Part shown: piece by piece, positions 1 through 64,000 of the stretch
Layout of the letters: every line of letters begins with the position of its first letter
Numbering within the stretch: the first letter of the stretch is position 1
Notes under the pieces: generated by a model
Database searches by the model: none
Told to the model about the DNA's origin: nothing
What the model saw: only the letters and a program-made list of their open reading frames with translations
Program-made: the position numbers and the translations under genes
From: a virus
Lineage: Duplodnaviria; Heunggongvirae; Uroviricota; Caudoviricetes
Reading direction: 5' to 3' (one strand)
IMG/VR virus record: IMGVR_UViG_3300031344_000001
Length of the DNA stretch: 64,000 nt

Positions 1-377
1 CGAGCGCGCCGGTCGCAGCACCCAAGAAAAAGTATTCCGGCCCGTTGGTCAAGACGTGCAGTGTTTGCGGTATCCCGTTTCCGCGTACGCCGAAGAATGC
101 CAGTAACTTCGCGGTGCAGACGGTGTGTGGCGCGACTTGCCAGGGCGTTCGCAATCGGCTGGTCGTCGATCCCAACAGGCGTTGTCTGGCGTGCGCCAAG
201 TTGCTGGTATGTCGCGCGCTGGAGCCGAATAACGACTTCGCCAAGAGGCTTACGTGCAATCGTGCCTGCACGCTGGTGCTCAAGAAACGGGGCGCGGCGA
301 CCCTGGGGCCCAAGGCGCGGATGACCAGCGCTGGCGAGGCGCGTGTGCTCGGCTCTTTGCCCCCAGCGTCGGATTGA
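1..377 (+). CDS. Partial CDS (5' end outside window): Cys-rich zinc-ribbon-like protein (C-terminal part)
   Basis: Open frame 3 from window start with no stops to 377; CxxC...CxxC pairs (CSVCG..CGATC..CLAC); protein-like composition. Confidence 0.4.
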   Translation, partial: SAPVAAPKKKYSGPLVKTCSVCGIPFPRTPKNASNFAVQTVCGATCQGVRNRLVVDPNRRCLACAKLLVCRALEPNNDFAKRLTCNRACTLVLKKRGAATLGPKARMTSAGEARVLGSLPPASD

Positions 378-486
378 GGACGTTCCTGTTGACGTCTCCA
401 CGGCTGCATTGACGAACAGCTAACAGGATGATAGACGTTTGGCCGGCGCACTCGGTTTTACGAGCGCTCTACAAAGGACGACACGC

Positions 487-1314
487 ATGGCGAAGCAACA
501 ATCCGACTCCACCGAAGTGCACATCGTCAACGTCGAGCGCGGCAGGGTCACCTTCCACCTCATCGGCACCGCGCCCCTACTGCACAACTGCCTTAACAAC
601 AAGGCCCGGCAAGAGTTGCTCCTGCCGTCGGGTCGCAAGACCGAGGCCGAGCGCAAGACGACGCTGAAGCACCAGCCCCTCGAGGAGTTTCGCTCCTCGA
701 TCTACTTCAATCATCGGCCCGAGGGTCCGACGCTCGTGCAGCACCTGTCGAGCGCGTTCCGCGGAGCGATGCGCTCAGCCGCGCTCGACTTGCCCGGCGT
801 CACGAAGGCCGAGATCGGGCGCCTGCTCTGGGTGGATGGAGACCGCGTCGACATCTACGGCCACCCACAGATCGACATGCGGATTGTCCGCCAGGCCGGC
901 ATGAACCGCACGCCCGACGTGCGCACGCGCTGCATCATGCCCGAGTGGGCGTGCGCGATCACGGTGTCGTTCACCAAGCCCCAGCTCAAAGAGCAAGCCG
1001 TGGCGAACTTGATCACGGCTGCCGGCCTCTACATCGGAATCGGCGACTATCGGAACGAGAAGGGGGCCGGCAACTACGGGTTGTTCCGCGTCTGCGCGGA
1101 CAAGGATCCGGACTACGTGCGGATCCGGAAGGCCGGTCGTAAGGTGCAGGAGGCCGCGATGAAGACGCCCGAACCATTCAACGAGGAAACGGCCGAGCTC
1201 CTGACGTGGTTTGAGGGTGCGGTGGCGGAACACCGATCCTTCGCGCCGCTCACGTCGGCGTCGGCGTCGGCGAAGGGCAAGAGGCGCGGCAAATCGAGCG
1301 AGGCGCCGTCGTGA
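487..1314 (+). CDS. Hypothetical protein (275 aa)
   Basis: ORF 439..1314; ATG at 487 preceded by AGGA ~8 nt upstream; balanced, non-R-rich composition. Confidence 0.55.
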   Translation: MAKQQSDSTEVHIVNVERGRVTFHLIGTAPLLHNCLNNKARQELLLPSGRKTEAERKTTLKHQPLEEFRSSIYFNHRPEGPTLVQHLSSAFRGAMRSAALDLPGVTKAEIGRLLWVDGDRVDIYGHPQIDMRIVRQAGMNRTPDVRTRCIMPEWACAITVSFTKPQLKEQAVANLITAAGLYIGIGDYRNEKGAGNYGLFRVCADKDPDYVRIRKAGRKVQEAAMKTPEPFNEETAELLTWFEGAVAEHRSFAPLTSASASAKGKRRGKSSEAPS

Positions 1315-1781
1315 CGAGCGCGGAGCGGCGGGCGATCGCGCAGAGGTTGGAAAAACTGACCGCTCGCGGCGGCGGCACGCTCACGGCGGCGGCCGTGGTC
1401 GAGGACGCGCGAAATTCGACGAGCCCCCTGCACGCGAGGATCTTCGGGCTGTCCGACGCCGAGGCAGCCCACGAGCACCGCCTCGACCTCGCCCGCCAAC
1501 TCATCCGATCCGTCCGCGTGACGGTCACCGTTGACCAGCGTCCACTGTCGGTCGTCGCGTACGTCCACGCCTCAGGTGGCAGCAGCAGCTACGTGCCCAC
1601 GGCGCATGTCGTCGACGTGCGCACGCGTGGAGTGGAGACGCTCCGCGTGGAGTTCGAGCGCGTCAAGGCGGCGATCGAGCGCGCGCGCGACCTCGCCGAC
1701 GCGCTCGGGCTTCGCGCCGAGTTTGGCGAGATGCTTGCTGACGTGAAGGCGCTCCTCGTGCCGCTGCGGCGGGTGGCGTGA
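1311..1781 (+). CDS. Hypothetical protein (156 aa)
   Basis: GTGA stop/start overlap with the upstream gene; protein-like composition. Confidence 0.5.
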   Translation: MTSAERRAIAQRLEKLTARGGGTLTAAAVVEDARNSTSPLHARIFGLSDAEAAHEHRLDLARQLIRSVRVTVTVDQRPLSVVAYVHASGGSSSYVPTAHVVDVRTRGVETLRVEFERVKAAIERARDLADALGLRAEFGEMLADVKALLVPLRRVA

Positions 1782-1799
1782 CCGTGACCGCATGACGAC

Positions 1800-2110
1800 A
1801 GGTCCTCGGTAGATAAGGCGCGGCTTGGTTGGGCATGGCGAGGTAAGGCCTGGCGAGGTAAGGCTGGCATGGGGCAGGGCGAGGCCCGGCTTGGCGGGGC
1901 AGGGCTCGGCACGGTTGGGCGAGGCGTGGCAGGCAAGGCGTGGCCGGGTAAGGTCTGGTTAGGCAAGGCAAGACAGGGCTTGGCAGGCGTGTCAAGGCTA
2001 GGCAAGGCTCGGCTCGGCTCGGCTCGGCTCGGCTGGGCACGGCAGGCACGGTGCGGCGCGGCAAGGTTCGGCACGGCAGGCGCGGTTCGGCGCGGTTCGG
2101 CGCGGCATGG
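1800..2110. repeat. G-rich degenerate short-tandem-repeat spacer, including (GGCTC)5 at 2006..2035, (GGCGAGGTAAGGC)x2 and (GGCGCGGTTC)x2
   Basis: Direct reading: GGC(A/T)NGG-type units repeated about 30 times on the plus strand; includes a pentanucleotide microsatellite run. Confidence 0.7.
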
Positions 2111-3819
2111 CAAGGCTGGGCCTGTATTCTTCGCGGTCCGTCAGATCATTAGCGAGATCACTCTACGGTTCGCAGCTTGGCGCCTGGAGGCTTGCAACCT
2201 CTGCTAGGGTCGCGGCATGTGCGACGAGCGGCATGGTCCTTACTGAAGGCGCGCGCTTCGTCACGCCCCGCGTGCGATCGCGCCTCCCGCTGAAGCGTTC
2301 ACTTGCGGCGGTGGGTGTGGCTACGCGGCGACCGCTACGTCTCACGGTTCGAGGACTCGCACCAAGAGCCTTGGCTTCGCAGCAGCCGGCCAAGGGTGCC
2401 TCCGAAATGGAGATTGCAGTCGTCGGTCGTCGACCGACTGATGATCGAGACGGTAAGTCTGTCGCTTCACCTGTTTCAACTCCTGCACATGCAGTGCTTG
2501 AAGACGCAGTAACGCTTGGGCGCCAGCGCAGCGCCGCGGCCAGGGGATCGAAGGTCGAAGGCCGCCGTGTGAAGGGGGCTGTGAAAGGAGTTGCTGTGAA
2601 GGGCTCTCCTCAAGTGAGCCCTTTCGTGGCCGAGAGTATTGCGCCCTCGGTACTGGTCCCCCCGGCACCGCTCCAACTTCAATCGCGGTCGTCGCTTGAG
2701 ACTGCGAAGCCCCCCGCGGTTGCGGCGGCGACTGACCCGCGTGTCCAGCAGGCGGCAAGCTGCCTCGATCGCGTGTCGTCGAAAGGGGTGCTCTCGCCCG
2801 ACGAGGTGAACGACCTGCACCAGTCGATCGAGGTGCTGGAGGTCGAGACTTGGCGCCTGGCGCTGGGTTCCGAGGAGTCATCGACCGCGACACGTCGTGT
2901 GATCGATCGGTACGTCGCCGCACAGGCGTCTTCCAGTCATCCGTCTCCGCACATCATCGCGCTGCGCTCGATCTTGGCAGCCCACGACGGCCACGGGATG
3001 ACCTGCGCCTCCTTACGCGCGGCCGACCTGGACCTCGAGCTGATGATGCTGGTGGTCGTCGAGCTTGAGAGGCTGCGTCAGGTTGTCGAGCCCCTGCGCC
3101 GAGCGCACGACGCCGCGCAGCGGCTGCGCGCACGGTTCGTCGCCGCGAACATGGGCCTCGTCCACAGCATCGCCCGCAAGTACGCCTGGTCAGCCACGCC
3201 GTTCGCGGACCTCATACAGGACGGCACGCTCGGGCTCATGCACGCGATTCCGCGCTTCGACCGTGCGAAGGGCTTCCGTTTCTCGACGTACGCGTTGAAT
3301 TGGATCCGTCAGGGGATCGTGCGGCAACTCCACGATTGTGGAGAGAACGTGCGTATCCCCGTCCACGCGCACGAGAGCTTGTACAAGATCAACAAAGCTC
3401 GTTCGCATCTTCGCGCGCAGCACGGGCACGATCCATCGGACGCCGAACTCAGTGCAGCGACGGGCATCAAGGTCGACGTGATCCAGAAGCTCGGCAAGGG
3501 GATCGTCGGGGAAGCACGCATGTCGCCCGAGGTGACCGATCGCCTGTTCGGCAAGCTGCCCGACGCGGCAGAGTCCGCGGTGGATGTGTTAATCGCGGGC
3601 CAAGACCGTGCGGTCTTGCACGCCGCGATCGCCAAGCTGGCCCCACGCGAGCGCCTCGTGGTCGAGCGGCTGTACGGGTTTGTTGATGACGGCGAGGGGT
3701 GCACGCTCAGGGAGGTTGGCGAGGACGAGGGTGTGTCACGCGAGCGCATTCGACAGATCCAGGCGGCGGCGATCGCGAAACTGCGCAAGTTCCTGCTAGC
3801 GTCGGGAGCACGCGGATGA
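2107..3819 (+). CDS. Sigma-70 family RNA polymerase sigma factor with long low-complexity N-terminal extension. The true start is uncertain; ATG 2407 or 3043 are alternatives.
   Basis: Region 2 (GLVHSIARKY..FADLIQDGTLGLMHAIPRFD..GFRFSTYALNWIRQGI), region 3 and region 4 HTH (TLREVGEDEGVSRERIRQIQAAAIAKLR) are all recognisable. Confidence 0.8.
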   Translation: MARLGLYSSRSVRSLARSLYGSQLGAWRLATSARVAACATSGMVLTEGARFVTPRVRSRLPLKRSLAAVGVATRRPLRLTVRGLAPRALASQQPAKGASEMEIAVVGRRPTDDRDGKSVASPVSTPAHAVLEDAVTLGRQRSAAARGSKVEGRRVKGAVKGVAVKGSPQVSPFVAESIAPSVLVPPAPLQLQSRSSLETAKPPAVAAATDPRVQQAASCLDRVSSKGVLSPDEVNDLHQSIEVLEVETWRLALGSEESSTATRRVIDRYVAAQASSSHPSPHIIALRSILAAHDGHGMTCASLRAADLDLELMMLVVVELERLRQVVEPLRRAHDAAQRLRARFVAANMGLVHSIARKYAWSATPFADLIQDGTLGLMHAIPRFDRAKGFRFSTYALNWIRQGIVRQLHDCGENVRIPVHAHESLYKINKARSHLRAQHGHDPSDAELSAATGIKVDVIQKLGKGIVGEARMSPEVTDRLFGKLPDAAESAVDVLIAGQDRAVLHAAIAKLAPRERLVVERLYGFVDDGEGCTLREVGEDEGVSRERIRQIQAAAIAKLRKFLLASGARG

Positions 3820-4487
3820 GGTCCGTCGTCGTCACTGGCTACGTCGAGATCCCAGACCACCCTCGTGGTCGGGAGGAGTACGAGGGCCTCGGCGCGCGGC
3901 TCGCTGACCTGCGCGCCGCGCCGGTGAGCCTCGCCCGGTGCGCGCTCGACGAGTGCTGGCTGGACGTGCACGCCCGCGGCGTGGGCGTCCGGGCCGCCGA
4001 CGGGGGCGACCCCGCGAAGAACTCGCTCGCCTACCACAGCGTCCAGCACCAGAAGACGGCTTGGTTGGCGGAGGCCGCGGAGGCGTACCCGTGGGCGGAG
4101 GTCATGGTCTGGGTTGACTACGGGATCTTCCACCAGCCCGGCATCACCGTGGAGGTCCTCGACGCCTTCCTGCGCCGCGTCCGTCCCGATGAAGAGGTCG
4201 CGATCCCCGGCGCGTGGGAGCGCGCGGACGTCGCTGCCTCCGTCTCCGCCTCCGCAGAGTACCCGGACTGGCGCTTCCTGGGGTCGTCCCTCGTCGTCGC
4301 GCGCCAGCTCGCCGAGCCGTTCCACGACGCCGTCCGCGCGGTGACGCTCGCGCGGCTCTCCCGCGATCGCCTGGTGACGTGGGAGGTGAACGACTGGGCG
4401 GAGGTCGAGCGGCGGGGGACCGTGCCCATCCGGTGGTACCAGGCCGACCATGACCACACGCAGTTCACGAGCTACCCAGACGCATGA
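3816..4487 (+). CDS. Putative glycosyltransferase-like protein, paralogous to the downstream DUF616-like gene
   Basis: ATGA overlap with the sigma gene; shares the NSxAxHxxxxHQK and W[VI]D[YG][GS] motifs with the 4484..5134 product. Confidence 0.45.
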   Translation: MRSVVVTGYVEIPDHPRGREEYEGLGARLADLRAAPVSLARCALDECWLDVHARGVGVRAADGGDPAKNSLAYHSVQHQKTAWLAEAAEAYPWAEVMVWVDYGIFHQPGITVEVLDAFLRRVRPDEEVAIPGAWERADVAASVSASAEYPDWRFLGSSLVVARQLAEPFHDAVRAVTLARLSRDRLVTWEVNDWAEVERRGTVPIRWYQADHDHTQFTSYPDA

Positions 4488-5134
4488 AGGTCGCGGTCTA
4501 CACGGCGATCACTGCGGGCAGGGACTCCGTCAAGGATCCGCCGGTCCACGAGGGCGTCGACCGGATCTTGTTCACCGACCGACCGCGCGACCAGCTCGGG
4601 CCCACCGTCTGGGACGCGCGGCCGGCGTGCGCGCTCTTCACCGACCCGCGGCGGAACTCGCGGGCGCACAAGATCCTCGCGCATCAGTACCTCGACGAGT
4701 ACGACTACTCGCTGTGGATCGACGGATCGGTCTGGCTCCGCGCGTCGCCGCGCACGCTCGTCGCCGCGCACCTGCTCGACGCGGACGTGGCGATGTTCAG
4801 GCACCCGGCGCGCAGCTGCCTCTACGTGGAGGCGGCTGGTCTCGCGGGCGCGGGGTACGACGCCGCCGAGACGTTCGCCGACCAGGTCGCGAAGTACCGT
4901 CGAGTCGGTTACCCGGCCGACAACGGCCTCAACGAGTGCGCGGTGATCCTCCGGCGGCACAACGCGCGTACGGCCGCGTTCAACGACGCCTGGTGGTCGG
5001 AGTATTGCCGGCACTCCTGCCGCGACCAGGTGAGCGTGAACTACGTCGCTCGATCGACCGGCGTTCGCCTGGCGCTCTTGCCGGGCACCGTCCAGGACAA
5101 CCCGGGGATCGTCTACTACGAGGGGCACCTGTGA
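4484..5134 (+). CDS. DUF616 (TOD1/MUCI70-like) putative glycosyltransferase
   Basis: ATGA overlap; motifs RRNSRAHKILAHQYL and YSLWIDGS match what I recall for PF04765-type GT-A proteins. Confidence 0.5.
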   Translation: MKVAVYTAITAGRDSVKDPPVHEGVDRILFTDRPRDQLGPTVWDARPACALFTDPRRNSRAHKILAHQYLDEYDYSLWIDGSVWLRASPRTLVAAHLLDADVAMFRHPARSCLYVEAAGLAGAGYDAAETFADQVAKYRRVGYPADNGLNECAVILRRHNARTAAFNDAWWSEYCRHSCRDQVSVNYVARSTGVRLALLPGTVQDNPGIVYYEGHL

Positions 5135-5394
5135 TCAAACCGTGGCGCTGGATCGATCGGACGGGCGGCTTCTCGATCCGTGGTGGCCGGTGGGAGCTGG
5201 TCGACGGGCGCGGACGCGATCGGGCAACGATCTGGGAGAATGCGGCCGACCGCTTCACGTGGCACACGTGGGACGAGCAGGGTACCGGTGGCGAGAACGA
5301 CGTGGCCGTGTCGCTCGACGACGCCAAGCGCCACTGCGTCGCGGCGATCGTGCTCCAGGGCTGGGCGCCGGGTGGCTGGGAGGTGAGGTGGTGA
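5131..5394 (+). CDS. Small hypothetical protein (87 aa)
   Basis: GTGA overlap with the upstream gene; Trp-rich, protein-like sequence. Confidence 0.35.
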   Translation: MIKPWRWIDRTGGFSIRGGRWELVDGRGRDRATIWENAADRFTWHTWDEQGTGGENDVAVSLDDAKRHCVAAIVLQGWAPGGWEVRW

Positions 5395-5641
5395 CGTGGT
5401 GAAGGGCCTAGAAACGGCGTGCCCCCGTCGTGGCACGCGCTACGGTACGCACTCGTGACGCAGCTCGCGGTCATCACCGACGTCCACGCGGACGCGCACG
5501 CCCTGCGCGAAGCGTTCGCTATTGTCGACGTCATGCTGCGCGAGGTGCCCGTGCGTCGTGCGAAGGTCGTCCCGCTGCGCAGCCGCGCGCGCTCCGCCTA
5601 ATTGACTGTCAGACCCGCCGTGATCCGGGCGTCTCACGGGC

Positions 5642-5854
5642 ATGCAGGCCAGAGAATTCATCATCGCGCTCGTGCACGTCGACATGGAGCACGGTTACGC
5701 AGGAGACCTCATCGAGGGCGTGGGAGCGCGTGGCTCCGTCGTCACGCGCTGTGCTGGAGCGCGGCGCTTCAAGTCGCTCAAGCGGGCGCTCGACGCGGCG
5801 CAGGGCTGGACCTGGTACGCGGACATCGTCCGGGTCATGGCCGTTGAAGGTTGA
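5642..5854 (+). CDS. Small hypothetical protein (70 aa)
   Basis: ORF track; protein-like composition; last plus-strand ORF before the low-GC spacer. Confidence 0.25.
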   Translation: MQAREFIIALVHVDMEHGYAGDLIEGVGARGSVVTRCAGARRFKSLKRALDAAQGWTWYADIVRVMAVEG

Positions 5855-5958
5855 AGCGCACGGGAAGCGCGGATCTTTCTTCTTTCTTGACCGTCAAACC
5901 CCCTCACGCGAAACTGAGGTCGTGCCACGAGTCTCGAATTTTGTGCGGGAATTCAAGG

Positions 5959-6362
5959 GCATGCGGGGATTCAAGGACGGCTGGTACTACAGGTTGACTG
6001 AGGGATATCCCTGGATCGGACCCTTCGTGACAGAGCGCATTGCGGGTCACGCGAGAGCGCATGTGACCAGTAACGTCAGAGACGTCTGGTCTGAACCACC
6101 GCAGTGGCTCAAGATCTCCACGTCCGTCGCCCTTGGTCGTCTCTCCCTGATACCGCCCCGCGGCGCCCCCGCATTTAAGATCCCTGCGACGAGCCTGCAC
6201 ACGGTCCCGGTCCCGGCATCAGCGCCACTTCAATCAAACGGCTACCAAGCGCGACCACGACACGCATTGTCCGCCCGTCAAGAAGCCCCCGTAGGGCGCG
6301 ATAAGAGCGCTGCTCCAGAAGCGGTCATGGTCCCGCGTCGGCGCGGTTCACGAACAGTCTGA
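5959..6362 (+). CDS. Possible hypothetical protein in low-GC spacer (134 aa)
   Basis: ATG preceded by AAGGG; N-terminal 60 aa protein-like (MRGFKDGWYYRLTEGYPWIGPF..), C-terminal part less convincing. Confidence 0.2.
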
Positions 6363-6376
6363 TGCGGGTCTAGCTG

Positions 6377-6401
6377 TTGCCCGTTTATCGAAAGGGCAAC
6401 G
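6377..6401. terminator. Hairpin between convergent gene blocks (7-bp perfect stem GTTGCCC/GGGCAAC, 11-nt loop)
   Basis: Seen directly; sits 22 nt downstream of the stop of minus gene 6423..6938 and at the end of the plus block. Confidence 0.4.
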
Positions 6402-6422
6402 TCGTGCGCTCAGCGCTCAGCC

Positions 6423-6938
6423 TCAGCCTTCCTTCGTGTACTTCGTCCCGCGCGGCATGCGGTCCACGGGGGGTAGACCGTCGTGGCCCCGCGTCGAGTT
6501 GTAGTCCCACAGAGCGTCACGTCGAGCGTTGGGCAGGGGGCCGCGCACTCGCGTCGTGTAGCTGCCCACCTCCGCTGTCGGAGGGACCGTGACGACGTAG
6601 AGCTTCTTCATGGTCGCGTGCGCACGGGGGTTCTCCGCGCCACCAGCGTGCGCGGTGATCTTCGCGCGGGCGCGCGCACGGGAGGGAAACGTGCCGAGAT
6701 CGACCTCGTTGCTCGGTCCCCAGGACTTGTAGTCGACGCGGTGCCCGGTCGGCACCGTGACGATCCAGTAGGCGCCGTCCTTCGTCCGCACGTCCGCCGT
6801 GCCGAGGGCGTGGCTGCCGACGACGGGGCCCCACACGCTCCGAGGTGTCGAACGTTTGGTCGCGTGGCTCGTGGGCTTTCCCGCGAGAGCTTCGTTGATC
6901 TCGCGTTGGAGCTGGGCGTGCGTCTTCTTGGCCGTCAT
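6423..6938 (-). CDS. Hypothetical protein carrying N-terminal KKTxAQLxREIxEAL motif (motif copy 1)
   Basis: N-term MTAKKTHAQLQREINEALAGK; protein-like composition. Confidence 0.55.
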   Translation of the reverse strand: MTAKKTHAQLQREINEALAGKPTSHATKRSTPRSVWGPVVGSHALGTADVRTKDGAYWIVTVPTGHRVDYKSWGPSNEVDLGTFPSRARARAKITAHAGGAENPRAHATMKKLYVVTVPPTAEVGSYTTRVRGPLPNARRDALWDYNSTRGHDGLPPVDRMPRGTKYTKEG

Positions 6939-6990
6939 TGGTTATCCCGTCGAGTCTATCGAAGGCGGTAACAAAGCGCACATTTTTTGC

Positions 6991-7338
6991 TCACGAAGCG
7001 ACCCGCGCCTTCGCCGCGCGTTCGGCGTCGGCGTCACGGGGCGCGGGCGCGATCGAAGCGTCAGCCTCCGTGAGGTGCGCGTGCGCCGGGCAGAAGTCGC
7101 GTCCTCCCCGGTCCTCGCAGCGCCAGCCGTCCTTGTTCTCCGCGATGCACCGGATCAGGACGGCGTCGCGGTGTAGCGAGAAGGCCGTCTCGCAGCGACG
7201 GTCGAACAGCATCGTGCCGCCACAGAGCCGGCAGGCGACGCCGGTCACCGCAGAGGAGGTCGCGACCTCCGCCTGGCAGTCCGTGCAGTGCAGGAGCGCC
7301 GCGTCGCACGAGATCGTTGTCACCACCACGACGCTCAC
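6991..7338 (-). CDS. Cys-rich small protein (putative Zn-binding)
   Basis: GTG start; CDAALLHCTDC..CRLCGG..C..C pattern. Confidence 0.4.
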   Translation of the reverse strand: MSVVVVTTISCDAALLHCTDCQAEVATSSAVTGVACRLCGGTMLFDRRCETAFSLHRDAVLIRCIAENKDGWRCEDRGGRDFCPAHAHLTEADASIAPAPRDADAERAAKARVAS

Positions 7339-7375
7339 CCTACCGAGGCTCCGATCCTGATCGCAAGGTCCAAGA

Positions 7376-8020
7376 TCACGCGCGGACCTCGACGCGCATG
7401 TGCACCATCGTCACGCCGTCGAGCAGGGCTGCGGGCACGTCGAGCCGCACGCCGAGGGCTTTTGCCGCGAGCACGAACACCAGTGGGATCGGGCCGCCGG
7501 TCAGCGAGCCGAAGGCTTGGGCGCCCGCGAGCGCGGTCGCGTGCTCGATCTTCCGCAGGTCGACCAGCGCGATCGGCTTGGGCTCCGCGCCCGGGCCGAG
7601 CTCGCAGTTCTCTGGGGGTGAGACCACCATGTGGTAGCGGCAGACCGTGGGGCGGACCGCGTAGACCTCGCAGCGTCGGTCCGGTGTCAGGAACATGCAC
7701 GGGAGCTGGCGCTGGAAGAAGGCCACGCGCTCGCGCTCGTCGAGGACGTTGACGCCGGCGAACGCGGTGAGCTGCTTGACCAGCTCGCGCTCGAGCGCGG
7801 GGCGCCGCTGCTCCCAATCGCAGCGACTCGTGAGGTACTCGACGACCGGGACCATCTCCGGGATGGTCGCGGTCGCGGGCAGCGTGCAGCAGTGGGCGCA
7901 GCCCTCCTTGCAGGTCACGCCCATCGTGGCCACGGCCTCTGCGACGAGCGGCGCGTGCTCGCGGTAGAGCTGGAGCACCACCTTGCTGGCACGCTTCGCG
8001 CGGCGACCCTCTTGGCTCAC
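7376..8020 (-). CDS. YkgJ/UPF0153-family putative Fe-S or zinc-chelating protein
   Basis: CKEGCAHCC (CxxCxxCC) motif plus downstream Cys residues; GTGA overlap with the upstream gene; the N-terminal 150 aa of the long ORF is R-rich and rejected. Confidence 0.55.
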   Translation of the reverse strand: MSQEGRRAKRASKVVLQLYREHAPLVAEAVATMGVTCKEGCAHCCTLPATATIPEMVPVVEYLTSRCDWEQRRPALERELVKQLTAFAGVNVLDERERVAFFQRQLPCMFLTPDRRCEVYAVRPTVCRYHMVVSPPENCELGPGAEPKPIALVDLRKIEHATALAGAQAFGSLTGGPIPLVFVLAAKALGVRLDVPAALLDGVTMVHMRVEVRA

Positions 8021-8526
8021 GGGCGGCCCTCGGCGTCCCAGCGCTTCATCGCGGCGCGTTCGGTGGGACGATGGGCGGCGAAGGTCTCGGCGGAGATCGC
8101 GCGCCGCGTCGCCTCCTCGATCGCTTGCTCTCGAGGCAGTCCGGCGCCGCTGGCGCGCCGCCACTCGCGCGAGCCGTCGTCGTAGAAGCGCAGCTGGTAG
8201 ACGTAGAAACTGCGGCAGTCGTCGCTCTGCGGGCAGCCCGGGAGCCCGCAGCGAGCGGTGCAATGGGGGATGCGCAGCACGCGCACGCCGGATCGGAACT
8301 GCACGACCAGGCACCCTTCCATCCAGTAGTCCGGTCTCGTCACGAGCCACGAGCGTCTCGGTGGCCGTGCCGACCGCGTCGGGGTGAGTGGTAGTCGCGG
8401 AGCCGGCGGCAGGCAGCCGACGCAGAAGCAGTGCGCCCACACTCGGGAGTCCGCGCGCGGGCCGATGACGGGCACACCGCAGCGCTCGCACGCGCCGCGC
8501 GGCGTGCTTTGACGTGGAGAGGACAT
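8017..8526 (-). CDS. Cys-rich hypothetical protein
   Basis: CERCG..CFCVGC..HCTARCGLPGC; contains copy 1 of the 50-bp repeat in its coding sequence. Confidence 0.45.
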   Translation of the reverse strand: MSSPRQSTPRGACERCGVPVIGPRADSRVWAHCFCVGCLPPAPRLPLTPTRSARPPRRSWLVTRPDYWMEGCLVVQFRSGVRVLRIPHCTARCGLPGCPQSDDCRSFYVYQLRFYDDGSREWRRASGAGLPREQAIEEATRRAISAETFAAHRPTERAAMKRWDAEGRP

Positions 8527-8762
8527 CAGGACCCTTGGCAATGCTCGTGCTCGTAGTACGGGTTCGACACGTACGGCCTGTGGGACTTGCTGGGAGCGCG
8601 AGCGCTCGCCACGAGCTGGGCTCCGAGGATCCCCAGGGTTCCGAAGCCGATAAGGATGCCGAACATCTCGACGAGCACGTCGGGCTTCTTCGCGGAGTGC
8701 CCTTGCGGGTCCTCCACGACCTGACCGGCCTGAGTGGCGCCGTAGTACCCGCGTGCGTTCAT
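8526..8762 (-). CDS. Small membrane protein (1 TM)
   Basis: Hydrophobic stretch LVEMFGILIGFGTLGILGAQLVA. Confidence 0.4.
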   Translation of the reverse strand: MNARGYYGATQAGQVVEDPQGHSAKKPDVLVEMFGILIGFGTLGILGAQLVASARAPSKSHRPYVSNPYYEHEHCQGS

Positions 8763-8860
8763 TTTTTCATACTAGCGTTGGGTCGAGAGGATGTGTCGAA
8801 GTTTCATCGACGGAAACTGCACGACCAAGTCCCCTTCCATTCAGTAGTTCGGTTTCGTGG

Positions 8861-9208
8861 TCACGTCGGCGCCTTCGCTCCGCGCGGCTTCTTCTGGCCG
8901 CGGGCCACCTCGTGGGCCGCGAGGCGGGCGATCGTTTCGCTCGTGTTGTCGCCGATCCGGCACACGTAACACGTTGGAGGCGGTGGTCGCGGCGACCCGT
9001 CCCCACCGTCGACGCCCCAACCCGCCGTCGCCGGTCCGCCGCAGCTCGTGCAGACGGAGTCGTGCGATCGGAGCAGCCACCCGTTGCCGTGGCCGACGAC
9101 GGGGACGACGTCGCGACTGGAGTCATCGAAGCCGAAGCACCACGGGCAGCGGTTGGACGGACAGCGCGTGAAGTAGCCGTGGGGGCACTTCTCCGCTGAG
9201 AGGCTCAC
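8861..9208 (-). CDS. Cys-rich hypothetical protein
   Basis: [27 protein letters not shown]; stop adjacent to the DnaJ start. Confidence 0.4.
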
Positions 9209-10323
9209 CTCCGGGACCTCTTCTTACGCGGTCGATCGTCGCCGAGCGCCACGAACTCGCGCAGGAGATCCTCCTGCTTGGGGGACAGCTTCCGCGGCAC
9301 TTCGACGATGAAGCGGACCACGTGGTCACCACGCTCTCCTCCGCCGACGCTCGGGATGCCCTGGCCGCGACGATGCAACTCGTCGCCCGGCTGCGTGCCG
9401 GGACGCAACTCCAGGATCGCGGTCCCCGTGCAGTCGTCGTCGAGCGTGTCGACCTCGACCTCGCCGCCGAGCGCTGCTTGGGCGAAGCTGATCGTCACCT
9501 CGCTGGTGACGTCGCTGCCGTCGCGCGTGAAGCGCTCGTCTTCTTGGACGTGGAGGACGACGTGGAGGTCGCCGGAGGCGCCGCCGGGCACGCTCTCGCC
9601 CCTGCCGGAGACGCGGAGCGTTTGGCCGTCGTCGACGCCGGCTGGGACCGTCAAGGACAGCGTGGACTTCTCGGTCCGCGTGCCTCGCCCGCGGCAGTCC
9701 GGGCACGGGTCCTTGATCGTCTTCCCCGCGCCCTGGCAGTGCGGACACGTCGTCTGCACCATGAAGAAGCCTTGTGCGTGAGTGACCTGACCCTTGCCCT
9801 GGCACGCACGGCAAGGCTCGGGTTGCGCTGCGCCGCGCACGCCGGTCGCGCGACACGCCGCGCACCCCGCGGCGCGCGTGACCTCGACGTCCTTGCGCAC
9901 GCCCCACACGGCCTCGCGGAAGGTGAGCCTCAGGTCGAGGCGCAGGTCGGCACCGCGCGTCGGTCGGCGCGAGTTGCGACCAAAGAAGTCGCCGAACAAG
10001 TCGCCGAACGCCGAGAAGATGTCGTCGACGTTGTTGAAGCCGCCGCTGAACCCCGCCCCTGGTCCGTCGCCGGGGGCAGCGCCGCCGCGGCGGATCCCGT
10101 CGAAGCCGTGGCGGTCGTACGCAGCACGCTTGTCGGTGTCGGACAGGACCTGGTAGGCGTTCGCGGCCTCCTTGAACTTCTCCTCGGCGGTCTTGTCTCC
10201 CGGGCACTTGTCGGGGTGGTACAGCTGCGCGAGGCGGCGGTAGGCTTTCTTGAGGTCGGCTGGCGTCGCCGCGCGCGGGACGCCGAGCACCTCGTAGAGG
10301 TCGCGAGGCGCAGACGTGCTCAC
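9205..10323 (-). CDS. dnaJ: Molecular chaperone DnaJ (type I: J domain, G/F region, 4x CxxCxGxG zinc finger, C-terminal domain)
   Basis: J domain with HPD ([13 protein letters not shown]); [32 protein letters not shown] repeats; GTG start with GGAGG RBS. Confidence 0.9.
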
Positions 10324-10637
10324 GCCGTGCCTCCGGGAGCCTGCGGCTGGCGGAGGACCGCTCCCGCCTCGAGCTTGGGGATCGCCAACTCGCACGAGCG
10401 CAGCTCGATGAGGAGGTTCTGCGGCACGACCTGCGCCTTGCTCAGGACCTCGTCGACGAGGCGGCGGGGTTCCACGACGGCGGTCCGGAGCTTCGCCAGC
10501 TCAGTGTCTCGCTCGGCGCTTCGCGGTGGTGTCGCGGCGGTGATGAGCATGCAGGTTTTGGCCCACGCGACCTCGTCGATCAGGCGATCGATCAGCTCGC
10601 GCGACGGGCGGTTTGGGGGGTCGGAGCAGGCGGGCAT
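10320..10637 (-). CDS. Hypothetical protein, translationally coupled upstream of dnaJ
   Basis: GTGA overlap with dnaJ; protein-like composition. Confidence 0.45.
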
Positions 10638-10834
10638 TTGCTGGGGAGTCTACTCGGTGGAGGGTGGGAACCTGACACAGATCCGCGCCTCACCGCCATC
10701 GTTTCGATCCTGGGCCTTGCCATCACACCGAGTGCACGTTTGGAGGCGCCCTGCGCCCTGGCGCCTGGCGCCTCGGAGGTCAGCGGTCAGCGGGGTGCCG
10801 CGTGATCGCGTATAAGCGACCTTGAGCCGGCGCG
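10638..10834. promoter_or_regulatory. Divergent intergenic/promoter region
   Basis: 197-bp non-coding gap between divergent gene starts; contains tandem CTGGCGCC. Confidence 0.35.
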
Positions 10835-12172
10835 GTGCTGGCCGACGAGGAGCAGGAGATGCCGGAGCAGATCGAACAGCTCGACGCGACCCGAAGTGTC
10901 GCAGATCACCACGCTTGGTTCGTTGGAGAGCTGGACCGGCTCGCCAGCGCCGTCAAGCTGGACCCGACCCACGTACCGTCTGGGCTGCTCGAGATCATCG
11001 CGAACGCACGCGCGCACTCGGAGGCGCTCGTCGCGAACCCGCTGCACCGCGAGCCGATCGCGGTCGTCGGTGTTGACCCACGGACCGCGGGCATGATCGA
11101 GATGCACGCCGCGCTCGTCCAGTCGGCGCACGCCGAAGCGGCGCTCGCCGCGCCGAACAACGTCCCCCCGAAGCCCGACAGCTGGTTGCAGCGACTTCGT
11201 GACCGCATCTTCGGGCATGCCGAACCCAACGCTCAGCGCTACGGTGACTTCGACGTCCACTGGCTTGAAGCACTCGCCGAGCGCCTCACCGCGAAGAAGG
11301 CCGCCTTTTCGACGGCTCCTCCCGCCGACCTCGCGATCGGCGCGGGCAAGGTGCGGCTCGCGATCGTCGGTGACTGGGGAACCGGTCTGCCGGAGTCCGA
11401 CCTGATCGGCACGCACATGCTCGCGACCGATCCCGACTACACGATCCACCTCGGCGACGTCTACTACGCCGGGACGGTCCCCGAGGAGGAGCGCTACGTC
11501 GAGTTGTGGCCAGGCGCGCCCGGCAAGTCACTGTCGCTCAACTCCAACCACGAGATGTACAGCGGGGGTCACGGCTACTTCGAGGCGACTCTCGGGAGCG
11601 CGAAGTTCGCGCTCCAGCAGCACGCGAGTTACTTCGTGATGCGCCACGAGCACTTCCTGATCATCGGGCTCGACTCGGCGTACTACGCTGACGACTTCCT
11701 GTACCAGCAAGGCAACCTCGACGACGTCCAGCTGCGGTTCGTCCGCGAGCTCGCCGCGGCAAACCCAACCCGCAACATCGTCATCCTGACGCACCACCAC
11801 GGGCTCGACCTCGATAACGCGCCGACGCGGATGTGGAGCCAGGTGCTCGGCGCCGTCGGCCGGCCGTTCCTGTGGGTGTGGGGACACATCCACGCCGGCG
11901 TGGCGCACGAACCGCGGCCGTTCCCGTTCCCGGTGTTCGCACGCTGCGTCGGCCACGGAGGTGTGCCGCATTCGCCGTTCACTGCGGCCGAGGCGGCGAC
12001 GTATGCTTGGGCGGAAACGCGCCTCGCCGATGATCGCGACGAGGCGAAGCGCGCGCTCAACGGGTTCTACACGCTCGAGATCGACGGCGCCACGCTGACC
12101 GAGCGGTTCATCGACGAGCGCGGTGACGAGACGTACTCGTCGGTGGTGTTCCGCGGACCGCCGACGCGCTGA
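10835..12172 (+). CDS. Calcineurin-like metallophosphoesterase
   Basis: Motifs IVGDWGTG, HLGDVYYAG, NSNHE, LTHHHG, WGHIHAG. Confidence 0.8.
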   Translation: MLADEEQEMPEQIEQLDATRSVADHHAWFVGELDRLASAVKLDPTHVPSGLLEIIANARAHSEALVANPLHREPIAVVGVDPRTAGMIEMHAALVQSAHAEAALAAPNNVPPKPDSWLQRLRDRIFGHAEPNAQRYGDFDVHWLEALAERLTAKKAAFSTAPPADLAIGAGKVRLAIVGDWGTGLPESDLIGTHMLATDPDYTIHLGDVYYAGTVPEEERYVELWPGAPGKSLSLNSNHEMYSGGHGYFEATLGSAKFALQQHASYFVMRHEHFLIIGLDSAYYADDFLYQQGNLDDVQLRFVRELAAANPTRNIVILTHHHGLDLDNAPTRMWSQVLGAVGRPFLWVWGHIHAGVAHEPRPFPFPVFARCVGHGGVPHSPFTAAEAATYAWAETRLADDRDEAKRALNGFYTLEIDGATLTERFIDERGDETYSSVVFRGPPTR

Positions 12173-12180
12173 CGGGGGGC

Positions 12181-12528
12181 TCACCGCTTCGGTTCGTAGC
12201 AGCGCCCTCCGGCTCCGAGCGACGACCCGAGTTGCCCGCGGCGCCGCATCGATTCGAGCACCGAGCGCGTCCAGGTGCGCTGCCGCTCCTTGGTGGCCCA
12301 GCGGAAGTCCTCTGGCATGTGCGCCTGGCGCAGGTAGTCGGCGACGAGACCGACCGTCACGCATGGTTCTTTGCCCCCGACGGTCGCGTGTCGTCTGTAC
12401 GCGCCCTCGATGATCTCCGTCGCGCCGGCCTCGATTGCCGTGCGCACGGCGTCGGGGATCCGCTTTCGTGCAGCGTGCCTCGTGAGGGCTGCGGCAATCT
12501 CGGCGTCGAGTTGGGAAGTCTTGGTCAC
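12181..12528 (-). CDS. Hypothetical protein with N-terminal TKTSQLDAEIAAAL motif (copy 2)
   Basis: GTG start in GTGA overlap with the upstream gene. Confidence 0.5.
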   Translation of the reverse strand: MTKTSQLDAEIAAALTRHAARKRIPDAVRTAIEAGATEIIEGAYRRHATVGGKEPCVTVGLVADYLRQAHMPEDFRWATKERQRTWTRSVLESMRRRGQLGSSLGAGGRCYEPKR

Positions 12529-12974
12529 CGCTGCTTGCTCTTCGGTCGGACCCACAGGACGTCCACCTCCTCGACACCGTGGTCGGCGAGAACTGACAGC
12601 CGGTGGTTCCCGTCGATCACTCCACCGTGCTGGTCGATGACGATCGGCCAGGGTTCTTGGTGCTGGTAGACGATCAGCCCTTCGACTTGATCGTACCGCC
12701 TGAGGTTCTGGCGGACCTCCTTGGCGTCGCTGTCGGGATCCACCTCGTAGTCGAACCTCGACCCGGGGTCCAGGTCGTGGATCGGTACGCCGCGAACGAG
12801 GTCCCACGTGTACTTAGACGGGGATTTGAACTCGGGGAACTTGACGGCCTTCTTGATCAGGGCGCCGTAGGACTTTGGGTCGACGCGCTCTCTGTGGAGG
12901 GAGACCAGCCACTCCGGGGCGCTCAGGGCTTCGTCGATCTCGGCGTCGAGTTGCGAGGGCTTCTTGGGTGTCAT
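12525..12974 (-). CDS. ParB-like nuclease-domain protein with N-terminal motif (copy 3)
   Basis: N-term MTPKKPSQLDAEIDEAL; VIDGNHRLSVLADHG resembles the ParB/Srx DGxHR motif; ATGA overlap with the upstream gene. Confidence 0.45.
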   Translation of the reverse strand: MTPKKPSQLDAEIDEALSAPEWLVSLHRERVDPKSYGALIKKAVKFPEFKSPSKYTWDLVRGVPIHDLDPGSRFDYEVDPDSDAKEVRQNLRRYDQVEGLIVYQHQEPWPIVIDQHGGVIDGNHRLSVLADHGVEEVDVLWVRPKSKQR

Positions 12975-13306
12975 CGGTCTTCTGCTTCGGACGCGATCCA
13001 TTCCTGCATGTCCGCCTTCACAGCGCTCTCCGCGCAACTCTGCCAGGCATCACGCCACGCTCTGTAAGCGGCTCTCAGCTCGAGACCGCTCTTGAGGATC
13101 CCGTCAACGTCGGCTTGAGAGAGCCACTGATCGTACTGGTCCTCGTCGTTACCCCACGCTTCGCGCACGATCTTCTTGGCAGCTCCGCTGCCTTGCGGTT
13201 TGCCGAGGCGTTCCCAAGCGTCGTTGTGGTCGCTCGTGTTGAATACGTTGGCGCAGTCCTGGTAGCCGGTTCGGGCGAAGTCCCCGTAGTTTAGTCTGTC
13301 CCGCAT
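12971..13306 (-). CDS. Hypothetical protein (111 aa)
   Basis: ATG preceded by AGGAGA, encoded within the C-terminal tail of the upstream gene. Confidence 0.45.
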   Translation of the reverse strand: MRDRLNYGDFARTGYQDCANVFNTSDHNDAWERLGKPQGSGAAKKIVREAWGNDEDQYDQWLSQADVDGILKSGLELRAAYRAWRDAWQSCAESAVKADMQEWIASEAEDR

Positions 13307-13608
13307 TTGGATCTCCTAAGAGCCTCGGCGATCTCGGCGTCGAGGCGGGCCCGCGTCCTCTTCACCGGGGGCACCGGGGTCCGTGGCACGGTTTCCAGCG
13401 TCGCGTACTTCGGGTTCATGCGCATCTCGACGGTCTTCGCGACGCGCCCGCGGTCGACGATGCGCAGTCGTCGGTGGGCACCGGGGGGCTCGACCTCGTC
13501 GCCCTCGGCGTTGACCTCGACGCCGCGGATGAAGAGCACAGAGTCGCTGGTGACGCGTAGGATGAAGCGCGTGCCGTCGTCGAGCGTGACCTTCAGGTAG
13601 CGGATCAC
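13291..13608 (-). CDS. Hypothetical protein with C-terminal RARLDAEIAEAL motif (copy 4)
   Basis: GTGA overlap with the upstream gene; the motif is immediately followed by the RBS of the next gene. Confidence 0.45.
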   Translation of the reverse strand: MIRYLKVTLDDGTRFILRVTSDSVLFIRGVEVNAEGDEVEPPGAHRRLRIVDRGRVAKTVEMRMNPKYATLETVPRTPVPPVKRTRARLDAEIAEALRRSKCGTD

Positions 13609-14021
13609 GTGAGCCCCTGGGCCGCGAGGAGCTGCTGGACCTCGGCGCGCAGCGCGCCCACCTCGCGGTGCAGCTGTGACCGGGGCGTGTGAGGAAACAT
13701 CGGGGAGCCCAGGTTGGCGTCGAGGCCCGGGACCTCGACGTTGTCGACTTGGTCGTTCACGACCTTCGTGAGGCCGCCGAGCGCTCTCAGGCGATCGGCG
13801 GTCGGGGAGGGACCGACGGCCTCGACGGAGGCGCGGACGACCTCCAGCCGCCCTAGGCGGTACGCCTCGGAGGCGCGGACGCGGTCCGTCACGACCTCCG
13901 CCGCCGTGGACAGGGGGTCGCGGCGGTCGGTGTAGGACACCCTGCCTGCGCCGGACTCCTGCGCGGCGCGCGTCACGGCGATCTCGCGGTCGAGCTGGGC
14001 GGATTTCCGACGATCAGACAT
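13605..14021 (-). CDS. Hypothetical protein with N-terminal MSDRRKSAQLDREIA motif (copy 5)
   Basis: ATG at 14021 with AAGGAAGG RBS. Confidence 0.5.
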   Translation of the reverse strand: MSDRRKSAQLDREIAVTRAAQESGAGRVSYTDRRDPLSTAAEVVTDRVRASEAYRLGRLEVVRASVEAVGPSPTADRLRALGGLTKVVNDQVDNVEVPGLDANLGSPMFPHTPRSQLHREVGALRAEVQQLLAAQGLT

Positions 14022-14313
14022 CGGACCAGCCTTCCTTGCTCGCGAGGCCCTGCATGTAGCGACCGCCACGCCAGCGGTGCCACACCTCGACACGCGAGTG
14101 CTCCCCCTGACGCACGAGCTTCATTGCGGCGCGCTTCGCCGCAAGACGAGACCGAAATTCCGGTTCCAGCGGCTGCTCCTTGGTGTCGGTGAGGTAGAAG
14201 ACTCTTTCGTCGTCGCTGTCATCGTCAGACGTAGACGTGGACGCGGATCCCGCGAGCGCTGCGGCGATTTCGCGGCTGAGCTGTGTAGCGGACGTTTTCG
14301 AGCGCCTGTTCAT
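14014..14313 (-). CDS. Hypothetical protein with N-terminal RRSKTSATQLSREIAAAL motif (copy 6)
   Basis: GGGAGAAG RBS; Asp-rich segment SDDDSDDE. Confidence 0.5.
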   Translation of the reverse strand: MNRRSKTSATQLSREIAAALAGSASTSTSDDDSDDERVFYLTDTKEQPLEPEFRSRLAAKRAAMKLVRQGEHSRVEVWHRWRGGRYMQGLASKEGWSDV

Positions 14314-14315
14314 TG

Positions 14316-15023
14316 TCAGCTTCTCCCAGGGACAATCTTGATCCGCTTTGGATCGAAGATCACCCAGTCGTCGTCCAGATGGATGCTGTCGTAACCGAGG
14401 CTCTCCAACTCATCGAGGCTATGCCGGTCGTACTCGTCCCAACCCGCGGTCTTGTCAACGTGCAGAAGTGCCTTGATCAGATGCTTCGTGCTCACGGCAC
14501 CGCTTTCGCCGCGTAAGATCTTGTCCTTGTCCGTGCTAAACCAGAACACGCCCTGCGCTGAATAGCGCGGATCGAAGCGTCGGATCTGCACGTCGCTGCC
14601 GTGATACGCGGTGATGACGCGGGGATGTGATCTAACGAGGACTTTGGTCTCGCGCTTGAGCGTTGTTTCCGATGGCTGCCCCGTGAGTGCGGCGGCGACC
14701 TCGCGGTCAAGTTGGGAGGACGTCTTCTTCCTCAGCGAACTGTGCGATCTGGAAGATTCGGAGGCCCTACGGTACCACGCCGCGTCGACGACGTTGCCTT
14801 CGACGGCGATCGCGTGCAGCGGGCCGTGCTGACTGTTGGCCTCGGCGACGGCGTCGCGCTTCGTCGCGAAATCGTCGCCCGCCTCGTCAGCGTACGTCGT
14901 GATCTTGCCGGACGGGTAGAACACGTCGTAGTCCCACCGGCCGTTCAAGCGTCGGTGCACGCGCACCCGCAGCGAGTCGTGCCTGTCGCGGTAGACGTAG
15001 TCGGCGTGCTTGCGCGCGGTCAT
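14316..15023 (-). CDS. Hypothetical two-module protein with internal RKKTSSQLDREVAAAL motif (copy 7)
   Basis: Single 235-aa ORF; the motif sits at the junction of the N- and C-terminal modules; no ATG/GTG start at the junction. Confidence 0.5.
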   Translation of the reverse strand: MTARKHADYVYRDRHDSLRVRVHRRLNGRWDYDVFYPSGKITTYADEAGDDFATKRDAVAEANSQHGPLHAIAVEGNVVDAAWYRRASESSRSHSSLRKKTSSQLDREVAAALTGQPSETTLKRETKVLVRSHPRVITAYHGSDVQIRRFDPRYSAQGVFWFSTDKDKILRGESGAVSTKHLIKALLHVDKTAGWDEYDRHSLDELESLGYDSIHLDDDWVIFDPKRIKIVPGRS

Positions 15024-15355
15024 CTTCCGCCGGGAACGTCGAGTGCGACCTCACGCCCCATCGCACGGTAGTGAAGACGGCGTTCGTCGATGTTGTCTTG
15101 CACGTCCGGCGTGGGCGTCTCCTCGGCGTCGTCGAACTCGCCGCCGTTGTCCGAGATCGTGTAGCGCTCCTCGTCGTCCTCGTCCTCGTCCTCGTCGTCC
15201 TCGTCGTCGTCCTCGTCGTCGTCCTCGTCGTCGTCCTCGTCGTCGTCTTCGTCGTTGTCCGCATGCACCGAAACCGAGATCGTCACTGGCTGCTTCGCGG
15301 CGAGCGCGGCAGCGATCTCACGATCGAGTTGGGCGGCGGTCTTCTTACGCTTCAC
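15020..15355 (-). CDS. Motif-tagged protein with a 30-residue pure Asp/Glu tract (copy 8)
   Basis: N-term MKRKKTAAQLDREIAAAL followed by DEDDDEDDDEDDDEDDDEDDEDEDEDDEER; encoded by a (GTC/CTC)n trinucleotide repeat at 15163..15259. Confidence 0.5.
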   Translation of the reverse strand: MKRKKTAAQLDREIAAALAAKQPVTISVSVHADNDEDDDEDDDEDDDEDDDEDDEDEDEDDEERYTISDNGGEFDDAEETPTPDVQDNIDERRLHYRAMGREVALDVPGGR

Positions 15356-15393
15356 GGCGTCACGCTACCAGCACGGTAAGGCGGTGCTTACGT

Positions 15394-15660
15394 CTAGGGT
15401 TTCAGGATCAGGTCCACGAGTGTCCTGATATTGTCGTCGGTCGCTCCATTGAGGCGTGCCGCTACAATCGCCAGCCCCATCAAGTGTCCGGACAAACCGA
15501 AGAGGTCGTAGCAAGGGGCTGCGTCGCTGCGGGCCTCGCATTCATCGGTGCTGATCACGCACAGCCTGTGCAGCGTAGTCAGTTGGCTTTCGAGCAGTGC
15601 ACGGGTGTGATCGATGCTTTCGAGGCACTCTTCGATCTCGATCGCGGGTTCGGCGCTCAT
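15394..15660 (-). CDS. Hypothetical protein (88 aa)
   Basis: Protein-like, acidic; flanked by lower-GC intergenic DNA. Confidence 0.4.
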   Translation of the reverse strand: MSAEPAIEIEECLESIDHTRALLESQLTTLHRLCVISTDECEARSDAAPCYDLFGLSGHLMGLAIVAARLNGATDDNIRTLVDLILKP

Positions 15661-15765
15661 TGGCGTAGTGTCCTGGCAGGCGCTTCGATCCTCGATGAAT
15701 CAAGTGGCTTCCGATTCATGTTTTCACCTCGCTATGTATTCGAGCCTGAGAAGCGTGATCGGTGA

Positions 15766-16242
15766 TCAGCGCGGTCGCACCTCGGAGCGCTTCTTCCAGA
15801 TCTCGTGGCGACGCGGCGGTTCGCCAGTCCTCCTGGCCTCTTCGAGGTCGTACTTGAACGAATACTCGACGCGCACGCGCTTCGGTGTCGCGCGCACGAC
15901 GACTCCGGGCCGGTAGCCGTGGGCGCTCTTCCCCGAGTAGCTCGGCGATTTGAACGAGACCTTGTCGCCAGGCTGGTAGTCGCGCTCGGTGCTCTTCAGG
16001 TGCGGGATGAGGGCTGGCGAGGGGTTCGCGGCGGAGTAGCCGGCACCGAGCGAGAGGCCCTGGTTCTCGACGTAGCCCTTCCAGTGCACGAGCAGGCGCT
16101 CGGCGCTCGACACGGAGGCGCTGAGCGCGTGGGCGCCCCACTTGCCGCCGTCCATCACGATCTGATCGCCCTTGCGGTAGAGCTGGAGGCCGCCGGGCTT
16201 GGGGAGTGTTGCGATCAGGTTGTCGGCTTCGGTGTTGGTCAT
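15766..16242 (-). CDS. Hypothetical protein (158 aa)
   Basis: ORF track; balanced composition. Confidence 0.5.
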   Translation of the reverse strand: MTNTEADNLIATLPKPGGLQLYRKGDQIVMDGGKWGAHALSASVSSAERLLVHWKGYVENQGLSLGAGYSAANPSPALIPHLKSTERDYQPGDKVSFKSPSYSGKSAHGYRPGVVVRATPKRVRVEYSFKYDLEEARRTGEPPRRHEIWKKRSEVRPR

Positions 16243-16245
16243 GAC

Positions 16246-16488
16246 CTAGTTACCCCAGTCGAGGGCGTCGTAGTTCGTCGAGTAGGCCGCCGTCGCGCCG
16301 ACCGAGGTCGACGTACCGCGTCGGATCCCGACGGCGCCGTCGTCCTCGACCCAGGTGGCGTGACTTTCTGGATCGATCTGCGCGTGGTTCTGCGGCTCGG
16401 TTTCGTCGGCACCGTAGTAGAAGCGCGCCCTGGCGGCGCTGCCGTCACGGTAGTTGAGGAAGCCCGTCTTGGCTCGAAGCGCGCCCAT
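16246..16488 (-). CDS. Small hypothetical protein
   Basis: ORF track; protein-like. Confidence 0.35.
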   Translation of the reverse strand: MGALRAKTGFLNYRDGSAARARFYYGADETEPQNHAQIDPESHATWVEDDGAVGIRRGTSTSVGATAAYSTNYDALDWGN

Positions 16489-16498
16489 CGGGGGGATC

Positions 16499-17074
16499 TT
16501 ACCGCGGAGGCCGGGCCAGGTCTCTTTTTGGATCAGGCGGCTGGGCGACCTCCGCGAGGGAGAGCGCGACGCGCCGGAGCAGCCCCGCGGTCTCGACCCG
16601 CGCGCCGGACCACTTGCTCTCGCGGGGCCCGGCGATGAGCAGCCTTGTCGGGATGGGGTTGAGAGGTGCCCCGAGCAGAGGCAACGGCAGCGTCTTCGTC
16701 ATCATCATCAGGTCGCTCCAGATCCAGCGCGCGACCCGCGCCGGATCGCACGTCGGGTCGACGATCAGGCGGGGGAGGTGACGTCCGGCTGCGAGGTCGA
16801 TCGTCTTGGCGGTGCCGGGTGTCACCCGTGGGTCGTCGGCGTCGTGGACCACGATCAGCGCAGCGCTCGCCCTCTGTACGTTGGCCTCGGTGCGCGCGGC
16901 GTAGCTGGTCTTGTCGTGCAGCGTGAGGAACCGCGCGACGGCCTCCGGGATCTTGCCGCGCTCGTCGCGGCCGTCGCGCGGCATGTAGCCCGTGACGAGC
17001 CAGCCGTTGTCGAGGGCGGCCTCGTGCGCGCCGCGGTCGACACCCGTCTGTCCGCCATGCACGACTGTGATCAT
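16499..17074 (-). CDS. SLOG/putative molybdenum-carrier-like Rossmann protein (LOG/DprA-like)
   Basis: N-term MITVVHGGQTGVDRGAHEAALDNGW matches the GGQTGVD signature as I recall it. Confidence 0.5.
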   Translation of the reverse strand: MITVVHGGQTGVDRGAHEAALDNGWLVTGYMPRDGRDERGKIPEAVARFLTLHDKTSYAARTEANVQRASAALIVVHDADDPRVTPGTAKTIDLAAGRHLPRLIVDPTCDPARVARWIWSDLMMMTKTLPLPLLGAPLNPIPTRLLIAGPRESKWSGARVETAGLLRRVALSLAEVAQPPDPKRDLARPPR

Positions 17075-17550
17075 GGGGTCTTCGCCTCCGCCACTGCCTC
17101 GACGCTCCTCGTCGTCGTCGTGTCCTTCGCCTGGTAGCCGATCGCGCAGAGGACCTCGGCCTCGGCAGCCCGGTGCGCTTGCTCCGCCACGGCAAGAGTG
17201 GTCTTCGCGTCCTCGATCGCGCGTGCTGTCGACTGGAGACGTTGGAGCGCCGTGGCGGGCAGCCTCCGCGCGCGCAGGTCCAGCTCGGCGAGTGCCGTCA
17301 GGATGTCACGGCACGCGAGGTGCCCGAGGCCGTCGCGATCTAGGGCGCCGACTTGGCGCGTGGCGTTCGCGAGGGCTTCGGCAACCTGGCCCCTCGTGAC
17401 GAGGACGAGCGCGTGGTCCGGGTCGATCAGTAGCCTCAGCGCCTCGGCGGGCGGGAATCGTGAGCGCTCGCCGACAGCGCGCTGGCGCGGACTCCTGGAG
17501 CACGTCGTCCGGTTGTGCCCGTCCTCGCGGCAGAGGGCGCACTTCATGGC
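17071..17550 (-). CDS. CCHC zinc-knuckle protein
   Basis: ATGA overlap; CALCREDGHNRTTC (C-x2-C-x4-H-x4-C). Confidence 0.45.
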   Translation of the reverse strand, partial: AMKCALCREDGHNRTTCSRSPRQRAVGERSRFPPAEALRLLIDPDHALVLVTRGQVAEALANATRQVGALDRDGLGHLACRDILTALAELDLRARRLPATALQRLQSTARAIEDAKTTLAVAEQAHRAAEAEVLCAIGYQAKDTTTTRSVEAVAEAKTP

Positions 17551-17810
17551 AGGGCCCTGCCCAGGTCGCGCTCGAGTCGCGCGCGCTTCGCCGCGCGGTC
17601 GTCCTCGTCGCCCGTGTCGCTGTTGACGTGGATTGTCGGTGCGACGTGCAGCTCGACGCGGCAGAGCGCCCCGCCGACGTTCGCCAGGCACAACCAGCGC
17701 CCGTCGAACGTCTTCAGCGCCTTGCCGACGTAGCGGATGCCAGTTGACTCGTCGACGACGCCGTCGACGTCGATCTCGGTCGCGTCGGCGTTCGTAGTGA
17801 CTTCCACCAT
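17544..17810 (-). CDS. Small acidic hypothetical protein
   Basis: ATG with strong AAGGAGAAG RBS. Confidence 0.45.
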   Translation of the reverse strand: MVEVTTNADATEIDVDGVVDESTGIRYVGKALKTFDGRWLCLANVGGALCRVELHVAPTIHVNSDTGDEDDRAAKRARLERDLGRALP

Positions 17811-17829
17811 CAGCGCTTCTCCTTGATGA

Positions 17830-18117
17830 TCACGAGGCACGCGTCCCTGATCGGGAGGGCAGTGTCCAGCCGTTCACGAGGTACGTGCGCGGCGTGTCAT
17901 CCCGCAGCGGTGGCAGCGTCTCAGCGGGCTCGCCGTCGTAGTGCCGCTGTATGGCGCCGCAGGCAGGGCACCACAGGATCGCGAGCCCGGTGAGCGGCTC
18001 GGGTGGGACGGTGTCGAGGGAGAACGTGCCTGCGATCCAGCTCGGGCGGTCGTGGGCACAGAGGTCCTTGATCCGGTTGTCACCCATCGCTTTTGCTCCA
18101 TGGGCGGAGGCGTTCAT
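17830..18117 (-). CDS. Small hypothetical protein (CxxC)
   Basis: ATGA overlap with the upstream gene; WCPACG. Confidence 0.4.
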   Translation of the reverse strand: MNASAHGAKAMGDNRIKDLCAHDRPSWIAGTFSLDTVPPEPLTGLAILWCPACGAIQRHYDGEPAETLPPLRDDTPRTYLVNGWTLPSRSGTRAS

Positions 18118-18515
18118 CGCAGCACAACTTTGATCACGTCCGTCTTCGCGTTCATTGACGATTCGATGCCGCTGCCGCTGTTCGCAGTCAGTTCTCCGGT
18201 CTTCACGAACAAGCGCTGTGCGCCGAGGTAACCGCCATGGCCTGCGTTGTCGCCCGACACAGGCCAATAGATGAAGTGTTCCCCACGCGCCAGGGCGCCA
18301 AACTTGAGCTTCTGGTCTGACATCGTTTGCACCGCGGGTTTTTGATCGGGCTCGTCGTCGAGGACTTCTCCGATGTCCCAGGGCGTAACTTGCTCCTCGG
18401 GTCCGTCGGCATAGCGCACGCGGTCGTCTTCGCCGTCGGGCGTGACCTTGGTGACGACGGCGATTCGCCCGTCGCGCATGCGGACGCGCGTCCCGGGACT
18501 CGGCATGAAGCTCAT
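18114..18515 (-). CDS. Hypothetical protein (133 aa)
   Basis: Start at MSFMPSPGTRV; the upstream part of the long ORF is R-rich and rejected. Confidence 0.45.
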   Translation of the reverse strand: MSFMPSPGTRVRMRDGRIAVVTKVTPDGEDDRVRYADGPEEQVTPWDIGEVLDDEPDQKPAVQTMSDQKLKFGALARGEHFIYWPVSGDNAGHGGYLGAQRLFVKTGELTANSGSGIESSMNAKTDVIKVVLR

Positions 18516-18784
18516 GGCTCGACGCTCCTGGTGGCGATCGCCCGCTGGTACGCCTCGGGCGCGTGTTCGACGCCCCAGTGCGCGCGCGTCACCCACTCGA
18601 TGAACTGAGATGCGAGGCTCTTGCCCGCGCCGGTCGCGGCGTCGATCGCGGCGTTGATCGGCACTGTCACGGCGCAGATCTCGAGGCCGGTCGCGGCGGT
18701 GAACTGCTCGCGCATCTGCGGCTCGTTCCACGCCCACAGGACGAAGTCCCGCCAACCGATCGCGTTCAGGTCGTCGAGGGTCAC
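18512..18784 (-). CDS. Hypothetical protein (90 aa)
   Basis: ATGA overlap with the downstream gene; protein-like. Confidence 0.45.
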   Translation of the reverse strand: MTLDDLNAIGWRDFVLWAWNEPQMREQFTAATGLEICAVTVPINAAIDAATGAGKSLASQFIEWVTRAHWGVEHAPEAYQRAIATRSVEP

Positions 18785-18993
18785 TTTTTGGTCTCACGGC
18801 CGGCCCCGCGCAGGAAGCTCTCCTGTCGGAGTCGGAGCTGCTGCTCCTCGTCGTGACCTTCGCGCAGGAGAGCACGCCGCTCGCGCTGCTTCTCCTCGTT
18901 CGCGAGGCGCGCGCGCTGCGCGCGCCTCGCGCCGTCGGCCCTGGTCGCGGACACGAGCTGCGTTGCGCGCAGGGCTTCTTGCAGGGATGACAA
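18781..18993 (-). CDS. Small charged coiled-coil-like protein (TTG start)
   Basis: AAGGAGAA RBS 7 nt upstream of TTG; avoids overlap with the upstream gene. Confidence 0.3.
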   Translation of the reverse strand: MSSLQEALRATQLVSATRADGARRAQRARLANEEKQRERRALLREGHDEEQQLRLRQESFLRGAGRETKK

Positions 18994-19012
18994 GCGTGGT
19001 TCTCCTTGAGGG

Positions 19013-19582
19013 TTACGTGAAGCGGCGGAGTGATCCGTCCGCTGCGCGCTCGAGACGGATCTTCTCGTCATTGTACAGCGTGCGTGCCTCGACGCTCTTG
19101 CCGTGGTCCCAGGTCACGATCGCCGTGCCCTCGTACGAACTCCCGATCGTGAAGTTCGTGTACTTGACCTTGTCGCCTGGTCGGAGCGTACGGGCCACCT
19201 TGGGCGCAGGTTCGACGCGGGTGGTGGGTATGGGCTCTTGGTGTGCGTGCTTTGGGATCGGTGGCGATCCTGGGGGCAGGGTCACCGTGATCGAGACCCA
19301 CTCGTCGACGACCTCGGTGCGGGCCTTCGCGCCAGGTACCGCCGCTTCGATCTCCTTGGCCTTCGTCCTAGCGAACTGGACCGTCCCGGGGTCGGCACGT
19401 CCTTCGACGATGTCGCCTTCGTCGCGAGACGTGAAGTGAAGTTGGTTGTCCGCATCGTCGTAAGCTTCTTCCTCGTCGAAGCCCGTCGATCGCATGAGGC
19501 GGCGGACCACCTCAAGCGCGCTCGGGCCGCTGGGACCGGCAGGTGGATTCTTCTTGCGCGTGCGTGCTTGCGTGGTGCTCAT
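19013..19582 (-). CDS. Hypothetical protein (189 aa)
   Basis: ATG with GGAG RBS; ATGA overlap with the upstream gene. Confidence 0.5.
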   Translation of the reverse strand: MSTTQARTRKKNPPAGPSGPSALEVVRRLMRSTGFDEEEAYDDADNQLHFTSRDEGDIVEGRADPGTVQFARTKAKEIEAAVPGAKARTEVVDEWVSITVTLPPGSPPIPKHAHQEPIPTTRVEPAPKVARTLRPGDKVKYTNFTIGSSYEGTAIVTWDHGKSVEARTLYNDEKIRLERAADGSLRRFT

Positions 19583-19827
19583 GGTGACTCCTCGGCGATC
19601 CTGCGTTCGACAAGCCCTCGGCGGAGGACCGCCCACCCCTCGCGGTCCGCCTTGGTGAGGGCGCGCCGCGCCGCGGCGGCCCATGTCTCGTGGCCGCGCG
19701 TCGTGTAGAGGACCACGCCGGTCTCGATGTTGCGATCGTCGACCTCGTAGAGGCGCGCGTCACGTTCGCCCGATCGAAAGGGGACGCGCGACGTCCGCTG
19801 GTGCACGCGCAGCTCGACGCGCTTCAC
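19579..19827 (-). CDS. Small hypothetical protein
   Basis: GTG start with GGAGG RBS. Confidence 0.45.
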   Translation of the reverse strand: MKRVELRVHQRTSRVPFRSGERDARLYEVDDRNIETGVVLYTTRGHETWAAAARRALTKADREGWAVLRRGLVERRIAEESP

Positions 19828-20165
19828 GCGGGCCTCCCCGTCGCGGCTCCAACGGCGTCGCGCAGCTCGCTCGCCGTGAGGTCCCTCGTGCCCTCGTTCA
19901 GGACGAACTCGGTCTTACCGCCGCGCGCGAAGTAGATGTTGGTCGTGCGTGGGCCGACGGTGACGCGCAGGTCGGTGCTCGGCAGCGCGTAGCGCGCTCG
20001 CCCCCCGAGTGTCCGGTGCTCACCGCCGGTTCCGCCGTAGATCGGCGACCGCCTCGTCGGGATCCGCACGACCTCCTCGCGTGTCGCGCCCGCCGGAGTG
20101 AAGCCCAGCTCCAGGAGCGTCGTGACGACCTCGTCGACGGTCACGGCTCGTCCCTGAGCTTGCAA
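19824..20165 (-). CDS. Hypothetical protein (113 aa)
   Basis: ORF track; protein-like. Confidence 0.45.
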   Translation of the reverse strand: MQAQGRAVTVDEVVTTLLELGFTPAGATREEVVRIPTRRSPIYGGTGGEHRTLGGRARYALPSTDLRVTVGPRTTNIYFARGGKTEFVLNEGTRDLTASELRDAVGAATGRPA

Positions 20166-20380
20166 GCGGCGCCACGGACCTCCGTGGCGACGTCGGCCGC
20201 GCGCTCGGCGTCGGCCGTCCCCGCGATGTAGGCCGTCAGCTTCTTGGGAGGAAACCAGTCGCGGAACATCATGGTGACCTGGTGGGGCTCGTAACCGGCA
20301 GCGTACATGCGTACGCGGAGCGTGTCCCTGTAGGCGCGCGCCGTGTCGGGGTGGTTGAAGCGCAAGAACGCGGCCTTCAT
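20141..20380 (-). CDS. Small hypothetical protein
   Basis: ATGA overlap with the upstream motif gene; its RBS GAGGAG lies inside the upstream C-terminus. Confidence 0.45.
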   Translation of the reverse strand: MKAAFLRFNHPDTARAYRDTLRVRMYAAGYEPHQVTMMFRDWFPPKKLTAYIAGTADAERAADVATEVRGAACKLRDEP

Positions 20381-20715
20381 CGGGGAGACTCCTCGCCGAG
20401 CGCCTCGGCGATCTCGGCGTCGAGTTGCGCGGGGGTCTTCGTCTCAGTGGCCTGGGGCGCCTTCCTCGCGCGCCACCAAGCGTTCAGCGCTGACTGGAGG
20501 GAGGGGAACGTCGATGGGAACGCCCGGTCGGTGTGCGGCGCGAGCCACTTCTCGATCCGGTAGCGCCTGCCCTTCGGGCCCAGCCAGGCGTGGCCGACGT
20601 GCTGGAACAGGTCGTTGTCGGGCGTCCACCAGAACCCGGGCAAGACGCTGTGGAGGACGATCGGGTGCGTGGCGCCGCGGGGACCGACGTGGAATGTCCG
20701 GCGCTGCTCGGCCAT
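20377..20715 (-). CDS. Hypothetical protein with C-terminal KTPAQLDAEIAEAL motif (copy 9)
   Basis: Trp-rich body; the motif is the last 20 aa. Confidence 0.5.
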   Translation of the reverse strand: MAEQRRTFHVGPRGATHPIVLHSVLPGFWWTPDNDLFQHVGHAWLGPKGRRYRIEKWLAPHTDRAFPSTFPSLQSALNAWWRARKAPQATETKTPAQLDAEIAEALGEESPR

Positions 20716-20717
20716 GG

Positions 20718-20921
20718 TCAGTGTCCCTTCTTCATCGGGTGAAGCTCCTCGCTGACGGCCAGCCAGACGCGACGGAGGTCGCCGCCCAGCGACGAGCTGT
20801 TCGCGTTGTGGACGTGGTAGGTGTCCGAGACAGCCTGTAGTGCCGCTGCGGCTTTACCGGTACCCGCTGAGTGCAGGCTCCGCGCTCTGTACCCTTCCTC
20901 GGGCTCTTCACAGCTTTGCAC
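20718..20921 (-). CDS. Possible small protein
   Basis: Its C-terminal codons provide the AAGAAGGGA RBS for the downstream gene. Confidence 0.25.
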   Translation of the reverse strand: MQSCEEPEEGYRARSLHSAGTGKAAAALQAVSDTYHVHNANSSSLGGDLRRVWLAVSEELHPMKKGH

Positions 20922-21243
20922 GGAGCGCGCGGATCTGCCGGCCGAACGGCGTGTTCCCGACGGAGAAGCCCCGCGACTGCGCCATGTGCCCGAAGTCTTC
21001 TTCGACGCTATCGACGAGGATGGACTTCAGGAAGTCGAAGTCTTCCCAGCCCCAGCCGTGCACGTTGAACAGGTACCCGCCGCGGTGGGGGGCTGCGTTC
21101 TGGAGGGACACCTTGATCTTGGCGGCGCGCGCCTTGTCTTCGCCTTCCCACCCGAGCGCGTCGATGGACTCGATCAGCGCGTCGCGCAGCATGTTGCCGA
21201 CGTAGTAGTAGTCCTCCTTGCTATTGCGCTTGCTCGTCGCCAT
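20908..21243 (-). CDS. Hypothetical protein (111 aa)
   Basis: Start at MATSKRNSKEDYYYV; the R-rich N-terminal extension is rejected. Confidence 0.45.
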   Translation of the reverse strand: MATSKRNSKEDYYYVGNMLRDALIESIDALGWEGEDKARAAKIKVSLQNAAPHRGGYLFNVHGWGWEDFDFLKSILVDSVEEDFGHMAQSRGFSVGNTPFGRQIRALRAKL

Positions 21244-21251
21244 GGCACTTC

Positions 21252-21455
21252 CTAGGGGATCTTCTGCATCCCGTGCGGGTACGGGCACGGGCACGGGGCG
21301 GGAGGCTCTTCCCCGACGAGTGGGAGCGGTGATCCCGACAAGCACTGCCCCGTGTGGTCGTGGCAGTGCCGGTGGCCGCAGTGGTCGCACGCGCCGTCGC
21401 AGAGGCTGCCGTCATACGCGCGTGTCGCCGGGCGCTGGTCGAGTGCGAGGGGCAT
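21252..21455 (-). CDS. Small Cys/His-rich protein
   Basis: CDGACDHCGHRHCHDH..C..CPCPYPH. Confidence 0.35.
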   Translation of the reverse strand: MPLALDQRPATRAYDGSLCDGACDHCGHRHCHDHTGQCLSGSPLPLVGEEPPAPCPCPYPHGMQKIP

Positions 21456-21463
21456 GGGTGATC

Positions 21464-21799
21464 CTACCGCGGAACGCCTTCACGGTGACGGGTGGACAGC
21501 CTCGTCCACAGCGCGGTCGTCTCCTCGACGTGGTGCGCGCGCAGGTCCTTGTACGCGCGGCGCAGGTCGTCGAGCGTCGCGTGCTCGAGAGCGTCGTCGT
21601 CGAGCTCGTGGAAGCGCGCGAGCCTCGCGGGGCGGTAGCCGTCGCAGCCGTGGCAGCTCATCTTGCCGGCGATGCACGGGCCGCCGCGGTGCGCGTGCCT
21701 CTGGCACCCGCACGCGCAGGTTGGGTGGGCAGGGCAGTAGTCGCCGTCCTGATCGCAGGTGCAGATCTGGCTCGGCGGAGCTTCTTGGTTAGCGCCCAA
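21464..21799 (-). CDS. Cys-rich hypothetical protein
   Basis: CTCDQDGDYCPAHPTCACGCQRH..C..CHGCDG. Confidence 0.4.
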   Translation of the reverse strand: MGANQEAPPSQICTCDQDGDYCPAHPTCACGCQRHAHRGGPCIAGKMSCHGCDGYRPARLARFHELDDDALEHATLDDLRRAYKDLRAHHVEETTALWTRLSTRHREGVPR

Positions 21800-22082
21800 G
21801 GCGCTCCCTCATGTCGAGGATGAGCCCTTGATGGGCTCTGTCGAGGTCGTTCAGGATCTGCGTTGTCTGAAGTTGCATGGAGGCGTAGCCCGTCAGGAAC
21901 GCGCACACGCTCTGCCGGGTCCCGACGTACTGGACGTCGTACTGGAGGGGTCCTGCGAAGCGTCCAGCGGTTAGGGTCCACTCGTCTGTGCCAGGCGCAC
22001 GATCAAAGACGACTTGGAAACCGCAAGCCTCTGCCAGTGCAGTGAGCACTTCGGTGGGTAGGTTGTCTTCGATCTTACTCAT
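21789..22082 (-). CDS. Hypothetical protein (97 aa)
   Basis: ORF track; protein-like. Confidence 0.45.
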   Translation of the reverse strand: MSKIEDNLPTEVLTALAEACGFQVVFDRAPGTDEWTLTAGRFAGPLQYDVQYVGTRQSVCAFLTGYASMQLQTTQILNDLDRAHQGLILDMRERLGR

Positions 22083-22135
22083 TGGGTCTCAACCGGATCT
22101 GGACAGGTCTCTCGTCGGAACGTCGGAACGGCCTC

Positions 22136-22729
22136 TCACATTGACGTAGCTGGGGAGTGCGCGTCGGCGGCTACCCGCGGCTGATCCACATGTGCCGCGT
22201 GAGGCTCCTGCCGTGGGCGATCGCGCAGCGCGAGACTCCTGCCGCGGGCGATCATGGCGTGGACCTCGGCCAATCGATCGTTGCTGAGGGAGAGGCGCTG
22301 CTCTTCTGCGATGCGCTCCAGGGCATCACACAACTCGAGGATCACCGCATCGCGCGGCTCGACGCGCACGCGGCGCACGCGGTCTTTCGGCTCCACGTAC
22401 TGAAGGATCGCCACCTCGTGGTTGGTCACGTAACAGCGGCGATCGTCGATCTTCTTGAGCACGCCCTCGTTCGTTAGTTCAGCGACACGTGCGCGCCACA
22501 GGTTCAGGTTCTCGCTGAGACCTGCGGCTCGTAGCACCTCGGTAGCTGAGCCGGGGCTGAACTTCCGAAAAGCCTGGATGACGATGTCGCGCTTGCGCTG
22601 GAGCCGCCCACTGTCTTCCTCGATGTGGAAGGCGTCGATGCTGGTGGGCGGATGGGCCCTGTCGAACGCACTGACGTAGGTGACGTTGTCGAGTGACGGT
22701 GTCGCGTTGGAGTCGTTGTTGTCGGGCAC
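22136..22729 (-). CDS. Winged-helix transcriptional regulator-like protein
   Basis: GTG start with GAGGAG; HTH-like segment SPGSATEVLRAAGLSENLNLWRARVAELTNEGVLKKID. Confidence 0.45.
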   Translation of the reverse strand: MPDNNDSNATPSLDNVTYVSAFDRAHPPTSIDAFHIEEDSGRLQRKRDIVIQAFRKFSPGSATEVLRAAGLSENLNLWRARVAELTNEGVLKKIDDRRCYVTNHEVAILQYVEPKDRVRRVRVEPRDAVILELCDALERIAEEQRLSLSNDRLAEVHAMIARGRSLALRDRPRQEPHAAHVDQPRVAADAHSPATSM

Positions 22730-22782
22730 GTCTCCTCGTAGCACGTGGGTCTGATGAGCTGATGAGTAAGACGTATGCACGC

Positions 22783-23580
22783 TCAACGACTTCCCGGGGT
22801 GAGGATGCGCGTCGCGCCGATCGCGAGCTTCTCCTTCTGGCTGAGGTTGTCGACCAGGCCGCACTTGTTGCACTCCATGGCGAGGAGCGCGCGGGTAACG
22901 TCCTCGGCGCTGGAGTGCACGTTGCCGATCGGGAAGCAGTTCGAGGTCTCGCCGGCGACGATCGTGCCGTCGCTCGAGATGCTGGGCGCGCAGTTGCCGG
23001 ACATCCCAACCGCGGCCCGGGCGCGTATCACGAACAGCGCCTCGCGGACGTCGCCGAATGACCGGGTCAACGACCGTATGTTGAACGACGTGGGGGCCCG
23101 GTGGATCGGCGGCGAGGGTGGCAGCCGCGATCGCTTGAGCCGACCGAGCGTGACGAGCCGGGTCAGAGCCGGCTCGAACACGACGCGCGGGTCGTCCATA
23201 GGTACGGCCTTGGGCGCTCGCGGGTAGAACCTGGGGTCGTTGGTCACCTGGACCATCAGGTCAGGCCAGTCGGGGCGGAGGATCCTCGCGCGCAGCTCGG
23301 GGTCGTCGAGCCACAGGCCGTTGGTGATCAGGATGACCTGGTGAGCGTGGGCGAGCGCGGTCTCCAGGAACCACGCGACGTCGGGGTGCTCCGTCGCCTC
23401 GCCGCCGCTCAGGAGGAGCACCCGCGGGACCCCGCACGACCACGCGAGGCCCTCAAGCCGCGCGGTGAGAGCGAGCGCGGTGGTGAACGTCTCGCGGGTC
23501 ATGTGCTGACCGGTGACGGTCGAGTCTTCCATGCAGTGCGAGCAGCCCATGGAGCAGTAGTTGGTGATCTTGATCAGCAC
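22783..23580 (-). CDS. Radical SAM domain protein
   Basis: CxxxCxxC at the N-terminus (NYCSMGCSHCMED); additional C-terminal Cys cluster (CNKCG). Confidence 0.8.
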   Translation of the reverse strand: MLIKITNYCSMGCSHCMEDSTVTGQHMTRETFTTALALTARLEGLAWSCGVPRVLLLSGGEATEHPDVAWFLETALAHAHQVILITNGLWLDDPELRARILRPDWPDLMVQVTNDPRFYPRAPKAVPMDDPRVVFEPALTRLVTLGRLKRSRLPPSPPIHRAPTSFNIRSLTRSFGDVREALFVIRARAAVGMSGNCAPSISSDGTIVAGETSNCFPIGNVHSSAEDVTRALLAMECNKCGLVDNLSQKEKLAIGATRILTPGSR

Positions 23581-23599
23581 GCGACCTCCTCGCTAGATG

Positions 23600-24448
23600 C
23601 TAGATGCGACCAGCGGTTGGCTTCTTCCAAGCGTCGCGGTCGACGTACGCCGCGAACACGATCTTGTCCGCGTCCTTGGGGGCGCCGTTGCGGTTGATAG
23701 CGACGATGAAGGGCCCGTCGATCTTGACCGTGCGGACCGTACGGACGCCCCTGGTCACCGCGATCTCCGCAGCGGCACTCGCGCGCCCGCCGACCTCGTT
23801 CAGCTCCAGGCGGAGCTGCTCGACCGCCTGCGTGACCACGTTCGTGCCCGCGCGGAGGCCACGCATGTACTTGGCGTCGTCGCGGACGAGCAGGTCGACC
23901 ATCGGGAAGTCGAGTCGGACTTCTTCGCGCGCCGAACGACAGACCATAGCCAGCGCGCGTTCAGCTAGCTCGGCGGCGTGCACGGGTGCCGTGTCCGCCT
24001 GCTGGAAGCAGAAGCTGAAGCTCGCGTGCTGAGTGACGACCTCCACCACGGGATGCTCGCGGGGGGCTGAAGTGGACGTGTACGCGCCCTTCTTTAAGAG
24101 GACGCGGTCGACCTCGCGTTCCCGGTACGCTTGTCCGATCGCGCGCCACTTGGCGATGATGTTCAGCGTGCTCGCGAGGAAGATGTCGTTGGGGGTGCCC
24201 TGCGTGACCTGGGCTTCCCAACCTTCGCTCTTCAACCACGCGACGTGCTGCTCGGCGGAGGCGGTGGCGTTGCGGTGGACCTCGGGCATCGTGGCGGCCA
24301 GCTCGGCGCGTCGCCGGAAGCTGCTGAGCCACGCTGCTTGGTCAGCTCGGTCAGGGCTCCCCAGCCACGTCGGGCTGCCCAGGAGATCGTCGGCCGCGGC
24401 GAGGGCTGCGGGCATCGTGAAAGGAGAAACAGCGAGGCACTTCGTCAT
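23600..24448 (-). CDS. Hypothetical protein adjacent to the radical SAM gene (282 aa)
   Basis: ORF track; protein-like; no motif recognised. Confidence 0.5.
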   Translation of the reverse strand: MTKCLAVSPFTMPAALAAADDLLGSPTWLGSPDRADQAAWLSSFRRRAELAATMPEVHRNATASAEQHVAWLKSEGWEAQVTQGTPNDIFLASTLNIIAKWRAIGQAYREREVDRVLLKKGAYTSTSAPREHPVVEVVTQHASFSFCFQQADTAPVHAAELAERALAMVCRSAREEVRLDFPMVDLLVRDDAKYMRGLRAGTNVVTQAVEQLRLELNEVGGRASAAAEIAVTRGVRTVRTVKIDGPFIVAINRNGAPKDADKIVFAAYVDRDAWKKPTAGRI

Positions 24449-24670
24449 TCAACAGGACCTTTCGACAGGGGACAGGTTAGCGCCCATGCTTCGCAGCCGC
24501 GCGGTCTCCAGGAGCATCGGCGATGGCGGGACACAGCTTCCGGCACGCGACTTCGCTTCGCCTTCCGCCGTGTAGTACGTCAGCTGGCCTGTTCGGCCGC
24601 CGCCATAGCCGCTGCGAACAGTTCCGCAGTTGGCGCAAGCGTCGTTTTCGTTCCAGCGGTGGCGCGTCAT
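24449..24670 (-). CDS. Small zinc-ribbon protein
   Basis: ATGA overlap with the RNA ligase stop; CANCG..C. Confidence 0.35.
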   Translation of the reverse strand: MTRHRWNENDACANCGTVRSGYGGGRTGQLTYYTAEGEAKSRAGSCVPPSPMLLETARLRSMGANLSPVERSC

Positions 24671-25320
24671 GAGTTGATCAGTGCCTCGGCCTCGTCGGGT
24701 GTGCAGCGCGCCTTCACCTTGTCGACCCACGCGCGGGTCTTGGCCTTGGCCATGACGAGGTCGTGCGTCTTGCCGTGGCCCGCTTTGCCGACGACGCCCT
24801 CGAAGGTCACACCCTCGACGTCGCCGTTCCAGACGCGGTCGACGAACCCGCGCGTCCAGTTGAGGCGCCCAAGGAACCGCGCCATCGGCAGCCCCTCGAA
24901 TAGTTTCAGGTACGCGGCGGGACCGAGCAGTCCCTGCTTGTACGGCGCGACGTCGATCAGGGCGACGCGCATCTGGTCGTCAGGATCGAGGGGCTGGTTC
25001 TGGGCGTCGTGGTGGCAGCCCGCGAAGCTGCTGGGTCCCCAGTGCTCGGCGAACGCGACGACGTGCTCCCAGCGCTGGTCGACGGCGACCTTCGCCACAG
25101 GCTCCGAGAGCGTGTCCATGAAGATCTTGATCGCGCGCCCGAACTGCCAGTCGCTCGCGTCGAAGAGGCGCGTCCGCGTGCCGGACTTCGTCCACTGCTT
25201 GCGCTTGCGGCTCCACTCGAAGCGAAGGTTCGATCCGTCGAGCTTGTCGAAGACGTAAGCGTCTGGGATCTCCTGGAAGGTCATCCCTGTGGCGCGTGAG
25301 ATCGAGGGGTAGGTCTTCAT
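24667..25320 (-). CDS. Putative RNA ligase (Rnl/DRB0094-like nucleotidyltransferase)
   Basis: Motif I KLDGSN (KxDG) near the N-terminus; about 217 aa, as expected for this family. Confidence 0.6.
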   Translation of the reverse strand: MKTYPSISRATGMTFQEIPDAYVFDKLDGSNLRFEWSRKRKQWTKSGTRTRLFDASDWQFGRAIKIFMDTLSEPVAKVAVDQRWEHVVAFAEHWGPSSFAGCHHDAQNQPLDPDDQMRVALIDVAPYKQGLLGPAAYLKLFEGLPMARFLGRLNWTRGFVDRVWNGDVEGVTFEGVVGKAGHGKTHDLVMAKAKTRAWVDKVKARCTPDEAEALINS

Positions 25321-25514
25321 CGCGCTCCTTTGGAGCGTTCGGTCAGCGCTCTTGATTGTTGGTGTGACAGCAGGCGCCGGCCCAGCGCGGCGGTGAGTTT
25401 GAGGATCTCCTCATTGATGAATTCGATCTGAGACCCGTCCTGGTCCGCCTCAACAGCGCGTATCGCCGCAGCGTCGAGCGCGAGCCGTACTTCCCTGAGG
25501 GTTTGTTTCTTCAC
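25317..25514 (-). CDS. Small hypothetical protein
   Basis: ORF track; coupled to its neighbours. Confidence 0.35.
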   Translation of the reverse strand: MKKQTLREVRLALDAAAIRAVEADQDGSQIEFINEEILKLTAALGRRLLSHQQSRALTERSKGAR

Positions 25515-26041
25515 GGCGCGCGCCCCCTCTGAACAGCATCGTTTGCGCTCTTCGCTCGACCCTCCGCGGCGTGTCGCGAGGGGTAGGTCTTCGTCCCGAC
25601 CTCGCGCGCCTTGCGCGCGAGCACGCGCGCCAAGCTCTCAGGCGTGGTCGGCAACCGCGTGATCCGGTGGGTGCGCAGCAACTCGCTGACGGAGCGCTTG
25701 CACCAGCGCTCGAACGAGCACTCGATCGTGTCTTCGTCGGTGAACTGGATCTCCTCGTCGGCGAGCTTGCCGTGCCCTGACCGGCGGAGCAGTCGCTGCG
25801 AGACCGAGATCGCGGCGATCTCCCTGGAGACGGCATAGTGGTAGCGACGCCCGATGCGCGGACTCGTGATGTCGAGCCCAAACATGAACTGCCGACACTC
25901 AGCCCGCGTGGCGACGAGGAAGTGTCCGATCTCGTGCGCGGGCCACCACGATCGCGGGCCTTCCATGTAGAGGCGCTCGTCTGCCGCGGCTCCCGGGACG
26001 AAGCGGTAGGCGAGGTCCCTGATCTCGGAGAGCTTCATCAT
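25511..26041 (-). CDS. ImmA/IrrE-like HExxH metallopeptidase
   Basis: AHEIGHF zinc-binding motif; GGAGGG RBS; ATGA overlap with the upstream gene. Confidence 0.5.
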   Translation of the reverse strand: MMKLSEIRDLAYRFVPGAAADERLYMEGPRSWWPAHEIGHFLVATRAECRQFMFGLDITSPRIGRRYHYAVSREIAAISVSQRLLRRSGHGKLADEEIQFTDEDTIECSFERWCKRSVSELLRTHRITRLPTTPESLARVLARKAREVGTKTYPSRHAAEGRAKSANDAVQRGRAP

Positions 26042-26574
26042 CGGGATCCCTCCCCGAGCCGCGGCGCAACCTTCTTGGCCACGATGTCGAGGCCGACCGC
26101 GACGGCGACCGTGCCCGGCGGCGCGTCGCCGCGGTGGGCCAGGTAGCCGTCCCACCGCGCGCCGATCGGGTCCGACGGGTCGTGCTTCAAGTACCAGAGC
26201 AGCCGTCGGTCGACGTAGGCGTAGTGCGTCGCGCCGCCGAAGCTCGCGGGGTACATGATGCGGCGGAGCGTGATCGGTCCCTCGTGGACCACCACGTCGC
26301 GCCTCCACGCCTCCGCGAGACGGGGGTCGACGCGCTCGAAGTGGAGGAGGACCGCGCGCGCGTCCTTGAGGGTGATGCCGGGCAGGTCACCGGTGAGCGG
26401 ATCGATCGGAGGCTTGACGCGCTCCTCGCTCGTCGTCGGGCGATCGATGGGGCGGACCTCGCGGGCCGGCGGTGACCGCGTGAGCGCTCGCTCCGCGGGC
26501 TCGCGTGGAGTAGCGGCGGCGCGGGTACGCTTGGGAGAGGGCTTCTTTCGAGGGACACGCGGCTTCTTCGTCAT
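26038..26574 (-). CDS. Hypothetical protein with basic N-terminus
   Basis: MTKKPRVPRKKPSPKRTR..; protein-like C-terminal domain. Confidence 0.45.
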   Translation of the reverse strand: MTKKPRVPRKKPSPKRTRAAATPREPAERALTRSPPAREVRPIDRPTTSEERVKPPIDPLTGDLPGITLKDARAVLLHFERVDPRLAEAWRRDVVVHEGPITLRRIMYPASFGGATHYAYVDRRLLWYLKHDPSDPIGARWDGYLAHRGDAPPGTVAVAVGLDIVAKKVAPRLGEGSR

Positions 26575-27176
26575 CGCCTGGCACCCTCCTCCGCGATGAC
26601 CCACGGCGGCGAGAGCCGCCGCTCCAGCGCCTCGAGCGCGTCAGCGTCGAGGTCGGCAGCGCGCTCGGGTCGGAGGTCGGCGACCGGCTCGGTGATGACC
26701 TCGCGCTGCGTGCGCAGCGACCACTCGACCTGGCGCTTTCCCTCCTCGCCCATGTGCGGGTGGATCAGGGCGAAACACGCGAGCCCCTCGAGCGCGCTCG
26801 CCCAGCTGTGGTGGAACAGCACGCGCGATGGCGGTGCGGGGAGAGTCGCGACGTAGCCATGCAGTCGCGGGTTGAGGCGCGCGAGCGGCTCGCTGACCAC
26901 GGATCGAGCGCACGCGAACCACGCGGCGACGTCGGGGTCCTCGCTCCACGACAGGAACGTGAGCTCGGGGTCGACGACGAATGGCACGTCGGGATCGAGC
27001 AACATGCCGCGGTAGAGCGGCGCGGGGTCGATCGGGAAGGTCGCGACGAGGTCGTCGGCGACTCGACGGACGGCGTCGCCCGCGAAGCGCATGATCGTGT
27101 CTGCCTCGCCGAGCTTGCCGTAGACCGCGTGCAGCGCGAAGTTGACGTAGAAGTTGAGGTCGTCTCGGTTGCTCAC
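26571..27176 (-). CDS. Hypothetical protein (201 aa)
   Basis: GTGA overlap with the upstream gene; GGAG RBS. Confidence 0.45.
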   Translation of the reverse strand: MSNRDDLNFYVNFALHAVYGKLGEADTIMRFAGDAVRRVADDLVATFPIDPAPLYRGMLLDPDVPFVVDPELTFLSWSEDPDVAAWFACARSVVSEPLARLNPRLHGYVATLPAPPSRVLFHHSWASALEGLACFALIHPHMGEEGKRQVEWSLRTQREVITEPVADLRPERAADLDADALEALERRLSPPWVIAEEGARR

Positions 27177-27889
27177 GGCGACTCCGTTGTCGCGCGTGAC
27201 CACAGCAGCACTGCGTCGCTGAAAGGCGCCTCGTTGTAGTGGAGGCCGACGACGCGCGTGCCGACCTCGTGTTGACGGCTGTAGTGTGTGTGCCAGTGCC
27301 CGTGGATGTGCAGCGTCGGGCGGTGCTTCTTGATGAGTGCGTCGACCCGCTCCATCGACAGCGCTTGGTCGCGCTGGTAGTCGGGGGATCCCTTGGGGAG
27401 GAAGCCTGGCGGAAGATCAGGGGCGTCGTGCGTGACGAGCACGTGGACGGGGCCGGTGGCCGACAGCGCACGGTCGAACTCGGCTGCCGTGATGCTCTCC
27501 TCGGGCCACCATGCCTGACCCTCGGTGAGGAGATCTCGGTCGATCGACGGGGCGCCACCCAAGAACAGGAAGCGGGTGCCGTCCTCGTCCTCGTGGACGG
27601 AGCCTCGTGGCTGGTAGATAACGGCCGGTGCGATCAGGGTCGCGGTGCAGGCGACCACGTGTTTCCTCAGCCGTGGGTGCTGGTCGTGGTTGCCGTCGAC
27701 GAAGCGCATGGTGACGCCGTGGGAGACGAGCGCTTTCGAGAGCGCCTTGACCCGCGAGTCGCCCGGCCAGTAGTAGCCCCAGTCACCCAGCTGCACGATC
27801 TCGGCTCCGTGTTGCTGCGCGCAGTTGACGGCCTGCATGGCGAACGCGATGTCGCCGTGCGTGTCGCCGACGAACAAGTAGGTCTTCAT
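27173..27889 (-). CDS. Lambda-phosphatase-like metallophosphoesterase
   Basis: VGDTHGD, GDWGYY, GNHD, THDAP, HGHWH motifs; about 238 aa. Confidence 0.75.
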   Translation of the reverse strand: MKTYLFVGDTHGDIAFAMQAVNCAQQHGAEIVQLGDWGYYWPGDSRVKALSKALVSHGVTMRFVDGNHDQHPRLRKHVVACTATLIAPAVIYQPRGSVHEDEDGTRFLFLGGAPSIDRDLLTEGQAWWPEESITAAEFDRALSATGPVHVLVTHDAPDLPPGFLPKGSPDYQRDQALSMERVDALIKKHRPTLHIHGHWHTHYSRQHEVGTRVVGLHYNEAPFSDAVLLWSRATTESP

Positions 27890-28098
27890 GGGGCTGACAC
27901 GTGATCGTCAATCGCGACGACCGTCCACTGGTCGAAGCTCGTCCAGCCGCAGAAGCCGCCCTCGTCGGTGGCGACCCAGAAGTCGCGGCCGTTGGCGTTC
28001 ACGACGTCGATCGTGCCGAGCTGGCCCACGGGGAACGCCCAGTGGGGCACCGTGCGACGCACGCGCTGCCCGATCCGCGGTCCGTTGGGGCTCACCAC
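27886..28098 (-). CDS. Small hypothetical protein
   Basis: GTG with GAGGAG RBS; protein-like. Confidence 0.3.
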   Translation of the reverse strand: MVSPNGPRIGQRVRRTVPHWAFPVGQLGTIDVVNANGRDFWVATDEGGFCGWTSFDQWTVVAIDDHVSAP

Positions 28099-28277
28099 CG
28101 GTGCCGCTCCTCGACGGGGTCCGGCGACGGGACCTCCTCGACGGTGTGCACGTCCCACGTCTTCCCCGCGTTGAGCGCCGCAGCGACGGCCTCCGCCTCG
28201 CGCTCGTCGAAGTGCCAGGACCGGAGCGCGCGGTCGTTGTTACGGTCGATTACGACGTAGATCTTCGGCCCTTTCAC
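28092..28277 (-). CDS. Small hypothetical protein
   Basis: GTG with GGAGG RBS; GTGA overlap with the upstream gene. Confidence 0.3.
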   Translation of the reverse strand: MKGPKIYVVIDRNNDRALRSWHFDEREAEAVAAALNAGKTWDVHTVEEVPSPDPVEERHRW

Positions 28278-28462
28278 GTGAGCCTCCGTGCGAAGAAGAG
28301 CGTCGAGAGGCCGGCGACGACGAGCGTGACGATCGGGATGCCGAGCAGGGCCTCGCTCCCGAACGTCCACCCGACCACCCATGCGGTGAACGCGACCGCT
28401 TCGCGCGCGTTCTGATGAGCGCGAGAGCAGTGCGGCGTCATGCACGCGAGCACGTGCTTCAC
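28274..28462 (-). CDS. Small membrane protein (1 TM)
   Basis: LGIPIVTLVVAGLSTLFFA. Confidence 0.35.
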   Translation of the reverse strand: MKHVLACMTPHCSRAHQNAREAVAFTAWVVGWTFGSEALLGIPIVTLVVAGLSTLFFARRLT

Positions 28463-29004
28463 GTCGCCTCCGTCGTCTCGATGACCGATCGGATCAACGC
28501 GTAGGTCTGAGGGGCCGTCGCGCCGACCGCCATCTCCTCACGGAGCTTGGCGACGAGCGTGGGCCACGCGACGGCGAAGCGCGCCCAGCGGGGGCTCACG
28601 GTCGCCATCTCGCCGATCCGCGCCTCGAACTCCGGGACCGCGTCGGTCAAAAGGACGCAGCGGCGGAGGTCGTCCGCGTCCCACGGGTGGGCCTTTTTGT
28701 CGCGATCGCTCAGGCCCATCGTGCTGCCACCGAGGTGGTGGGCGATCGCGTTGCTCGAGGACCCGCGCTCACCGTGGTTGACCCACCACTGGAGGCGCTC
28801 CGCGGTCGACGCGCCCTCGCGGACCGGTTCTGGGCGGTTGGCTGGCGTCGGCACGCAGCGCGCGTGGTCCTTCCGGAACGCCTCGCCAGCCGCGATGAGC
28901 ACGTTGATCGAGATCGGCATCGCGAGCGCCTGACGGACGCCGCAGTTCACGCAGCGGAACTCGTCGTTGCCGATGACGACATGCGGTGACTTCGACACGC
29001 TCAC
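28459..29004 (-). CDS. Hypothetical protein with N-terminal zinc ribbon
   Basis: GTGA overlap with the upstream gene; RCVNCG; the upstream R-rich part is rejected. Confidence 0.45.
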   Translation of the reverse strand: MSVSKSPHVVIGNDEFRCVNCGVRQALAMPISINVLIAAGEAFRKDHARCVPTPANRPEPVREGASTAERLQWWVNHGERGSSSNAIAHHLGGSTMGLSDRDKKAHPWDADDLRRCVLLTDAVPEFEARIGEMATVSPRWARFAVAWPTLVAKLREEMAVGATAPQTYALIRSVIETTEAT

Positions 29005-29411
29005 TTCGTCACCGCCTTCGCGCGCTTCTTCCCGGGTTTCTTTACCTTCGACGGCGGGTCGATCTCCGCGTGCTTCGACCCGAAGTGGGGAGCGACGCAG
29101 CAGCACCCGACACCCGAGCCGTTCGGGTCTGGCGCGTGGGTCTCCACGTTGATCCGCGGGTGGACGACATGCCGGTGCGTCGCGCACCCCTCGGTCCAAC
29201 CCGTGTGCCGCGTCGTGCAGCGGAACACGTCGCGGTCGCAGCACGGGCAGTACCCGACGGGCTCGATGCTCCACGTCTCAGGCCGGTAGTGGTCAGGGTC
29301 GCGGTCGATCTCCGCGCGCACGGCGTCGGCCATCATGCCTGTCCCGATCACGACCCAGCCTTTTGGTGCGCTCACTCGCTGGCCCCGCACGTCGGGCAGG
29401 GATTCATCCAC
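29001..29411 (-). CDS. Cys-rich hypothetical protein
   Basis: CPCCDRDVFRC..C..CCC. Confidence 0.4.
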   Translation of the reverse strand: MDESLPDVRGQRVSAPKGWVVIGTGMMADAVRAEIDRDPDHYRPETWSIEPVGYCPCCDRDVFRCTTRHTGWTEGCATHRHVVHPRINVETHAPDPNGSGVGCCCVAPHFGSKHAEIDPPSKVKKPGKKRAKAVTK

Positions 29412-29653
29412 GAGCCATCACGCTCGTTGTGGCCACGCTTTGCGCCGTCGTGCTTGCAGCGCGCTTGCACGATCTCGAGCAAACCGCGCACCAGTGTCTC
29501 GACGCGGTCGTGGTGCGTCTGCCATTCGTGAAGGAGCGCGCGAAGTGCGTCCGTGCTCTGCTTGATGTCTGCACTCTCGTTGGAGATCGTGAACGCTGTT
29601 TGCGCCGAGGTGAGTGCCTGCCCGAGGGCCGCTGCGAGGAAGTCTGTGCTCAT
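29372..29653 (-). CDS. Small protein with C-terminal CPTCG zinc motif
   Basis: Stop/start overlap with the ATPase gene. Confidence 0.4.
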   Translation of the reverse strand: MSTDFLAAALGQALTSAQTAFTISNESADIKQSTDALRALLHEWQTHHDRVETLVRGLLEIVQARCKHDGAKRGHNERDGSWMNPCPTCGASE

Positions 29654-30516
29654 CACGTCTCCTTGATCTTCTTCAGGGATGCCCGCGCTGTCTTGACTGC
29701 TTCCTTGGAGGTTTTTTGCGGTTTCTCCTCGGGCCACGTCTTGAGGATCTCCAGTACACCCTCGGATCCGGCCAGGTAGCGCGGGGATAGCTCGACGTAG
29801 TGGGCGCCGGGGATCTTGAGCGCGAACAGCGAGTGAGACGCGACGATGAACTGGACCTGGTCGGCGTAGGCGCGCAGGAAGCGCCAGATTCCGACCTGCG
29901 CGTTTAGGTCGTAGCTGCGCTCGGGCTCGTCGAGGAGGATCGTCGGCTGGCCCCTGGTGCTGGTGCCCTTGAGGAAGCGCTCGGCGAGCTCTGCGCGCTC
30001 GCGCCAGACGCCGTTGACGTTGGCGCGTGAGAACTTCCACGCGACCTCCGGCACCTCTCCCGCGACGATCTCGTGCGCGAGGCGCTCGAACCGGAACATC
30101 GTCGTCTGGCCGGCGGACCCCTTGAACATTGCGTTGGCGACGCCTTCCATTCCGAAGGCCCAGTCGAACCCCGCACCACCACCGACCAGGCCGACGGCGT
30201 GACTGGGGTCGAAGTGGCGCACGCCCTGCCCGTCGTGCGTGATCGCAAGGCCCTTCTTGAGGTCGACGGGCTCGTGGCCGCCGCCGACCAGCTCGGTGAG
30301 CGACTCCTGGGTCACGATCGGGTGGTTGCCCTGCTCGCAGTGGAAGAGGCGCGCGAGCACCTTGGTCAGCGACGTCTTGCCGGACCCGTTGCGCCCCCAC
30401 AGGACGTTGAGCCCGGGCTTGAACTCGAACGACCTGGGCTTCGCGAGCGCGTCGACGCGAGCGAGCCACTTCACGGGGGTCTTGGTCGGGTCGAGGATGT
30501 CGAGCTTGTGGATCAC
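29653..30516 (-). CDS. ABC-type ATPase (AAA_15/AAA_21-like), standalone
   Basis: Walker A GRNGSGKTS, Q-loop SAGQT, Walker B ILLDEPE, H-loop VASHS. Confidence 0.7.
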   Translation of the reverse strand: MIHKLDILDPTKTPVKWLARVDALAKPRSFEFKPGLNVLWGRNGSGKTSLTKVLARLFHCEQGNHPIVTQESLTELVGGGHEPVDLKKGLAITHDGQGVRHFDPSHAVGLVGGGAGFDWAFGMEGVANAMFKGSAGQTTMFRFERLAHEIVAGEVPEVAWKFSRANVNGVWRERAELAERFLKGTSTRGQPTILLDEPERSYDLNAQVGIWRFLRAYADQVQFIVASHSLFALKIPGAHYVELSPRYLAGSEGVLEILKTWPEEKPQKTSKEAVKTARASLKKIKET

Positions 30517-30920
30517 CGGGCCCCTTGCTCATTCGCCCGTGCGCGCGCGGGCATCGACAGTTCGGCCACTGAGTGGTGCGGGTCGAAGAGGCGCACGCCC
30601 CGGAAGAGGAAGGCTTCCATCAGCTCGTGGCGCACGATCAACTCGGCGAGCAGCCAGCACGTCTTCACCACGGCTGTCTCGCTCGCGCCGCGCTCGACCA
30701 GTTCCTTGCGGCCGGTGCCGACGCCGACCTCGCCGGTGCGCGTGTCGGGGCGGCGGAACGTGGTGTTGACGAGCCACCCGCGCACTTCGCCTCCGGCGAG
30801 GCGCAACTCCTCGACCTGCCACTGCCACTGCATGTTCACGCAGGACGGCGCGAACGAGACCTGGTCGAGCACCGCGTGCAGGTCGGCCTCGGTCATGATG
30901 TTCGGATTTTTGACGGTCAC
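30513..30920 (-). CDS. Hypothetical protein (135 aa)
   Basis: GTGA overlap; GGAGAGA RBS. Confidence 0.4.
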   Translation of the reverse strand: MTVKNPNIMTEADLHAVLDQVSFAPSCVNMQWQWQVEELRLAGGEVRGWLVNTTFRRPDTRTGEVGVGTGRKELVERGASETAVVKTCWLLAELIVRHELMEAFLFRGVRLFDPHHSVAELSMPARARANEQGAR

Positions 30921-31195
30921 GGTGCGGGTCTCTCCGCCAACGGGGCCGACCCGAACGTCTCGACCTCGCAGGCGACCTCTGACTCCTTGGGCGCGACGCA
31001 GCGGAAGTGCTGGTTTCCCGCCTGGCACGTGACGAGGTCGGAAGACGACTTGGCTGGTTCGTCGCATGCGACCGGCGTGAGCCCGCGGGCGCGGAGGTAG
31101 GCCGCGGCGTGCTGCGCCGACTCGTTGCACGGGGGCAGGACCGCGGCGAACACGACAGCGGCGAACAGCACCGCGTTCGCTAGGGTCAAGCGCAC
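30917..31195 (-). CDS. Small secreted Cys-containing protein (signal peptide)
   Basis: MRLTLANAVLFAAVVFAAVLPPC hydrophobic leader. Confidence 0.4.
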   Translation of the reverse strand: MRLTLANAVLFAAVVFAAVLPPCNESAQHAAAYLRARGLTPVACDEPAKSSSDLVTCQAGNQHFRCVAPKESEVACEVETFGSAPLAERPAP

Positions 31196-31428
31196 GGTAC
31201 GACCTCCAACTCTTCCGGGTCGTAGAAGGCGCGGCCTCCCTCGAACTCCACGCCGTAGCAGAGGCCGTGGGAGTCGTGGTGCTCGCGCACGACGCCGACT
31301 TCACCGTCGTGCCGGACCCTCGCGGCGATCGCGTCGCCCGTGTAGTCGCCCGTGCCCACGCGGCGCACGAGCGCCCTGACGTGCGTGCCGTTCTTGATCG
31401 GTGGGTAGGTCGTGGTCACGAGGTTCAC
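31186..31428 (-). CDS. Small protein coupled to SPFH gene (possible NfeD-like/OB-fold partner)
   Basis: GTGA overlap with the SPFH stop. Confidence 0.35.
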   Translation of the reverse strand: MNLVTTTYPPIKNGTHVRALVRRVGTGDYTGDAIAARVRHDGEVGVVREHHDSHGLCYGVEFEGGRAFYDPEELEVVPCA

Positions 31429-32327
31429 TTGACCTGGATCATCGGGATCGAGCCGCCCGTGACCGTGGGCAGGTACCCCGACCACTTCTGCGCCTTGACG
31501 TACTCGATGAGCTGCGGTGTCACCGAGTCGGATAGCTCCTTGTTCGCCTTCGCCTGCGCGTCGGCGACGGTCTGGATCGCCGCGGCGTCGCCCTCGGCCT
31601 GCGCCTTCTTCGCGTCGGCCTGCCCCTTCGCGACGGCCACAGCCTGCGCGGCTTCCGCCTGCTTCTTGCGGACCTCCTGCTCGCTCTGCTGCGCCTGCTG
31701 GACCATCGCGACCTTCGCGTTGATCGCGTTGATGACCTGCTGCGGGGGCTCGATGCGGTTGATGGTGAACTGAGAGATCACGAACCCCAGCGGGCCGAGC
31801 GCCTTCTCCAGGAGCGTCTGCACCTCGGCGCGCGCGGTCTCCTTCTTGGTGGAGTACAGCTCCTCGGCCGTGTACTTCGCGAACGTGTTCTGTAGCTCCT
31901 CGCGGATGGTCTGGCGGATGTACTTGTGCGAAATGTTCTCGATGTCGTCGCGCCACTTCGCGTAGATCTGCGGCACCTTCTTCGGGTCGAGCGTGAAGTT
32001 GAGCGCGACGTCGCACTCGATGCCGAGGCCCTCGGACGAGGTCACGATGATCGACTGGTCCTCCTTGGCGCCCTCGTGCAGGCTCTTCGTGAGGATGAGG
32101 GACTGCATCGAGATCGGGTACTCCTCGACCTCCTCGCAGAACAGATCGCGCCAGTAGTAGCCGGTCGGGATGGGGTCGTCGGAGACGCCCCCGCCGCCGC
32201 ACTTCTTGACGGAGACGCCCACGTAGCCGGGGCGGATCTTCTCCATCTTGGCTCGCAACACGGCCCCGGTGATGATGGCTGCCAGGCCGACGAGGCTGAT
32301 GACGGTGATGACGACGAATTTTTTCAT
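31425..32327 (-). CDS. SPFH/band-7 (stomatin/HflC-like) membrane protein
   Basis: N-terminal TM helix MKKFVVITVISLVGLAAIITGAV; SPFH core; C-terminal coiled-coil QQAQQSEQEVRKKQAEAAQAVAVAKGQADAKKAQAEG. Confidence 0.8.
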   Translation of the reverse strand: MKKFVVITVISLVGLAAIITGAVLRAKMEKIRPGYVGVSVKKCGGGGVSDDPIPTGYYWRDLFCEEVEEYPISMQSLILTKSLHEGAKEDQSIIVTSSEGLGIECDVALNFTLDPKKVPQIYAKWRDDIENISHKYIRQTIREELQNTFAKYTAEELYSTKKETARAEVQTLLEKALGPLGFVISQFTINRIEPPQQVINAINAKVAMVQQAQQSEQEVRKKQAEAAQAVAVAKGQADAKKAQAEGDAAAIQTVADAQAKANKELSDSVTPQLIEYVKAQKWSGYLPTVTGGSIPMIQVK

Positions 32328-32572
32328 GGTGTCCCTTCGTTCCTGTTGCAGCCCCGGTGGTACCAGTACGGGTTGATGAAGAGGTCGACGGCGGGGTCCG
32401 TCGGCTTCTTGCAGAAGTGGCAGCATCGCGCCCGCTCGGCCGCCTCGGCTCGCGCGTTCTCTTCGCCGCGCACCTCGGGCTTGGTCTTGCGCCAGTAAGC
32501 GCGCAGCCCGAGCAGCGTGCCGAGCCCCAGCGCCACCGCGCCGACCACCACGGCGACGTCTATCGCGAGCAC
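32324..32572 (-). CDS. Small membrane-anchored zinc-ribbon protein
   Basis: TM helix plus CCHFCKK..YWYHRGC; ATGA overlap with the SPFH gene. Confidence 0.45.
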   Translation of the reverse strand: MLAIDVAVVVGAVALGLGTLLGLRAYWRKTKPEVRGEENARAEAAERARCCHFCKKPTDPAVDLFINPYWYHRGCNRNEGTP

Positions 32573-32696
32573 GTCACCCCCGTAGGTACGGTCGCGACGG
32601 CCGTCAACCGAAAGTTGTTTTCGTGATGGAACTCAACTGCTTTGGAGGCGCAGCGCCTTGGCACGCAGTGGGGTGATCGCACGGTTCGTGGGCACG

Positions 32697-33464
32697 TCAC
32701 GTCGACCAGCCCTTCTGAGCGTCTAGCCAGCGCTGAATCACGGCAACGCGCGCTTCCTCGCGCGCTTTCTCTCGCGTCTCTTCGCGGACCTGTTTCTCGC
32801 CGGTCAGTTCGGCAATCGCGTCGTGCAGAAGCGTCTGGAAGATGGGGCCATGCTGCTCATAGTTTGGTGCGGCGAGGTGTGCCAACTCGTGGATGAGCGT
32901 CGCCAGATCGTCGCCAGCGTTCGCGCCGGTCGTAACAACCAGGCGCTGCAAGCCAACCCGCGCGTGACCGCTAGCGCGCTGTCGGCCACGCTGGATCATG
33001 ACCTCGTCAAGCCCCTCAAAGGCGCAAGAGCCGGGATTCGCGTGCAGGAAAGCCTCGGCGTTCTCGCGCGGGACGATCGTGCAGAGCGTGTTGCCCTGGC
33101 GGATCACGATCGTCGGCGCCCAGAGCCCGTAGCCCTGCGTGACCAGGTGCCAACGGCAGTGCTTGCAGCGCAGGGAAGCGCCGATCGGATCGGGGACGAG
33201 GCCGGCATCGCACGAGGGGCAGTAGCGCTGGCCAGCCGGATGGTTCTCGGCAAAGGCACGCCGGAGCGAGGAGAGTCGAACGATTCTCGGCACCCACGCG
33301 CGGAGCCAGTTGGCTGCGTCGGGGATCGCGCGGTTGAATGATGTCGCGAGCGCCGCGTGCATGACCTCGGTGGACGTCTGCTGGTCCTGGTGCTTCGACC
33401 AAGGACGCCGAGACCTCAGGATCCGCGCGACCACTTCGTCGACCACTTCGTCGTTATTATTCAA
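32697..33464 (-). CDS. DUF45/YgjP-like HExxH metal-dependent hydrolase with central zinc ribbon
   Basis: LIHELAHLAAPNYEQHGPIFQTLL; CPSCDAG..CKHCRW. Confidence 0.55.
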   Translation of the reverse strand: MNNNDEVVDEVVARILRSRRPWSKHQDQQTSTEVMHAALATSFNRAIPDAANWLRAWVPRIVRLSSLRRAFAENHPAGQRYCPSCDAGLVPDPIGASLRCKHCRWHLVTQGYGLWAPTIVIRQGNTLCTIVPRENAEAFLHANPGSCAFEGLDEVMIQRGRQRASGHARVGLQRLVVTTGANAGDDLATLIHELAHLAAPNYEQHGPIFQTLLHDAIAELTGEKQVREETREKAREEARVAVIQRWLDAQKGWST

Positions 33465-33507
33465 GCGTAACTCCTTGAGCAGGCGTTAACTGGATTCGTT
33501 CCGGTTG

Positions 33508-33837
33508 TTACCCGCGGCGTCTTGCGGTGAGGCACTTCAACGCGGCCATCTTCGCTGCGTACGCGATCGTCTGCATCTCGGCTTCCGTGAAACCAGGCTC
33601 GACGGCCTCGTCAAGGCCGAGGTTGGCCACCACCTTGTCACGCTGCATGAGGTGTCCCCTGCCGCCGTCGCGTGCGTCACGTGCGTCGCGGTACCCCGAC
33701 CAGTAGACGTGGATCATGGTCTCCGCGTGCGGGGGCCCGGCGTCGAGGGAGGAGAAGGCGCGCGGGTTGATCGTCTTGGTCCACGCGGGGGCACGCTTCG
33801 TCTTCGTCTTCGTTTTCGTTTCACGCTTTGCGGTCAC
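33508..33837 (-). CDS. Small protein with N-terminal KRETKTKTKTKR basic repeat
   Basis: GTG with GGAGAA RBS; the R-rich upstream ORF extension is rejected. Confidence 0.35.
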   Translation of the reverse strand: MTAKRETKTKTKTKRAPAWTKTINPRAFSSLDAGPPHAETMIHVYWSGYRDARDARDGGRGHLMQRDKVVANLGLDEAVEPGFTEAEMQTIAYAAKMAALKCLTARRRG

Positions 33838-33947
33838 GCGCGTTCTCCTTCGTGGCTGTTGTAGATCATTCTCCGCGTCCCCATGCACTCGCGGCGAGTG
33901 CAATTTCGATCTCGTTGTGGAACGGCCCGCGTTCGGGATCGGACAGG

Positions 33948-34520
33948 TCACCGCCGCTGGCCAACCAGGCGGACTTCGTGGCGTCCATCCGACCTGCGAC
34001 ATTCGCCCGTGGACGCGCACTCCACGATGACGGGGCGGTCGTCGTAGGGGTTCACGTCGTGGCCCATCCTCGCGACGACGTCGCTGATGAGTTGCTTGGT
34101 CATCACTGTGGGGACTGGGCGCTCGAAGAGCCAGATGAGGAAGTGGCGCAGCGCGCCTGCGCGGTCCTCGTGGGTGCGCGGACCGTCGCAGCCCTCGCCG
34201 GGTCGCGCGTGGCACTTCTCGCAGGCGACGTCGCTCGGTCTGAACGGCAGGAGACCCATCACCGCGAGCGCCGCGCTCTCGCGGAGGCCGATCGCCGGGC
34301 ACCGCTCGCGGGCGCGCGCGATCAAGTCGGCGCCGTCCTTCACGTTCGCGTCGATCAGCGCGTCTATCGAGGGGTGCTCCACGGACATGATCGTCGTGCG
34401 CGTCGTCGTAGACTCCACGTAGACGACGTCGCCACGACACGAGCCGTCCGGTCGATCGTAGACGTCCATCGCCAGGAAGTGCCCGGAGAGCCCGACGGTG
34501 CCGCGCTTGGTCTCACTCAT
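33948..34520 (-). CDS. Cys-rich hypothetical protein (190 aa)
   Basis: ORF track; CEKCHARPGEGCDGP..; ATGA overlap with the upstream gene. Confidence 0.4.
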   Translation of the reverse strand: MSETKRGTVGLSGHFLAMDVYDRPDGSCRGDVVYVESTTTRTTIMSVEHPSIDALIDANVKDGADLIARARERCPAIGLRESAALAVMGLLPFRPSDVACEKCHARPGEGCDGPRTHEDRAGALRHFLIWLFERPVPTVMTKQLISDVVARMGHDVNPYDDRPVIVECASTGECRRSDGRHEVRLVGQRR

Positions 34521-34948
34521 CGTACGCCGCCCCCAGCAGCCGCCATCGCGCGCAGGAGCCGCCGCTCGAGGATCATCAGCAAGTGCCGCGCCTGGTTGTC
34601 GGTGAGCTTGAACGGTCTGGTCATTTGACGTCCTCCTTCTGGCGCTTCACGCGCTCGACGAGGGCTCGCCGCTCTGGTTCGTGACGCTCGGCGTCGTTGG
34701 GTCTGTCGACCGTGTAGTAGTCGGTGACGACGTACACCGGGCAGCCACTGCGGTCTGCGGTCGACGTGGCGCCGGTTCGCGCCGCTGCGCCCGACGACCC
34801 CGAGCACGGCCCCCACGAGCAGGCGGAGCTTGCGCTCGTTCGTTGCGCGGATCGGCTTGAGGTCGAGCGCGTGCTTGCCGCCGAGCATGAACGCGCGCGC
34901 CCCCAACTCGACCAGGAGCTTCCAGGACCTCTCCTCGTGGACGTTCAC
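34517..34948 (-). CDS. Hypothetical protein. Possibly two coupled ORFs; an internal ATG at 34624 has a strong AAGGAGG RBS.
   Basis: GTGA overlap with the upstream gene; the middle segment is R-rich and uncertain. Confidence 0.3.
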   Translation of the reverse strand: MNVHEERSWKLLVELGARAFMLGGKHALDLKPIRATNERKLRLLVGAVLGVVGRSGANRRHVDRRPQWLPGVRRHRLLHGRQTQRRRASRTRAASPRRAREAPEGGRQMTRPFKLTDNQARHLLMILERRLLRAMAAAGGGVR

Positions 34949-35766
34949 GCGGCCACCGCTTCTTCGTCGACCTTCTTGGGGTAGGCGACCGGGTCGCCGT
35001 TCGCGTCGACGATCGCGAGCCGCGCGACGTCCTTGCGCAGCCGCCGGTCCAAGGCCCAGAGGTAGCGGTAGTTGCCGCGGTGACGCATGCGGCGGGCGAC
35101 GCCCGGGAGCTGCGCAGTCAGCCACGCTCCGAGGTCCTGCCCGAGGTCGAGCGGGGGCACCGCGCCGTGCTCGACGAGCTTGTTGATCGCGGCCCGGTAG
35201 CCGCGGGCGCGCGCGGGGATCTTGGACAGCGTGCGATCGGAGAGCACGGTGCCGTCGGGGAGGAGCCAGATCTTCCGCGCCTGGGTTCGGCCGCCGTAGA
35301 CCGCGTTCGTGGCCTGGTAGATGTTCCCGACGTGACCGGGCAGCACCAGGGTGCCGTCGGACGCGCGGCGGGGGCACGGGTCGCTGTGGCTGACGAGCGC
35401 CTCGATACCCTTGGCGCGCAGGCGATCGAAGCAGCGCGCGAGGAACCAACTCTCGCCGTTGCCGGCCACGCTCGAGAGCAGCACGAAGCGCCCCAGCTCG
35501 ATGCCGGCCATGCGCTCGCAGGGCAGCCGTCGCAGTACAGCCTCGTTGGGTGGGTGCGAGAACACCGCGACGCCGACGAGCAGCGCTCCCTGGTAGAGGC
35601 CGAAGCGCGCGCGGGCGGCGGGGTAGCTGCCGCTGTAGTGGTGCTCCTCGACGAAGGTCCTGGGCGTGGTGTCGTCGAGCAGCTCGACGACCTCGTGGGC
35701 CCGCGTGTCGATGATCTCGCTCGGGTCGCGCCAGGTGCCGAGGCGCTGGTACCAGCGCTGGTTCAC
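34945..35766 (-). CDS. Hypothetical protein, possibly GNAT-like acyltransferase fold
   Basis: GTGA overlap; EEHHYSGSY and LVGVAVFSHP segments; the upstream R-rich part of the ORF is rejected. Confidence 0.4.
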   Translation of the reverse strand: MNQRWYQRLGTWRDPSEIIDTRAHEVVELLDDTTPRTFVEEHHYSGSYPAARARFGLYQGALLVGVAVFSHPPNEAVLRRLPCERMAGIELGRFVLLSSVAGNGESWFLARCFDRLRAKGIEALVSHSDPCPRRASDGTLVLPGHVGNIYQATNAVYGGRTQARKIWLLPDGTVLSDRTLSKIPARARGYRAAINKLVEHGAVPPLDLGQDLGAWLTAQLPGVARRMRHRGNYRYLWALDRRLRKDVARLAIVDANGDPVAYPKKVDEEAVAA

Positions 35767-36230
35767 GGGGTGTCTCTCTCGACGGTGGCGGCGAGTTGTT
35801 GCTTCAACCACTGGAGGCGCTGGCCGACCTGCATCTTGGCGAGCGGTTCGTGGAACGTCGCTTGGTGGAATCCCGCGCTCCGGATCGGCTGCGCGTAGTC
35901 TTTCCCGGCGTAGACGTGGATCTGACGATCTACGCCCTGGTGACGGTTCACGATTGAACCCCACACGCGGAGACCCCAGATCACGCGCCATTCCTTGGCG
36001 ATGTTGCCCATCGTGAGGTCGTACGGCGCGACCACCTGGTCGAGAGCTACCAACTCGTGCTTGGCGCTGATGACGTAGACGACGTCGTGACGGCGCTCCG
36101 CGAGCTCCAGCGTCGATCGAAACAGCTGCGACGTGTAGAACTGCCGCGCGGGCGCGGGGTGCTTGAGCTTGGGCCCCGAGCAGCCCACGAGCGCGATGGA
36201 GACGGAGGTCACGACGGCCCTCGCTTGCAT
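35763..36230 (-). CDS. Hypothetical protein with lipoprotein-like N-terminus
   Basis: SVSIALVGCSG lipobox-like leader; protein-like. Confidence 0.45.
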   Translation of the reverse strand: MQARAVVTSVSIALVGCSGPKLKHPAPARQFYTSQLFRSTLELAERRHDVVYVISAKHELVALDQVVAPYDLTMGNIAKEWRVIWGLRVWGSIVNRHQGVDRQIHVYAGKDYAQPIRSAGFHQATFHEPLAKMQVGQRLQWLKQQLAATVERDTP

Positions 36231-36817
36231 GCACTTGCCGCGGTTGGCAGCGGCAGCATCAACTCGTTGGCGTCATAGACGCAGCCATGCGCCTTGGTCA
36301 TGGCCTCTCGGATCTTGGGGACCGCCCCGGTGCCTGACGCCTTGTCGACGTCCTCGACCCAGGTCACCACGAGGATCGTGTGGGGAGCGTAGCGGGGGTG
36401 CGTTGACGGGTAGACGGGGGCCATGCAGATCGTCATCAGCGCTTTGGCGTGCAATGCGAGGTGGGGACGGATCTCGGAGGAGCGGAGGGTGGATCGGACG
36501 ACCCGCTCTACGTAGTGCTCGATCTCTACGACCGGGACGGTCGGCTCGCTGACCCGCGCGCAACAGATCGCCAGTTCCAGGAATGACTCGGCTGCCCAGG
36601 CGGCCGTGGAGGTGAAGCCCTTGTCGGCCTTCGCCAAGAGGACGATCGCGTTGCCGCGCGCTGCGGCGAAGGCCGTGACGCTGCGGAGAATGCCCGCGCG
36701 ATCCGCGCGAGGGTTCGCTACTGACACCGCGGCTAGCTCCAAGGGGCACGCCTTGGCGAATGGGCAGACGCTCTTGCCCGCTTGAAGGTATTTTTTGACG
36801 GCAGCCGCTCTGTCCAT
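36209..36817 (-). CDS. Hypothetical protein (202 aa)
   Basis: ATG with GGAGG RBS. Confidence 0.45.
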   Translation of the reverse strand: MDRAAAVKKYLQAGKSVCPFAKACPLELAAVSVANPRADRAGILRSVTAFAAARGNAIVLLAKADKGFTSTAAWAAESFLELAICCARVSEPTVPVVEIEHYVERVVRSTLRSSEIRPHLALHAKALMTICMAPVYPSTHPRYAPHTILVVTWVEDVDKASGTGAVPKIREAMTKAHGCVYDANELMLPLPTAASACKRGPS

Positions 36818-37245
36818 CACAGCCTCCGCCGCAGGCCCCTGGCCAACTTCTTGTACGCGGGCAACTCGCGCCCGCACCAGTTGATCATGATGTCATCGAT
36901 CGCGTCGGCACCGTCTGCTGTCTCGATGTAGCGGGCGCCCTCGTCGAAGCGCACCACGTGCACGGCCTTGTTGCTCCGGTCGAACTGCGTCGCGGTGGCG
37001 TCGACGATCAGCGCGCCGACGCGGCACCAGGCGTGTCGGTTCGGGAAGCGCCCGCGCTTGCCGAGGAACAACTCGTGCTTCATGTAGAAGCCGGTGCGCA
37101 GGGCGCGGGGGTCGTCGATCGCGGTGGCCACGCGCATCGCGGCGAGGCCGCACTCGCCCGCGAGGTTGCGCGGCGTCTTGGCGTCGCGCAGCAGCTCGGC
37201 GCGGACGTCGCGCGCAACGAGGGTCGTCCGCTCGACCAGGGTCAC
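36817..37245 (-). CDS. Hypothetical protein (142 aa)
   Basis: ORF track; protein-like. Confidence 0.45.
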   Translation of the reverse strand: MTLVERTTLVARDVRAELLRDAKTPRNLAGECGLAAMRVATAIDDPRALRTGFYMKHELFLGKRGRFPNRHAWCRVGALIVDATATQFDRSNKAVHVVRFDEGARYIETADGADAIDDIMINWCGRELPAYKKLARGLRRRL

Positions 37246-37688
37246 GTTTCACCGCCATTGTCAGTGCCATAGACGGCCCCTTGACGACCGATCTCTTGCG
37301 CCGCGCGTTCCCCCGCCGATGTCCGTCGGTACTCCCAGGCGGAGCGTGTGTGACCCCCGCGCGCCCGGCGCTCGGCCAAACCTTTGCGGACGAGCTGCGC
37401 CAGCGTCGCGCTGTGGTGCGACCCGTCGGTGCCGCCGAGGAAGCGAGGCGTGCACCAGAAATCGTCGGACAGCTGGTGGTACAGCAGGTCACGCTGCCTG
37501 GGAGTCAGCGTGCGCGCGTTGAGGATCTCGGCGATTCGTGCGCGGGCCTCCGCACGCGCCCGCTTCGTGTTACCGAGCGCGAAGCCGCATGTGTTTAGCA
37601 ACGTGACGTCGCCGTCGTCGGCGCGGCGGCCCGCTTCCGCGAACAGGTCCTTGATCTGCTCGTCGGTGATCGTGGCGGCGGTCAGCAT
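37242..37688 (-). CDS. Hypothetical protein (148 aa)
   Basis: ATG with AAGGAG RBS. Confidence 0.45.
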   Translation of the reverse strand: MLTAATITDEQIKDLFAEAGRRADDGDVTLLNTCGFALGNTKRARAEARARIAEILNARTLTPRQRDLLYHQLSDDFWCTPRFLGGTDGSHHSATLAQLVRKGLAERRARGGHTRSAWEYRRTSAGERAAQEIGRQGAVYGTDNGGET

Positions 37689-37912
37689 CGAGGCTCCTTC
37701 GTTTCGATCCCGAGCGTGCGGCGGAAGCAGCTCAGGTGCCACGGGCGGTACGCGGTGCCGCTCTCATCCGCGTGCTCCATCGAGACGCCGCAGTCGTCGG
37801 CCTCGATGGGCTGGGAGCACGCGAGGCAGTGCTCACCGACGGGGACGGGCACCTCCGCGATCTCACGGAGGCGCGGACGCCACGTGCCGTTCGTGAAGAA
37901 CCGCATCACGGG
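37682..37912 (-). CDS. Small Cys-containing protein
   Basis: CLACSQ..C..C; the long R-rich upstream ORF portion is rejected. Confidence 0.35.
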   Translation of the reverse strand, partial: PVMRFFTNGTWRPRLREIAEVPVPVGEHCLACSQPIEADDCGVSMEHADESGTAYRPWHLSCFRRTLGIETKEPRC

Positions 37913-38157
37913 AGCACCAGGGGACTGGGGTTGTTGGGATTCGGCGCGGGGAGCGCAGGGCCGCAGGCGGGGATCTGGTTGCCTGCGAAGCGGTCCGGGT
38001 ACACCGGGCGGTATGCCCGTTCCATGGTCGCGAGTACGAAGTGTGCGGCTTCGGCGTCCGCTCGTTGCTCGAAGGCGACGCCGACGATCGTCGCGTTGCA
38101 CGCGCAGGCGGCGTTCCACAGACCGTCCTCGCGCTGGTGCCAGACGAGGCGCATCAC
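37906..38157 (-). CDS. Small hypothetical protein
   Basis: ORF track. Confidence 0.35.
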   Translation of the reverse strand: MMRLVWHQREDGLWNAACACNATIVGVAFEQRADAEAAHFVLATMERAYRPVYPDRFAGNQIPACGPALPAPNPNNPSPLVLP

Positions 38158-38552
38158 TTCGTCTCCGGGCGTGCGCGTATTTTGCGGTAGCTCCAGACGA
38201 TCGCGTTAGCCATGCCGATAGAGGTGCGCACGCCATTGTCGTGCGCGTAGACCGTGTATCCGTCGCGCGGCGGCGGGCGCGGACCGTATTCTTCCTCTGC
38301 AAGCCACTCCAATAGCGCGGTTCGCAGTTGGCGCTTGGTCGAGAGGACGCCGCTGATCGGCTCGCCCCCAGGCAGTCGCTTGATCCGCCATCGCCCGGGA
38401 CCGGCGATGCCGCTGAGAGGCTCGATGCGCACGAACCCGCGTGATCCACGCGCCGCTCCCCGCGCTTCGGGCGGCGGCGACGTCACGCCGTACGGCCCCG
38501 CCTCGTACGTGAAGCGGTTCAGGGCGGCGCAGGCGTCCGTGATGTCCTTCAT
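38154..38552 (-). CDS. Hypothetical protein (132 aa)
   Basis: Start at MKDITDACAALNRF; ATGA overlap with the downstream gene. Confidence 0.45.
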   Translation of the reverse strand: MKDITDACAALNRFTYEAGPYGVTSPPPEARGAARGSRGFVRIEPLSGIAGPGRWRIKRLPGGEPISGVLSTKRQLRTALLEWLAEEEYGPRPPPRDGYTVYAHDNGVRTSIGMANAIVWSYRKIRARPETK

Positions 38553-38560
38553 CGTGAGTG

Positions 38561-39073
38561 TCACGGCGTAGCAACCTCGCCGCCTGGCTGGCGCCCCTCG
38601 GCCGCGAGCGCCTTGTCGGTCGCGTCCGTGAGCGCGTCGTACACCTCGCGCCACGCGGCGTGCGCGGTGAGGACTTCGTCGTCGGACACGAGCCCTTCCC
38701 CGGGCTGCGGTTCGCCGTCGAGGTCGCGCCAGCGGCGCAGCAGGTCGACCAGTTCGTCGCGCGTTGGCGGCTCGGGCGGAGGCGGGGTCTCGGACGGGGG
38801 GACGTGCCGTGCGTTCGTCCTTCTGAGCTGATGACACGCGCAGCGGCAGTCGGCGATCACACAGTAGGCGTTCAGCTCCACGCCCGCTGCCGCGTCGAGC
38901 AAGGTCGCTGGCCCCTTACCGGCGCAGGCGCTGCACGGGCTCGGGCAGCGGCGGCAGGGGATGTACCGGTTGAGGGCCGGGAACCACACGCGATGGCTGT
39001 CACCGCAGGTCACGCAACGGGGGCTCACGATTTGGGCTCCTCGCGGGTCAGCGGACATCGGCCCCGGTACCAT
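38561..39073 (-). CDS. Cys-rich zinc-finger-like protein
   Basis: CVTCG..CRRCPSPCSACAG..C..CRCAC. Confidence 0.4.
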   Translation of the reverse strand: MVPGPMSADPRGAQIVSPRCVTCGDSHRVWFPALNRYIPCRRCPSPCSACAGKGPATLLDAAAGVELNAYCVIADCRCACHQLRRTNARHVPPSETPPPPEPPTRDELVDLLRRWRDLDGEPQPGEGLVSDDEVLTAHAAWREVYDALTDATDKALAAEGRQPGGEVATP

Positions 39074-39273
39074 GGGTGTCCGGATAACGCGCGGGTGTAG
39101 AGGACCTCAGGATCCAGTGTTTGATCGACCGTGGGCTGCTGCACCCAGTAGCCGTCGAAGTCGCTGCGGCTGGAGTTGACGACCTTCCGTGCGCGCTCCT
39201 TGTTGGGGGCGATCACGAGACCCTGGCGCGATCCGTCGAGGTTCCCGACCCACATCTTGAGCTTCACGGGCAT
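39025..39273 (-). CDS. Small hypothetical protein
   Basis: ORF track; overlaps its neighbour by 48 nt, so the start is uncertain. Confidence 0.3.
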   Translation of the reverse strand: MPVKLKMWVGNLDGSRQGLVIAPNKERARKVVNSSRSDFDGYWVQQPTVDQTLDPEVLYTRALSGHPWYRGRCPLTREEPKS

Positions 39274-39539
39274 CGCGGTTTCTCCGTGCCGTCAGGCCAG
39301 ATGCTTCCGAGCACAGCTTCGTACGACGTCCTGACTTCATAGCTCCAGCGACGCTTCGTCGGGAACCACTCCGCGGTGACGATGCGCTGCTCGCCGTCCT
39401 TGTCCTTGAAGACGGAGACCACGTGCAGGAGCGCGTCCACCTGCTTGACGCGACCGCCGCCAGCGCCGTGCCGCGTGGCGTGGCGGAGCGTGGTGCCGAC
39501 CTTCGGCGGCCACCATGTGGGCGTCTCGCTGCGCTTCAC
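39264..39539 (-). CDS. Small hypothetical protein
   Basis: ORF track. Confidence 0.4.
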   Translation of the reverse strand: MKRSETPTWWPPKVGTTLRHATRHGAGGGRVKQVDALLHVVSVFKDKDGEQRIVTAEWFPTKRRWSYEVRTSYEAVLGSIWPDGTEKPRCP

Positions 39540-40531
39540 GGCGTCACCTCGTAGTCCGACACGACGAAGCCTTCCTCCTCGGAGCCCGCGAGCGTCGGCC
39601 CCCAGTACCAGACGTCCTTGTAGCGCCCGAACAGCCCTTTGCCGGCACGGTAGTCCTTCATGTGCCCGCGCTTTCGGTGGCGCCGCGGCGTCGAGCCGTC
39701 ACCGGGTAGCCCCTCGGACGCGATCGTGCGGGGCGTCTTGTCGAGGTCGACGCGCACCGTGTGGTACGACACGAGCGGCTTCTTGCCACTCTTCACGCGG
39801 GACTTCTGAAAAGCGTCCGGTGCCCGGTGCTCGATCGTGTCGATGTTGGCGCAGTTCATCATCGCGAGCGTCGTCCAGCCGACGAGTGACGCAGCGCCGA
39901 CCTGCACCGACTCGTCCTGGGACAGGATCGATCCGTGGCTCATCCAGAAGTTCAGAAGCGTGCCGTCAGCGGCGACGGAGATCGTGCCGACATGGTAGGG
40001 ACCGCGCAGCCCCGAGATGTGCGCGCCGTCGTTCTTGTGGGCGAACTCCAGGAAGTCCAGCGTCAGGTAGATCCACCGGCAGCGAACGTCGCGCGAGAAC
40101 TCGACGATCTTTGTCGGGGTCGCCTGCGCGCCGTCGCCGATGATCGTTCTCGCGATCTCCTCTGCCTGTGCGGGCGCGCAGGCCACGAACAGCATGCCCA
40201 TCCGCTTGGCGGTCGGGAGGCGGGGATGGTCCCACTCGACGAAGAACTTCGTGTGCGGGGGCACGAGGCACTTGAGGTCGCTCCAGAAAGCGGCGTGGGC
40301 CTCCTTGGCGCTCTTGCTGGAGCCGTCGCCGCTCAGGTAGTTGGCGTCGAAGAAGCGCGCGACGTTCGTCGCTTCGACGCACACCGCCCCGCCGAGGATC
40401 TGGCGCATCCCCGCGTTGTGCTGGAACACCATCTCCTGGTCCAGCGCGACGTCCGTGGCCGGCAGTGGCGGCACGATGATGCCGGACAAGAGCGCGTCGA
40501 GCAGGCGCGCGCGGACAGGCTGCTTGCTCAT
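39536..40531 (-). CDS. Hypothetical protein (331 aa)
   Basis: Start at MSKQPVRARLL; protein-like throughout. Confidence 0.5.
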   Translation of the reverse strand: MSKQPVRARLLDALLSGIIVPPLPATDVALDQEMVFQHNAGMRQILGGAVCVEATNVARFFDANYLSGDGSSKSAKEAHAAFWSDLKCLVPPHTKFFVEWDHPRLPTAKRMGMLFVACAPAQAEEIARTIIGDGAQATPTKIVEFSRDVRCRWIYLTLDFLEFAHKNDGAHISGLRGPYHVGTISVAADGTLLNFWMSHGSILSQDESVQVGAASLVGWTTLAMMNCANIDTIEHRAPDAFQKSRVKSGKKPLVSYHTVRVDLDKTPRTIASEGLPGDGSTPRRHRKRGHMKDYRAGKGLFGRYKDVWYWGPTLAGSEEEGFVVSDYEVTP

Positions 40532-40689
40532 GGGCGCCTCGGGTCGCCGATCAGCAGCTTCGCCATGCACGTGAAGCAGACCCACAGGCCGCCGCCGAGG
40601 TAGTGGGCGCGCTGGGATCGATCTCCGTGGCCGCAGAGCTGCGCGCCGGGGTCGAACGTTTCGACCTTTGGTGACGGCGACGTGCTCAT
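40528..40689 (-). CDS. Tiny zinc-ribbon peptide (53 aa)
   Basis: Below the ORF-track cutoff; ATGA overlap with the downstream gene; GGAG RBS; CGH..CFTC. Confidence 0.25.
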   Translation of the reverse strand: MSTSPSPKVETFDPGAQLCGHGDRSQRAHYLGGGLWVCFTCMAKLLIGDPRRP

Positions 40690-41003
40690 TCGGAGGGCTC
40701 CGGTTGAGGTTGAGGCTTACGCTGGAGCCACCAGCCCCACTGCTCGTGCTGCTTGCCGTCCGCTTCCCACGCCTCGCGTTGGGGCGCTCCGAGGAGTTCC
40801 CAGCCGTCCGCCAGCATCTCCAGGAGGCAGGTGTAGCGAGGGATGTTCTTGGGCGCAGGTGTGTAGCCGATGAAGATCTTCCCTGCGTACTCGTCCCCGG
40901 GGCGCGACTTCTTCACGAGCAAGCTCGCGTCCTCGAACGTCCAGCCGTCGATCTCGCTCCGCAGTGACGGGCTGACTGTGCAGACGCTCGCGACCTGTAT
41001 CAC
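40686..41003 (-). CDS. Small Trp-rich hypothetical protein
   Basis: GTGA overlap; AGGAGA RBS. Confidence 0.4.
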   Translation of the reverse strand: MIQVASVCTVSPSLRSEIDGWTFEDASLLVKKSRPGDEYAGKIFIGYTPAPKNIPRYTCLLEMLADGWELLGAPQREAWEADGKQHEQWGWWLQRKPQPQPEPSE

Positions 41004-41398
41004 GTGGTCTCCTGGTCGTGAGGGGATTCCGACCCCGGCAGCTTCATGCACTCTTTGTGCTGGCGCTCGATCGCGCGCATCGTCTCGCGCAGCCACGAGC
41101 GGATCGTGCGGATGAGCGCGTGGTCGTGCGTGTGGTATTCGAGCTGCTCGGCGACCTTGGTGGTGATGTTGAGGTCCGTGTGGGATACCGGGTAGAAGCT
41201 CGGCCACTCGGTGCCGCGGGCCGTGTTGAACAGACCGTTGATCACGCCGTGGTCCCCCAGTGCACGGCACCGGGCGTCGTAGTGATGCTTGCTGGCTTCC
41301 TTGAGCAGCTGCGCCCACGCGATCGGGATCGACACGTTCAGGCGCACTTCGTACGTGAAGCTGTCCTGGACCGGGGCGGTGGGATCTTGCGACGTCAC
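41000..41398 (-). CDS. Hypothetical protein (132 aa)
   Basis: GTGA overlap; GAGGAGG RBS. Confidence 0.4.
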   Translation of the reverse strand: MTSQDPTAPVQDSFTYEVRLNVSIPIAWAQLLKEASKHHYDARCRALGDHGVINGLFNTARGTEWPSFYPVSHTDLNITTKVAEQLEYHTHDHALIRTIRSWLRETMRAIERQHKECMKLPGSESPHDQETT

Positions 41399-41616
41399 GA
41401 CGACGCCTCCTCGGAGGTCATGGGCTTGGTCTCCTGTCGGCCCAGCGTCATCAAACGAACGTGGTCGTAGCCGGACGCAGCGTCCGTGCAACCCCGCCGC
41501 GCGGCGCCACGGGCCATCGTCGAGAGCAGGGAGGGCGGCGCGCCTGCCGCGAGCAGCGCCAGCGCGTGCTCGACCGCTGCGAAGAAGTGATCCGGGTGGG
41601 CAGACCGGGTGTTCAT
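41395..41616 (-). CDS. Small hypothetical protein
   Basis: ATGA overlap. Confidence 0.35.
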   Translation of the reverse strand: MNTRSAHPDHFFAAVEHALALLAAGAPPSLLSTMARGAARRGCTDAASGYDHVRLMTLGRQETKPMTSEEASS

Positions 41617-41834
41617 TGGAGGGGGAGTCCCTTCCGAGCGCAGACGTCCTGGACGAAGGGGAGGGGCAGCTCGGCGATCGTCGCGATCCGGTCGGCGGTG
41701 CACACGGCCTCGCCCTCGTGGTAGGCGACGGTGCGCCATGCGCGCGCGACGGCGGCCTCTCGCGCGAGGATCCTCGCGGCTTCGTTCGCCGAGCTGTCGC
41801 CGGTCTCCTGCGCGACCTGGTTGATCGACTTCAC
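41613..41834 (-). CDS. Small hypothetical protein
   Basis: GTGA overlap; GGAGG RBS. Confidence 0.35.
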   Translation of the reverse strand: MKSINQVAQETGDSSANEAARILAREAAVARAWRTVAYHEGEAVCTADRIATIAELPLPFVQDVCARKGLPLQ

Positions 41835-42472
41835 GAGTACGCCTCCTCGGAGACGATCTCGGCGTCGACGGCGTCGTCCACCGGGCTCCACCAGGTCGGC
41901 GCCTTGACCAAGGCGGTGCCGGCCGAGCGGGCCTGCGTCGGGCGGGTCTGCGTCGGGGCGGGGGCGCGGGTCGTCGTGCTGCGGGGCGTGCGACGCCGCG
42001 CGCGGGTCGCGGCGCGGCGGGCGTCCGCCTCGCGGCGACGGCACGCGGCGTCGCGGGCGAGCGCGATCGTCGCCCCGTTGCCGACCGCGTTGATGAGGAT
42101 CAAGACGGCGAGCGCGACGGCGCTCGTGGCACCGTGGGCCACCAGCATGACGCCCTCGATCGCGAGGACGAACCCCAGGGCCTTGCGCGCGTCGCCGAAC
42201 ACGGAGCAGCCAAACTTGTAGACGGTCAGCCCTGAGAAGCACGCGCAGCCGAGCACGACCGCGATCATGACCAGGGCGAGCCCGTGGTTGCCGGCGAACC
42301 AGGTCGTCGGGATCTCCGCGTGCGCCAGCGTGCGCGCGAACCACGGGACGAGCCCGCCGACGAGCGCGCCGATCAGGGTCGCCTGCGGGCGGCGGATCGC
42401 GCACTCCAGCTGCGAGACGATGTCGACGGTGGCCGCGCGGTCGGCCTCGTGCCGGGAGTGTTTGCGGGTCAT
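41831..42472 (-). CDS. Integral membrane protein (3-4 TM) with basic C-terminal tail
   Basis: Three long hydrophobic segments; C-terminal RRREADARRAATRARRR tail. Confidence 0.5.
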   Translation of the reverse strand: MTRKHSRHEADRAATVDIVSQLECAIRRPQATLIGALVGGLVPWFARTLAHAEIPTTWFAGNHGLALVMIAVVLGCACFSGLTVYKFGCSVFGDARKALGFVLAIEGVMLVAHGATSAVALAVLILINAVGNGATIALARDAACRRREADARRAATRARRRTPRSTTTRAPAPTQTRPTQARSAGTALVKAPTWWSPVDDAVDAEIVSEEAYS

Positions 42473-42600
42473 GCCCCGAGGTAGAGCAGGTAGCGTGCCT
42501 GGCGTGGCGCGCCCGCAAGTGGTCGTCGAGACGCCGTGAGTAGGCGCGCACCCTGTCTCCGCGGGGTCACGCGCGAGGTGCCGAGGACACGGGTAGCGCA

Positions 42601-42921
42601 TCACCCGGCCAGGGGGCCGTGCCCCGGCTTGCAGGTGTCGAGCTTGGTTGGCCAGACGACCTCGCACGTCAACTCGTGGCCGTAACGGTTCTGCCGCATC
42701 GGCATCGGCAGAATGAACACGTGCCACGACTTGAACAGGTCGTTCGGCTCTATGCCGTAGTCGTGACCGGTTAGGTTCGCCTTCTCCTGCGCGTCCTTCT
42801 TAGCGGCGCTGTACGCCGCCATGCCTGCGCTGGAGTGGCGCCATGCTGCGCGGTCGACCCGCGGCTTCCGCGCGTGCTTTGATCGCGTCATCTTCGTTGC
42901 GCTCCTTCGTGGGTGAGTCAC
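42601..42921 (-). CDS. Hypothetical protein
   Basis: ORF track. Confidence 0.35.
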   Translation of the reverse strand: MTHPRRSATKMTRSKHARKPRVDRAAWRHSSAGMAAYSAAKKDAQEKANLTGHDYGIEPNDLFKSWHVFILPMPMRQNRYGHELTCEVVWPTKLDTCKPGHGPLAG

Positions 42922-42924
42922 GAG

Positions 42925-43198
42925 TCACGAGAGACAGCGGGCCGCGAGCGCCGTGACGATGACGACGGGCCAGACGAGCCCGGCGAGGACGCGCCGCCAC
43001 GGGGGCATGAAAGGAATGCTGTCGAGGCGAAAGGGCAGCGCCATCGAAAACCAGACCGCGACACCGAGGTACACGCAATACGCGATATGCGATATGCAAT
43101 CCCGGTGTCGTCGGCGCGATGCAGTCGAGCGCTTGGTCGACGAGCCCGACCGCTGCACCGAGCCCCATGCCGATCAACAAGTCACGCTTGAGAAACAT
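42925..43198 (-). pseudogene. Frameshifted small 3-TM membrane protein gene (holin-like), split by a 7-bp tandem duplication GCGATAT at 43083..43096
   Basis: ORFs 42800..43198 and 42925..43158 overlap in frames differing by 1 nt. Both encode HIAY exactly at the duplicated heptamer. Removing one copy fuses them into one ~88-aa 3-TM protein. Confidence 0.45.
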
Positions 43199-45248
43199 CT
43201 TGAGCGTCTTTCCTGGGTGTGCGTGAGAGGCCGTGCTCCTTGCGCAGCCGCTTGAAGGCTCGATTCGAGAGCGCGATCGTGATGCCTAGCTCGAGGTGTC
43301 GCCAGGGGTCGTCGAGTCGCGAGTCCTGCGGGTCGATGCGCGCGAGGATGCTGTTGCCGGTGTACGGCTCGCGCGTGGTCCAGTGCTGGAGCGGCCACGG
43401 CAGCCGCTTCTCGGGGATGCCCATGAGCAGCGCGAGCGCGCGCGGGTTGTCCGGTTGGATGATCGTGAACACACTCGCGCGTAGCGTGGGATCGATCGCG
43501 CACGTGCGCACACCACGCTTCGTGTCCCAGGTCCCGAGTTCGATCCCGATGCCCCGAGGCACTCCTTTGAAGGCGTCGTACCAGGAGCGCCCCTGGCGCT
43601 GCTTGAGGATGCCGGCCTCCTTCCAGCGCAGCTCGTCGTGCGCCGGGAAGCCGTGGTCCTCGTGGCTCTTCCACGTCGTCACGGGCGCGACGAGCTCGCC
43701 GCACGCGACGGCCTTCCAGATGAAAGGCATGTTGCGCGCGATGCGCTTGCCGTACCACGACAGGATCATCGCTTGCTTCGCGGCGAACTCGGCGGTCGCC
43801 AGGCGCTGGACGCCCAGGATGAGGTTGTTGCGCGCGTACCACGCGCGCGTGCGCTCGACGGCCTTCGCCGTCCCGAAGTAACTCGGGTCGAGCGCGCCGG
43901 GCTCGATCGGATCTGTGCGGTGGTCGGGGCCCCAGCCGATGACGTTCGGCTGCTTGCGGACGCGCGGCAGGCGCGAGGTCTCGACCTCGCCGGGCAGGAG
44001 CTTGGCAGCCTCCTTTCCGACGGCGAGCGCCTGGCGCTCCCCGACGACGTCGAGCAGGACCTCCGGCACGCGGTCGCGGTAGCGCTCCTCCAGCCAAGCG
44101 TTGTGTCCGACGGGCGTGTGGTTGTCGGCCAGTTCCGGCGTCGTGGTGGCGACGGTGAGCCTCGGCAGGACGAGCGGCTGGTACTGCCCCGTGAGCACGA
44201 GCGCGCTCTGCGCGTCCACGAGCGCGTGCGGCGCGACGACCATCTCGCCCGTGTACGACAGCTCGGGCGTCTTGTAGTCGTCGTGGTCGAACTTCTTGGC
44301 GACGAGGTCGAACAAGAGGGTGAGCCAGACGAACTCGGAGGGCTCCAGGTTCGGGACCTCCTCGATCGGGACGGCCTTCGCGTCGATCGGGATGAGCGCG
44401 GTCTTGTTCTTGCCCCGCAGGTGCTTGTGTTTGACCGGATCTTCGTCGAGGAGGCGGTACGGGAACCAGTGCATGCGGGCGCGCTCTTTGAGGCGCCGGT
44501 CGGGGCGCCTCGTCATGTTGTGGTACTCGGGGTGCGCGCCCTCCTGGAAGTCGGTGAGGACCGTGGTCGTCTCGCCGTTGCGAAGCCCGAGCACGAAGTA
44601 GGCTTGGCAGACGTCCTCGGGGCGGACCAGCGCCAGCGTGATGCCCGAGACCATTTGACGCCGCAACGCGTGGACGAAGGAGTTGATGCTCGAGAACTCG
44701 AAGATCTGCCGGTTGTACTGGAGGGGCTTTGGATCGCGCGCGCCCTGCGTGAACTGGTGCGTCGCGAGCCTGTCAAGGCTCCGTGACGCCGCGAGGCGCA
44801 GCTGCCCGAGGGCTCGCTCGTCCGCGAGGTGCTCCTTGAGCTTGCCGAGGTCGTAGCCGTAGTGCACGGCCGCGGCGCGAAGCGCCTCCTTGAAGGAGGT
44901 GACGGCGTCCTCGCAGGGGGCCTGCGTGACGAGCGCGTGGAACGTGCGGAGCTTGGCGAACGCCTTCTCGACCGTGGCCGGAGCGTAGAGGAGGGCGTGG
45001 GCCCCGAACGACTTCTCAGCGACGTACGCCTCGAACAACCCGCGCAGGAGTAGGATCGCCGTCGTGCCCGACATGTCGAGCGCGCGCGCGTCGTTCAGCT
45101 CTTCGACGTACTTCTGGAGGTCGTGGCTCTGGAACTCGGAGTTGCTGCCGATCGTGAACGTGAACTTGTTCGTGCCGAGCTTGGTGCCCGTCAGCGCCGC
45201 CCACGCAGGGACGGCCTCGTTCAGGATCTCGTTCAGGTCAGCCACCAT
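43182..45248 (-). CDS. Large hypothetical protein (688 aa)
   Basis: Longest ORF in the window; protein-like composition throughout; no motif recognised. Confidence 0.6.
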   Translation of the reverse strand: MVADLNEILNEAVPAWAALTGTKLGTNKFTFTIGSNSEFQSHDLQKYVEELNDARALDMSGTTAILLLRGLFEAYVAEKSFGAHALLYAPATVEKAFAKLRTFHALVTQAPCEDAVTSFKEALRAAAVHYGYDLGKLKEHLADERALGQLRLAASRSLDRLATHQFTQGARDPKPLQYNRQIFEFSSINSFVHALRRQMVSGITLALVRPEDVCQAYFVLGLRNGETTTVLTDFQEGAHPEYHNMTRRPDRRLKERARMHWFPYRLLDEDPVKHKHLRGKNKTALIPIDAKAVPIEEVPNLEPSEFVWLTLLFDLVAKKFDHDDYKTPELSYTGEMVVAPHALVDAQSALVLTGQYQPLVLPRLTVATTTPELADNHTPVGHNAWLEERYRDRVPEVLLDVVGERQALAVGKEAAKLLPGEVETSRLPRVRKQPNVIGWGPDHRTDPIEPGALDPSYFGTAKAVERTRAWYARNNLILGVQRLATAEFAAKQAMILSWYGKRIARNMPFIWKAVACGELVAPVTTWKSHEDHGFPAHDELRWKEAGILKQRQGRSWYDAFKGVPRGIGIELGTWDTKRGVRTCAIDPTLRASVFTIIQPDNPRALALLMGIPEKRLPWPLQHWTTREPYTGNSILARIDPQDSRLDDPWRHLELGITIALSNRAFKRLRKEHGLSRTPRKDAQDVSQA

Positions 45249-45250
45249 GG

Positions 45251-45637
45251 TTACCGTGGGACCTCGGCGAGCGTCGCGTACGCGCCGCTTGAGGCATCAG
45301 TGCCCCAGGAGGCTTGGTGCTTCACGTCCTCGGCCTGTGCGATCTGCACCAGCGTGCGCGCGAAGCGCAGGTGCTGGTCCCACTCGGGGTACGAGGGCCC
45401 CGTGCTGGCGGCAGGTTTCCACAGCACGCCGATGCCCGCGATCGTGTGTCGGACCGCAGTCAGCTCGGCGATCGTGTCGATCAGAGCCCGCGGCACCTCA
45501 AGCTTGTCCGCGAGGCACATCGAGAGGTGGTCCGAGTACCTGTTGTAGGGCGAGGCTGTCAGGAGCAAGCACCGCACGGGGGTCCCGCCAGAGATGGCGA
45601 GGCCGGAGAGGCTGCACGTCATCGAGAAGTCACCCAT
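45251..45637 (-). CDS. Hypothetical protein (128 aa)
   Basis: ORF track. Confidence 0.45.
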   Translation of the reverse strand: MGDFSMTCSLSGLAISGGTPVRCLLLTASPYNRYSDHLSMCLADKLEVPRALIDTIAELTAVRHTIAGIGVLWKPAASTGPSYPEWDQHLRFARTLVQIAQAEDVKHQASWGTDASSGAYATLAEVPR

Positions 45638-45878
45638 CCGTTGGCTCCTTGCTCGACAGCTCCTCGTGGAGGCGGTCGGCGTCTTCTTTGCACTCGCGCT
45701 GCGTCGAACCAGATCCGACGACGCACCAGGCGTTGGGCAGTCTCTTGAATTGCAACTCGTAGGATTCCGGGCGCATGAGCCCGCCGTAGACCGGCGTGAT
45801 CCACCAGCGTCCGCAGTGCGACTCCACGAAGTCGCCCGTCGCGCGTTTCCATCGGATCTTGTGCGCCTCGTCCGTCAT
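45630..45878 (-). CDS. Small hypothetical protein
   Basis: ORF track. Confidence 0.4.
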   Translation of the reverse strand: MTDEAHKIRWKRATGDFVESHCGRWWITPVYGGLMRPESYELQFKRLPNAWCVVGSGSTQRECKEDADRLHEELSSKEPTDG

Positions 45879-46084
45879 CGTGGCTCGTCGGCGTCGGCGC
45901 TCGTGACCTCTGTGACCGTCATGCTCGCGTACGCCTGGTCCACGATCGCCTCGTGCACGCGCGGCGCCGTGATCACCTCGTCCGGTGACGACAGCTCCAG
46001 CTCGAGCACGATCGAGACGCGGAGCTTCTTCCAGACCTTGGTGACGGAGCCCGACTGCGGCCTCATCGCGTCTCCGTCACGCAT
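45875..46084 (-). CDS. Small hypothetical protein
   Basis: ATGA overlap. Confidence 0.35.
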   Translation of the reverse strand: MRDGDAMRPQSGSVTKVWKKLRVSIVLELELSSPDEVITAPRVHEAIVDQAYASMTVTEVTSADADEPR

Positions 46085-46554
46085 GTTCGCTTCGAGGCAT
46101 ACCAGTCCGCCTGCTCGCAGGCGGGGCCGGGCGAGGCACCGACAACCTCGCGCGTGACGAGGTCACCGGCCTCTTCGCGTCGCCACGCCCACTCCTTGGC
46201 GACCTCGCTGTCGGGCTTGCTGTGGAACATCGTCCAGCCGGTGCACGTCGGGCAGCGCGCCACGACGCACTCGTCGACGGGGTCGGCGGGCGCAGGGGCG
46301 CGCGTCCCGCAGTCATCGCACTCCACCTCGGGCGGGTCCTCGACGTCCCGCGTGTTGCGGGCCTTGCGCGACCACGAGGCGTGCGTGCACATCCGCGGCG
46401 GGCGACGGCCACTCACGTTCGGGGTCCAGGCGTCGGACGGCGCTCCCTGATCGCAGCCGCACGAGGCGTAGCCGAGCCGATGCGCCTCGCACAGCGCTGC
46501 TGCCGTGGCGAGGTTCGCGACGAGCGTGCGGAGTCCGCGGGGGTCAACGGTCAC
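46063..46554 (-). CDS. Cys-rich hypothetical protein
   Basis: GTGA overlap; CGCDQG..C..CDDCG..CPTCTG. Confidence 0.45.
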   Translation of the reverse strand: MTVDPRGLRTLVANLATAAALCEAHRLGYASCGCDQGAPSDAWTPNVSGRRPPRMCTHASWSRKARNTRDVEDPPEVECDDCGTRAPAPADPVDECVVARCPTCTGWTMFHSKPDSEVAKEWAWRREEAGDLVTREVVGASPGPACEQADWYASKRTCVTETR

Positions 46555-46841
46555 GGCGTCCCTCGCAACGTGCGCAGGAAGCCGCGGCCTGTCGTCGTGA
46601 TCTCCCACACCGACGACCCCTCGCTGTGCTGGGTCTGCACGTGCCCTTGCTTGCGCATACGCCCGAGCAGCATCTGCGCTGCGTAGTGGCCTCCGCCGGT
46701 CGACGGGATCCTGCACTTGCCGTCCGGCCACACCGCCTGGCCCACCTCCCACGCGGCCGACGGTTTTGCTTCGAGGCACTCGAGCGCGAGCTGCGTCGGC
46801 CCTTTCGCACGCGGCGTGGTGATCTCTTTGACGCCGGTCAT
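46551..46841 (-). CDS. Hypothetical protein (96 aa)
   Basis: ORF track. Confidence 0.4.
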   Translation of the reverse strand: MTGVKEITTPRAKGPTQLALECLEAKPSAAWEVGQAVWPDGKCRIPSTGGGHYAAQMLLGRMRKQGHVQTQHSEGSSVWEITTTGRGFLRTLRGTP

Positions 46842-47116
46842 TCGCTCTCGTTTCCTGGTTCACCGTCCGCGTCACGCCCTGGCGCGTGGTGGTTGTTCGG
46901 ATCGTGAGGAACCTCGACGAGCTTGCGGGCGACGCGGTCGGCGTGCAGGGCGGCGCCGCACACGCACAGCTTCTTGCCGGTGCCCGCGATCGACCAGAGG
47001 TAGATCACGATGGAGGCGCCGCAGAACGGGCACGCTGCGACCACCGAGCTCTTGCCCATCGTGCGCACGCGATCGTGCGCTGTGTAGGGGCGTGCTTCCA
47101 CGCGCTTCTGGATCAC
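46838..47116 (-). CDS. Zinc-ribbon protein
   Basis: GTGA overlap; GGAG RBS; CPFCG..CVCG. Confidence 0.4.
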   Translation of the reverse strand: MIQKRVEARPYTAHDRVRTMGKSSVVAACPFCGASIVIYLWSIAGTGKKLCVCGAALHADRVARKLVEVPHDPNNHHAPGRDADGEPGNESE

Positions 47117-47592
47117 TTCGTCTCCTTGCTCAGGCGTTCGATCGTCGCGCGTACGCGCAGCCACCGAGAGCGCTCAGCACTCCCCTCGGCGTGGTCCATC
47201 GCGTGCCAGTGCGCCATCTCCATCGCGATGGCGGTGGACCTGTAGCGGCGTAGCATGCCGCGTGCGACCGTCTCCTCTTCGCCGGGTTCCGCGGTGGTCT
47301 CCATGCGGTTGATCGCGTCCCATACGTCCGCCTGGAAAGCGTGGAGCGCGGCGACTCCGGGGCTCGGTGCTGGGTGTCCGGTGCTCGCCTGGTAGGCGTT
47401 GACGTGGGAGGTCACAGCGCTCAGTCCTGCGGGATCGACGGGGGGTAGTTGCTCGTCCAGGAACACACCGATCCAGTGCTCGCACTGCGCGTCGAGGTCG
47501 GAGGGCTCTTCGTTCGCCACCTTCTCCGCGGCGAAGCGGACGGCCTTGCGCGCGAGCTGGTCGCAGATCCGCTGGTACTCCTCGATCGTCAC
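47113..47592 (-). CDS. Hypothetical protein (159 aa)
   Basis: GTGA overlap; GGAGGAAG RBS. Confidence 0.45.
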   Translation of the reverse strand: MTIEEYQRICDQLARKAVRFAAEKVANEEPSDLDAQCEHWIGVFLDEQLPPVDPAGLSAVTSHVNAYQASTGHPAPSPGVAALHAFQADVWDAINRMETTAEPGEEETVARGMLRRYRSTAIAMEMAHWHAMDHAEGSAERSRWLRVRATIERLSKETK

Positions 47593-47927
47593 GGCTTCCT
47601 CCACTCGCCCTCGCGGACGCTCTGAGCGGACGCCTTGTAGACGAGCCAGCGCTCCTGCGTGGTAATGAGGTTGTTGCAACGTCCGGAGTTCAGTAGCTCA
47701 CGCTCCTTGACGGCCTGCGCGTCGAACCATGCGGCGATTCGCTCCTCGTCTGTCGGGCCATCTAGCATGACAGCGACGGCCGCCTCAAGCAGCTTCGCCT
47801 CGTGGTTGAACCTCCAGTTGCGGAGGACCGTCGCGAGCATGCTGATGACGCGGGGTACCGAGGTCCCGGTGGCGACGATCGTTTCGACGACTGTGGCGAG
47901 GCGCTCGTGCGGGTCGTTGGGGCTCAC
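47589..47927 (-). CDS. Hypothetical protein (112 aa)
   Basis: GTGA overlaps on both sides. Confidence 0.45.
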   Translation of the reverse strand: MSPNDPHERLATVVETIVATGTSVPRVISMLATVLRNWRFNHEAKLLEAAVAVMLDGPTDEERIAAWFDAQAVKERELLNSGRCNNLITTQERWLVYKASAQSVREGEWRKP

Positions 47928-48688
47928 GACGCGGTCTCCAGCGGCTTGAGGAAGCGCACGAAGCGGCCCTCTGCGACGTTCGTGTTGTCTGTGGTGTCCA
48001 GGCCCTCGGACGGTTCACCGAAGCCGACGACCCGGCCTTCGTCACGCTTCTTCGAGGCGGGGGGTGCCGCTTCGCGCTGGATGGGGATCGTGATCAGGCG
48101 CGTGAAGTCGTAGGTCTCCATCGAGTTGAAGAGGACTTCGACGGCCTTCGCGTCTTGGGTGAGGCCCTCCCGATTGGCCTTCTCGATGGCGGCCTTGTCC
48201 GTGAGATCGATGCAGCGCTGCCATGCCTCGCACTGCATGATGCTGGCGAACGCTTCGACCTCTCCGCAGATCTTGCGCATCGTGGCGGCGATGACGTCCT
48301 TGGTGTCGAGCTGCGTGGCGCTCAAGAACGCGCGCGTCGTCCGCTTGTACGGGTCGTCGGCCCCGATGTCCTTGGCGAGCTTGATCATCGGCGGCAGGAC
48401 GCCGCGGGTCTGCGGGTACACGTTCAACACCGCGTGGTAGAGCCGCTTCCAGTCCATCAGCAGGTCGACGACGAGCGTGGCGACCTTGTCGTCGTCCTGG
48501 TTGTCGAGCACGCAGGTTCGGGGGTCGATGATCTCGAGGCCCCAGCCGCCGCTCTCCAAGAGCTTGTCGACGTGCTTGTGCAGCGTGACGACGAAGCCGA
48601 TGGGGTAGAGCCGCCCGCTCTCGCGCAGGATCGCCTTCCCCCCTTCGAGGAAGTGGTCCTGCATGCGCTTGAGGTCGTCTCCGGTCAC
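47924..48688 (-). CDS. Hypothetical protein (254 aa)
   Basis: GTGA overlap; the R-rich N-terminal 220 aa of the long ORF is rejected. Confidence 0.5.
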   Translation of the reverse strand: MTGDDLKRMQDHFLEGGKAILRESGRLYPIGFVVTLHKHVDKLLESGGWGLEIIDPRTCVLDNQDDDKVATLVVDLLMDWKRLYHAVLNVYPQTRGVLPPMIKLAKDIGADDPYKRTTRAFLSATQLDTKDVIAATMRKICGEVEAFASIMQCEAWQRCIDLTDKAAIEKANREGLTQDAKAVEVLFNSMETYDFTRLITIPIQREAAPPASKKRDEGRVVGFGEPSEGLDTTDNTNVAEGRFVRFLKPLETAS

Positions 48689-49077
48689 GCGCGCCTCGCA
48701 GCGTGTTGCTCGTTGTCGCGCTTGAGCCGCCGGACCCGCGCGCGCACGCGGCGGTCGTGCCGGGCCGCATCCCCGGTGTCCCGGGCAACCCGCGCGTGCC
48801 CGGCGGTGGTGAGCGAGAGCTCTGCGTCGACGCGGGCGTGCGTCAGGTGCTGGAGCATTCCGACGAGTTGCTCGATGAACTCCAGCGCGCAGGTCTCGCA
48901 CAGGTGCAGGAGCGGGCGTGACTTCACCTCGTAGGCGGACCCGTCGCGCTTGGTGCGCCGCATGACTTGGACGCGCGCGGAGTGGTCGCGGCAGTCCATG
49001 CACGGCCTGTTGCTGTCCGGCGTACCGACGATCCAGAGGAGACCACGGTTGACGCGGCGGAGCTTGCGAAGGGACAT
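48685..49077 (-). CDS. Zinc-ribbon protein
   Basis: CMDCRDH..CETC. Confidence 0.45.
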   Translation of the reverse strand: MSLRKLRRVNRGLLWIVGTPDSNRPCMDCRDHSARVQVMRRTKRDGSAYEVKSRPLLHLCETCALEFIEQLVGMLQHLTHARVDAELSLTTAGHARVARDTGDAARHDRRVRARVRRLKRDNEQHAARRA

Positions 49078-49080
49078 GGG

Positions 49081-49494
49081 TCAGGCTTCCTTCTTCTTGG
49101 GGAACAGGTCGTCGAAGATGTTGGGGACGTCGAGCGTCGCGAGCGCGGCGCGCCCGGCGGCGGTCAAGACCCGTCCGCTGGGGCCGCCGCGAAGGAGACC
49201 CTTGTGCTCCAGCGCGTGGCGCGTCTTGCCGTGGACCTGGACCGTGGCGTGCTGCTCGCGATTTCGGAAGTGACGGAGCGATCGGCGCTCGTTGTCGGTG
49301 AGGCGCACAAGCGTTCCGAGGAGGGCGGCCCGGCCTGCGGCGGTCAAGGACCACTGGTTGTAACGGTCGGGACCCCGGAGGAAGCCCTTGTGCTCAAGAG
49401 CGCGGCGCTCTTCGCGAGGTACGCGGGCCGTCGCGATGGCGGCCTCGTCGCGGAACAGCTCTAGGGCGTCGTGCTCCTTCGTGGTGAGCCTCAT
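49081..49494 (-). CDS. Tandem winged-helix-like DNA-binding protein (internal duplication)
   Basis: Two repeats: RALEHKGFLRG..LTAAGRAAL and HALEHKGLLRG..LTAAGRAAL. Confidence 0.45.
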   Translation of the reverse strand: MRLTTKEHDALELFRDEAAIATARVPREERRALEHKGFLRGPDRYNQWSLTAAGRAALLGTLVRLTDNERRSLRHFRNREQHATVQVHGKTRHALEHKGLLRGGPSGRVLTAAGRAALATLDVPNIFDDLFPKKKEA

Positions 49495-49595
49495 GACCAC
49501 TCGATCTTGTCGGCGAGCTTGCGAAGGAAGGCGCCTGCTTCAGCGCGGTCGTTGGTCTCCTCTTCGACGGACAGGCCGAGGTCGTCGGTGGTCAC
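49491..49595 (-). CDS. Tiny acidic peptide (34 aa) coupled on both sides
   Basis: GTGA overlap upstream and ATGA overlap downstream. Confidence 0.25.
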   Translation of the reverse strand: MTTDDLGLSVEEETNDRAEAGAFLRKLADKIEWS

Positions 49596-49948
49596 GACTG
49601 CCCCTTCCAGGGCCAGCGGCCCAGCTCGACCGACCAGTTCGGCGGCGGGAAGCGGTCGCCCGGCGCTCGCGGGCCGTCGTATTCGCGGTTGAAGCGCCAC
49701 TCGCCGACGCCCGGCGCCCACGCGGCCTCGACCACGGCTTTCGCGGCGTGATCGCTGTCGGCGCGTACGAGCGCGACAACCGTGCAGTAGGCGTCCGCGC
49801 CGTTGCCGCCGCCCAGGCCCGTCTCCCAGAAGGCCAGGACTTCCGGCGGGGGCGGCCACGCGACGGGACGGCTGTCGGGCTCGTGCTCGGCGTTGCCGTG
49901 CTGCGCCCACGAGACCCAGCGGAGGTTGTCGGTTATTGGCGTCGTCAT
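49592..49948 (-). CDS. Trp/Pro-rich hypothetical protein
   Basis: ATG with AAGGAAG RBS. Confidence 0.45.
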   Translation of the reverse strand: MTTPITDNLRWVSWAQHGNAEHEPDSRPVAWPPPPEVLAFWETGLGGGNGADAYCTVVALVRADSDHAAKAVVEAAWAPGVGEWRFNREYDGPRAPGDRFPPPNWSVELGRWPWKGQS

Positions 49949-50235
49949 AGGCTGCTTCCTTCTTTGAACGGCAGGAGTTTGAATTCTGTTGGCAGCTGTC
50001 GGTACAGGCGCTCGAAGGTGCTCGACTGCGCGAGCACGCAGAACTCGGAACCTTGCGCGCACTGGATCGACAGGACAGTCCTCGCGCCACCGCGCCCCTC
50101 GATCGTGATCGTCCCGGTGGAGCGATCCACGATCTTCGGCAGCATGAAGGGGTAGTCGGCGTTCATGGACATGCCGTCAGGGAGGGCGTGCGTGGCCTCG
50201 GTGAACGTACGAACGTACTTGCCGACGAGCGTCAT
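49945..50235 (-). CDS. Hypothetical protein (96 aa)
   Basis: ATGA overlaps on both sides. Confidence 0.4.
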   Translation of the reverse strand: MTLVGKYVRTFTEATHALPDGMSMNADYPFMLPKIVDRSTGTITIEGRGGARTVLSIQCAQGSEFCVLAQSSTFERLYRQLPTEFKLLPFKEGSSL

Positions 50236-50792
50236 CGGTCCGCCTGTGACGCGCGTGGGAACGACAGCGGCAGGTCCAGGATGCTCTCCAGGAGGTCGCA
50301 CTGGTCGTTCAGACTCTGGCAGCGCAGGCTCACGTTGCCGACGTAGGTCTTCTTGAGGTCGAAGATCTCGCTACGGATCGCCTGAAGCTTGGTGAGCAGG
50401 CGCTTCATCACAAGGCGCTCGTCCGCGGGGGCGGTCACGGGTGCCATCTCCGTGGCGCTGCCTTCCCCGCACGGGCCTCGCTTGATGAAGAGATCGTCGA
50501 GGGCACGCCCTAGCTTGAAGCGCAGGTATCCCTCGACCGCGAGCGCGACCCCGCGCGTGAGGACGTTGACCGGTGGATCCTCGTGAGGGGCTTCGCTGCT
50601 TGGCTTGTTCACGGGTGTGTAGAGACCGGCGACGAGGTCAGCGCCGACACACCAGCAACCGCGCAGAAACGACAGCTTCGGCCCCGGATCGAGGCGCCCG
50701 TTGGCGTCGTACCAGGTGATTCGCACCTCGCCGGACCAATCACCGTTGTGGCTGAGGATGATCCCGTTCGGCTTGTCGTCGATGCAGTGCAT
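50232..50792 (-). CDS. Paralog B of tandem pair (shared domain + C-terminal extension)
   Basis: MHCIDDKPNGIILSHNGDWSGEVRITWYD..VLTRGVALAVEGYLR aligns to the upstream gene. Confidence 0.5.
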   Translation of the reverse strand: MHCIDDKPNGIILSHNGDWSGEVRITWYDANGRLDPGPKLSFLRGCWCVGADLVAGLYTPVNKPSSEAPHEDPPVNVLTRGVALAVEGYLRFKLGRALDDLFIKRGPCGEGSATEMAPVTAPADERLVMKRLLTKLQAIRSEIFDLKKTYVGNVSLRCQSLNDQCDLLESILDLPLSFPRASQADR

Positions 50793-51323
50793 CTACTCCT
50801 CGATTCCACGCAGCGTGTCTTGGGCAGGAACGAGATCTTCGAGATCTTCGATGGCGCTCTCCAGCGTGCGACGTAGATACCTCTCGACGGCGAGCGCGAC
50901 CGCGCGCGTGATGACGTCGATCGGCGGCTCAGCCCCGGCGGTGAGTGTGAAGCGGCCGGCGATGAGGTCCGCGCCGTCGCAATGACACTCGCGCCATGGC
51001 TGCGCCTTGTGCGTGCTGTCGCCCCACCAGGTAATAAGGACGTCACCACTCCAGTCGGAATTGTGGTTGAGAATGATCTTGTTCGCCGAATCGTCGATGG
51101 TGTGCACGGTCAGTCCCCCTCGCGGCTGCTGAACGCTGGGACGGACTTCGCCACGCGTGCCAACGCGCTTGCCGCGGAGATGATGGATTATCGCTCGTAG
51201 GTCGTCGATCGAGAGCTGGCTCAGTTCAGTGCGCCGAGCACTCATTTGCGCTGGTGTTGGCGCTTCGAGTTCGAGGATTGTGCGCGAGAGATCAGTGCGT
51301 AGTTTGCGCTCTAGATCTCTCAT
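50793..51323 (-). CDS. Paralog A of tandem pair (N-terminal extension + shared domain)
   Basis: LTVHTIDDSANKIILNHNSDWSGDVLITWWGD..VITRAVALAVERYLR. Confidence 0.5.
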   Translation of the reverse strand: MRDLERKLRTDLSRTILELEAPTPAQMSARRTELSQLSIDDLRAIIHHLRGKRVGTRGEVRPSVQQPRGGLTVHTIDDSANKIILNHNSDWSGDVLITWWGDSTHKAQPWRECHCDGADLIAGRFTLTAGAEPPIDVITRAVALAVERYLRRTLESAIEDLEDLVPAQDTLRGIEE

Positions 51324-51357
51324 ACGCGGTGTCCTCTGACGCTCGTGACGATCTCCT

Positions 51358-51978
51358 TCATGACAGTCCCGACTCCTGCGTCTGCGTGAGCACGTAGACG
51401 ACCGCGTACGCGAGGTACCGCGCATCGTTCTCCTGGCCAAGCTTGACGTTGATCGTCGCTAGGTTCGGCTCGATCACGAGGGCCTGGATCTTTGCCACGG
51501 CACGGTCGCCGTAGACCTTGAACAGGTTGTCCGCCTCGTAGATCTGCGCCGCAGTCAGGAACTGCGGCAGCGCCATGGTCTTCACGACGAACCTCCGGTT
51601 GGGGTCTTCGGTACGCCCCCGTGCGCGACTGCTCCTTGCCTTTGTCCCAACACGTGGCGCCCTAGGGGCCCGGCGCTTCTTGCTGTCGCGGCGCTTCTTG
51701 CCGTCGCGGCGCATCAAGATTGTCGCGTCTGGATACGCCTTGAGAAGCTCACGCAGCACCTCGACTGGATTGCTGACTCCAAAGATGCCGATCAGACGCT
51801 CACCCGGATGCGCCGCGAACTGCTCTTCCGGCGTGGCGGAAAAACCGCCTGATGGGTTCGAGACCTCGAAGCTGACGAAGAGATCATCGTGGAAGCCGTA
51901 TTCGATACGGCTCGGTAGGAGTCGCATGAGCCGTTCATTCAGCTTGAGCCCGAGCTTCGCTGTGACGTTCGCCGGCAT
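51358..51978 (-). CDS. Two-domain hypothetical protein with basic KKRRDSKKRR linker
   Basis: ORF track; protein-like domains flanking a poly-basic linker. Confidence 0.5.
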   Translation of the reverse strand: MPANVTAKLGLKLNERLMRLLPSRIEYGFHDDLFVSFEVSNPSGGFSATPEEQFAAHPGERLIGIFGVSNPVEVLRELLKAYPDATILMRRDGKKRRDSKKRRAPRAPRVGTKARSSRARGRTEDPNRRFVVKTMALPQFLTAAQIYEADNLFKVYGDRAVAKIQALVIEPNLATINVKLGQENDARYLAYAVVYVLTQTQESGLS

Positions 51979-52024
51979 GGCCTTCTCCCTGCGCTCGGTT
52001 CGTTCCTTCGTGCTTCGTGCTCGG

Positions 52025-52930
52025 TTACTTCAAGGCGTTGCGGATCTTCTTGATCGCGGCCCAGAGGTCGTCCTTGGTGGCGTTGGTGTTCTCGTCGAGC
52101 TTGTCGAGGATCTCGCCCACCTTCTTGACCCGGGTCGACGGCGTCGCGAGCGGCGCCTTGCCGCTCGCCTCGCGGATCTTGGCCTTCACGTCGCGCGTCG
52201 TCGGGGCCTTGCCGCCGCCTGCGGCCAGGAGCCCGGTGAGCTGCTTCTCCTGCTCGGCCTCCGACAGCGCCGCCAGCTCGATCCCGCCGGTCGGCTTGAG
52301 GTCGCCCGTCATGATGGCCTTCCGCGCGGCCGGCCCGAGGTCGAGCAGCTTGAGGATGTCCCGGAACTGGTAGACGCTGAGGCCCATGATGACGGCGGCC
52401 TCGTCATCGGGGTACTGCTGCTTCAGCTCGTACGCCTGCTGCGCGCGGGCGAGCGGGCTCTGCTCGCGGCGGTGCGAGTTCTCACCGAGCTTGAGCGCCA
52501 GCATCTGGCGCGCGTCGCCCTGGACGATGCTCACAGGCAGGAACCAGGGCGCCAAGCCGTCGGCGACGCGACGCTTGTTGGCCTCGCGCAGCTGCCGCGT
52601 GCGCCCGCGGCCCGCCACGATCACGAGCTTGTCGCCGTCGCGCTTGGCGAGCACGTTCTGGATGATCCCGTACTTGTACGTGAACAGGACGTCCGCCTCC
52701 AGCACCGGAGCTTTGTTGCTCGCCTCGTCGTAGCCCCAGTGCGAAGGGCCGTCGTCGGTGTCGATGCCGATGATGAGGACCGCGTGCGGGTCGTACATCT
52801 TCACTTCTTTGCGGGGGGCGTTGTCGGCGCGCTTGCTGTGCGTCTTCGTCTTCGTCATGAGCGTTTCCTTGAGGGAGGTGACGAGAGCGGCGCTCTCGGC
52901 GAGGGGGGACGTTGCGGAGGTGTCGGTCAT
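52025..52930 (-). CDS. ParB-like partition/nuclease-domain protein
   Basis: GIIQNVLAKRDGDKLVIVAGRGRTRQ (ParB box); C-terminal HTH-like helical region; N-term MTKTKTHSKR. Confidence 0.75.
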   Translation of the reverse strand: MTDTSATSPLAESAALVTSLKETLMTKTKTHSKRADNAPRKEVKMYDPHAVLIIGIDTDDGPSHWGYDEASNKAPVLEADVLFTYKYGIIQNVLAKRDGDKLVIVAGRGRTRQLREANKRRVADGLAPWFLPVSIVQGDARQMLALKLGENSHRREQSPLARAQQAYELKQQYPDDEAAVIMGLSVYQFRDILKLLDLGPAARKAIMTGDLKPTGGIELAALSEAEQEKQLTGLLAAGGGKAPTTRDVKAKIREASGKAPLATPSTRVKKVGEILDKLDENTNATKDDLWAAIKKIRNALK

Positions 52931-52984
52931 GCTGGTTCTTAGAGCAGCTCTCGTGCCGACGCCGGCGACCTGTGGATTGGGACT

Positions 52985-53080
52985 GCACCGTCGTAAGCCT
53001 GCGGGCCCCAAGCCTGGGTGGGCGCGCACCCGTGAGCTCGCGTTTCACACGTCGCGGTGCACGGGACACGGGTGCTGGGG
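52985..53080. promoter_or_regulatory. Conserved noncoding element copy A upstream of ParB operon head
   Basis: CCTGGGTGGGCGCGCACCCGT..GTCGCGG..ACACGGGTGCT shared with 57125..57220. Confidence 0.4.
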
Positions 53081-53090
53081 TACCCGGAGA

Positions 53091-53330
53091 TCACAAGGCC
53101 CTCCTCCCGCAGAGCGGCGTGTAGTCCCCCCTCGCGTATCGATCGCAGCGCTTGACCGCCTCGTAGGCTTCGAGACTGCCGCGCTCTCCGCGGAGGACGC
53201 GCTGGACGTCGTCGAGGACACCGGTGACGCAGGCGGGGACGTGGTCATCCGCGCTGCGCGAGACGTTGCACGGTGTGCACGCGCAGTGCCTCGTGAACAG
53301 GTCGCGCAGGTCTTGGTGAGTCCGGATCAC
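53091..53330 (-). CDS. Small Cys-rich protein
   Basis: GTGA overlap; GGAGG RBS; HCACTPC..C..C..C. Confidence 0.35.
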   Translation of the reverse strand: MIRTHQDLRDLFTRHCACTPCNVSRSADDHVPACVTGVLDDVQRVLRGERGSLEAYEAVKRCDRYARGDYTPLCGRRAL

Positions 53331-54439
53331 GCATCCTCCAGGAGCGCGGCACCCGCCGCCGAGACCTCGTAGTGGACGCTTCCTTGGTCGTTGGTCTCGT
53401 TCACGAGGCCACGGCGGACGAGGGCGAGCAGCGTGGCACGGTTGCCCCACAGACCCCACTGACGGCTCTTGATGCCCAGCAGCACGCGCCGCATCTCGTC
53501 GGTGATCTTGGGACGTGGTGGCGCGAGTTCCCTGAGACCCCGGCGGTAGCGGAAGGGCATTCTCGTGCGATCGACCTCGACAAGGTCTTCGTAATGGAGG
53601 TGCGACAGCGCGACAGAGACGGTGCTGGACTTGACCGGTATCCCGCGCTCGGCGGCGATCTGCACGATCGCGTTCGTTGTGAGCCACGGGAAGTCTCGCG
53701 GGTGGCTGATGATCTCCAGCACGAGGGCCGTCGTTGTACCGGCACGCGGCGGTGGGCGACCAGGCTTGGGGTCCCGCCGCTGGGGGGCCGCCGTGAGCGC
53801 GGCCTTGTGCGCGATGTCTGCGGAAGCGTAGCGGCGGGGGTCGCCGTTCTGCCTCCGCAGCGGTTTGCCGTCGACGTACGCAAGCCACCGCTCTCCGTCG
53901 TGCCCCGCAGCGTCGTCGTAGACTACGGCCACGCGGGCACAGGGTTCTTTGTAACCAGCAGGGGTCCAGTGGACACCCGCGTAGCGGCGATGCCCCTCAT
54001 CACACAACGCGCAGCGGGTGGCTTCCGCGTCGTCGGAGTCGACCTGCGCGAGCGCCGCTTCGGCTGAGGCGAGCGCCGTCATGACGTTCTCGCCCGATAC
54101 CTTCCACTCCGGTACGTGGTCGCACAGGTTGAGCCCGGGGGAGCCGCTGCGGTGGTCGAGGCTGTAGCCGTCAAGGCCGATGAGCGTGCCGAACCCGTAG
54201 CGTGCGGCGAACTGCCCGAGCCCGAGCGTGAAGTGGGGATCGCGCTCGTAGGTCGCGTCCCAGAACTCGATCAGCGGCTCTGCGCTGTCGTGTTCGATGT
54301 GAGCGTCACGCCCGTAGCGGTCGCCCTCACGCACGAGACGAACGTTGAAGGCGCGTCCGTCGTTGTTGATGACGCGCGTGATGATCACCGGAGCAAGGAT
54401 CGCCACGATAGGAACTCCTTGGTGTGGGAGTGTGGACAT
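53327..54439 (-). CDS. Rep-like protein with C-terminal tandem winged-helix domains
   Basis: IVQIAAERGIPVKSSTVSVALSHLHYEDLVEV and RATLLALVRRGLVNETNDQGSVHYEV wHTH segments. Confidence 0.5.
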   Translation of the reverse strand: MSTLPHQGVPIVAILAPVIITRVINNDGRAFNVRLVREGDRYGRDAHIEHDSAEPLIEFWDATYERDPHFTLGLGQFAARYGFGTLIGLDGYSLDHRSGSPGLNLCDHVPEWKVSGENVMTALASAEAALAQVDSDDAEATRCALCDEGHRRYAGVHWTPAGYKEPCARVAVVYDDAAGHDGERWLAYVDGKPLRRQNGDPRRYASADIAHKAALTAAPQRRDPKPGRPPPRAGTTTALVLEIISHPRDFPWLTTNAIVQIAAERGIPVKSSTVSVALSHLHYEDLVEVDRTRMPFRYRRGLRELAPPRPKITDEMRRVLLGIKSRQWGLWGNRATLLALVRRGLVNETNDQGSVHYEVSAAGAALLEDA

Positions 54440-54768
54440 TACGGACGCACCGTCTCGACGTAGTGCATCTCGGTAAAAACGGCGTGGTGACCGCCAACGC
54501 GCCAGCGCACGATGCCGTCGACGATCGACCGCTTCGCCGCGGAGACGACCTGCCCGTGCCGTGAAGTCAGGTCGAAGTCCGCCGCGAGCGGTTCGAGGGC
54601 GCGCTCGAACAACGCTCGTGGGGCAGTCCAGTGACCGCCGGACGGTTCGTCCGACGGCTGCCAGCGGCAGGCGCGGAGCTTGCCCTCTTTGCACGAGGGA
54701 TCGAGCACGATGGCGACCTTGAACGTCTTGCACGCGCGGTCACGGCAGATTTGTCCTGGGGAGATCAT
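54439..54768 (-). CDS. Hypothetical protein (4 Cys)
   Basis: ORF track. Confidence 0.4.
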   Translation of the reverse strand: MISPGQICRDRACKTFKVAIVLDPSCKEGKLRACRWQPSDEPSGGHWTAPRALFERALEPLAADFDLTSRHGQVVSAAKRSIVDGIVRWRVGGHHAVFTEMHYVETVRP

Positions 54769-54787
54769 GGGCGGTGGTCCTCGCGAG

Positions 54788-54976
54788 TCACAGGAGCTTG
54801 TACTTGTTGTTCCGCATCTCGACCCAGCCGTGCAGGCTGGTTGAGAGGGCGTCGTGGACGTCGTAGATGGACGCTCCGATGTGGTGGGCGATCTCGCTGA
54901 GGGTGAGGGGCTGCTTCGCGCTCTTGAGCGCGCTCTTGATGCTGCGGCCGAGTTTGTTCAGCTCGTCGACGTCCAT
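54788..54976 (-). CDS. Small winged-helix-like protein
   Basis: LTLSEIAHHIGASIYDVHDALSTSLHGWVEM. Confidence 0.35.
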   Translation of the reverse strand: MDVDELNKLGRSIKSALKSAKQPLTLSEIAHHIGASIYDVHDALSTSLHGWVEMRNNKYKLL

Positions 54977-55164
54977 CACGAGCGGGGGCCCCCATGATTT
55001 GAGTCCTTCGCTCGCGCTTCCTTCGTGGCGCGGCGGCACGCCGCGCACGGCGGGTCCCCGACTGACTTGTAGACGTGGAAGAACTTGGACTTGAGGCGGT
55101 GTCGATCGCAGCGCTCGCGTGCTGTCTCACGCTTCGGGCGCTTGCGCTTGGGCCTGGTTGTCAT
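54976..55164 (-). CDS. Small basic Zn-binding protein
   Basis: MTTRPKRKRPKRETARERC..H..CAAC. Confidence 0.3.
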   Translation of the reverse strand: MTTRPKRKRPKRETARERCDRHRLKSKFFHVYKSVGDPPCAACRRATKEARAKDSNHGGPRS

Positions 55165-55742
55165 GACGGGGTCACTCCGACGGGGTTGCGGATGAGGTCG
55201 ATCACCTTGTGTGCACACTCCTCGACCATGGCGGTCAGCTCGCTCATGGGCTTCAGCGCGTCGTCGCGGTAGAGCGTGGTCGACTGCCATTTGCGGATCG
55301 GGGTGGTCCACCGGTCGTCATCGTCATCGCCCACGAGCTTGTACTCGCCGACGAAGAACTCGCCGTCCATCGCGGTGACCACGACCTCGCGATCGTCGGT
55401 CGTGAACACGAGGGCCGCGCACATGCCGCCGGTCTGCTCCAGCGCCCAGCCGAACGGACCTTCCCAGTCCATCTCGGACGCCTTGAAGCCGACCTGCTGG
55501 ATCAGGGCGACGTCGTCGCGCACCCAGCACTCGCGGTGGCAAGTGGCGCACACGCCAATCAAGTGCCCTTCGGGGCGCTCGACCTCGGCGGTGAGGTCCA
55601 TCGCGGTGAGGGTCTGGAGGCGCTTGGCGTAGTGCTGCTCGCGGGGGCTGTCCTTGAGCGCCGCGTAGTCGCACTCGACGCAGAGCACCAGCGACCACGG
55701 CGTCCACACGCCATGGAGGGCCTTGCTGTTGTCGAGCGTCAC
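55161..55742 (-). CDS. Hypothetical protein (193 aa)
   Basis: ATGA overlap; acidic DDDDD stretch. Confidence 0.45.
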   Translation of the reverse strand: MTLDNSKALHGVWTPWSLVLCVECDYAALKDSPREQHYAKRLQTLTAMDLTAEVERPEGHLIGVCATCHRECWVRDDVALIQQVGFKASEMDWEGPFGWALEQTGGMCAALVFTTDDREVVVTAMDGEFFVGEYKLVGDDDDDRWTTPIRKWQSTTLYRDDALKPMSELTAMVEECAHKVIDLIRNPVGVTPS

Positions 55743-55939
55743 CGGGCGCTCCGAACGAAGTCGCGGGCGTCACGGGCGGCCGGGTGGTCCCAGCCGAGCA
55801 GCCCTTCGATCGAGGCGACGAAGTGATCCCGACGGACATTCCGAAAGCTCGGGCCTCCACCGCAGTACGCCCAGTTGCAGCGCCCATCGGTGGTCAGGCA
55901 CAGGATCGCTGCACCGCCGTGCCAGTTGATCCTCAGCAC
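55739..55939 (-). CDS. Small hypothetical protein
   Basis: GTGA overlap. Confidence 0.3.
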   Translation of the reverse strand: MLRINWHGGAAILCLTTDGRCNWAYCGGGPSFRNVRRDHFVASIEGLLGWDHPAARDARDFVRSAR

Positions 55940-56535
55940 AGCGGCACCTCCGCCTTCTTCGCCATCTCGTCGCGCCAGGCGATCACCTGACAGGACACCT
56001 CGTCGAGCGATCCGCTGAACGGGTACGCCTCGCAGATGAGCTGGTTGATCTCCGAGTCCGCCGCCAACTCGCAGATTTCGTCCATGAGCCGCGCGATCTG
56101 GAGAGCCTTGAGGACGACGGCTTGAGCCTTTGTTTTGTCCATGTCCTTCGACATGAGCAACGCGCGTGCCGACTCCGCCTCGCAGTGCTCACGAAGCGCC
56201 GTCGCTGTGCGCTCAAAAAACGTCGATAACAACAAGCTCGGTAGGAGCGCCTTATCGGGCACTACCGTCTCTTTGAGCGATCTTTGGGCGTGCCGATTGC
56301 AGTGCGTGATCACGTAGCGCTGCCAGTGCGCGACCACGCGGTCGGCCGAGCTGCGCGTGGCGTTGATGCGTAACACGCCGTGGAAGCTGCCGTGAAACAC
56401 GACGCATTTGCCACGTAGCTTGGCGGTGAGCGGTGAGTCCTCGTTAAACGTCCACACGAGGGCCTTCTCGTCGACGGTGATTACGCCGTCGTCACGGGTG
56501 CCAAGACGCGAGTCGCTGAAGGGGGACGCGGTCAC
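55933..56535 (-). CDS. Hypothetical protein (200 aa)
   Basis: GTGA overlap; the R-rich N-terminal ORF portion is rejected. Confidence 0.45.
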   Translation of the reverse strand: MTASPFSDSRLGTRDDGVITVDEKALVWTFNEDSPLTAKLRGKCVVFHGSFHGVLRINATRSSADRVVAHWQRYVITHCNRHAQRSLKETVVPDKALLPSLLLSTFFERTATALREHCEAESARALLMSKDMDKTKAQAVVLKALQIARLMDEICELAADSEINQLICEAYPFSGSLDEVSCQVIAWRDEMAKKAEVPLC

Positions 56536-56906
56536 GACGCGCCCCCGTACTTCTTCGCGTAGCGCTTGCCCTGCTGGACGAGTGCCTTGCGCGCGTGCGC
56601 GAGAGCCTCTTCGCGGGTCGCGTACCAGGTCTGAGCAGAGAATGCTCCGAACCCTTGACCGTCGCGGGTCGCGATGAGCTGGACGCTGAACGGTTTGGCG
56701 CTGAAGATCAGGCGCGCCGTGCCGTGATCGATCGTGCGCCCCAGCATGTGCGGGGGGACTTCCTCGACACACGCCCAACCGTGAACCTTGCGGCGCTTCT
56801 CGTCGACCAGCGGCGTCCACTCGGCGTCGAGGCGCTCGCGCTTGACCTCCCAGGTGTCGTGGCCGAAGCGGTGGACCGACGATCCGAGAGCGACGGGCTC
56901 CTTCAT
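56532..56906 (-). CDS. Hypothetical protein (124 aa)
   Basis: ATGA overlap. Confidence 0.4.
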   Translation of the reverse strand: MKEPVALGSSVHRFGHDTWEVKRERLDAEWTPLVDEKRRKVHGWACVEEVPPHMLGRTIDHGTARLIFSAKPFSVQLIATRDGQGFGAFSAQTWYATREEALAHARKALVQQGKRYAKKYGGAS

Positions 56907-57076
56907 GCCTTGCTCCCCGCCAGCGTGATCCGACGCGCCGCTTCGTTGAGGCGGTTCCGCACGTCGGTCTCCTCGCCGCTGCCCAGCTCGCGAATGAAGG
57001 TGGCGACGTCGTCGAACCGCAGGTACCGCACGCCGTGGGCCACGACGATGCGGAACTTGAACTGGGGGTCGCTCAT
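56903..57076 (-). CDS. Small hypothetical protein (57 aa), first gene of the operon segment
   Basis: Start at MSDPQFKFRIV; sits downstream of the noncoding region. Confidence 0.3.
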   Translation of the reverse strand: MSDPQFKFRIVVAHGVRYLRFDDVATFIRELGSGEETDVRNRLNEAARRITLAGSKA

Positions 57077-57341
57077 GTGTGGGGGTAAGAGCAGCTCGCG
57101 TGCCGTGAGCGGTGTTGCGCAAGTGGCTGAGGGCAAACCCTGGGTGGGAGCGCACCCGTCTCCACGCGGTCGCGGATCGTGAGGACCGCGGGGTGCTCGA
57201 GACACGGGTAGGGGGTCACCCAGGACCTGCCGGATTGCCGACGAGCTTCGTCGATCGATCGGGTTATCGATGTAGATCAACACGGGGCGCACGCTCGCTC
57301 GGGTGCAAGTGATAGCAGAACGAGTGCAAGCGTGGGTAGGG
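57077..57341. promoter_or_regulatory. Intergenic region with conserved element copy B (57125..57220) and GTGCAAG direct repeats
   Basis: 265-bp noncoding gap; shares a ~90-nt partially conserved element with 52985..53080; long-range inverted repeat CCTGGGTG/CACCCAGG. Confidence 0.4.
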
Positions 57342-57761
57342 CTATTCAGCTGCTTCGGCGGCCTTCATGGCGGCGAGGATGCGAGAGATCTGCTTCGCGT
57401 CGAGGGGGTGCCCCTTGCGGTTGACGAAGTTTCTCTCGAAGAGCGTGCGTGCGATGTCGCGGAGCCCCCGGCCCTCGGCGTGGAGCTTCTTGACCTCGGT
57501 GATCAAGCGTTGCTCGTACCGCGAGGGCTTGAGCTTCTTGGTGTCCTCGTCGGCGTCTAGTCCGTAGGGCAGGTTGCCGTTGAACTTGAGGCCCTTCGCA
57601 CGTAGCCCTTCGACCGCGGCGATCGTGCTCGTGCTGATCAGCTTACGCAGGGCTTGGTTCTCGGCGAGGAGCTCGCGGTAGGCGTCGCGCAGCTCGTCGG
57701 CGCTCGCGGCGGCGATCTCGCCTTCAGTGAGACCGAGCGGCTGCGGAGGCACGAAGGTCAT
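57342..57761 (-). CDS. Resolvase-type HTH (HTH_7-like) DNA-binding protein lacking a catalytic serine-recombinase domain
   Basis: KGLKFNGNLPYGLD and VKKLHAEGRGLRDIARTLFERNF resemble the recombinase linker plus HTH; about 140 aa only. Confidence 0.4.
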   Translation of the reverse strand: MTFVPPQPLGLTEGEIAAASADELRDAYRELLAENQALRKLISTSTIAAVEGLRAKGLKFNGNLPYGLDADEDTKKLKPSRYEQRLITEVKKLHAEGRGLRDIARTLFERNFVNRKGHPLDAKQISRILAAMKAAEAAE

Positions 57762-57920
57762 CCTAGCGAAGTGGAGGGGTCTCGACCACCTGTGGTGTGA
57801 CAACACGGGGCCTGTTGTCACCAGCAATCAATAACTTGGGCTGCATGACGTCCTACAGCAAACCAGGACACTCAATTGAATCGGTATTCAAGTCACTGAT
57901 GATTCTGGTAGGTTCTGCCG
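57762..57920. promoter_or_regulatory. Divergent promoter region with 8-bp inverted repeat TGACAACA-N7-TGTTGTCA (57798..57820) and AT-richer segment
   Basis: Lies between minus gene start 57761 and plus gene start 57921; the palindrome and local GC drop are seen directly. Confidence 0.45.
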
Positions 57921-58361
57921 ATGCCGATGGACTTGTTCGCCGGAATCAGGAGTTCGTCGACGCACTCTCGTCTCGAAGTACGGGAGGACGCGATTCGCCT
58001 GACGCCCCTTGAGATGGACGTGATCGTCGCGCTCGAGGCGCGCGCCCGAGCAGCCCTGGAGGATCCGAACGGCTCCCCTACCAACGCCGAGTTCGTCGCA
58101 GCTGCCAGTCCGACCGTCGTCCTGGCGTTGATCGCGAAGGTGCGCGAGCTGAACGCTTCGCTCGTTGCGACGCGAGAGCACGCGGACGACGCTCCGCTGC
58201 CGGACTTCAGCGTCCGCGTCGCGATCATGGGACCTGAGGGTCCCGGGAAGACGGCCATTGTCCGGGCGGTCCTCGAACAACTCGTGCAGCCGGGTCGGTA
58301 CGAGGGCGATTCGATTGGGTACCTCCGCGACGGTCAGCTCGCGCGTGTGGTCGTCGAGTGA
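57921..58361 (+). CDS. Hypothetical protein (146 aa)
   Basis: First gene of the plus block. Confidence 0.45.
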   Translation: MPMDLFAGIRSSSTHSRLEVREDAIRLTPLEMDVIVALEARARAALEDPNGSPTNAEFVAAASPTVVLALIAKVRELNASLVATREHADDAPLPDFSVRVAIMGPEGPGKTAIVRAVLEQLVQPGRYEGDSIGYLRDGQLARVVVE

Positions 58362-58630
58362 TCGACTACAGACCGGTCTACGAGGCGATCCGCGCGAAGC
58401 TCTCTGCCGAGACGGCGGTGCGCGCAGGGCGCTCTGTCGAAGAGTGGATCCTGGCCGAGCGCGAGTGCGTGATGCGCGAGGTCAACCGCCAGCGCGGGCT
58501 GCTGGCCTACGACCCCGTCGGGATTGGGGTCGTCGAGCGTGCCGAGCGCATGGCCGTCGGGCACAGCGACTACGTCTCGAAGTACGCGCACGCGGCGGCG
58601 GACCTGGTGTTCCGCAAGGAGCCCACGTGA
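58358..58630 (+). CDS. Hypothetical protein
   Basis: GTGA overlap. Confidence 0.4.
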   Translation: MIDYRPVYEAIRAKLSAETAVRAGRSVEEWILAERECVMREVNRQRGLLAYDPVGIGVVERAERMAVGHSDYVSKYAHAAADLVFRKEPT

Positions 58631-58908
58631 GCCTCGAACCTGAGGGCTTCGTCATTCGTACGGCGGAAGCAACGGCCGCCGAGAAGAAGGAAGCTGTCGA
58701 GCGCCTCAAGCTCGTGCTGCCGCACCTCTTCATCGCCGCGAACATGGCCCGTCTCGAAGTCCCGCAAGGGAAGGTCTTCCTCGCGACCATTGCGAAGAAT
58801 CCTGACGGCAGCGGTCGTGTCACGGCCTCATTCGAGGCCGAGGCGTTCCTTCGAGACGTCGAAGCGCTCGTCGGGCCGTTGCTGTCGTCCCGTGAGGAGC
58901 CCGCGTGA
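58627..58908 (+). CDS. Hypothetical protein
   Basis: GTGA overlap; the R-rich upstream ORF part is rejected. Confidence 0.4.
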   Translation: MSLEPEGFVIRTAEATAAEKKEAVERLKLVLPHLFIAANMARLEVPQGKVFLATIAKNPDGSGRVTASFEAEAFLRDVEALVGPLLSSREEPA

Positions 58909-59135
58909 CGCCCGTCGCGCGCGAAGCCTTCCGCGACGTCAAGGGGTCCGAAGGGCGATCAAAGGTAAAGAACCCCGTTGGCGGCCCACTGACGGCGTGC
59001 GTTGCCTGCGGGCGCGTCTTGCGCGCCAGCAAGAACGGACACCCGCGCAAGCATTCACCCGTCATCCGCGGGCGTCGCACGGACTACGGACAGGGCGTTT
59101 GTGACGGCACGTTCATGCCGGGGGAACCCCCGTGA
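58905..59135 (+). CDS. Small zinc-ribbon protein
   Basis: GTGA overlap; CVACG..C. Confidence 0.35.
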   Translation: MTPVAREAFRDVKGSEGRSKVKNPVGGPLTACVACGRVLRASKNGHPRKHSPVIRGRRTDYGQGVCDGTFMPGEPP

Positions 59136-59149
59136 CTCAGAGGAGATCG

Positions 59150-59623
59150 ATGAAGGACTCGCTGCCGAAGTGCGCTGTGCTGACCTGCCCTAACGCGGCG
59201 GACCCTCGCTGGTTCGCGCGTGACGTGAACGGTCACGCCGTCATGATCTGCGATGGGCACGATCTGACGCCGACGGCGGACGAGGTCACCGTCCGACCGC
59301 CGGACCCCTCCGCGTACGACCTCGCGGAGCGCATCATCTACAACGGGTACCGCCCGACAGCAGAGGAGGAGGTCGAACGCATCGCCGTTGCGCTGATCGC
59401 GGAGACTGCGCGCGTAAAAGAGCGCGACGCGGAGTTGGCCGAGCTGCGCGACCTCGCAGACCTCGTGGACGACGCCGACATCCTCGCACTGCCCCCCGAG
59501 TTGCGGGAGGTGCGCCTGCGCTGGGTCGCGACAAGGTGCCATCAGCATCAGGAACAGGAAGTGGCTACCGGGGTGATCAACGACCCCACGAAGACGTCCC
59601 CGCGTCGCGCGTCGGATGCGTGA
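59150..59623 (+). CDS. Hypothetical protein
   Basis: ATG with AGAGGAG RBS. Confidence 0.4.
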   Translation: MKDSLPKCAVLTCPNAADPRWFARDVNGHAVMICDGHDLTPTADEVTVRPPDPSAYDLAERIIYNGYRPTAEEEVERIAVALIAETARVKERDAELAELRDLADLVDDADILALPPELREVRLRWVATRCHQHQEQEVATGVINDPTKTSPRRASDA

Positions 59624-60123
59624 CCCCGTCGATGCAGACGACCAGCTACTTTGACGACCGTCCGGACGCCCGCTTCTACATGGCTGACGTCGACGGCGTG
59701 ATCGTGTCGATTCGCGAGAACCTGCCGACGTACGGCGTCACCGATGGGGAAGTCTGGGCAGCGTGCCGGATCCAGGAGCGTCTCCTCTCGCAGCGCTTCG
59801 TGTCGGTCGAGCGCGCGCGGAGCGACCTCCCGCGCTGCGTCCGCTACTGGATCGGCGCGCGTGCGGACATGCCGACGATCGGTGCGTGGGTGCCCCTCCG
59901 TCGCGAGGAGTACGCGGTGGGTTGCCCCGTCTGCGCGGCGACGCGGGGTCAGGCGTGCCTCGACGAAGAGGGCGCACCCCTGCTCGAGCGGAAGGGTGCG
60001 CTGCACGTCGTCGGGGCTCCATGGCAACCGGACCCGCACGTCGTCGAAGTGGAGTGCGCGCCGCTCGTCCACGCTGGACGAATCACGGCGCACCAGCGAT
60101 CGCTGCGTGGAGAACGGCGATGA
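59620..60123 (+). CDS. Hypothetical protein
   Basis: GTGA overlap; CPVCAATRGQAC. Confidence 0.45.
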   Translation: MTPSMQTTSYFDDRPDARFYMADVDGVIVSIRENLPTYGVTDGEVWAACRIQERLLSQRFVSVERARSDLPRCVRYWIGARADMPTIGAWVPLRREEYAVGCPVCAATRGQACLDEEGAPLLERKGALHVVGAPWQPDPHVVEVECAPLVHAGRITAHQRSLRGERR

Positions 60124-60200
60124 GTTGCGTTTGTCGTTCTTGCGGCAGACTCTCACTACCGGAAGTCGTCGGGCGTCAGATGAAGACCGCCTACGCATAG
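60120..60200 (+). CDS. Tiny CVCRSCG peptide (26 aa)
   Basis: ATGA overlap only. Confidence 0.15.
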   Translation: MSCVCRSCGRLSLPEVVGRQMKTAYA

Positions 60201-60355
60201 CGCATGTCGGATGAGGAGCGCGCCGAGGCGGTGAAGGATCTGTCGAGGACCGTGAGAGAACGGGACGAGCCCGCTGTTCGAGTTCCGAGCGTCAACTGCT
60301 CGGGCAAGTTCCACATTTCAAGATGAGCATCAACTGCTCCGCCAGAACCTAGCAC

Positions 60356-60916
60356 ATGAAGATCCTTTTTTTGGACATCGACGGCGTGCTCAACCACAGC
60401 GCCACGCGCCACAGCTCACCGACGACCGCAGAGCCGTTGCCGATCCCGATCGCCCCGGAGTGCATGGTGCGGCTCAACCGGCTGGTCGTCGAGACGGGCG
60501 CGAAGATCGTCATCTCGTCGAGTTGGCGCTTGTTCGCCCGGTGGCAGGATCTTGGACCGGCGCTCGTGCGCCACGGCCTGGTCGCCGACGTGGTCGGCGA
60601 GACTCCGTACCTCGTGAATGACGCAACCTGGCTCGAAAATTGGCGCCTGCGCGAGGGCTCCCCGTTCACGTTCGAGCACCTTGAGCGCGGCTGGGAGATC
60701 CGCGAGTGGATCGCCGCGCACCCCGAGGTAACGGCGTTCGTCATCCTCGACGACTGCTCGGACATGGACGAGTTGAAGCCATGGCTCGTGCTCACGCACC
60801 CCATCGACGGGCTCGACGACCCGGACGTCGAGCGCGCGAAGTGGCTGCTGGAGCGATCTGCCGCAGGCATCGTGCTGGCCAGAGAGCGTGCCCTTGGGAC
60901 AGCTAATGAGGTATAG
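60356..60916 (+). CDS. HAD-superfamily phosphatase (PNKP 3'-phosphatase-like)
   Basis: N-term MKILFLDIDGVLNH (DxDG motif I); later ILDDCSD acidic motif; about 186 aa. Confidence 0.6.
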   Translation: MKILFLDIDGVLNHSATRHSSPTTAEPLPIPIAPECMVRLNRLVVETGAKIVISSSWRLFARWQDLGPALVRHGLVADVVGETPYLVNDATWLENWRLREGSPFTFEHLERGWEIREWIAAHPEVTAFVILDDCSDMDELKPWLVLTHPIDGLDDPDVERAKWLLERSAAGIVLARERALGTANEV

Positions 60917-61093
60917 TGAAACTAGCTCGCACTCCGCGCTTCGGCTTGGGAGATCGAGACACCGAGGGCAGCCGCGCCGCAGGGTTCTGGGCTCCTCCTC
61001 ATCGGACGAAGTGACCCGTCGAAGACTCCTGGGAAGGATGTCCGAACTTCCGCGTCTTCGACGTTTCAAACTCGACATGACGGAGAACCCACA

Positions 61094-62596
61094 GTGAAGA
61101 TCCAAGCTCGTTTCACGCACGACAAGGTGCGCTTCAACAAGACCAACGACGTCCACCTCGTGGTGAGCCTCAAGGCACCCAAGCTCGACTGGGAGACCAA
61201 GCGCCCCCGGGTCTGCATCATTCCCATCATCGACGTCTCGGGTTCGATGATGGGTGAGAAGCTCGACTTCGCGAAGAAGACGATCCTCAAGCTCGTCGAT
61301 CACCTGAGTCCCGGCGACTACTGCGGCCTCGGCGCGTTCGCGACCGAGGTCCACGAGATCCAGGCCCCCGTCGAGATGACGCAGGCGTCGAAGGACGCGC
61401 TGAAGAATCGCATCGGAGACCTGTGCTCCACGAGCACCACGAACTTCTCGGGCGGCCTCGAGCTGGGCCTCAAGTGGGGCGGCAAGGTCGACGTCGGCAA
61501 GGACGTGCTCGTCCGCGTCATCATGCTGACCGACGGCTGCGCGAACCACGGGGTCACCAGCGCCGAGGGCCTCGCGAAGATCGTCGACACCCGCGGCAAG
61601 ACCACGGTGTCCTGCTTCGGCTATGGCACGGACGCCAACCAGGAGCTGCTAGCGGACCTCGCGAAGAGGGGTGGAGGCAACTATGCCTTCATCAAGCACC
61701 CGGATGAGGCGCTCTCGGCCTTCGGGAAGGAGCTGGGCGGCCTGCTTTCGACGTACGCGCAGAGCATCGTGATCGACCTCGCGCCGCACAACGGCCACAA
61801 GATCGAGGGCGTCATCAGCGACGTCGACGTCGAGGAGAAGGACGGCAAGGTCGTCATCAAGCTCGGGGACCTCCTCTCCGAGGAGGAGCGCCACGTCGTC
61901 ATCGCGATGAAGCTCTCGGAGCAGGCCCAGGCGCTGCCCCGCGAGATGAACATCGCGGACGTGAAGGTCGACTACGACCTGCTCGTCGACGGCAAGCGCG
62001 AGCATCGCCAGGTGGAGCTGAAGGCGAAGCTCCGATTCGTGAAGGGAGGCGAGGAGCAGGAGAAGCCGACGCAGGAGGTCGACCAGATCGTCGGTCTCGC
62101 CCAGGTCGGCCAGGCGCAGGTCGAGGCCGAGGAGTTCGCCAAGAAGGGTGACTTCAAGAGTGCGGTCGCGCGCATGGGCGCGATGGCCGCCGCGCTCGAC
62201 GGCCGCGGGCACGACAAGCTCGGGGCCTTCGCCAAGGGCATCCAATCGCGGGTCATCTGCCAGACGAACTACGCTTCGAGCCAGGGCTACCTCCGCAGCT
62301 CGAAGGGGTACTCGGCTCGAGGCATGAGCGTCTCGAAGATGGACGGCGACCTGGAGCACGAGCTCGTGTCGTCGGGACTGAGCGCTGACTTCGCGATGGC
62401 GAACGCTGCGCAGTCCAGCACGGCGAGCAGCTTCGAGGCCGCTGTTCAGAAGGGCGGCAACGACCTCGCGGCGATCGCGGGCTCGATGGTGGTCCCCGGG
62501 ACCCTGCCGCCGCCCGTCTCGGCGGAGGCTGCGAAAGCCGCGAAGAAAGAGGCGCCGAAGAAGAGCGTCTCGAAGTCCAGATCGAGCCGTTGGTAG
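61094..62596 (+). CDS. von Willebrand factor A (vWA) domain protein with about 250-aa C-terminal extension
   Basis: MIDAS DVSGSM..T..MLTDGCANHG; GTG start with GGAG RBS. Confidence 0.8.
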   Translation: MKIQARFTHDKVRFNKTNDVHLVVSLKAPKLDWETKRPRVCIIPIIDVSGSMMGEKLDFAKKTILKLVDHLSPGDYCGLGAFATEVHEIQAPVEMTQASKDALKNRIGDLCSTSTTNFSGGLELGLKWGGKVDVGKDVLVRVIMLTDGCANHGVTSAEGLAKIVDTRGKTTVSCFGYGTDANQELLADLAKRGGGNYAFIKHPDEALSAFGKELGGLLSTYAQSIVIDLAPHNGHKIEGVISDVDVEEKDGKVVIKLGDLLSEEERHVVIAMKLSEQAQALPREMNIADVKVDYDLLVDGKREHRQVELKAKLRFVKGGEEQEKPTQEVDQIVGLAQVGQAQVEAEEFAKKGDFKSAVARMGAMAAALDGRGHDKLGAFAKGIQSRVICQTNYASSQGYLRSSKGYSARGMSVSKMDGDLEHELVSSGLSADFAMANAAQSSTASSFEAAVQKGGNDLAAIAGSMVVPGTLPPPVSAEAAKAAKKEAPKKSVSKSRSSRW

Positions 62597-62622
62597 GGAC
62601 TCGGAATGACGATGGAGGCGAC

Positions 62623-62844
62623 ATGCTGAGTCTGCACGGGCATCTGTGGTGGATCCCGCACGATCGTATTCGCTCGCTGTCGGCGAGCGACCTCGCAGTG
62701 CTCCGCATGTGTCGCGTCCTGACCCTGTTCATGGTCGCGGCGATCGTCTACGTCGTCGTGATCGTGAGCGGCGTCGGCGCGCGTGCCGAGCGTGATCGTT
62801 TGCGCCGCCAGATCGAGCGTTGCGGCTGCACGGAGGCGCAGTGA
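62623..62844 (+). CDS. Small membrane protein (1 TM)
   Basis: GGAGG RBS; VLTLFMVAAIVYVVVIVSGVGA. Confidence 0.45.
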   Translation: MLSLHGHLWWIPHDRIRSLSASDLAVLRMCRVLTLFMVAAIVYVVVIVSGVGARAERDRLRRQIERCGCTEAQ

Positions 62845-63098
62845 GTCCAGACGTGAACGAGGTCCCGCAGGTGTACACGCGCACCTGCGCGGGCTACGTC
62901 GCCTTCGCCGACCAGGGAATCGAGGTCTGCGAGACGTGCGGCGGGTGCACGTGCTGCGAATACGCGGACGTCGACCACCGCGGGGCTCGCTACCGGTGCC
63001 TGCTCGACCGCGAGGGTAAGAAGTGCCTGCTTGTCGGCAGCAAGATCGAGCACGACTGCGCGAGAGACGCGGACCCCGAGGGAGTGCTCTCACCGTGA
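62841..63098 (+). CDS. Cys-rich small protein
   Basis: GTGA overlap; CETCGGCTCC..C. Confidence 0.4.
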   Translation: MSPDVNEVPQVYTRTCAGYVAFADQGIEVCETCGGCTCCEYADVDHRGARYRCLLDREGKKCLLVGSKIEHDCARDADPEGVLSP

Positions 63099-63367
63099 TC
63101 ACGTACACGATCGGTGAAGGTGGGGGCCCCATCCATCGCGGCATCCCGTCGCTCGACGCGGCGATCTCCATCCTGGGAGACATGGTGCGCTACGACGACG
63201 CGGGCGAAGGCTCCGGGAACGTGCGCACCACGCGCGTGGTGACGCTCGACTACGTGGAGGACAAGCTCAATAAATACTGGCAGGTGTCCGATCAATATGG
63301 ACGGCCCGTCTTGGTCATCAGCGAAGAGCGGCGTTGCGCCCGCAACCGGGGAGCGCGCGGTGCGTAA
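63095..63367 (+). CDS. Hypothetical protein
   Basis: GTGA overlap. Confidence 0.4.
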   Translation: MITYTIGEGGGPIHRGIPSLDAAISILGDMVRYDDAGEGSGNVRTTRVVTLDYVEDKLNKYWQVSDQYGRPVLVISEERRCARNRGARGA

Positions 63368-63854
63368 GACAGCGCCCACGCTCGAGGCTCTCGCGCTCGA
63401 CGCTCGCGCGCACGTCACCGACATGCGCACGCAAGAGGTGACCGTCGACGCGTCACTGTTCTACGCTTACCCTGAGGTACTCGTCGCGGAGACCCAGTTC
63501 GGCGCGATGATCAGGCGCCCGATGGAGTGGTTCCTCCGCGACCTCGCCTCGTTTGCCGCGCAGACGCACCCTCAGTTGCTGCTGTGCTGGCTCCGCGACG
63601 GCCTGGTCCCGGCAGCAGGCGCTGCGGGCGTCCATCTGTTCACGGGTGCCGGCGACTGGCGCGGGACCTGGACGATCGCACGCGTGCACCTCATCGGCAG
63701 ACACGGCTACAACTACCGCACACTCGGCTTCGTCGAGAAACCCGACCCGTGTTGGATCGTGGTCGGCATGCGGTCCCTCCAAGTGAGGGATCGCAACTAC
63801 CGCCACCTGGTGGACGACGACAGCTACGCTCGCGACGAGCAGACCATCGCGTGA
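63360..63854 (+). CDS. Hypothetical protein (164 aa)
   Basis: GTG overlapping the upstream TAA stop. Confidence 0.45.
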   Translation: MRKTAPTLEALALDARAHVTDMRTQEVTVDASLFYAYPEVLVAETQFGAMIRRPMEWFLRDLASFAAQTHPQLLLCWLRDGLVPAAGAAGVHLFTGAGDWRGTWTIARVHLIGRHGYNYRTLGFVEKPDPCWIVVGMRSLQVRDRNYRHLVDDDSYARDEQTIA

Positions 63855-63871
63855 AACCACGGAGGACTGAC

Positions 63872-64000
63872 ATGACTGAGACTGAGACCAAGCCCGCGGA
63901 GCCGATCGCTTTGTTCGACCTGGACGGGAGCCTCGCGGATTTCGACGCTTCGATGCAGCGCAAGCTCGCGGAGCTGCGCAGCCCCGGCGAAGATCCGGCG
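63872..64000 (+). CDS. Partial CDS (3' end outside window): HAD-like 5'(3')-deoxyribonucleotidase (NT5C-like)
   Basis: GGAGG RBS; N-term ALFDLDGSLADFD matches the DxDGxL-adf pattern I recall for NT5C. Confidence 0.45.
   Translation, partial: MTETETKPAEPIALFDLDGSLADFDASMQRKLAELRSPGEDPA

What the first reader, a model, noticed from the sequence alone, without database searches (positions are those of the whole stretch)
6423..20715. Family of at least 9 unrelated small proteins sharing a K-K-T-x-A-Q-L-D-[RA]-E-I-A-x-A-L peptide tag
Nine minus-strand genes carry the same ~15-residue motif but have no other similarity to each other. Copies by window position: 6876..6932, 12484..12525, 12924..12968, 13316..13360, 13973..14009, 14254..14301, 14685..14735, 15299..15349, 20395..20442. 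The motif is N-terminal in 6 genes, C-terminal in 2 (immediately before the next gene's RBS) and internal at a two-module junction in 1. Codons vary synonymously (CAG/CAA, CTC/CTT, GAC/GAT, CGC/CGT), which argues for selection at the protein level. The GC-poor CAA Gln codon is used in 5 copies in a ~70% GC element (that it is a disfavoured codon here is assumed from GC content, not measured), which suggests common descent or module shuffling at this sequence. The motif is predicted to be an amphipathic helix (L, I, L on one face) preceded by a basic KK/RR patch. That pattern is consistent with a shared docking, packaging or loading tag, a degron, or a protease-processing site. I know of no described family with this tag.
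Basis: seen in the sequence. Interest (0 to 1): 0.85.

Follow-up and report, generated by a model that had tools for sequence, protein, structure and literature searches.

The report
Shared peptide tag in huge phages
A 15-residue helical peptide (consensus KK-T/S-P-A-Q-L-D-R-E-I-A-E-A-L) is attached to hundreds of otherwise unrelated small proteins in a group of uncultivated, huge phage-like genomes; it is most likely an address label that docks them all to one common partner, and I found no prior description of it.

Summary
All nine copies sit at the stated coordinates, in frame in called minus-strand genes. A profile of them scores 30-38 bits; the next best hit in the six-frame window scores 4. 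Outside the tag the nine proteins share no similarity. Synonymous codons vary freely, so selection acts on the peptide.

The same tag marks at least 193 protein clusters (50% identity) in metagenomes. It is N-terminal in 63% of copies, internal in 30% and C-terminal in 8%. In related 200-460 kb contigs about a quarter of the genes in some arrays carry it. I found it in no Pfam, NCBIfam or PHROG family, no cultured phage or plasmid, and essentially no bacterial genome.

AlphaFold predicts an isolated helix between disordered linkers. Domains are shuffled at the tag: one N-module is joined through it to at least five different C-modules. Two cargo modules have an ADP-ribosyltransferase fold and a ParB/sulfiredoxin fold, both typical of proteins that phages inject. 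A second short motif, H-A/S-T, flanks the tag.

Best reading (about 0.35): a position-independent cargo-docking peptide, most likely loading effector modules into the virion, as the T4 capsid-targeting sequence does. No receptor was identified and function is untested.

The parts
6885..6926 (-). Tag core KTHAQLQREINEAL, N-terminal in g6423
   Evidence: HMM 38.1 bits
6423..6938 (-). g6423, 171 aa: N-terminal tag, then 'SHATKR' 12 residues later and a second 'RAHATMKK' near residue 107
   Evidence: Gene called in public assemblies; sequence
12484..12525 (-). Tag core TKTSQLDAEIAAAL in g12181
   Evidence: 30.7 bits
12181..12555 (-). g12181, called as 124 aa. The likely true start is the GTG at 12528, which overlaps the stop of g12525 and makes the tag N-terminal
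   Evidence: the orthologue in L188 starts at the equivalent GTG
12924..12965 (-). Tag core KKPSQLDAEIDEAL, N-terminal in g12525
   Evidence: 33.8 bits
12525..12974 (-). g12525, 149 aa: tag plus a ParB/sulfiredoxin-fold module with a DGxHR motif
13318..13359 (-). Tag core RTRARLDAEIAEAL, C-terminal in g13291
   Evidence: 32.4 bits
13291..13608 (-). g13291, 105 aa: module plus C-terminal tag. It overlaps the start of the untagged next gene (12971-13306) by 16 nt, in another frame
   Evidence: homologue P0014 also ends with the tag
13968..14009 (-). Tag core RKSAQLDREIAVTR, N-terminal in g13605 (the most degenerate copy)
   Evidence: 33.3 bits
13605..14021 (-). g13605, 138 aa: tag plus unknown module
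14254..14295 (-). Tag core TSATQLSREIAAAL, N-terminal in g14014
   Evidence: 30.7 bits
14014..14313 (-). g14014, 99 aa: tag plus a module that, in relatives, is fused behind the N-module of g14316
   Evidence: P0053 and P0056
14685..14726 (-). Tag core KTSSQLDREVAAAL, internal in g14316, preceded by 'SRSHSS'
   Evidence: 35.8 bits
14316..15023 (-). g14316, 235 aa: N-module, disordered linker, tag helix, linker, then a C-module with an ADP-ribosyltransferase fold
15302..15343 (-). Tag core KTAAQLDREIAAAL, N-terminal in g15020
   Evidence: 35.7 bits
15020..15355 (-). g15020, 111 aa: tag plus a module with a run of about 35 Asp/Glu residues. In P0045 this module is fused behind the N-module of g14316
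20398..20439 (-). Tag core KTPAQLDAEIAEAL, C-terminal in g20377
   Evidence: 33.9 bits
20377..20715 (-). g20377, 112 aa: module plus C-terminal tag. Its stop overlaps the ATG of the untagged next gene (20141-20380)
   Evidence: Homologue P0035 keeps the C-terminal tag. In L176 the same module continues through the tag into a further module

Best explanation
The tag is a portable, position-independent docking peptide. It consists of a basic patch, a Ser/Thr-Pro helix cap and a 12-13-residue amphipathic helix (PAQLDREIAEALA), set off by disordered linkers. A lineage of uncultivated, high-GC, huge phage-like elements attaches it to many unrelated small effector modules so that one common receptor can handle them all.

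The most likely job is cargo loading. The tag would dock each module, or each two-module mini-polyprotein, to an internal component of the assembling virion, so that the modules are packaged and delivered with the DNA. This is what the capsid-targeting sequence does for the diverse internal proteins of phage T4. The flanking H-A/S-T motifs would then be maturation-protease sites that free the modules and remove the tag.

Because every cassette carries the same in-frame sequence between floppy linkers, recombination or fusion at the tag swaps modules without breaking them. That would drive the observed diversification.

Shown: peptide-level conservation, position independence, isolated-helix prediction, shuffling at the tag, an ADP-ribosyltransferase fold and a ParB/sulfiredoxin fold for two cargoes, restriction to this lineage, and the phage-like context.

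Inferred: the existence of a single receptor, virion loading, and cleavage at H-A/S-T.
For: 1. Selection on the peptide. Within the window, differences concentrate at third codon positions. Across elements all synonymous codons are used, including TCN and AGY for Ser. In the g12525 family all 17 orthologues at 59-72% identity keep the tag, and Q, L, E and L are as invariant as the catalytic core.

2. A portable label on unrelated cargo. There is no similarity among the nine proteins outside the tag. At least 193 clusters at 50% identity pass E<=1e-3. Only 10 Pfam families match, each in one or two of 135 tagged representatives.

3. Position independence. Of 182 tag copies, 114 are N-terminal, 54 internal and 14 C-terminal. 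C-terminal placement is conserved in homologues (P0014, P0035).

4. An isolated helix between disordered linkers. The Ser/Thr-Pro-Ala-Gln before it is a helix N-cap pattern (my reading).

5. Cassette behaviour.
- The ART module stands alone with an N-terminal tag (P0044, P0047, P0049, P0054, P0058) or follows other N-modules (P0042, P0043).
- The N-module of g14316 is joined through the tag to the modules of g15020, g14014 and g12525 and to two others (P0045, P0053/P0056, P0052, P0048, P0051).

6. Cargo identity fits injected effectors.
- ParB/Srx fold.
- ART and DdrB-like ParB domains are signature domains of phage polyvalent proteins, which are predicted or known to be packaged and injected. 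T4 Alt and P1 DdrB are packaged in the head (PMC5512222).

7. Precedent. [quoted passage not shown]

8. H-[AS]-T is enriched about 12-fold at positions -10 to -6 and 3-6-fold at +15 to +24 relative to the tag.

9. Phage context.
- The 688-aa window protein has full-length homologues in Caulobacter and Brevundimonas jumbo phages and in a 485-kb uncultured phage.
- The window shares a gene at 79% identity with IMG/VR contig L011, which carries tail-fibre and tail-spike genes next to a tagged gene.
- A collagen-like tail-fibre protein sits inside the tag array of L135.
- The 64 kb holds no tRNA and no Rfam hit.
Against: - No receptor, scaffold, capsid, portal, terminase or prohead protease was seen in the roughly 150 kb of related sequence I could inspect. 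Phage identity therefore rests on indirect links. IS transposases and a weak NikA-like hit leave a megaplasmid or phage-plasmid possible.
- The tag is so frequent (21 of 80 genes in L009 plus L010; 10 tags in 5.9 kb in L073) that virion loading would imply an unusually large packaged proteome.
- The T4 capsid-targeting sequence is N-terminal only and shows no sequence similarity to this tag.
- Only two of the nine window cargoes have an assignable fold.
- H-A/S-T accompanies only about a quarter to a third of tags, and there is no evidence of cleavage.
- Related jumbo phages lack the tag: none in 50 kb of CcrBL9 or in 290 kb of LR745208.1. So it is not tied to a machinery universal in that group.
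Confidence: 0.35

Rival explanations
1. An intracellular sorting signal. The tag is an address label read inside the infected cell, for example for import into, or attachment to, a phage-built compartment or replication factory, or for recruitment to a phage or host hub, rather than for packaging.
For: - Position independence and a basic patch plus helix resemble classical sorting signals.
- Many tagged modules are nucleic-acid related: ParB/Srx, HTH_8, sigma-70 region 4, ParB_N and GNAT.
- The very high frequency of tags is easier to reconcile with a cellular sorting route than with capsid space.
- Nucleus-forming jumbo phages do sort hundreds of proteins (PMC11087766).
Against: - No shell, importer or compartment gene was identified here.
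- In chimalliviruses no linear signal exists, and import uses a folded surface patch.
- Large replication and transcription enzymes in the window and its flank (sigma factor, SNF2 helicase, RNA ligase, DnaJ) are untagged.
Confidence: 0.2
2. A proteolysis signal. The tag, with its H-A/S-T flanks, is a degron that times the removal of early host-takeover proteins, or a recognition site for a phage peptidase that cuts mini-polyproteins into modules.
For: - The tag sits in disordered linkers at module junctions.
- H-[AS]-T is enriched on both sides.
- N-terminal copies begin M-[TASP]-K-K, which is what an internal copy cut after H-A would look like.
- A SprT-like HExxH metallopeptidase is encoded in the window. 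In polyvalent proteins, zincin-like peptidases release the domains.
Against: - About 70% of tags are terminal, where a pure cleavage site has nothing to separate.
- Fourteen nearly invariant residues are more than most cleavage sites or degrons need.
- No cleavage data exist.
- The SprT-like hit is below Pfam's cut-off (20.3 against 25.6 bits).
Confidence: 0.12
3. A self-association module. The helix is a minimal coiled-coil heptad through which tagged proteins bind each other in homo- or hetero-oligomers, so that many effectors gather into one body without a dedicated receptor.
For: - The best PDB matches to the tag profile are designed coiled coils built of EIAKALR heptads, and the tag's REIAEAL is one such heptad.
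- The profile also picks up tail-fibre PTR repeats, 'TEAEIDAALSGK..SHTH'.
Against: - One and a half heptads are too short for a stable coiled coil on their own (my knowledge).
- hhalign of the tag against the PTR unit gives only 24% probability.
- The near-invariance of the polar residues Q, D and E suggests a specific heterologous interface.
Confidence: 0.1
4. A nucleotide-level element. The conserved stretch is a DNA or RNA site (a recombination site, or a translational operator at gene starts), or a selfish repeat, and the peptide is a by-product.
For: - Module fusions and deletions do occur exactly at the tag.
- Tags are rich in otherwise rare A/T-ending codons.
- Most copies lie at gene 5' ends.
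Against: - DNA identity is only 55-83%, with identical runs of at most 23 nt.
- Every synonymous codon is used at every position, including six different Ser codons, while the amino acids are 90-100% conserved.
- Copies always lie on the coding strand and in frame.
- Internal and C-terminal copies rule out a start-site operator.
Confidence: 0.03

Closest known systems
Capsid-targeting sequence (CTS) of the phage T4 internal proteins IPI, IPII and IPIII and their hypervariable relatives in T-even phages
   Same: A short amphipathic peptide is the only thing shared by a diverse, fast-evolving set of small anti-defence proteins encoded in arrays. It docks them to the prohead core for packaging and injection (PMC3012670).
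   Different: - There is no sequence similarity. T4's CTS is about 10 residues, MKTYQEFIAE (my knowledge).
- T4's CTS is strictly N-terminal and is removed by the prohead protease after Glu. Here 38% of copies are internal or C-terminal.
- The candidate cleavage motif here is H-A/S-T.
- The number of tagged families is one to two orders of magnitude larger.
- Packaging is untested here.
Polyvalent proteins of phages and conjugative elements (Iyer, Burroughs, Anand, de Souza and Aravind 2017, PMC5512222)
   Same: - The same domain vocabulary: an ART-PolyVal-type ADP-ribosyltransferase and a ParB/Srx nuclease-like domain.
- The same proposed logic of delivering many effector activities together.
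- Distant, untagged relatives of the g14316 ART module are multi-domain polyvalent-like proteins.
   Different: - Here the activities are mostly separate small genes or two-module proteins, each with its own tag, rather than 2-15 domains in one giant polypeptide.
- No peptidase domain is embedded in them.
- The shared tag has no counterpart in the polyvalent-protein description.
Encapsulation peptides of bacterial microcompartments and cargo-loading peptides of encapsulins
   Same: A short amphipathic helix on a flexible linker, at either terminus of unrelated enzymes, docks them to a shell (my knowledge).
   Different: - Those peptides are weakly conserved in sequence (microcompartments) or have a different motif and are mostly C-terminal (encapsulins).
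- They are used by a handful of cargo proteins next to shell genes.
- No shell gene was seen here, and the tag is nearly invariant over 14 residues.
Junction motifs of polymorphic toxin systems (VENN in CdiA, PxxxxDPxGL in Rhs)
   Same: A short conserved motif marks the boundary between a constant part and interchangeable C-terminal modules. It serves as the crossover point for swapping cassettes from neighbouring arrays, and in Rhs it also marks a cleavage site (my knowledge).
   Different: - Those motifs belong to large secreted bacterial toxins with immunity genes.
- Here most cassettes are independent genes that start with the tag, in a phage-like genome, with no paired immunity genes evident.
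PicA-dependent protein import into the chimallivirus phage nucleus
   Same: A jumbo phage must sort a large subset of its proteins to one destination (PMC11087766).
   Different: In chimalliviruses no conserved linear signal could be found, and recognition is of a folded surface patch. Here there is a clear linear signal but no known destination.

Membership tests
T4-type capsid-targeting sequence | Short peptide at the extreme N-terminus of internal (packaged) proteins | tested here: inconclusive
   63% of copies are N-terminal, but 30% are internal and 8% C-terminal. In the window the split is 6/1/2.
T4-type capsid-targeting sequence | Sequence related to the T4 CTS, with a prohead-protease site (L/I)-x-E at its end | tested here: not met
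   The consensus KK[TS]PAQLD[RA]EIAEAL bears no resemblance. I-A-E occurs, but Glu at that position is present in only 61% of copies and in 4 of the 9 window copies.
T4-type capsid-targeting sequence | Demonstrated packaging into proheads and removal by the maturation protease | not testable with these tools
   Needs virion proteomics or a cultured host-phage pair.
Polyvalent proteins (PMC5512222) | Effector domains of the polyvalent vocabulary (ART-PolyVal, DdrB-like ParB, etc.) | tested here: met
Polyvalent proteins (PMC5512222) | 2-15 domains in one large polypeptide, usually with an embedded zincin-like peptidase | tested here: not met
   Tagged proteins are 32-350 aa with one or two modules. 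None has a peptidase domain. The only candidate peptidase is a separate SprT-like gene at 32697-33464.
Microcompartment encapsulation peptide / encapsulin cargo-loading peptide | Amphipathic helix on a linker at a terminus of the cargo | tested here: met
   Isolated helix between low-confidence linkers; terminal in about 70% of copies.
Microcompartment encapsulation peptide / encapsulin cargo-loading peptide | Shell genes (BMC-H/P or an HK97-fold encapsulin) in the same locus | tested here: inconclusive
   None appear among the Pfam/PHROG hits of about 40 window and flank proteins, or among the precomputed Pfam labels of the loci. Most ORFs have no hit, and only 64 kb of a contig of up to 461 kb was seen.
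Pfam PF12789 PTR (phage tail repeat) | Homology to the 24-residue repeat ..DDRYYTEAEIDAALSGKANASHTH.. | tested here: not met
   The tag profile pulled in one PTR protein (P0206). However, hhalign of 217 tag instances against the PTR units gives 24% probability over 12 columns.
Sec/Tat signal peptides | Hydrophobic core of 10 or more residues (Sec), or an S/T-R-R-x-F-L-K motif plus a hydrophobic core (Tat), at the N-terminus | tested here: not met
   The sequence shows directly that the helix carries D, R, E and E and has no hydrophobic core or twin arginine. Copies also occur internally and C-terminally.
Beta-clamp-binding motif | Q-L-[SD]-L-F or Q-L-x-L-x-L | tested here: not met
   Positions 4-6 are [RA]-E-I in 98-100% of copies. 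The hydrophobic residues required at positions 4 and 5 are absent.

The most novel reading that the evidence does not exclude
The tag is the first sequence-defined protein-sorting signal of a bacteriophage lineage. It would be a universal linear address label read by a phage-encoded receptor that routes hundreds of unrelated ORFan effector modules to one destination, either the virion interior for co-injection or a phage-built compartment. Flanking H-A/S-T sites would release the cargo. The label would also act as the in-frame joint that lets modules be recombined at will. If so, the label alone defines the routed proteome of these huge phages from sequence.
Probability: 0.45. Interest if true: 0.9.

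Novelty: new variant of a known kind. Interest (0 to 1): 0.8.

Why it matters
- **A handle on unknown genes.** Huge phages are full of genes of unknown function, and no linear sorting signal has been found in the jumbo phages studied so far. A nearly invariant 15-residue label on at least 193 unrelated protein families would say that these proteins share a fate.
- **A definable receptor.** The label gives a peptide with which to fish out its receptor.
- **A portable tool.** If it is a packaging or sorting signal, it could be used to load foreign proteins, as the T4 capsid-targeting sequence has been.
- **Innovation caught in the act.** Domain shuffling at one conserved in-frame joint shows how phage effector repertoires diversify. 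It also links separately encoded small effectors to the giant polyvalent proteins of other mobile elements.

Tried and rejected
- **Known families.** Pfam, NCBIfam and PHROG scans of window proteins and of tagged metagenome proteins found no model covering the tag.
- **Literature.** Four tag strings searched as text gave no paper. Keyword searches found no description.
- **Cultured phages and plasmids.**
  - Megablast of the 15-kb region found nothing.
  - tblastn of a tag-plus-ART protein found nothing.
  - tblastn of the 22-aa consensus found nothing. This last search is weak, because a 15-residue match is near the E-value limit.
- **The search for related loci with the motif alignment.** It failed at its tblastn confirmation step, so I used a degenerate 30-nt DNA pattern instead.
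- **GTDB species genomes.** The search returned 56 loci. All but one (L033, a 9-kb contig of a Chloroflexota MAG) are partial chance matches lacking the basic patch and Ser/Thr cap, and none has several copies.
- **IMG/VR hit L012.** This is a chance QLDGEIAAAL inside a Mu-like prohead protease.
- **False positives in the metagenome set.** L085, L101, L102, L165 and L182 were identified and set aside.
- **Homology to tail-fibre PTR repeats.** Rejected.
- **DNA- or RNA-level element.** Rejected on codon evidence. The window gave no Rfam hit and no tRNA. Promoter and terminator scans were uninformative.
- **Processing after L-D-x-E or a T4-like I-x-E site.** No support.
- **Clamp-binding motif, Sec/Tat signals, membrane-targeting helix.** Rejected from the sequence itself.
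- **Walking along the contig to find capsid or terminase genes.** Not possible, because look-ups are limited to window proteins. One look-up found no record.
- **The tag in the nearest named relatives.** Absent from 50 kb of Caulobacter phage CcrBL9 and from 290 kb of the uncultured phage LR745208.1.

Full report

Yes. A six-frame scan finds the core Q-L-[DSQ]-x-E-[IV] with its flanks nine times. A profile HMM built from the nine copies scores them 30.7-38.1 bits, and the best other fragment in the six-frame translation of the 64 kb scores 4.3 bits. This is a discrete set, not the top of a compositional continuum.

The same element is present in several public assemblies; the longest contig is 461 kb. 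There, independent gene calls place every copy in frame in a called gene. Nine of the 32 genes between 6423 and 20715 carry it. Six copies are N-terminal, two are C-terminal (g13291, g20377) and one sits between two modules (g14316).

With the tag masked, the nine proteins show no similarity to each other.

**2. Peptide or nucleotide element?**

The window's tags are only 68% identical at the DNA level, and differences are most frequent at third codon positions. Across 35 distinct tags from seven elements, every synonymous codon is used at each position. Serine is encoded by both TCN and AGY, while the residues stay 90-100% conserved. All copies are on the coding strand and in frame. Selection therefore acts on the peptide.

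But other A/T-ending codons are also raised in tags, and the CAA excess shrinks across elements. It may simply reflect the 5'-end position of most tags.

**3. How widespread is it?**

- A profile of short tag-containing segments recovered small metagenome proteins with the same peptide on unrelated bodies.
- A full HMMER scan of 1.84 billion cluster representatives gave 193 clusters at E<=1e-3. That is a lower bound, because a 15-residue motif can barely reach significance.
- Among 175 such proteins there are 182 tags: 114 N-terminal, 54 internal and 14 C-terminal.
- The consensus is [M or H-A-T]-[KR]-K-K-[TS]-[PA]-A-Q-L-D-[RA]-E-I-A-E-A-L-A-x-P.
- In two 20-kb samples of 302-kb and 205-kb contigs (61-65% GC), 21 of 80 called genes carry it.
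About 80 hold true tags, 167 in 406 kb, or one per 2.4 kb. One 5.9-kb contig has ten in a row.
- By contrast, one genome per GTDB species gave only chance partial matches, apart from one short MAG contig.
- IMG/VR gave one true hit.
- Cultured phages and plasmids gave none.
- No Pfam, NCBIfam or PHROG model covers the tag, and text searches found no paper.

**4. What kind of genome is this?**

- The window has no tRNA and no Rfam hit. It consists of long co-directional arrays of small overlapping ORFs, most without any family.
- Recognisable genes are a sigma-70 factor, DnaJ, an SPFH protein, a radical-SAM protein, an RNA-ligase-like protein, metallophosphoesterases, ParB-like proteins, a VWA protein and a SprT-like peptidase. 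Just past the window lie an integrase and an SNF2 helicase.
- The 688-aa protein at 43182-45248 has full-length homologues (30-35% identity) in the Caulobacter jumbo phages CcrBL9, BL47, RB23, C1 and C2, in Brevundimonas phages, and in a 485-kb uncultured phage. That uncultured phage shares at least four more genes with the window and its flank.
- The window also shares a membrane-protein gene at 79% identity with IMG/VR contig L011. There a tagged gene lies upstream of tail-fibre and tail-spike genes.
- A collagen-like tail-fibre protein sits inside the tag array of L135.

The element is therefore most likely a huge phage. I saw no capsid or terminase gene, and IS transposases and a weak NikA-like hit occur in relatives, so a phage-plasmid is not excluded.

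The tag is a lineage-specific feature. It is absent from 50 kb of the ORFan-rich arm of CcrBL9 and from 290 kb of LR745208.1.

**5. Anatomy of the tag**

AlphaFold2 of g14316, using 42 homologues, gives a moderately confident N-module and a disordered stretch (residues 71-97). The tag follows as an isolated helix (102-114, pLDDT 70-83), then another low-confidence linker and a very confident C-module. In g12525 the tag is helix 6-18.

The conserved Ser/Thr-Pro-Ala-Gln fits a helix N-cap, and L, I and L fall on one face with Ala around them. These are my reading.

The best PDB matches to the profile are designed coiled coils made of EIAKALR heptads. This says the helix is built to pack against other helices.

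A second motif accompanies the tag. H-[AS]-T is enriched about 12-fold just upstream, giving the frequent internal form R-H-H-A-T-K-K-S-P-A-Q-L-D-R-E-I-A-E-A-L. It is enriched 3-6-fold some 15-24 residues downstream. g6423 shows it as ...EALAGKPTSHATKR.

**6. Cassette behaviour**

Homologues of g14316 show that modules are exchanged at the tag.

- Its C-module occurs alone with an N-terminal tag (P0044, P0047, P0049, P0054, P0058) or behind two other N-modules (P0042, P0043).
- Its N-module is joined through the tag to several different partners:
  - the acidic module of g15020 (P0045);
  - the module of g14014 (P0053, P0056);
  - the ParB-like module of g12525, leaving a truncated and a complete tag in tandem (P0052);
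  - two further modules (P0048, P0051).
- Distant low-GC relatives of the C-module are multi-domain proteins without the tag.
- Tags can also be absent at an equivalent junction: window 19013-19684 compared with L010 895-1404.
- C-terminal tags are stable in homologues (P0014, P0035).
- A 32-aa tag-only ORF exists (P0011).

**7. What the cargo is**

- g12525 has a ParB/sulfiredoxin fold with a DGxHR motif.
- g15020 carries a run of about 35 acidic residues.
- Elsewhere the tag precedes Fis-type HTH, DUF5661, DnaJ-like zinc-finger, GNAT, sigma region 4 and ParB_N domains. Even so, about 94% of 135 tagged representatives have no Pfam domain at all.
- ART and ParB-type domains are signature components of the polyvalent proteins of phages and conjugative elements, which are thought to be delivered with the DNA. 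T4 Alt and P1 DdrB are packaged in the head (PMC5512222).

**8. Mechanism**

A pure cleavage site cannot explain why about 70% of tags are terminal. A start-site or DNA element cannot explain the internal and C-terminal copies or the codon pattern. What remains is a portable docking peptide read by a common partner.

I favour cargo loading into the virion (about 0.35). The reasons are the cargo types, the array organisation, the rapid shuffling expected of arms-race effectors, and the T4 precedent. In T4 a capsid-targeting sequence is the only thing shared by diverse internal defence proteins (PMC3012670). The H-A/S-T flanks would then be maturation sites, and two-module proteins would be small polyproteins.

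The rivals are:
- an intracellular sorting or hub-recruitment signal (0.2; the high tag frequency favours it, and chimalliviruses show that such sorting exists but without a linear signal);
- a degron or processing signal (0.12);
- a self-association helix (0.1);
- a nucleotide-level element (0.03).

None of the functional readings was tested. No receptor was found.

**9. Comparison and novelty**

The tag works like a targeting peptide, but it is not a member of any family I could test.

- It has no similarity to the T4 capsid-targeting sequence and is not restricted to the N-terminus.
- Its carriers are not polyvalent proteins, although the domains are related.
- No shell genes point to microcompartments or encapsulins.
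- It is not homologous to tail-fibre PTR repeats.
- It is not a Sec/Tat signal or a clamp-binding motif.

I rate it a new variant of a known kind: a shared address peptide on unrelated cargo. It is unusual for its near-invariance over 14 residues, its position independence, its scale, and its role as a recombination joint.

Noticed in passing
window 2107-3819 (+): A 570-aa sigma-70 family protein (regions 2, 3 and 4) with a long N-terminal extension of about 340 residues. A 699-aa relative lies in the tag-rich locus L088. The element seems to bring its own sigma factor.
   Followed up: partly
window 32697-33464 (-): A SprT-like, zincin-type metallopeptidase candidate with an intact HExxH ('LIHELAHL'). 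The Pfam hit is below the cut-off. It is a possible processing peptidase for the tagged proteins.
   Followed up: partly
window 9205-10395 (-): A complete type-I DnaJ (J domain, zinc finger, C-terminal domain) sits inside the tagged-gene array. The same arrangement (cpYpsA, tagged genes, DnaJ, CxxCxxCC protein) is conserved in the 288-kb relative L188.
   Followed up: partly
window 15020-15355 (-): In g15020 the tag is followed by a run of about 35 Asp/Glu residues. This could be a DNA mimic or a histone-chaperone-like module. No family matches it.
   Followed up: no
window 6423-6938 (-), and flanks of tags in general: The short motif H-[AS]-T, often R-x-H-A-T-[KRM], is enriched about 12-fold just before and 3-6-fold some 15-24 residues after the tag. 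g6423 has 'SHATKR' after the tag and a second 'RAHATMKK' near residue 107. It could be a cleavage site or a second docking motif; this is unexplained.
   Followed up: partly
window 19013-19684 (-) compared with L010 895-1404: The N-modules are homologous. The L010 protein has a tag at the junction, whereas the window protein has 'PKHAHQEP' and no helix. This is an example of tag gain or loss at a module boundary.
   Followed up: partly
window 12971-13306 and 20141-20380 (-): Both C-terminal tags end a few codons before, or overlapping, the start of an untagged downstream gene in another frame. In a relative, a 32-aa tag-only ORF (P0011, L072 133-231) overlaps the next gene by 4 nt. It is not known whether these are fission products of tagged genes or have a function.
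   Followed up: partly
window 43182-45248 (-): A 688-aa protein with no Pfam or PHROG family has full-length homologues (30-35% identity) in Caulobacter and Brevundimonas jumbo phages (Bertelyvirus) and in the 485-kb uncultured phage LR745208.1. This is the best link of the element to named phages.
   Followed up: yes
window 41831-42799 (-) and L011 8934-9401: A multi-pass membrane protein is 79% identical between the window and an IMG/VR contig that also carries tail-fibre and tail-spike genes and a tagged gene.
   Followed up: partly
P0206 (metagenome protein, 501 aa): This is a tail-fibre protein made of PTR repeats, '..DDRYYTEAEIDAALSGKANASHTH..'. The repeat superficially resembles the tag plus the H-x-T motif and was pulled in by the tag profile. 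The profile-profile comparison gives only 24% probability, so it is probably convergent.
   Followed up: yes
window 16499-17074 (-), 22783-23580 (-), 24667-25320 (-), 27173-27889 (-), 31425-32426 (-): Accessory genes typical of large phages: a cpYpsA (SLOG-type) protein, a radical-SAM protein, an RNA-ligase-like protein, a metallophosphoesterase (PHROG 1649, E=7e-38) and an SPFH/Band-7 protein (PHROG 200, E=3e-58). None carries the tag.
   Followed up: no

Follow-up and report, generated by a model that had tools for sequence, protein, structure and literature searches.

The gene at 15020..15355 on the minus strand of a 64,000-nucleotide stretch of phage DNA (the whole of it hereafter called the window) raises the question of what a long, unbroken run of aspartate and glutamate is doing in a small protein that also carries a short motif shared with other genes of the same locus. 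The open reading frame has a GTG start and encodes 111 residues (ORF list and translation), and the GTG is the sole possible start because a stop codon lies four codons upstream. Its codon-position composition (GC3 0.82, GC2 0.33) is the pattern of real genes in this window of 67% GC, and the opposite-strand ORFs 15010..15765 (+) and 15071..15379 (+) do not carry that signature. A scan for promoters and terminators gave no signals on the coding strand. A first reading of the letters alone (the sequence-only reading) had described a motif-tagged, poly-acidic protein, and the gene is indeed genuine, lies in an accessory locus and codes for a tagged and extremely acidic small phage protein. The product can be written as MKRKKTAAQLDREIAAALAAKQPVTISVSVHADN-(29 x D/E)-RYTISDNGGEFDDAEETPTPDVQDNIDERRLHYRAMGREVALDVPGGR, with the N-terminal tag KKTAAQLDREIAAAL. 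Its net charge is about -32 (about -3 if the tract is left out), and its pI is 4.05. The parts of the gene are as follows.

15020..15355, minus strand: gene for the tagged acidic protein, 111 aa, composed of tag, beta1, expanded acidic loop and an SDDGGEFDD-type alpha/beta core (ORF, GC3, homologs).
15302..15346, minus strand: N-terminal tag K4-K-T-A-A-Q-L-D-R-E-I-A-A-A-L18, with a basic patch, a T-x-x-Q helix N-cap and a putative amphipathic helix (motif scan, tag HMM).
15263..15286, minus strand: predicted strand beta1 of the core domain, V24-H31 'VTISVSVH' (AlphaFold; V24, I26 and S27 invariant).
15167..15253, minus strand: D/E tract D35..E63 at the predicted tip of the beta1-beta2 hairpin, with four perfect GACGACGACGAG units (codons, TRF, AlphaFold).
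15023..15166, minus strand: C-terminal part of the core, R64..R111, with predicted beta2 'RYTISD', 'NGGEFDD' loop, beta3, helix 82-98 'DERRLHYRAMG' and beta4 (invariant columns, pLDDT 80-93).

The uninterrupted D/E run, which is preceded directly by 'DN', comprises 29 residues; the tract had been put at 30, and while its description as one long uninterrupted run stands, the 30th residue is R64. Across the six reading frames of the whole window the runner-up D/E run has only 6 residues, so that the run of 29 lies far beyond chance. At the DNA level the codons GAC AAC GAC GAA are followed by four perfect GAC GAC GAC GAG units (48 nt) and then by GACGACGAG and GACGAG-type units. Tandem Repeats Finder placed the array at 15167..15260 with a period of 12 and 8.1 copies, and its score of 139 was the top array score in the window. 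The trinucleotide-type tandem repeat that had been claimed is thus present, and the codon listing and TRF agree on a unit of 12 nt, with subunits of 6 and 9 nt. The 48 nt of perfect repeats are without synonymous variation, in a gene whose D/E codons elsewhere include GAA and GAT, and this indicates a recent slipped-strand duplication.

AlphaFold, run with the family alignment, predicted a tag helix (7-19), beta1 (24-31), beta2 (64-69), beta3 (78-81), a helix (82-98) and beta4 (103-106), in which the core forms a compact domain of about 60 residues with the order beta-hairpin, beta, alpha, beta. The tract segment 32-63 has no secondary structure in this model and a pLDDT of about 58-61. A homolog with a short loop, modelled from a 30-sequence alignment, gave an identical fold (pLDDT 84, core 85-93) in which beta1 and beta2 pair as a hairpin and the acidic loop is its 6-residue tip; in the P0006 model beta1 is E23-31. 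By these models the poly-D/E tract is predicted to be the tip of the beta1-beta2 hairpin. The tag helix, predicted at residues 7-19 and nearly invariant in family alignments, has a pLDDT below that of the core in both models, as expected of a tethered element. A Foldseek search of BFVD with the predicted structure returned no match at E<0.03. The only structural neighbour of the predicted structure was the anti-CRISPR protein AcrIF5 (PDB 7eqg chain J), with which it has its fold in common at 9% identity and with no profile-sequence signal.

Database searching with the 111-residue protein identified 12 homologs (52-61% identity), a further 17 came from the tag search, and a profile search of 1.84 billion representatives gave 35 remote representatives at E<=1e-3. 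Many of these 35 are tag-less proteins of 62-82 aa which match only profile positions ~23-84. The core domain was also found with other N-terminal extensions and within proteins of 466 aa and 1064 aa, and its R64..R111 part matches tag-less proteins. The signature of the core reads (V/I)T(I)xVH, acidic loop, Y/W-x-V-SDDGG(E/D)(F/W)DD and then ER..HY..G..V, and the invariant columns of the family alignment are D69, G71, E73, F74, D75, D76, V85, Q86, I89, D90, R92, R93, H95, Y96 and G100. Annotation databases added little. The 111-residue protein had no Pfam match at E<=0.1; DUF2457, MAM33 and the like came up only as noise from low-complexity sequence that did not reach the cutoff. The core domain gave no informative match in Pfam, PHROGs or NCBIfam and no sequence match in the PDB. 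The large multidomain carriers of the core gave nothing informative in PHROGs, Pfam and NCBIfam, with P0144 matching DUF5872 only, and the domain match of P0158 is probably a low-complexity artefact. No relative was found in INPHARED phages by tblastn of the 111-residue protein and two tag-less relatives, nor in IMG/VR by single sequence or alignment. The protein thus belongs to a family of small and strongly acidic phage proteins that has not been described before.

Within this family it is the length of the loop which sets the window protein apart. The beta1-beta2 loop measures 9-23 aa in 58 relatives (median 12) and 32 aa in the window protein. The longest D/E runs of the same relatives, with a median of 4 residues, do not exceed 11, against 29 in the window protein. 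What is conserved across the family is therefore a short acidic loop only and not the long tract; the sequence-only reading had itself named lack of conservation in homologs as grounds for its refutation, and with no D/E run above 11 in the 58 relatives this is largely what we found. The tract is a lineage-specific slippage expansion, composed of four perfect and further decayed copies, of a naturally acidic and length-tolerant hairpin tip. In this lineage, slipped-strand duplication of GAC GAC GAC GAG has taken an acidic loop of ~12 residues to ~32.

Such an expansion could be entirely neutral. The reading that the tract is junk in a tolerant surface loop, with the protein working by something other than charge mimicry (for example as a structural or regulatory adaptor using the conserved helix and the SDDGGEFDD surface), draws on the free variation of loop length and sequence around an invariant core, and on the recent origin which the perfect repeats imply. 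The loop is however acidic in essentially all 58 relatives, and the larger loops (18-23 residues, in several separate lineages) are without exception D/E-rich, which suggests selection for negative charge at this position and not just tolerance; we regard the neutral reading as unlikely. It is scarcely credible that the tract is a high-capacity element for binding or chelating divalent cations (Ca2+/Mg2+). Long D/E runs do bind cations non-specifically, and the conserved DDGGEFDD motif is rich in carboxylates, but no match to EF-hand or any other metal-binding family was obtained in Pfam or NCBIfam, the tract is not conserved, and nothing in the context links the gene to metal homeostasis.

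Whether the repeat still changes in length was addressed by comparing assemblies. An identical gene was called on 9 metagenomic contigs. It differs by 0 nt in 6 complete assemblies from two projects, ENA and JGI (ERZ27245409, counted twice, -406, -391, -389 and JGI 3300031250), and a contig of JGI 3300028573 starting upstream of the tract adds a seventh spanning assembly with the identical tract. No polymorphism in repeat number was seen in these seven, which are consensus assemblies and not reads. The description of the repeat as a length-variable locus does not hold within the population, where 7/7 spanning assemblies have the same tract; tract or loop length differs between distant relatives. 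These data bear on the reading that the repeat is a contingency locus, in which frequent slippage alters tract length within populations and so tunes or switches activity. The four perfect 12-nt units, the three short contigs which start within the repeat and the independent expansions to 18-23 residues in several distant relatives would fit it. Against this, length and sequence are the same in every assembly that spans the tract, and contig breaks at low-complexity repeats are common assembler behaviour and a normal artefact. In addition, the 12-nt unit is divisible by 3, so that slippage cannot shift the frame and a classical on/off phase-variation switch is impossible. We consider a contingency locus very improbable. 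One of the short contigs starting inside the repeat (L011) has a GAG-to-TAG nonsense change at codon 102. An insertion that is in frame, fixed in the sampled population and unconserved in length is best described as tolerated or mildly adaptive and charge-boosting, and not as the defining functional element of the protein.

Within the longest of the 9 contigs, the 151.7 kb ENA contig ERZ27245409 k141_1981650, the window corresponds in reverse complement to about 80.3-144.3 kb. The window encodes a sigma-70 factor, a full-length DnaJ, a metallophosphatase, a cpYpsA-domain protein, a radical-SAM protein, an SPFH protein, ParB-like proteins, a VWA protein, a glycosyltransferase and many small ORFans; no tRNAs were found in it. 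From this gene content it appears to be the accessory part of a large phage. Syntenic relatives were found on contigs L005 (184 kb), L006 (35 kb), L007 (12 kb) and L058 (117.8 kb), and a more distant family member lies on a 443 kb phage-like contig. L058 has been binned into an NCBI "Gaiellaceae bacterium" MAG, a weak hint at a host among the Actinomycetota. A nucleotide search of 12-21 kb against phage and plasmid collections gave no match, and tblastn of the phage sigma factor gave generic RpoD-like matches only and no close cultured relative. The tagged gene set varies from phage to phage between conserved cpYpsA and DnaJ anchors, and its conserved pair is 15020..15355 and the adjacent "VFYLTD" gene. 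The other tagged genes of the window are these.

14316..15023, minus strand: 235 aa, downstream with an ATGA overlap; tag internal (residues ~97-117) between two modules, the C-terminal one with a weak ART-PolyVal match; unique to this phage.
14014..14313, minus strand: N-tagged 99-aa 'VFYLTDTKE' protein with a short acidic linker; partner of 15020..15355 in all relatives.
13605..14021, minus strand: N-tagged 138-aa protein.
13291..13608, minus strand: 105-aa protein with a C-terminal tag and a 'KYATLE...' domain.
12525..12974, minus strand: N-tagged 149-aa protein with a weak ParB-like C-terminal match; unique to this phage.
12181..12555, minus strand: N-tagged 124-aa protein.
20377..20715, minus strand: 112-aa protein with a C-terminal tag.
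6423..6938, minus strand: N-tagged 171-aa protein with the tag variant QLQREINEAL followed by SHATK.

The shared tag follows the motif (K/R)KK(T/S)xAQLD(R/A)EIAxAL, has 17-19 residues and occurs in 9 minus-strand genes of the window with GC3 support. It is built of a basic patch, an S/T-x-x-Q helix N-cap and a predicted amphipathic helix (L9, I13, L17; E12 invariant), usually followed by Gly/Pro/Ser or an acidic linker. When its copies are compared, amino acid identity is 56%, and nucleotide identity is 72% at codon positions 1+2 and 56% at position 3. The divergence of the third positions indicates that selection acts on the tag at the protein level, and on the same figures we rejected a repeat at the level of DNA. 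We also rejected the tag as a beta-clamp-binding motif (QL[SD]LF), its positions 4-5 being charged (R/A, E) and not hydrophobic.

In five related loci the tag is present in 50 of 172 called genes (about 29%, database gene calls). Placement, counted for four of the five, was N-terminal in 23, internal in 10 and C-terminal in 6 of 39. A tag profile, built from a tripled tag alignment, matched 300 database proteins at E<=10. The 127 that were retrieved, 12 of them family homologs found earlier, carry the tag at the N-terminus (109), at the C-terminus (15) or internally (3); they fall into dozens of small ORFan families without relation to one another, come from metagenomes throughout and lie on contigs of up to 443 kb. 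The tag clade consists of uncultured phage contigs of 117-443 kb. The sharing of the tag, first noticed from the sequence, proves real: besides the window genes, related contigs and hundreds of proteins in the database carry it. A given cargo domain may occur N-tagged, internally tagged or untagged, and the core of the 111-residue protein itself is untagged elsewhere. A cargo domain that is N-tagged in one phage is internally tagged in another because it has been fused with its upstream neighbour, as in L058, where 10270-10905 matches the window genes 14014-14313 and 13605-14021.

Further searches for the tag were largely negative. Its DNA pattern had 1 match only in IMG/VR, and in 185,579 GTDB reference genomes the tag pattern gave 41 single-copy matches which lack the basic/T-cap prefix and were judged unrelated, with no host identified. 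Pfam found no confident domains in 35 tagged proteins, and a full-text search of the searchable literature did not find the motif strings.

We hold the anatomical and evolutionary part of this description with high confidence, and on balance we think it probable that the reading as a whole, with a new acidic domain family, a slippage-expanded loop, a binder or inhibitor function and a targeting tag, is right. The mechanism is put forward more tentatively, by analogy, and may well be otherwise. The acidic domain would act stoichiometrically, binding or inhibiting a host protein that either binds nucleic acids or serves in defence. Its acidic hairpin, with the SDDGGEFDD surface, would be a polyanionic decoy resembling nucleic acid, to which the expansion would add charge and reach. 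The tag would act as a tethered amphipathic docking helix bringing many unrelated cargo proteins to one common partner, most likely as a targeting or packaging signal. Also speculative is the wider proposal that the tag serves as the address label in a cargo-targeting system not known before, which in a clade of uncultured high-GC large or jumbo phages would send dozens of unrelated small effectors to one place, and that the SDDGGEFDD domain is a new anti-defence family with an AcrIF5-like fold and an expandable acidic hairpin decoy. The destination might be inside the capsid, for co-injection, or else a compartment built by the phage or one hub in the host; no structural genes and no prohead protease were found in the 64 kb window that would link the tag with packaging.

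A different possibility is that the poly-D/E tract is itself the functional part and that the protein is, in the manner of Ocr or ArdA, a dedicated DNA mimic directed against type I restriction-modification or another DNA-binding defence. The net charge and pI reported above would suit such a role, as would an accessory locus with putative counter-defence domains, and some Acr proteins do use acidic loops as DNA-strand mimics. The Ocr- or ArdA-like candidate advanced by the sequence-only reading nevertheless finds no Pfam match at E<=0.1; the predicted fold is alpha/beta with a low-confidence loop, and the charge resides in that non-conserved, disordered loop. We judge a dedicated mimic quite improbable.

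Taken alone, the poly-acidic tract is an ordinary slippage expansion. Tracing it has led to two things not described before, namely a widespread small acidic phage domain that has no family assignment and a clade-wide tag on roughly 30% of accessory genes. The loop lengths found in the family span 9 to 32 residues and so form a natural series in which to study the effects of an acidic hairpin's charge and length on inhibitor function. Should the tag prove to be a signal for targeting or packaging, all effectors or cargo proteins of these uncultured large phages could be listed from sequence, and the tag could be put on foreign proteins to load them, a use already made of the T4 CTS.

Among known systems, Ocr and ArdA resemble the 111-residue protein in being small, highly acidic, early or accessory proteins from mobile elements (PMC4872106). 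Ocr (T7 gp0.3) has 34 acidic residues out of 116 (PMC4872106) and is a rigid folded dimer shaped like a bent 24-bp DNA (PMC4872106, PMC2806950). The all-helical dimer of Ocr, with surface carboxylates that mimic bent B-DNA, is not what is predicted here, and nor is the elongated three-domain fold of ArdA, for which a single small domain of 111 aa is too small; the protein matched no ArdA family in Pfam or NCBIfam. Eukaryotic poly-acidic tails such as that of HMGB1 have ~30 uninterrupted D/E residues and are disordered polyanions which bind basic DNA-binding surfaces. Those tails are conserved and C-terminal, whereas the tract described here is an internal, non-conserved loop expansion.

We know of no tag or poly-acidic loop in AcrIF5, the protein with the same predicted fold. 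In Pseudomonas, AcrIF5 binds the type I-F Csy complex in its DNA-bound state and displaces the helical bundle of Cas8f (PMC9637919), and nothing links this phage to a type I-F host. A parallel to the hairpin may be AcrIF19, in which a negatively charged beta-hairpin loop occludes the DNA-strand channel of a defence nuclease (PMC13381967); an acidic loop between two beta strands would be an architectural likeness to the acidic beta1-beta2 hairpin tip.

For the tag, two kinds of address peptide offer themselves. The cargo peptides of encapsulins and bacterial microcompartments are short and often amphipathic-helical. They stand at either terminus or between domains, a flexible linker connects them to cargo proteins of unrelated kinds, and they dock these to the shell. 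Their sequences are unrelated to the tag, which lies in a phage accessory locus. The second is the capsid targeting of T4, where a hyperplastic locus encodes small proteins of diverse kinds, IPI-III and Alt, of which several counter defences, and one short conserved terminal peptide takes them to a common destination (PMC3012670). The CTS has about 10 residues, is strictly N-terminal and is removed by the prohead protease, whereas the tag has 17-19 residues of different sequence and occurs C-terminally (6/39; 15/127) and internally (10/39) as well. The T4 prohead-protease site L/I-x-E has no conserved equivalent, as the residue after 'EIA' varies (A/E/Q/S/T) and there is no conserved I-A-E site, and we do not claim membership of the tag in the T4 CTS system. 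The likeness is one of organization. The T4 internal proteins are diverse defence proteins whose only common feature is the CTS (PMC3012670), and here, in a similar manner, variable cargo genes between conserved anchors carry one conserved tag, in 50 of 172 genes and on unrelated cargo domains.

The target gene carries the tag KK(T/S)xAQLDxEIAxAL. In the accessory region at 6423..20715 (-) and the related loci on four syntenic phage contigs (L005, L006, L007 and L058), about 29% of genes bear this tag, as do hundreds of metagenomic ORFans. Three tagged neighbours of the target gene in the window are as follows:

14316..15023 (-), two-module protein of 235 aa in which the tag is the linker between the modules
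12525..12974 (-), N-tagged protein of 149 aa with a weak ParB-like match
14014..14313 (-), conserved 'VFYLTDTKE...' neighbour family, with homologs in L005, L006, L007 and L058

Comparison of the five loci showed that the 235-aa gene is found in the window phage only, and likewise the 149-aa gene. The C-terminal module of the 235-aa protein gave a sub-threshold match to ART-PolyVal (E 0.007), the ADP-ribosyltransferase of polyvalent proteins. The C-terminus of the 149-aa protein is weakly similar to ParB-like PHROG families (E 6.7e-5), a match which weakly suggests a ParB/Srx-fold nuclease-like domain.

The sequence H-A-(T/S)-(K/R)-K often stands before internal copies of the tag, e.g., 'EDHATKKKSPAQLDREI', and 'SHATK' lies right behind the tag in the window gene 6423-6938. 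This HAT(K/R)K element near the tag could be a candidate processing site. In the 'VFYLTDTKE...' family the tag is immediately followed by an acidic linker of variable sequence (STSTSDDDSDDE, SSDDDG, SASDDDDDDAG, TTVDDDDDG); an acidic spacer behind the basic tag may be a common feature of the tagged proteins in general. Read in an alternative frame, the acidic repeat of the window gives 'RTTTRTTTRTTT' (14887..15264, -), and a distinct tagged gene of L007 (10571..10975) has a true in-frame 'TTRTTRTTRTTR' repeat immediately upstream of the tag. ACG/GAC-type trinucleotide repeats are thus recurrent in the phage clade.

In one sample, a short contig of the same phage (L011; ENA ERZ27245619 k141_1178272) carries a GAG-to-TAG change at codon 102 of the target gene, which removes the final 10 residues of the protein, beta4 included. 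This nonsense variant suggests that some genomes can do without the target gene or keep it under relaxed selection. Another member of the target family, P0085, is located on a contig of 443 kb (L057; ENA ERZ25039556 contig_15623) with phage-like content, i.e., endonuclease VII, a GH25 lysozyme, a TnpB/OrfB_IS605-family gene and many ORFans, and the tag and domain may thus reach megaphage-sized genomes.

Four further features of the window warrant description:

2107..3819 (+), sigma-70-family gene, 570 aa, ATG at 2107
9205..10395 (-), type-I DnaJ of full length, with a J domain, a zinc finger and a C-terminal domain
22783-23580 (-), radical-SAM-like gene
21252-21455 and 21464-21799 (-), two small Cys/His-rich ORFs, e.g., 'CDGACDHCGHRHCHDH...PCPCPYPHG'

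The sigma-70 factor has an N-terminal extension of about 330 aa. Closely packed tandem repeats of 5, 10 and 15 nt, with GGCAA, GGCTC or GGCGC-type units, occupy 1831..2112, and those of period 5 (about 20 copies, 2006..2106) lie directly upstream of the ATG; this array could be a candidate regulatory or structural DNA element. The DnaJ gene adjoins the tagged-gene cluster and is kept in relatives. Both Cys/His-rich ORFs lie just downstream of the radical-SAM-like gene (region 21252..23580), a layout that recalls a RiPP or maturase-substrate pair.
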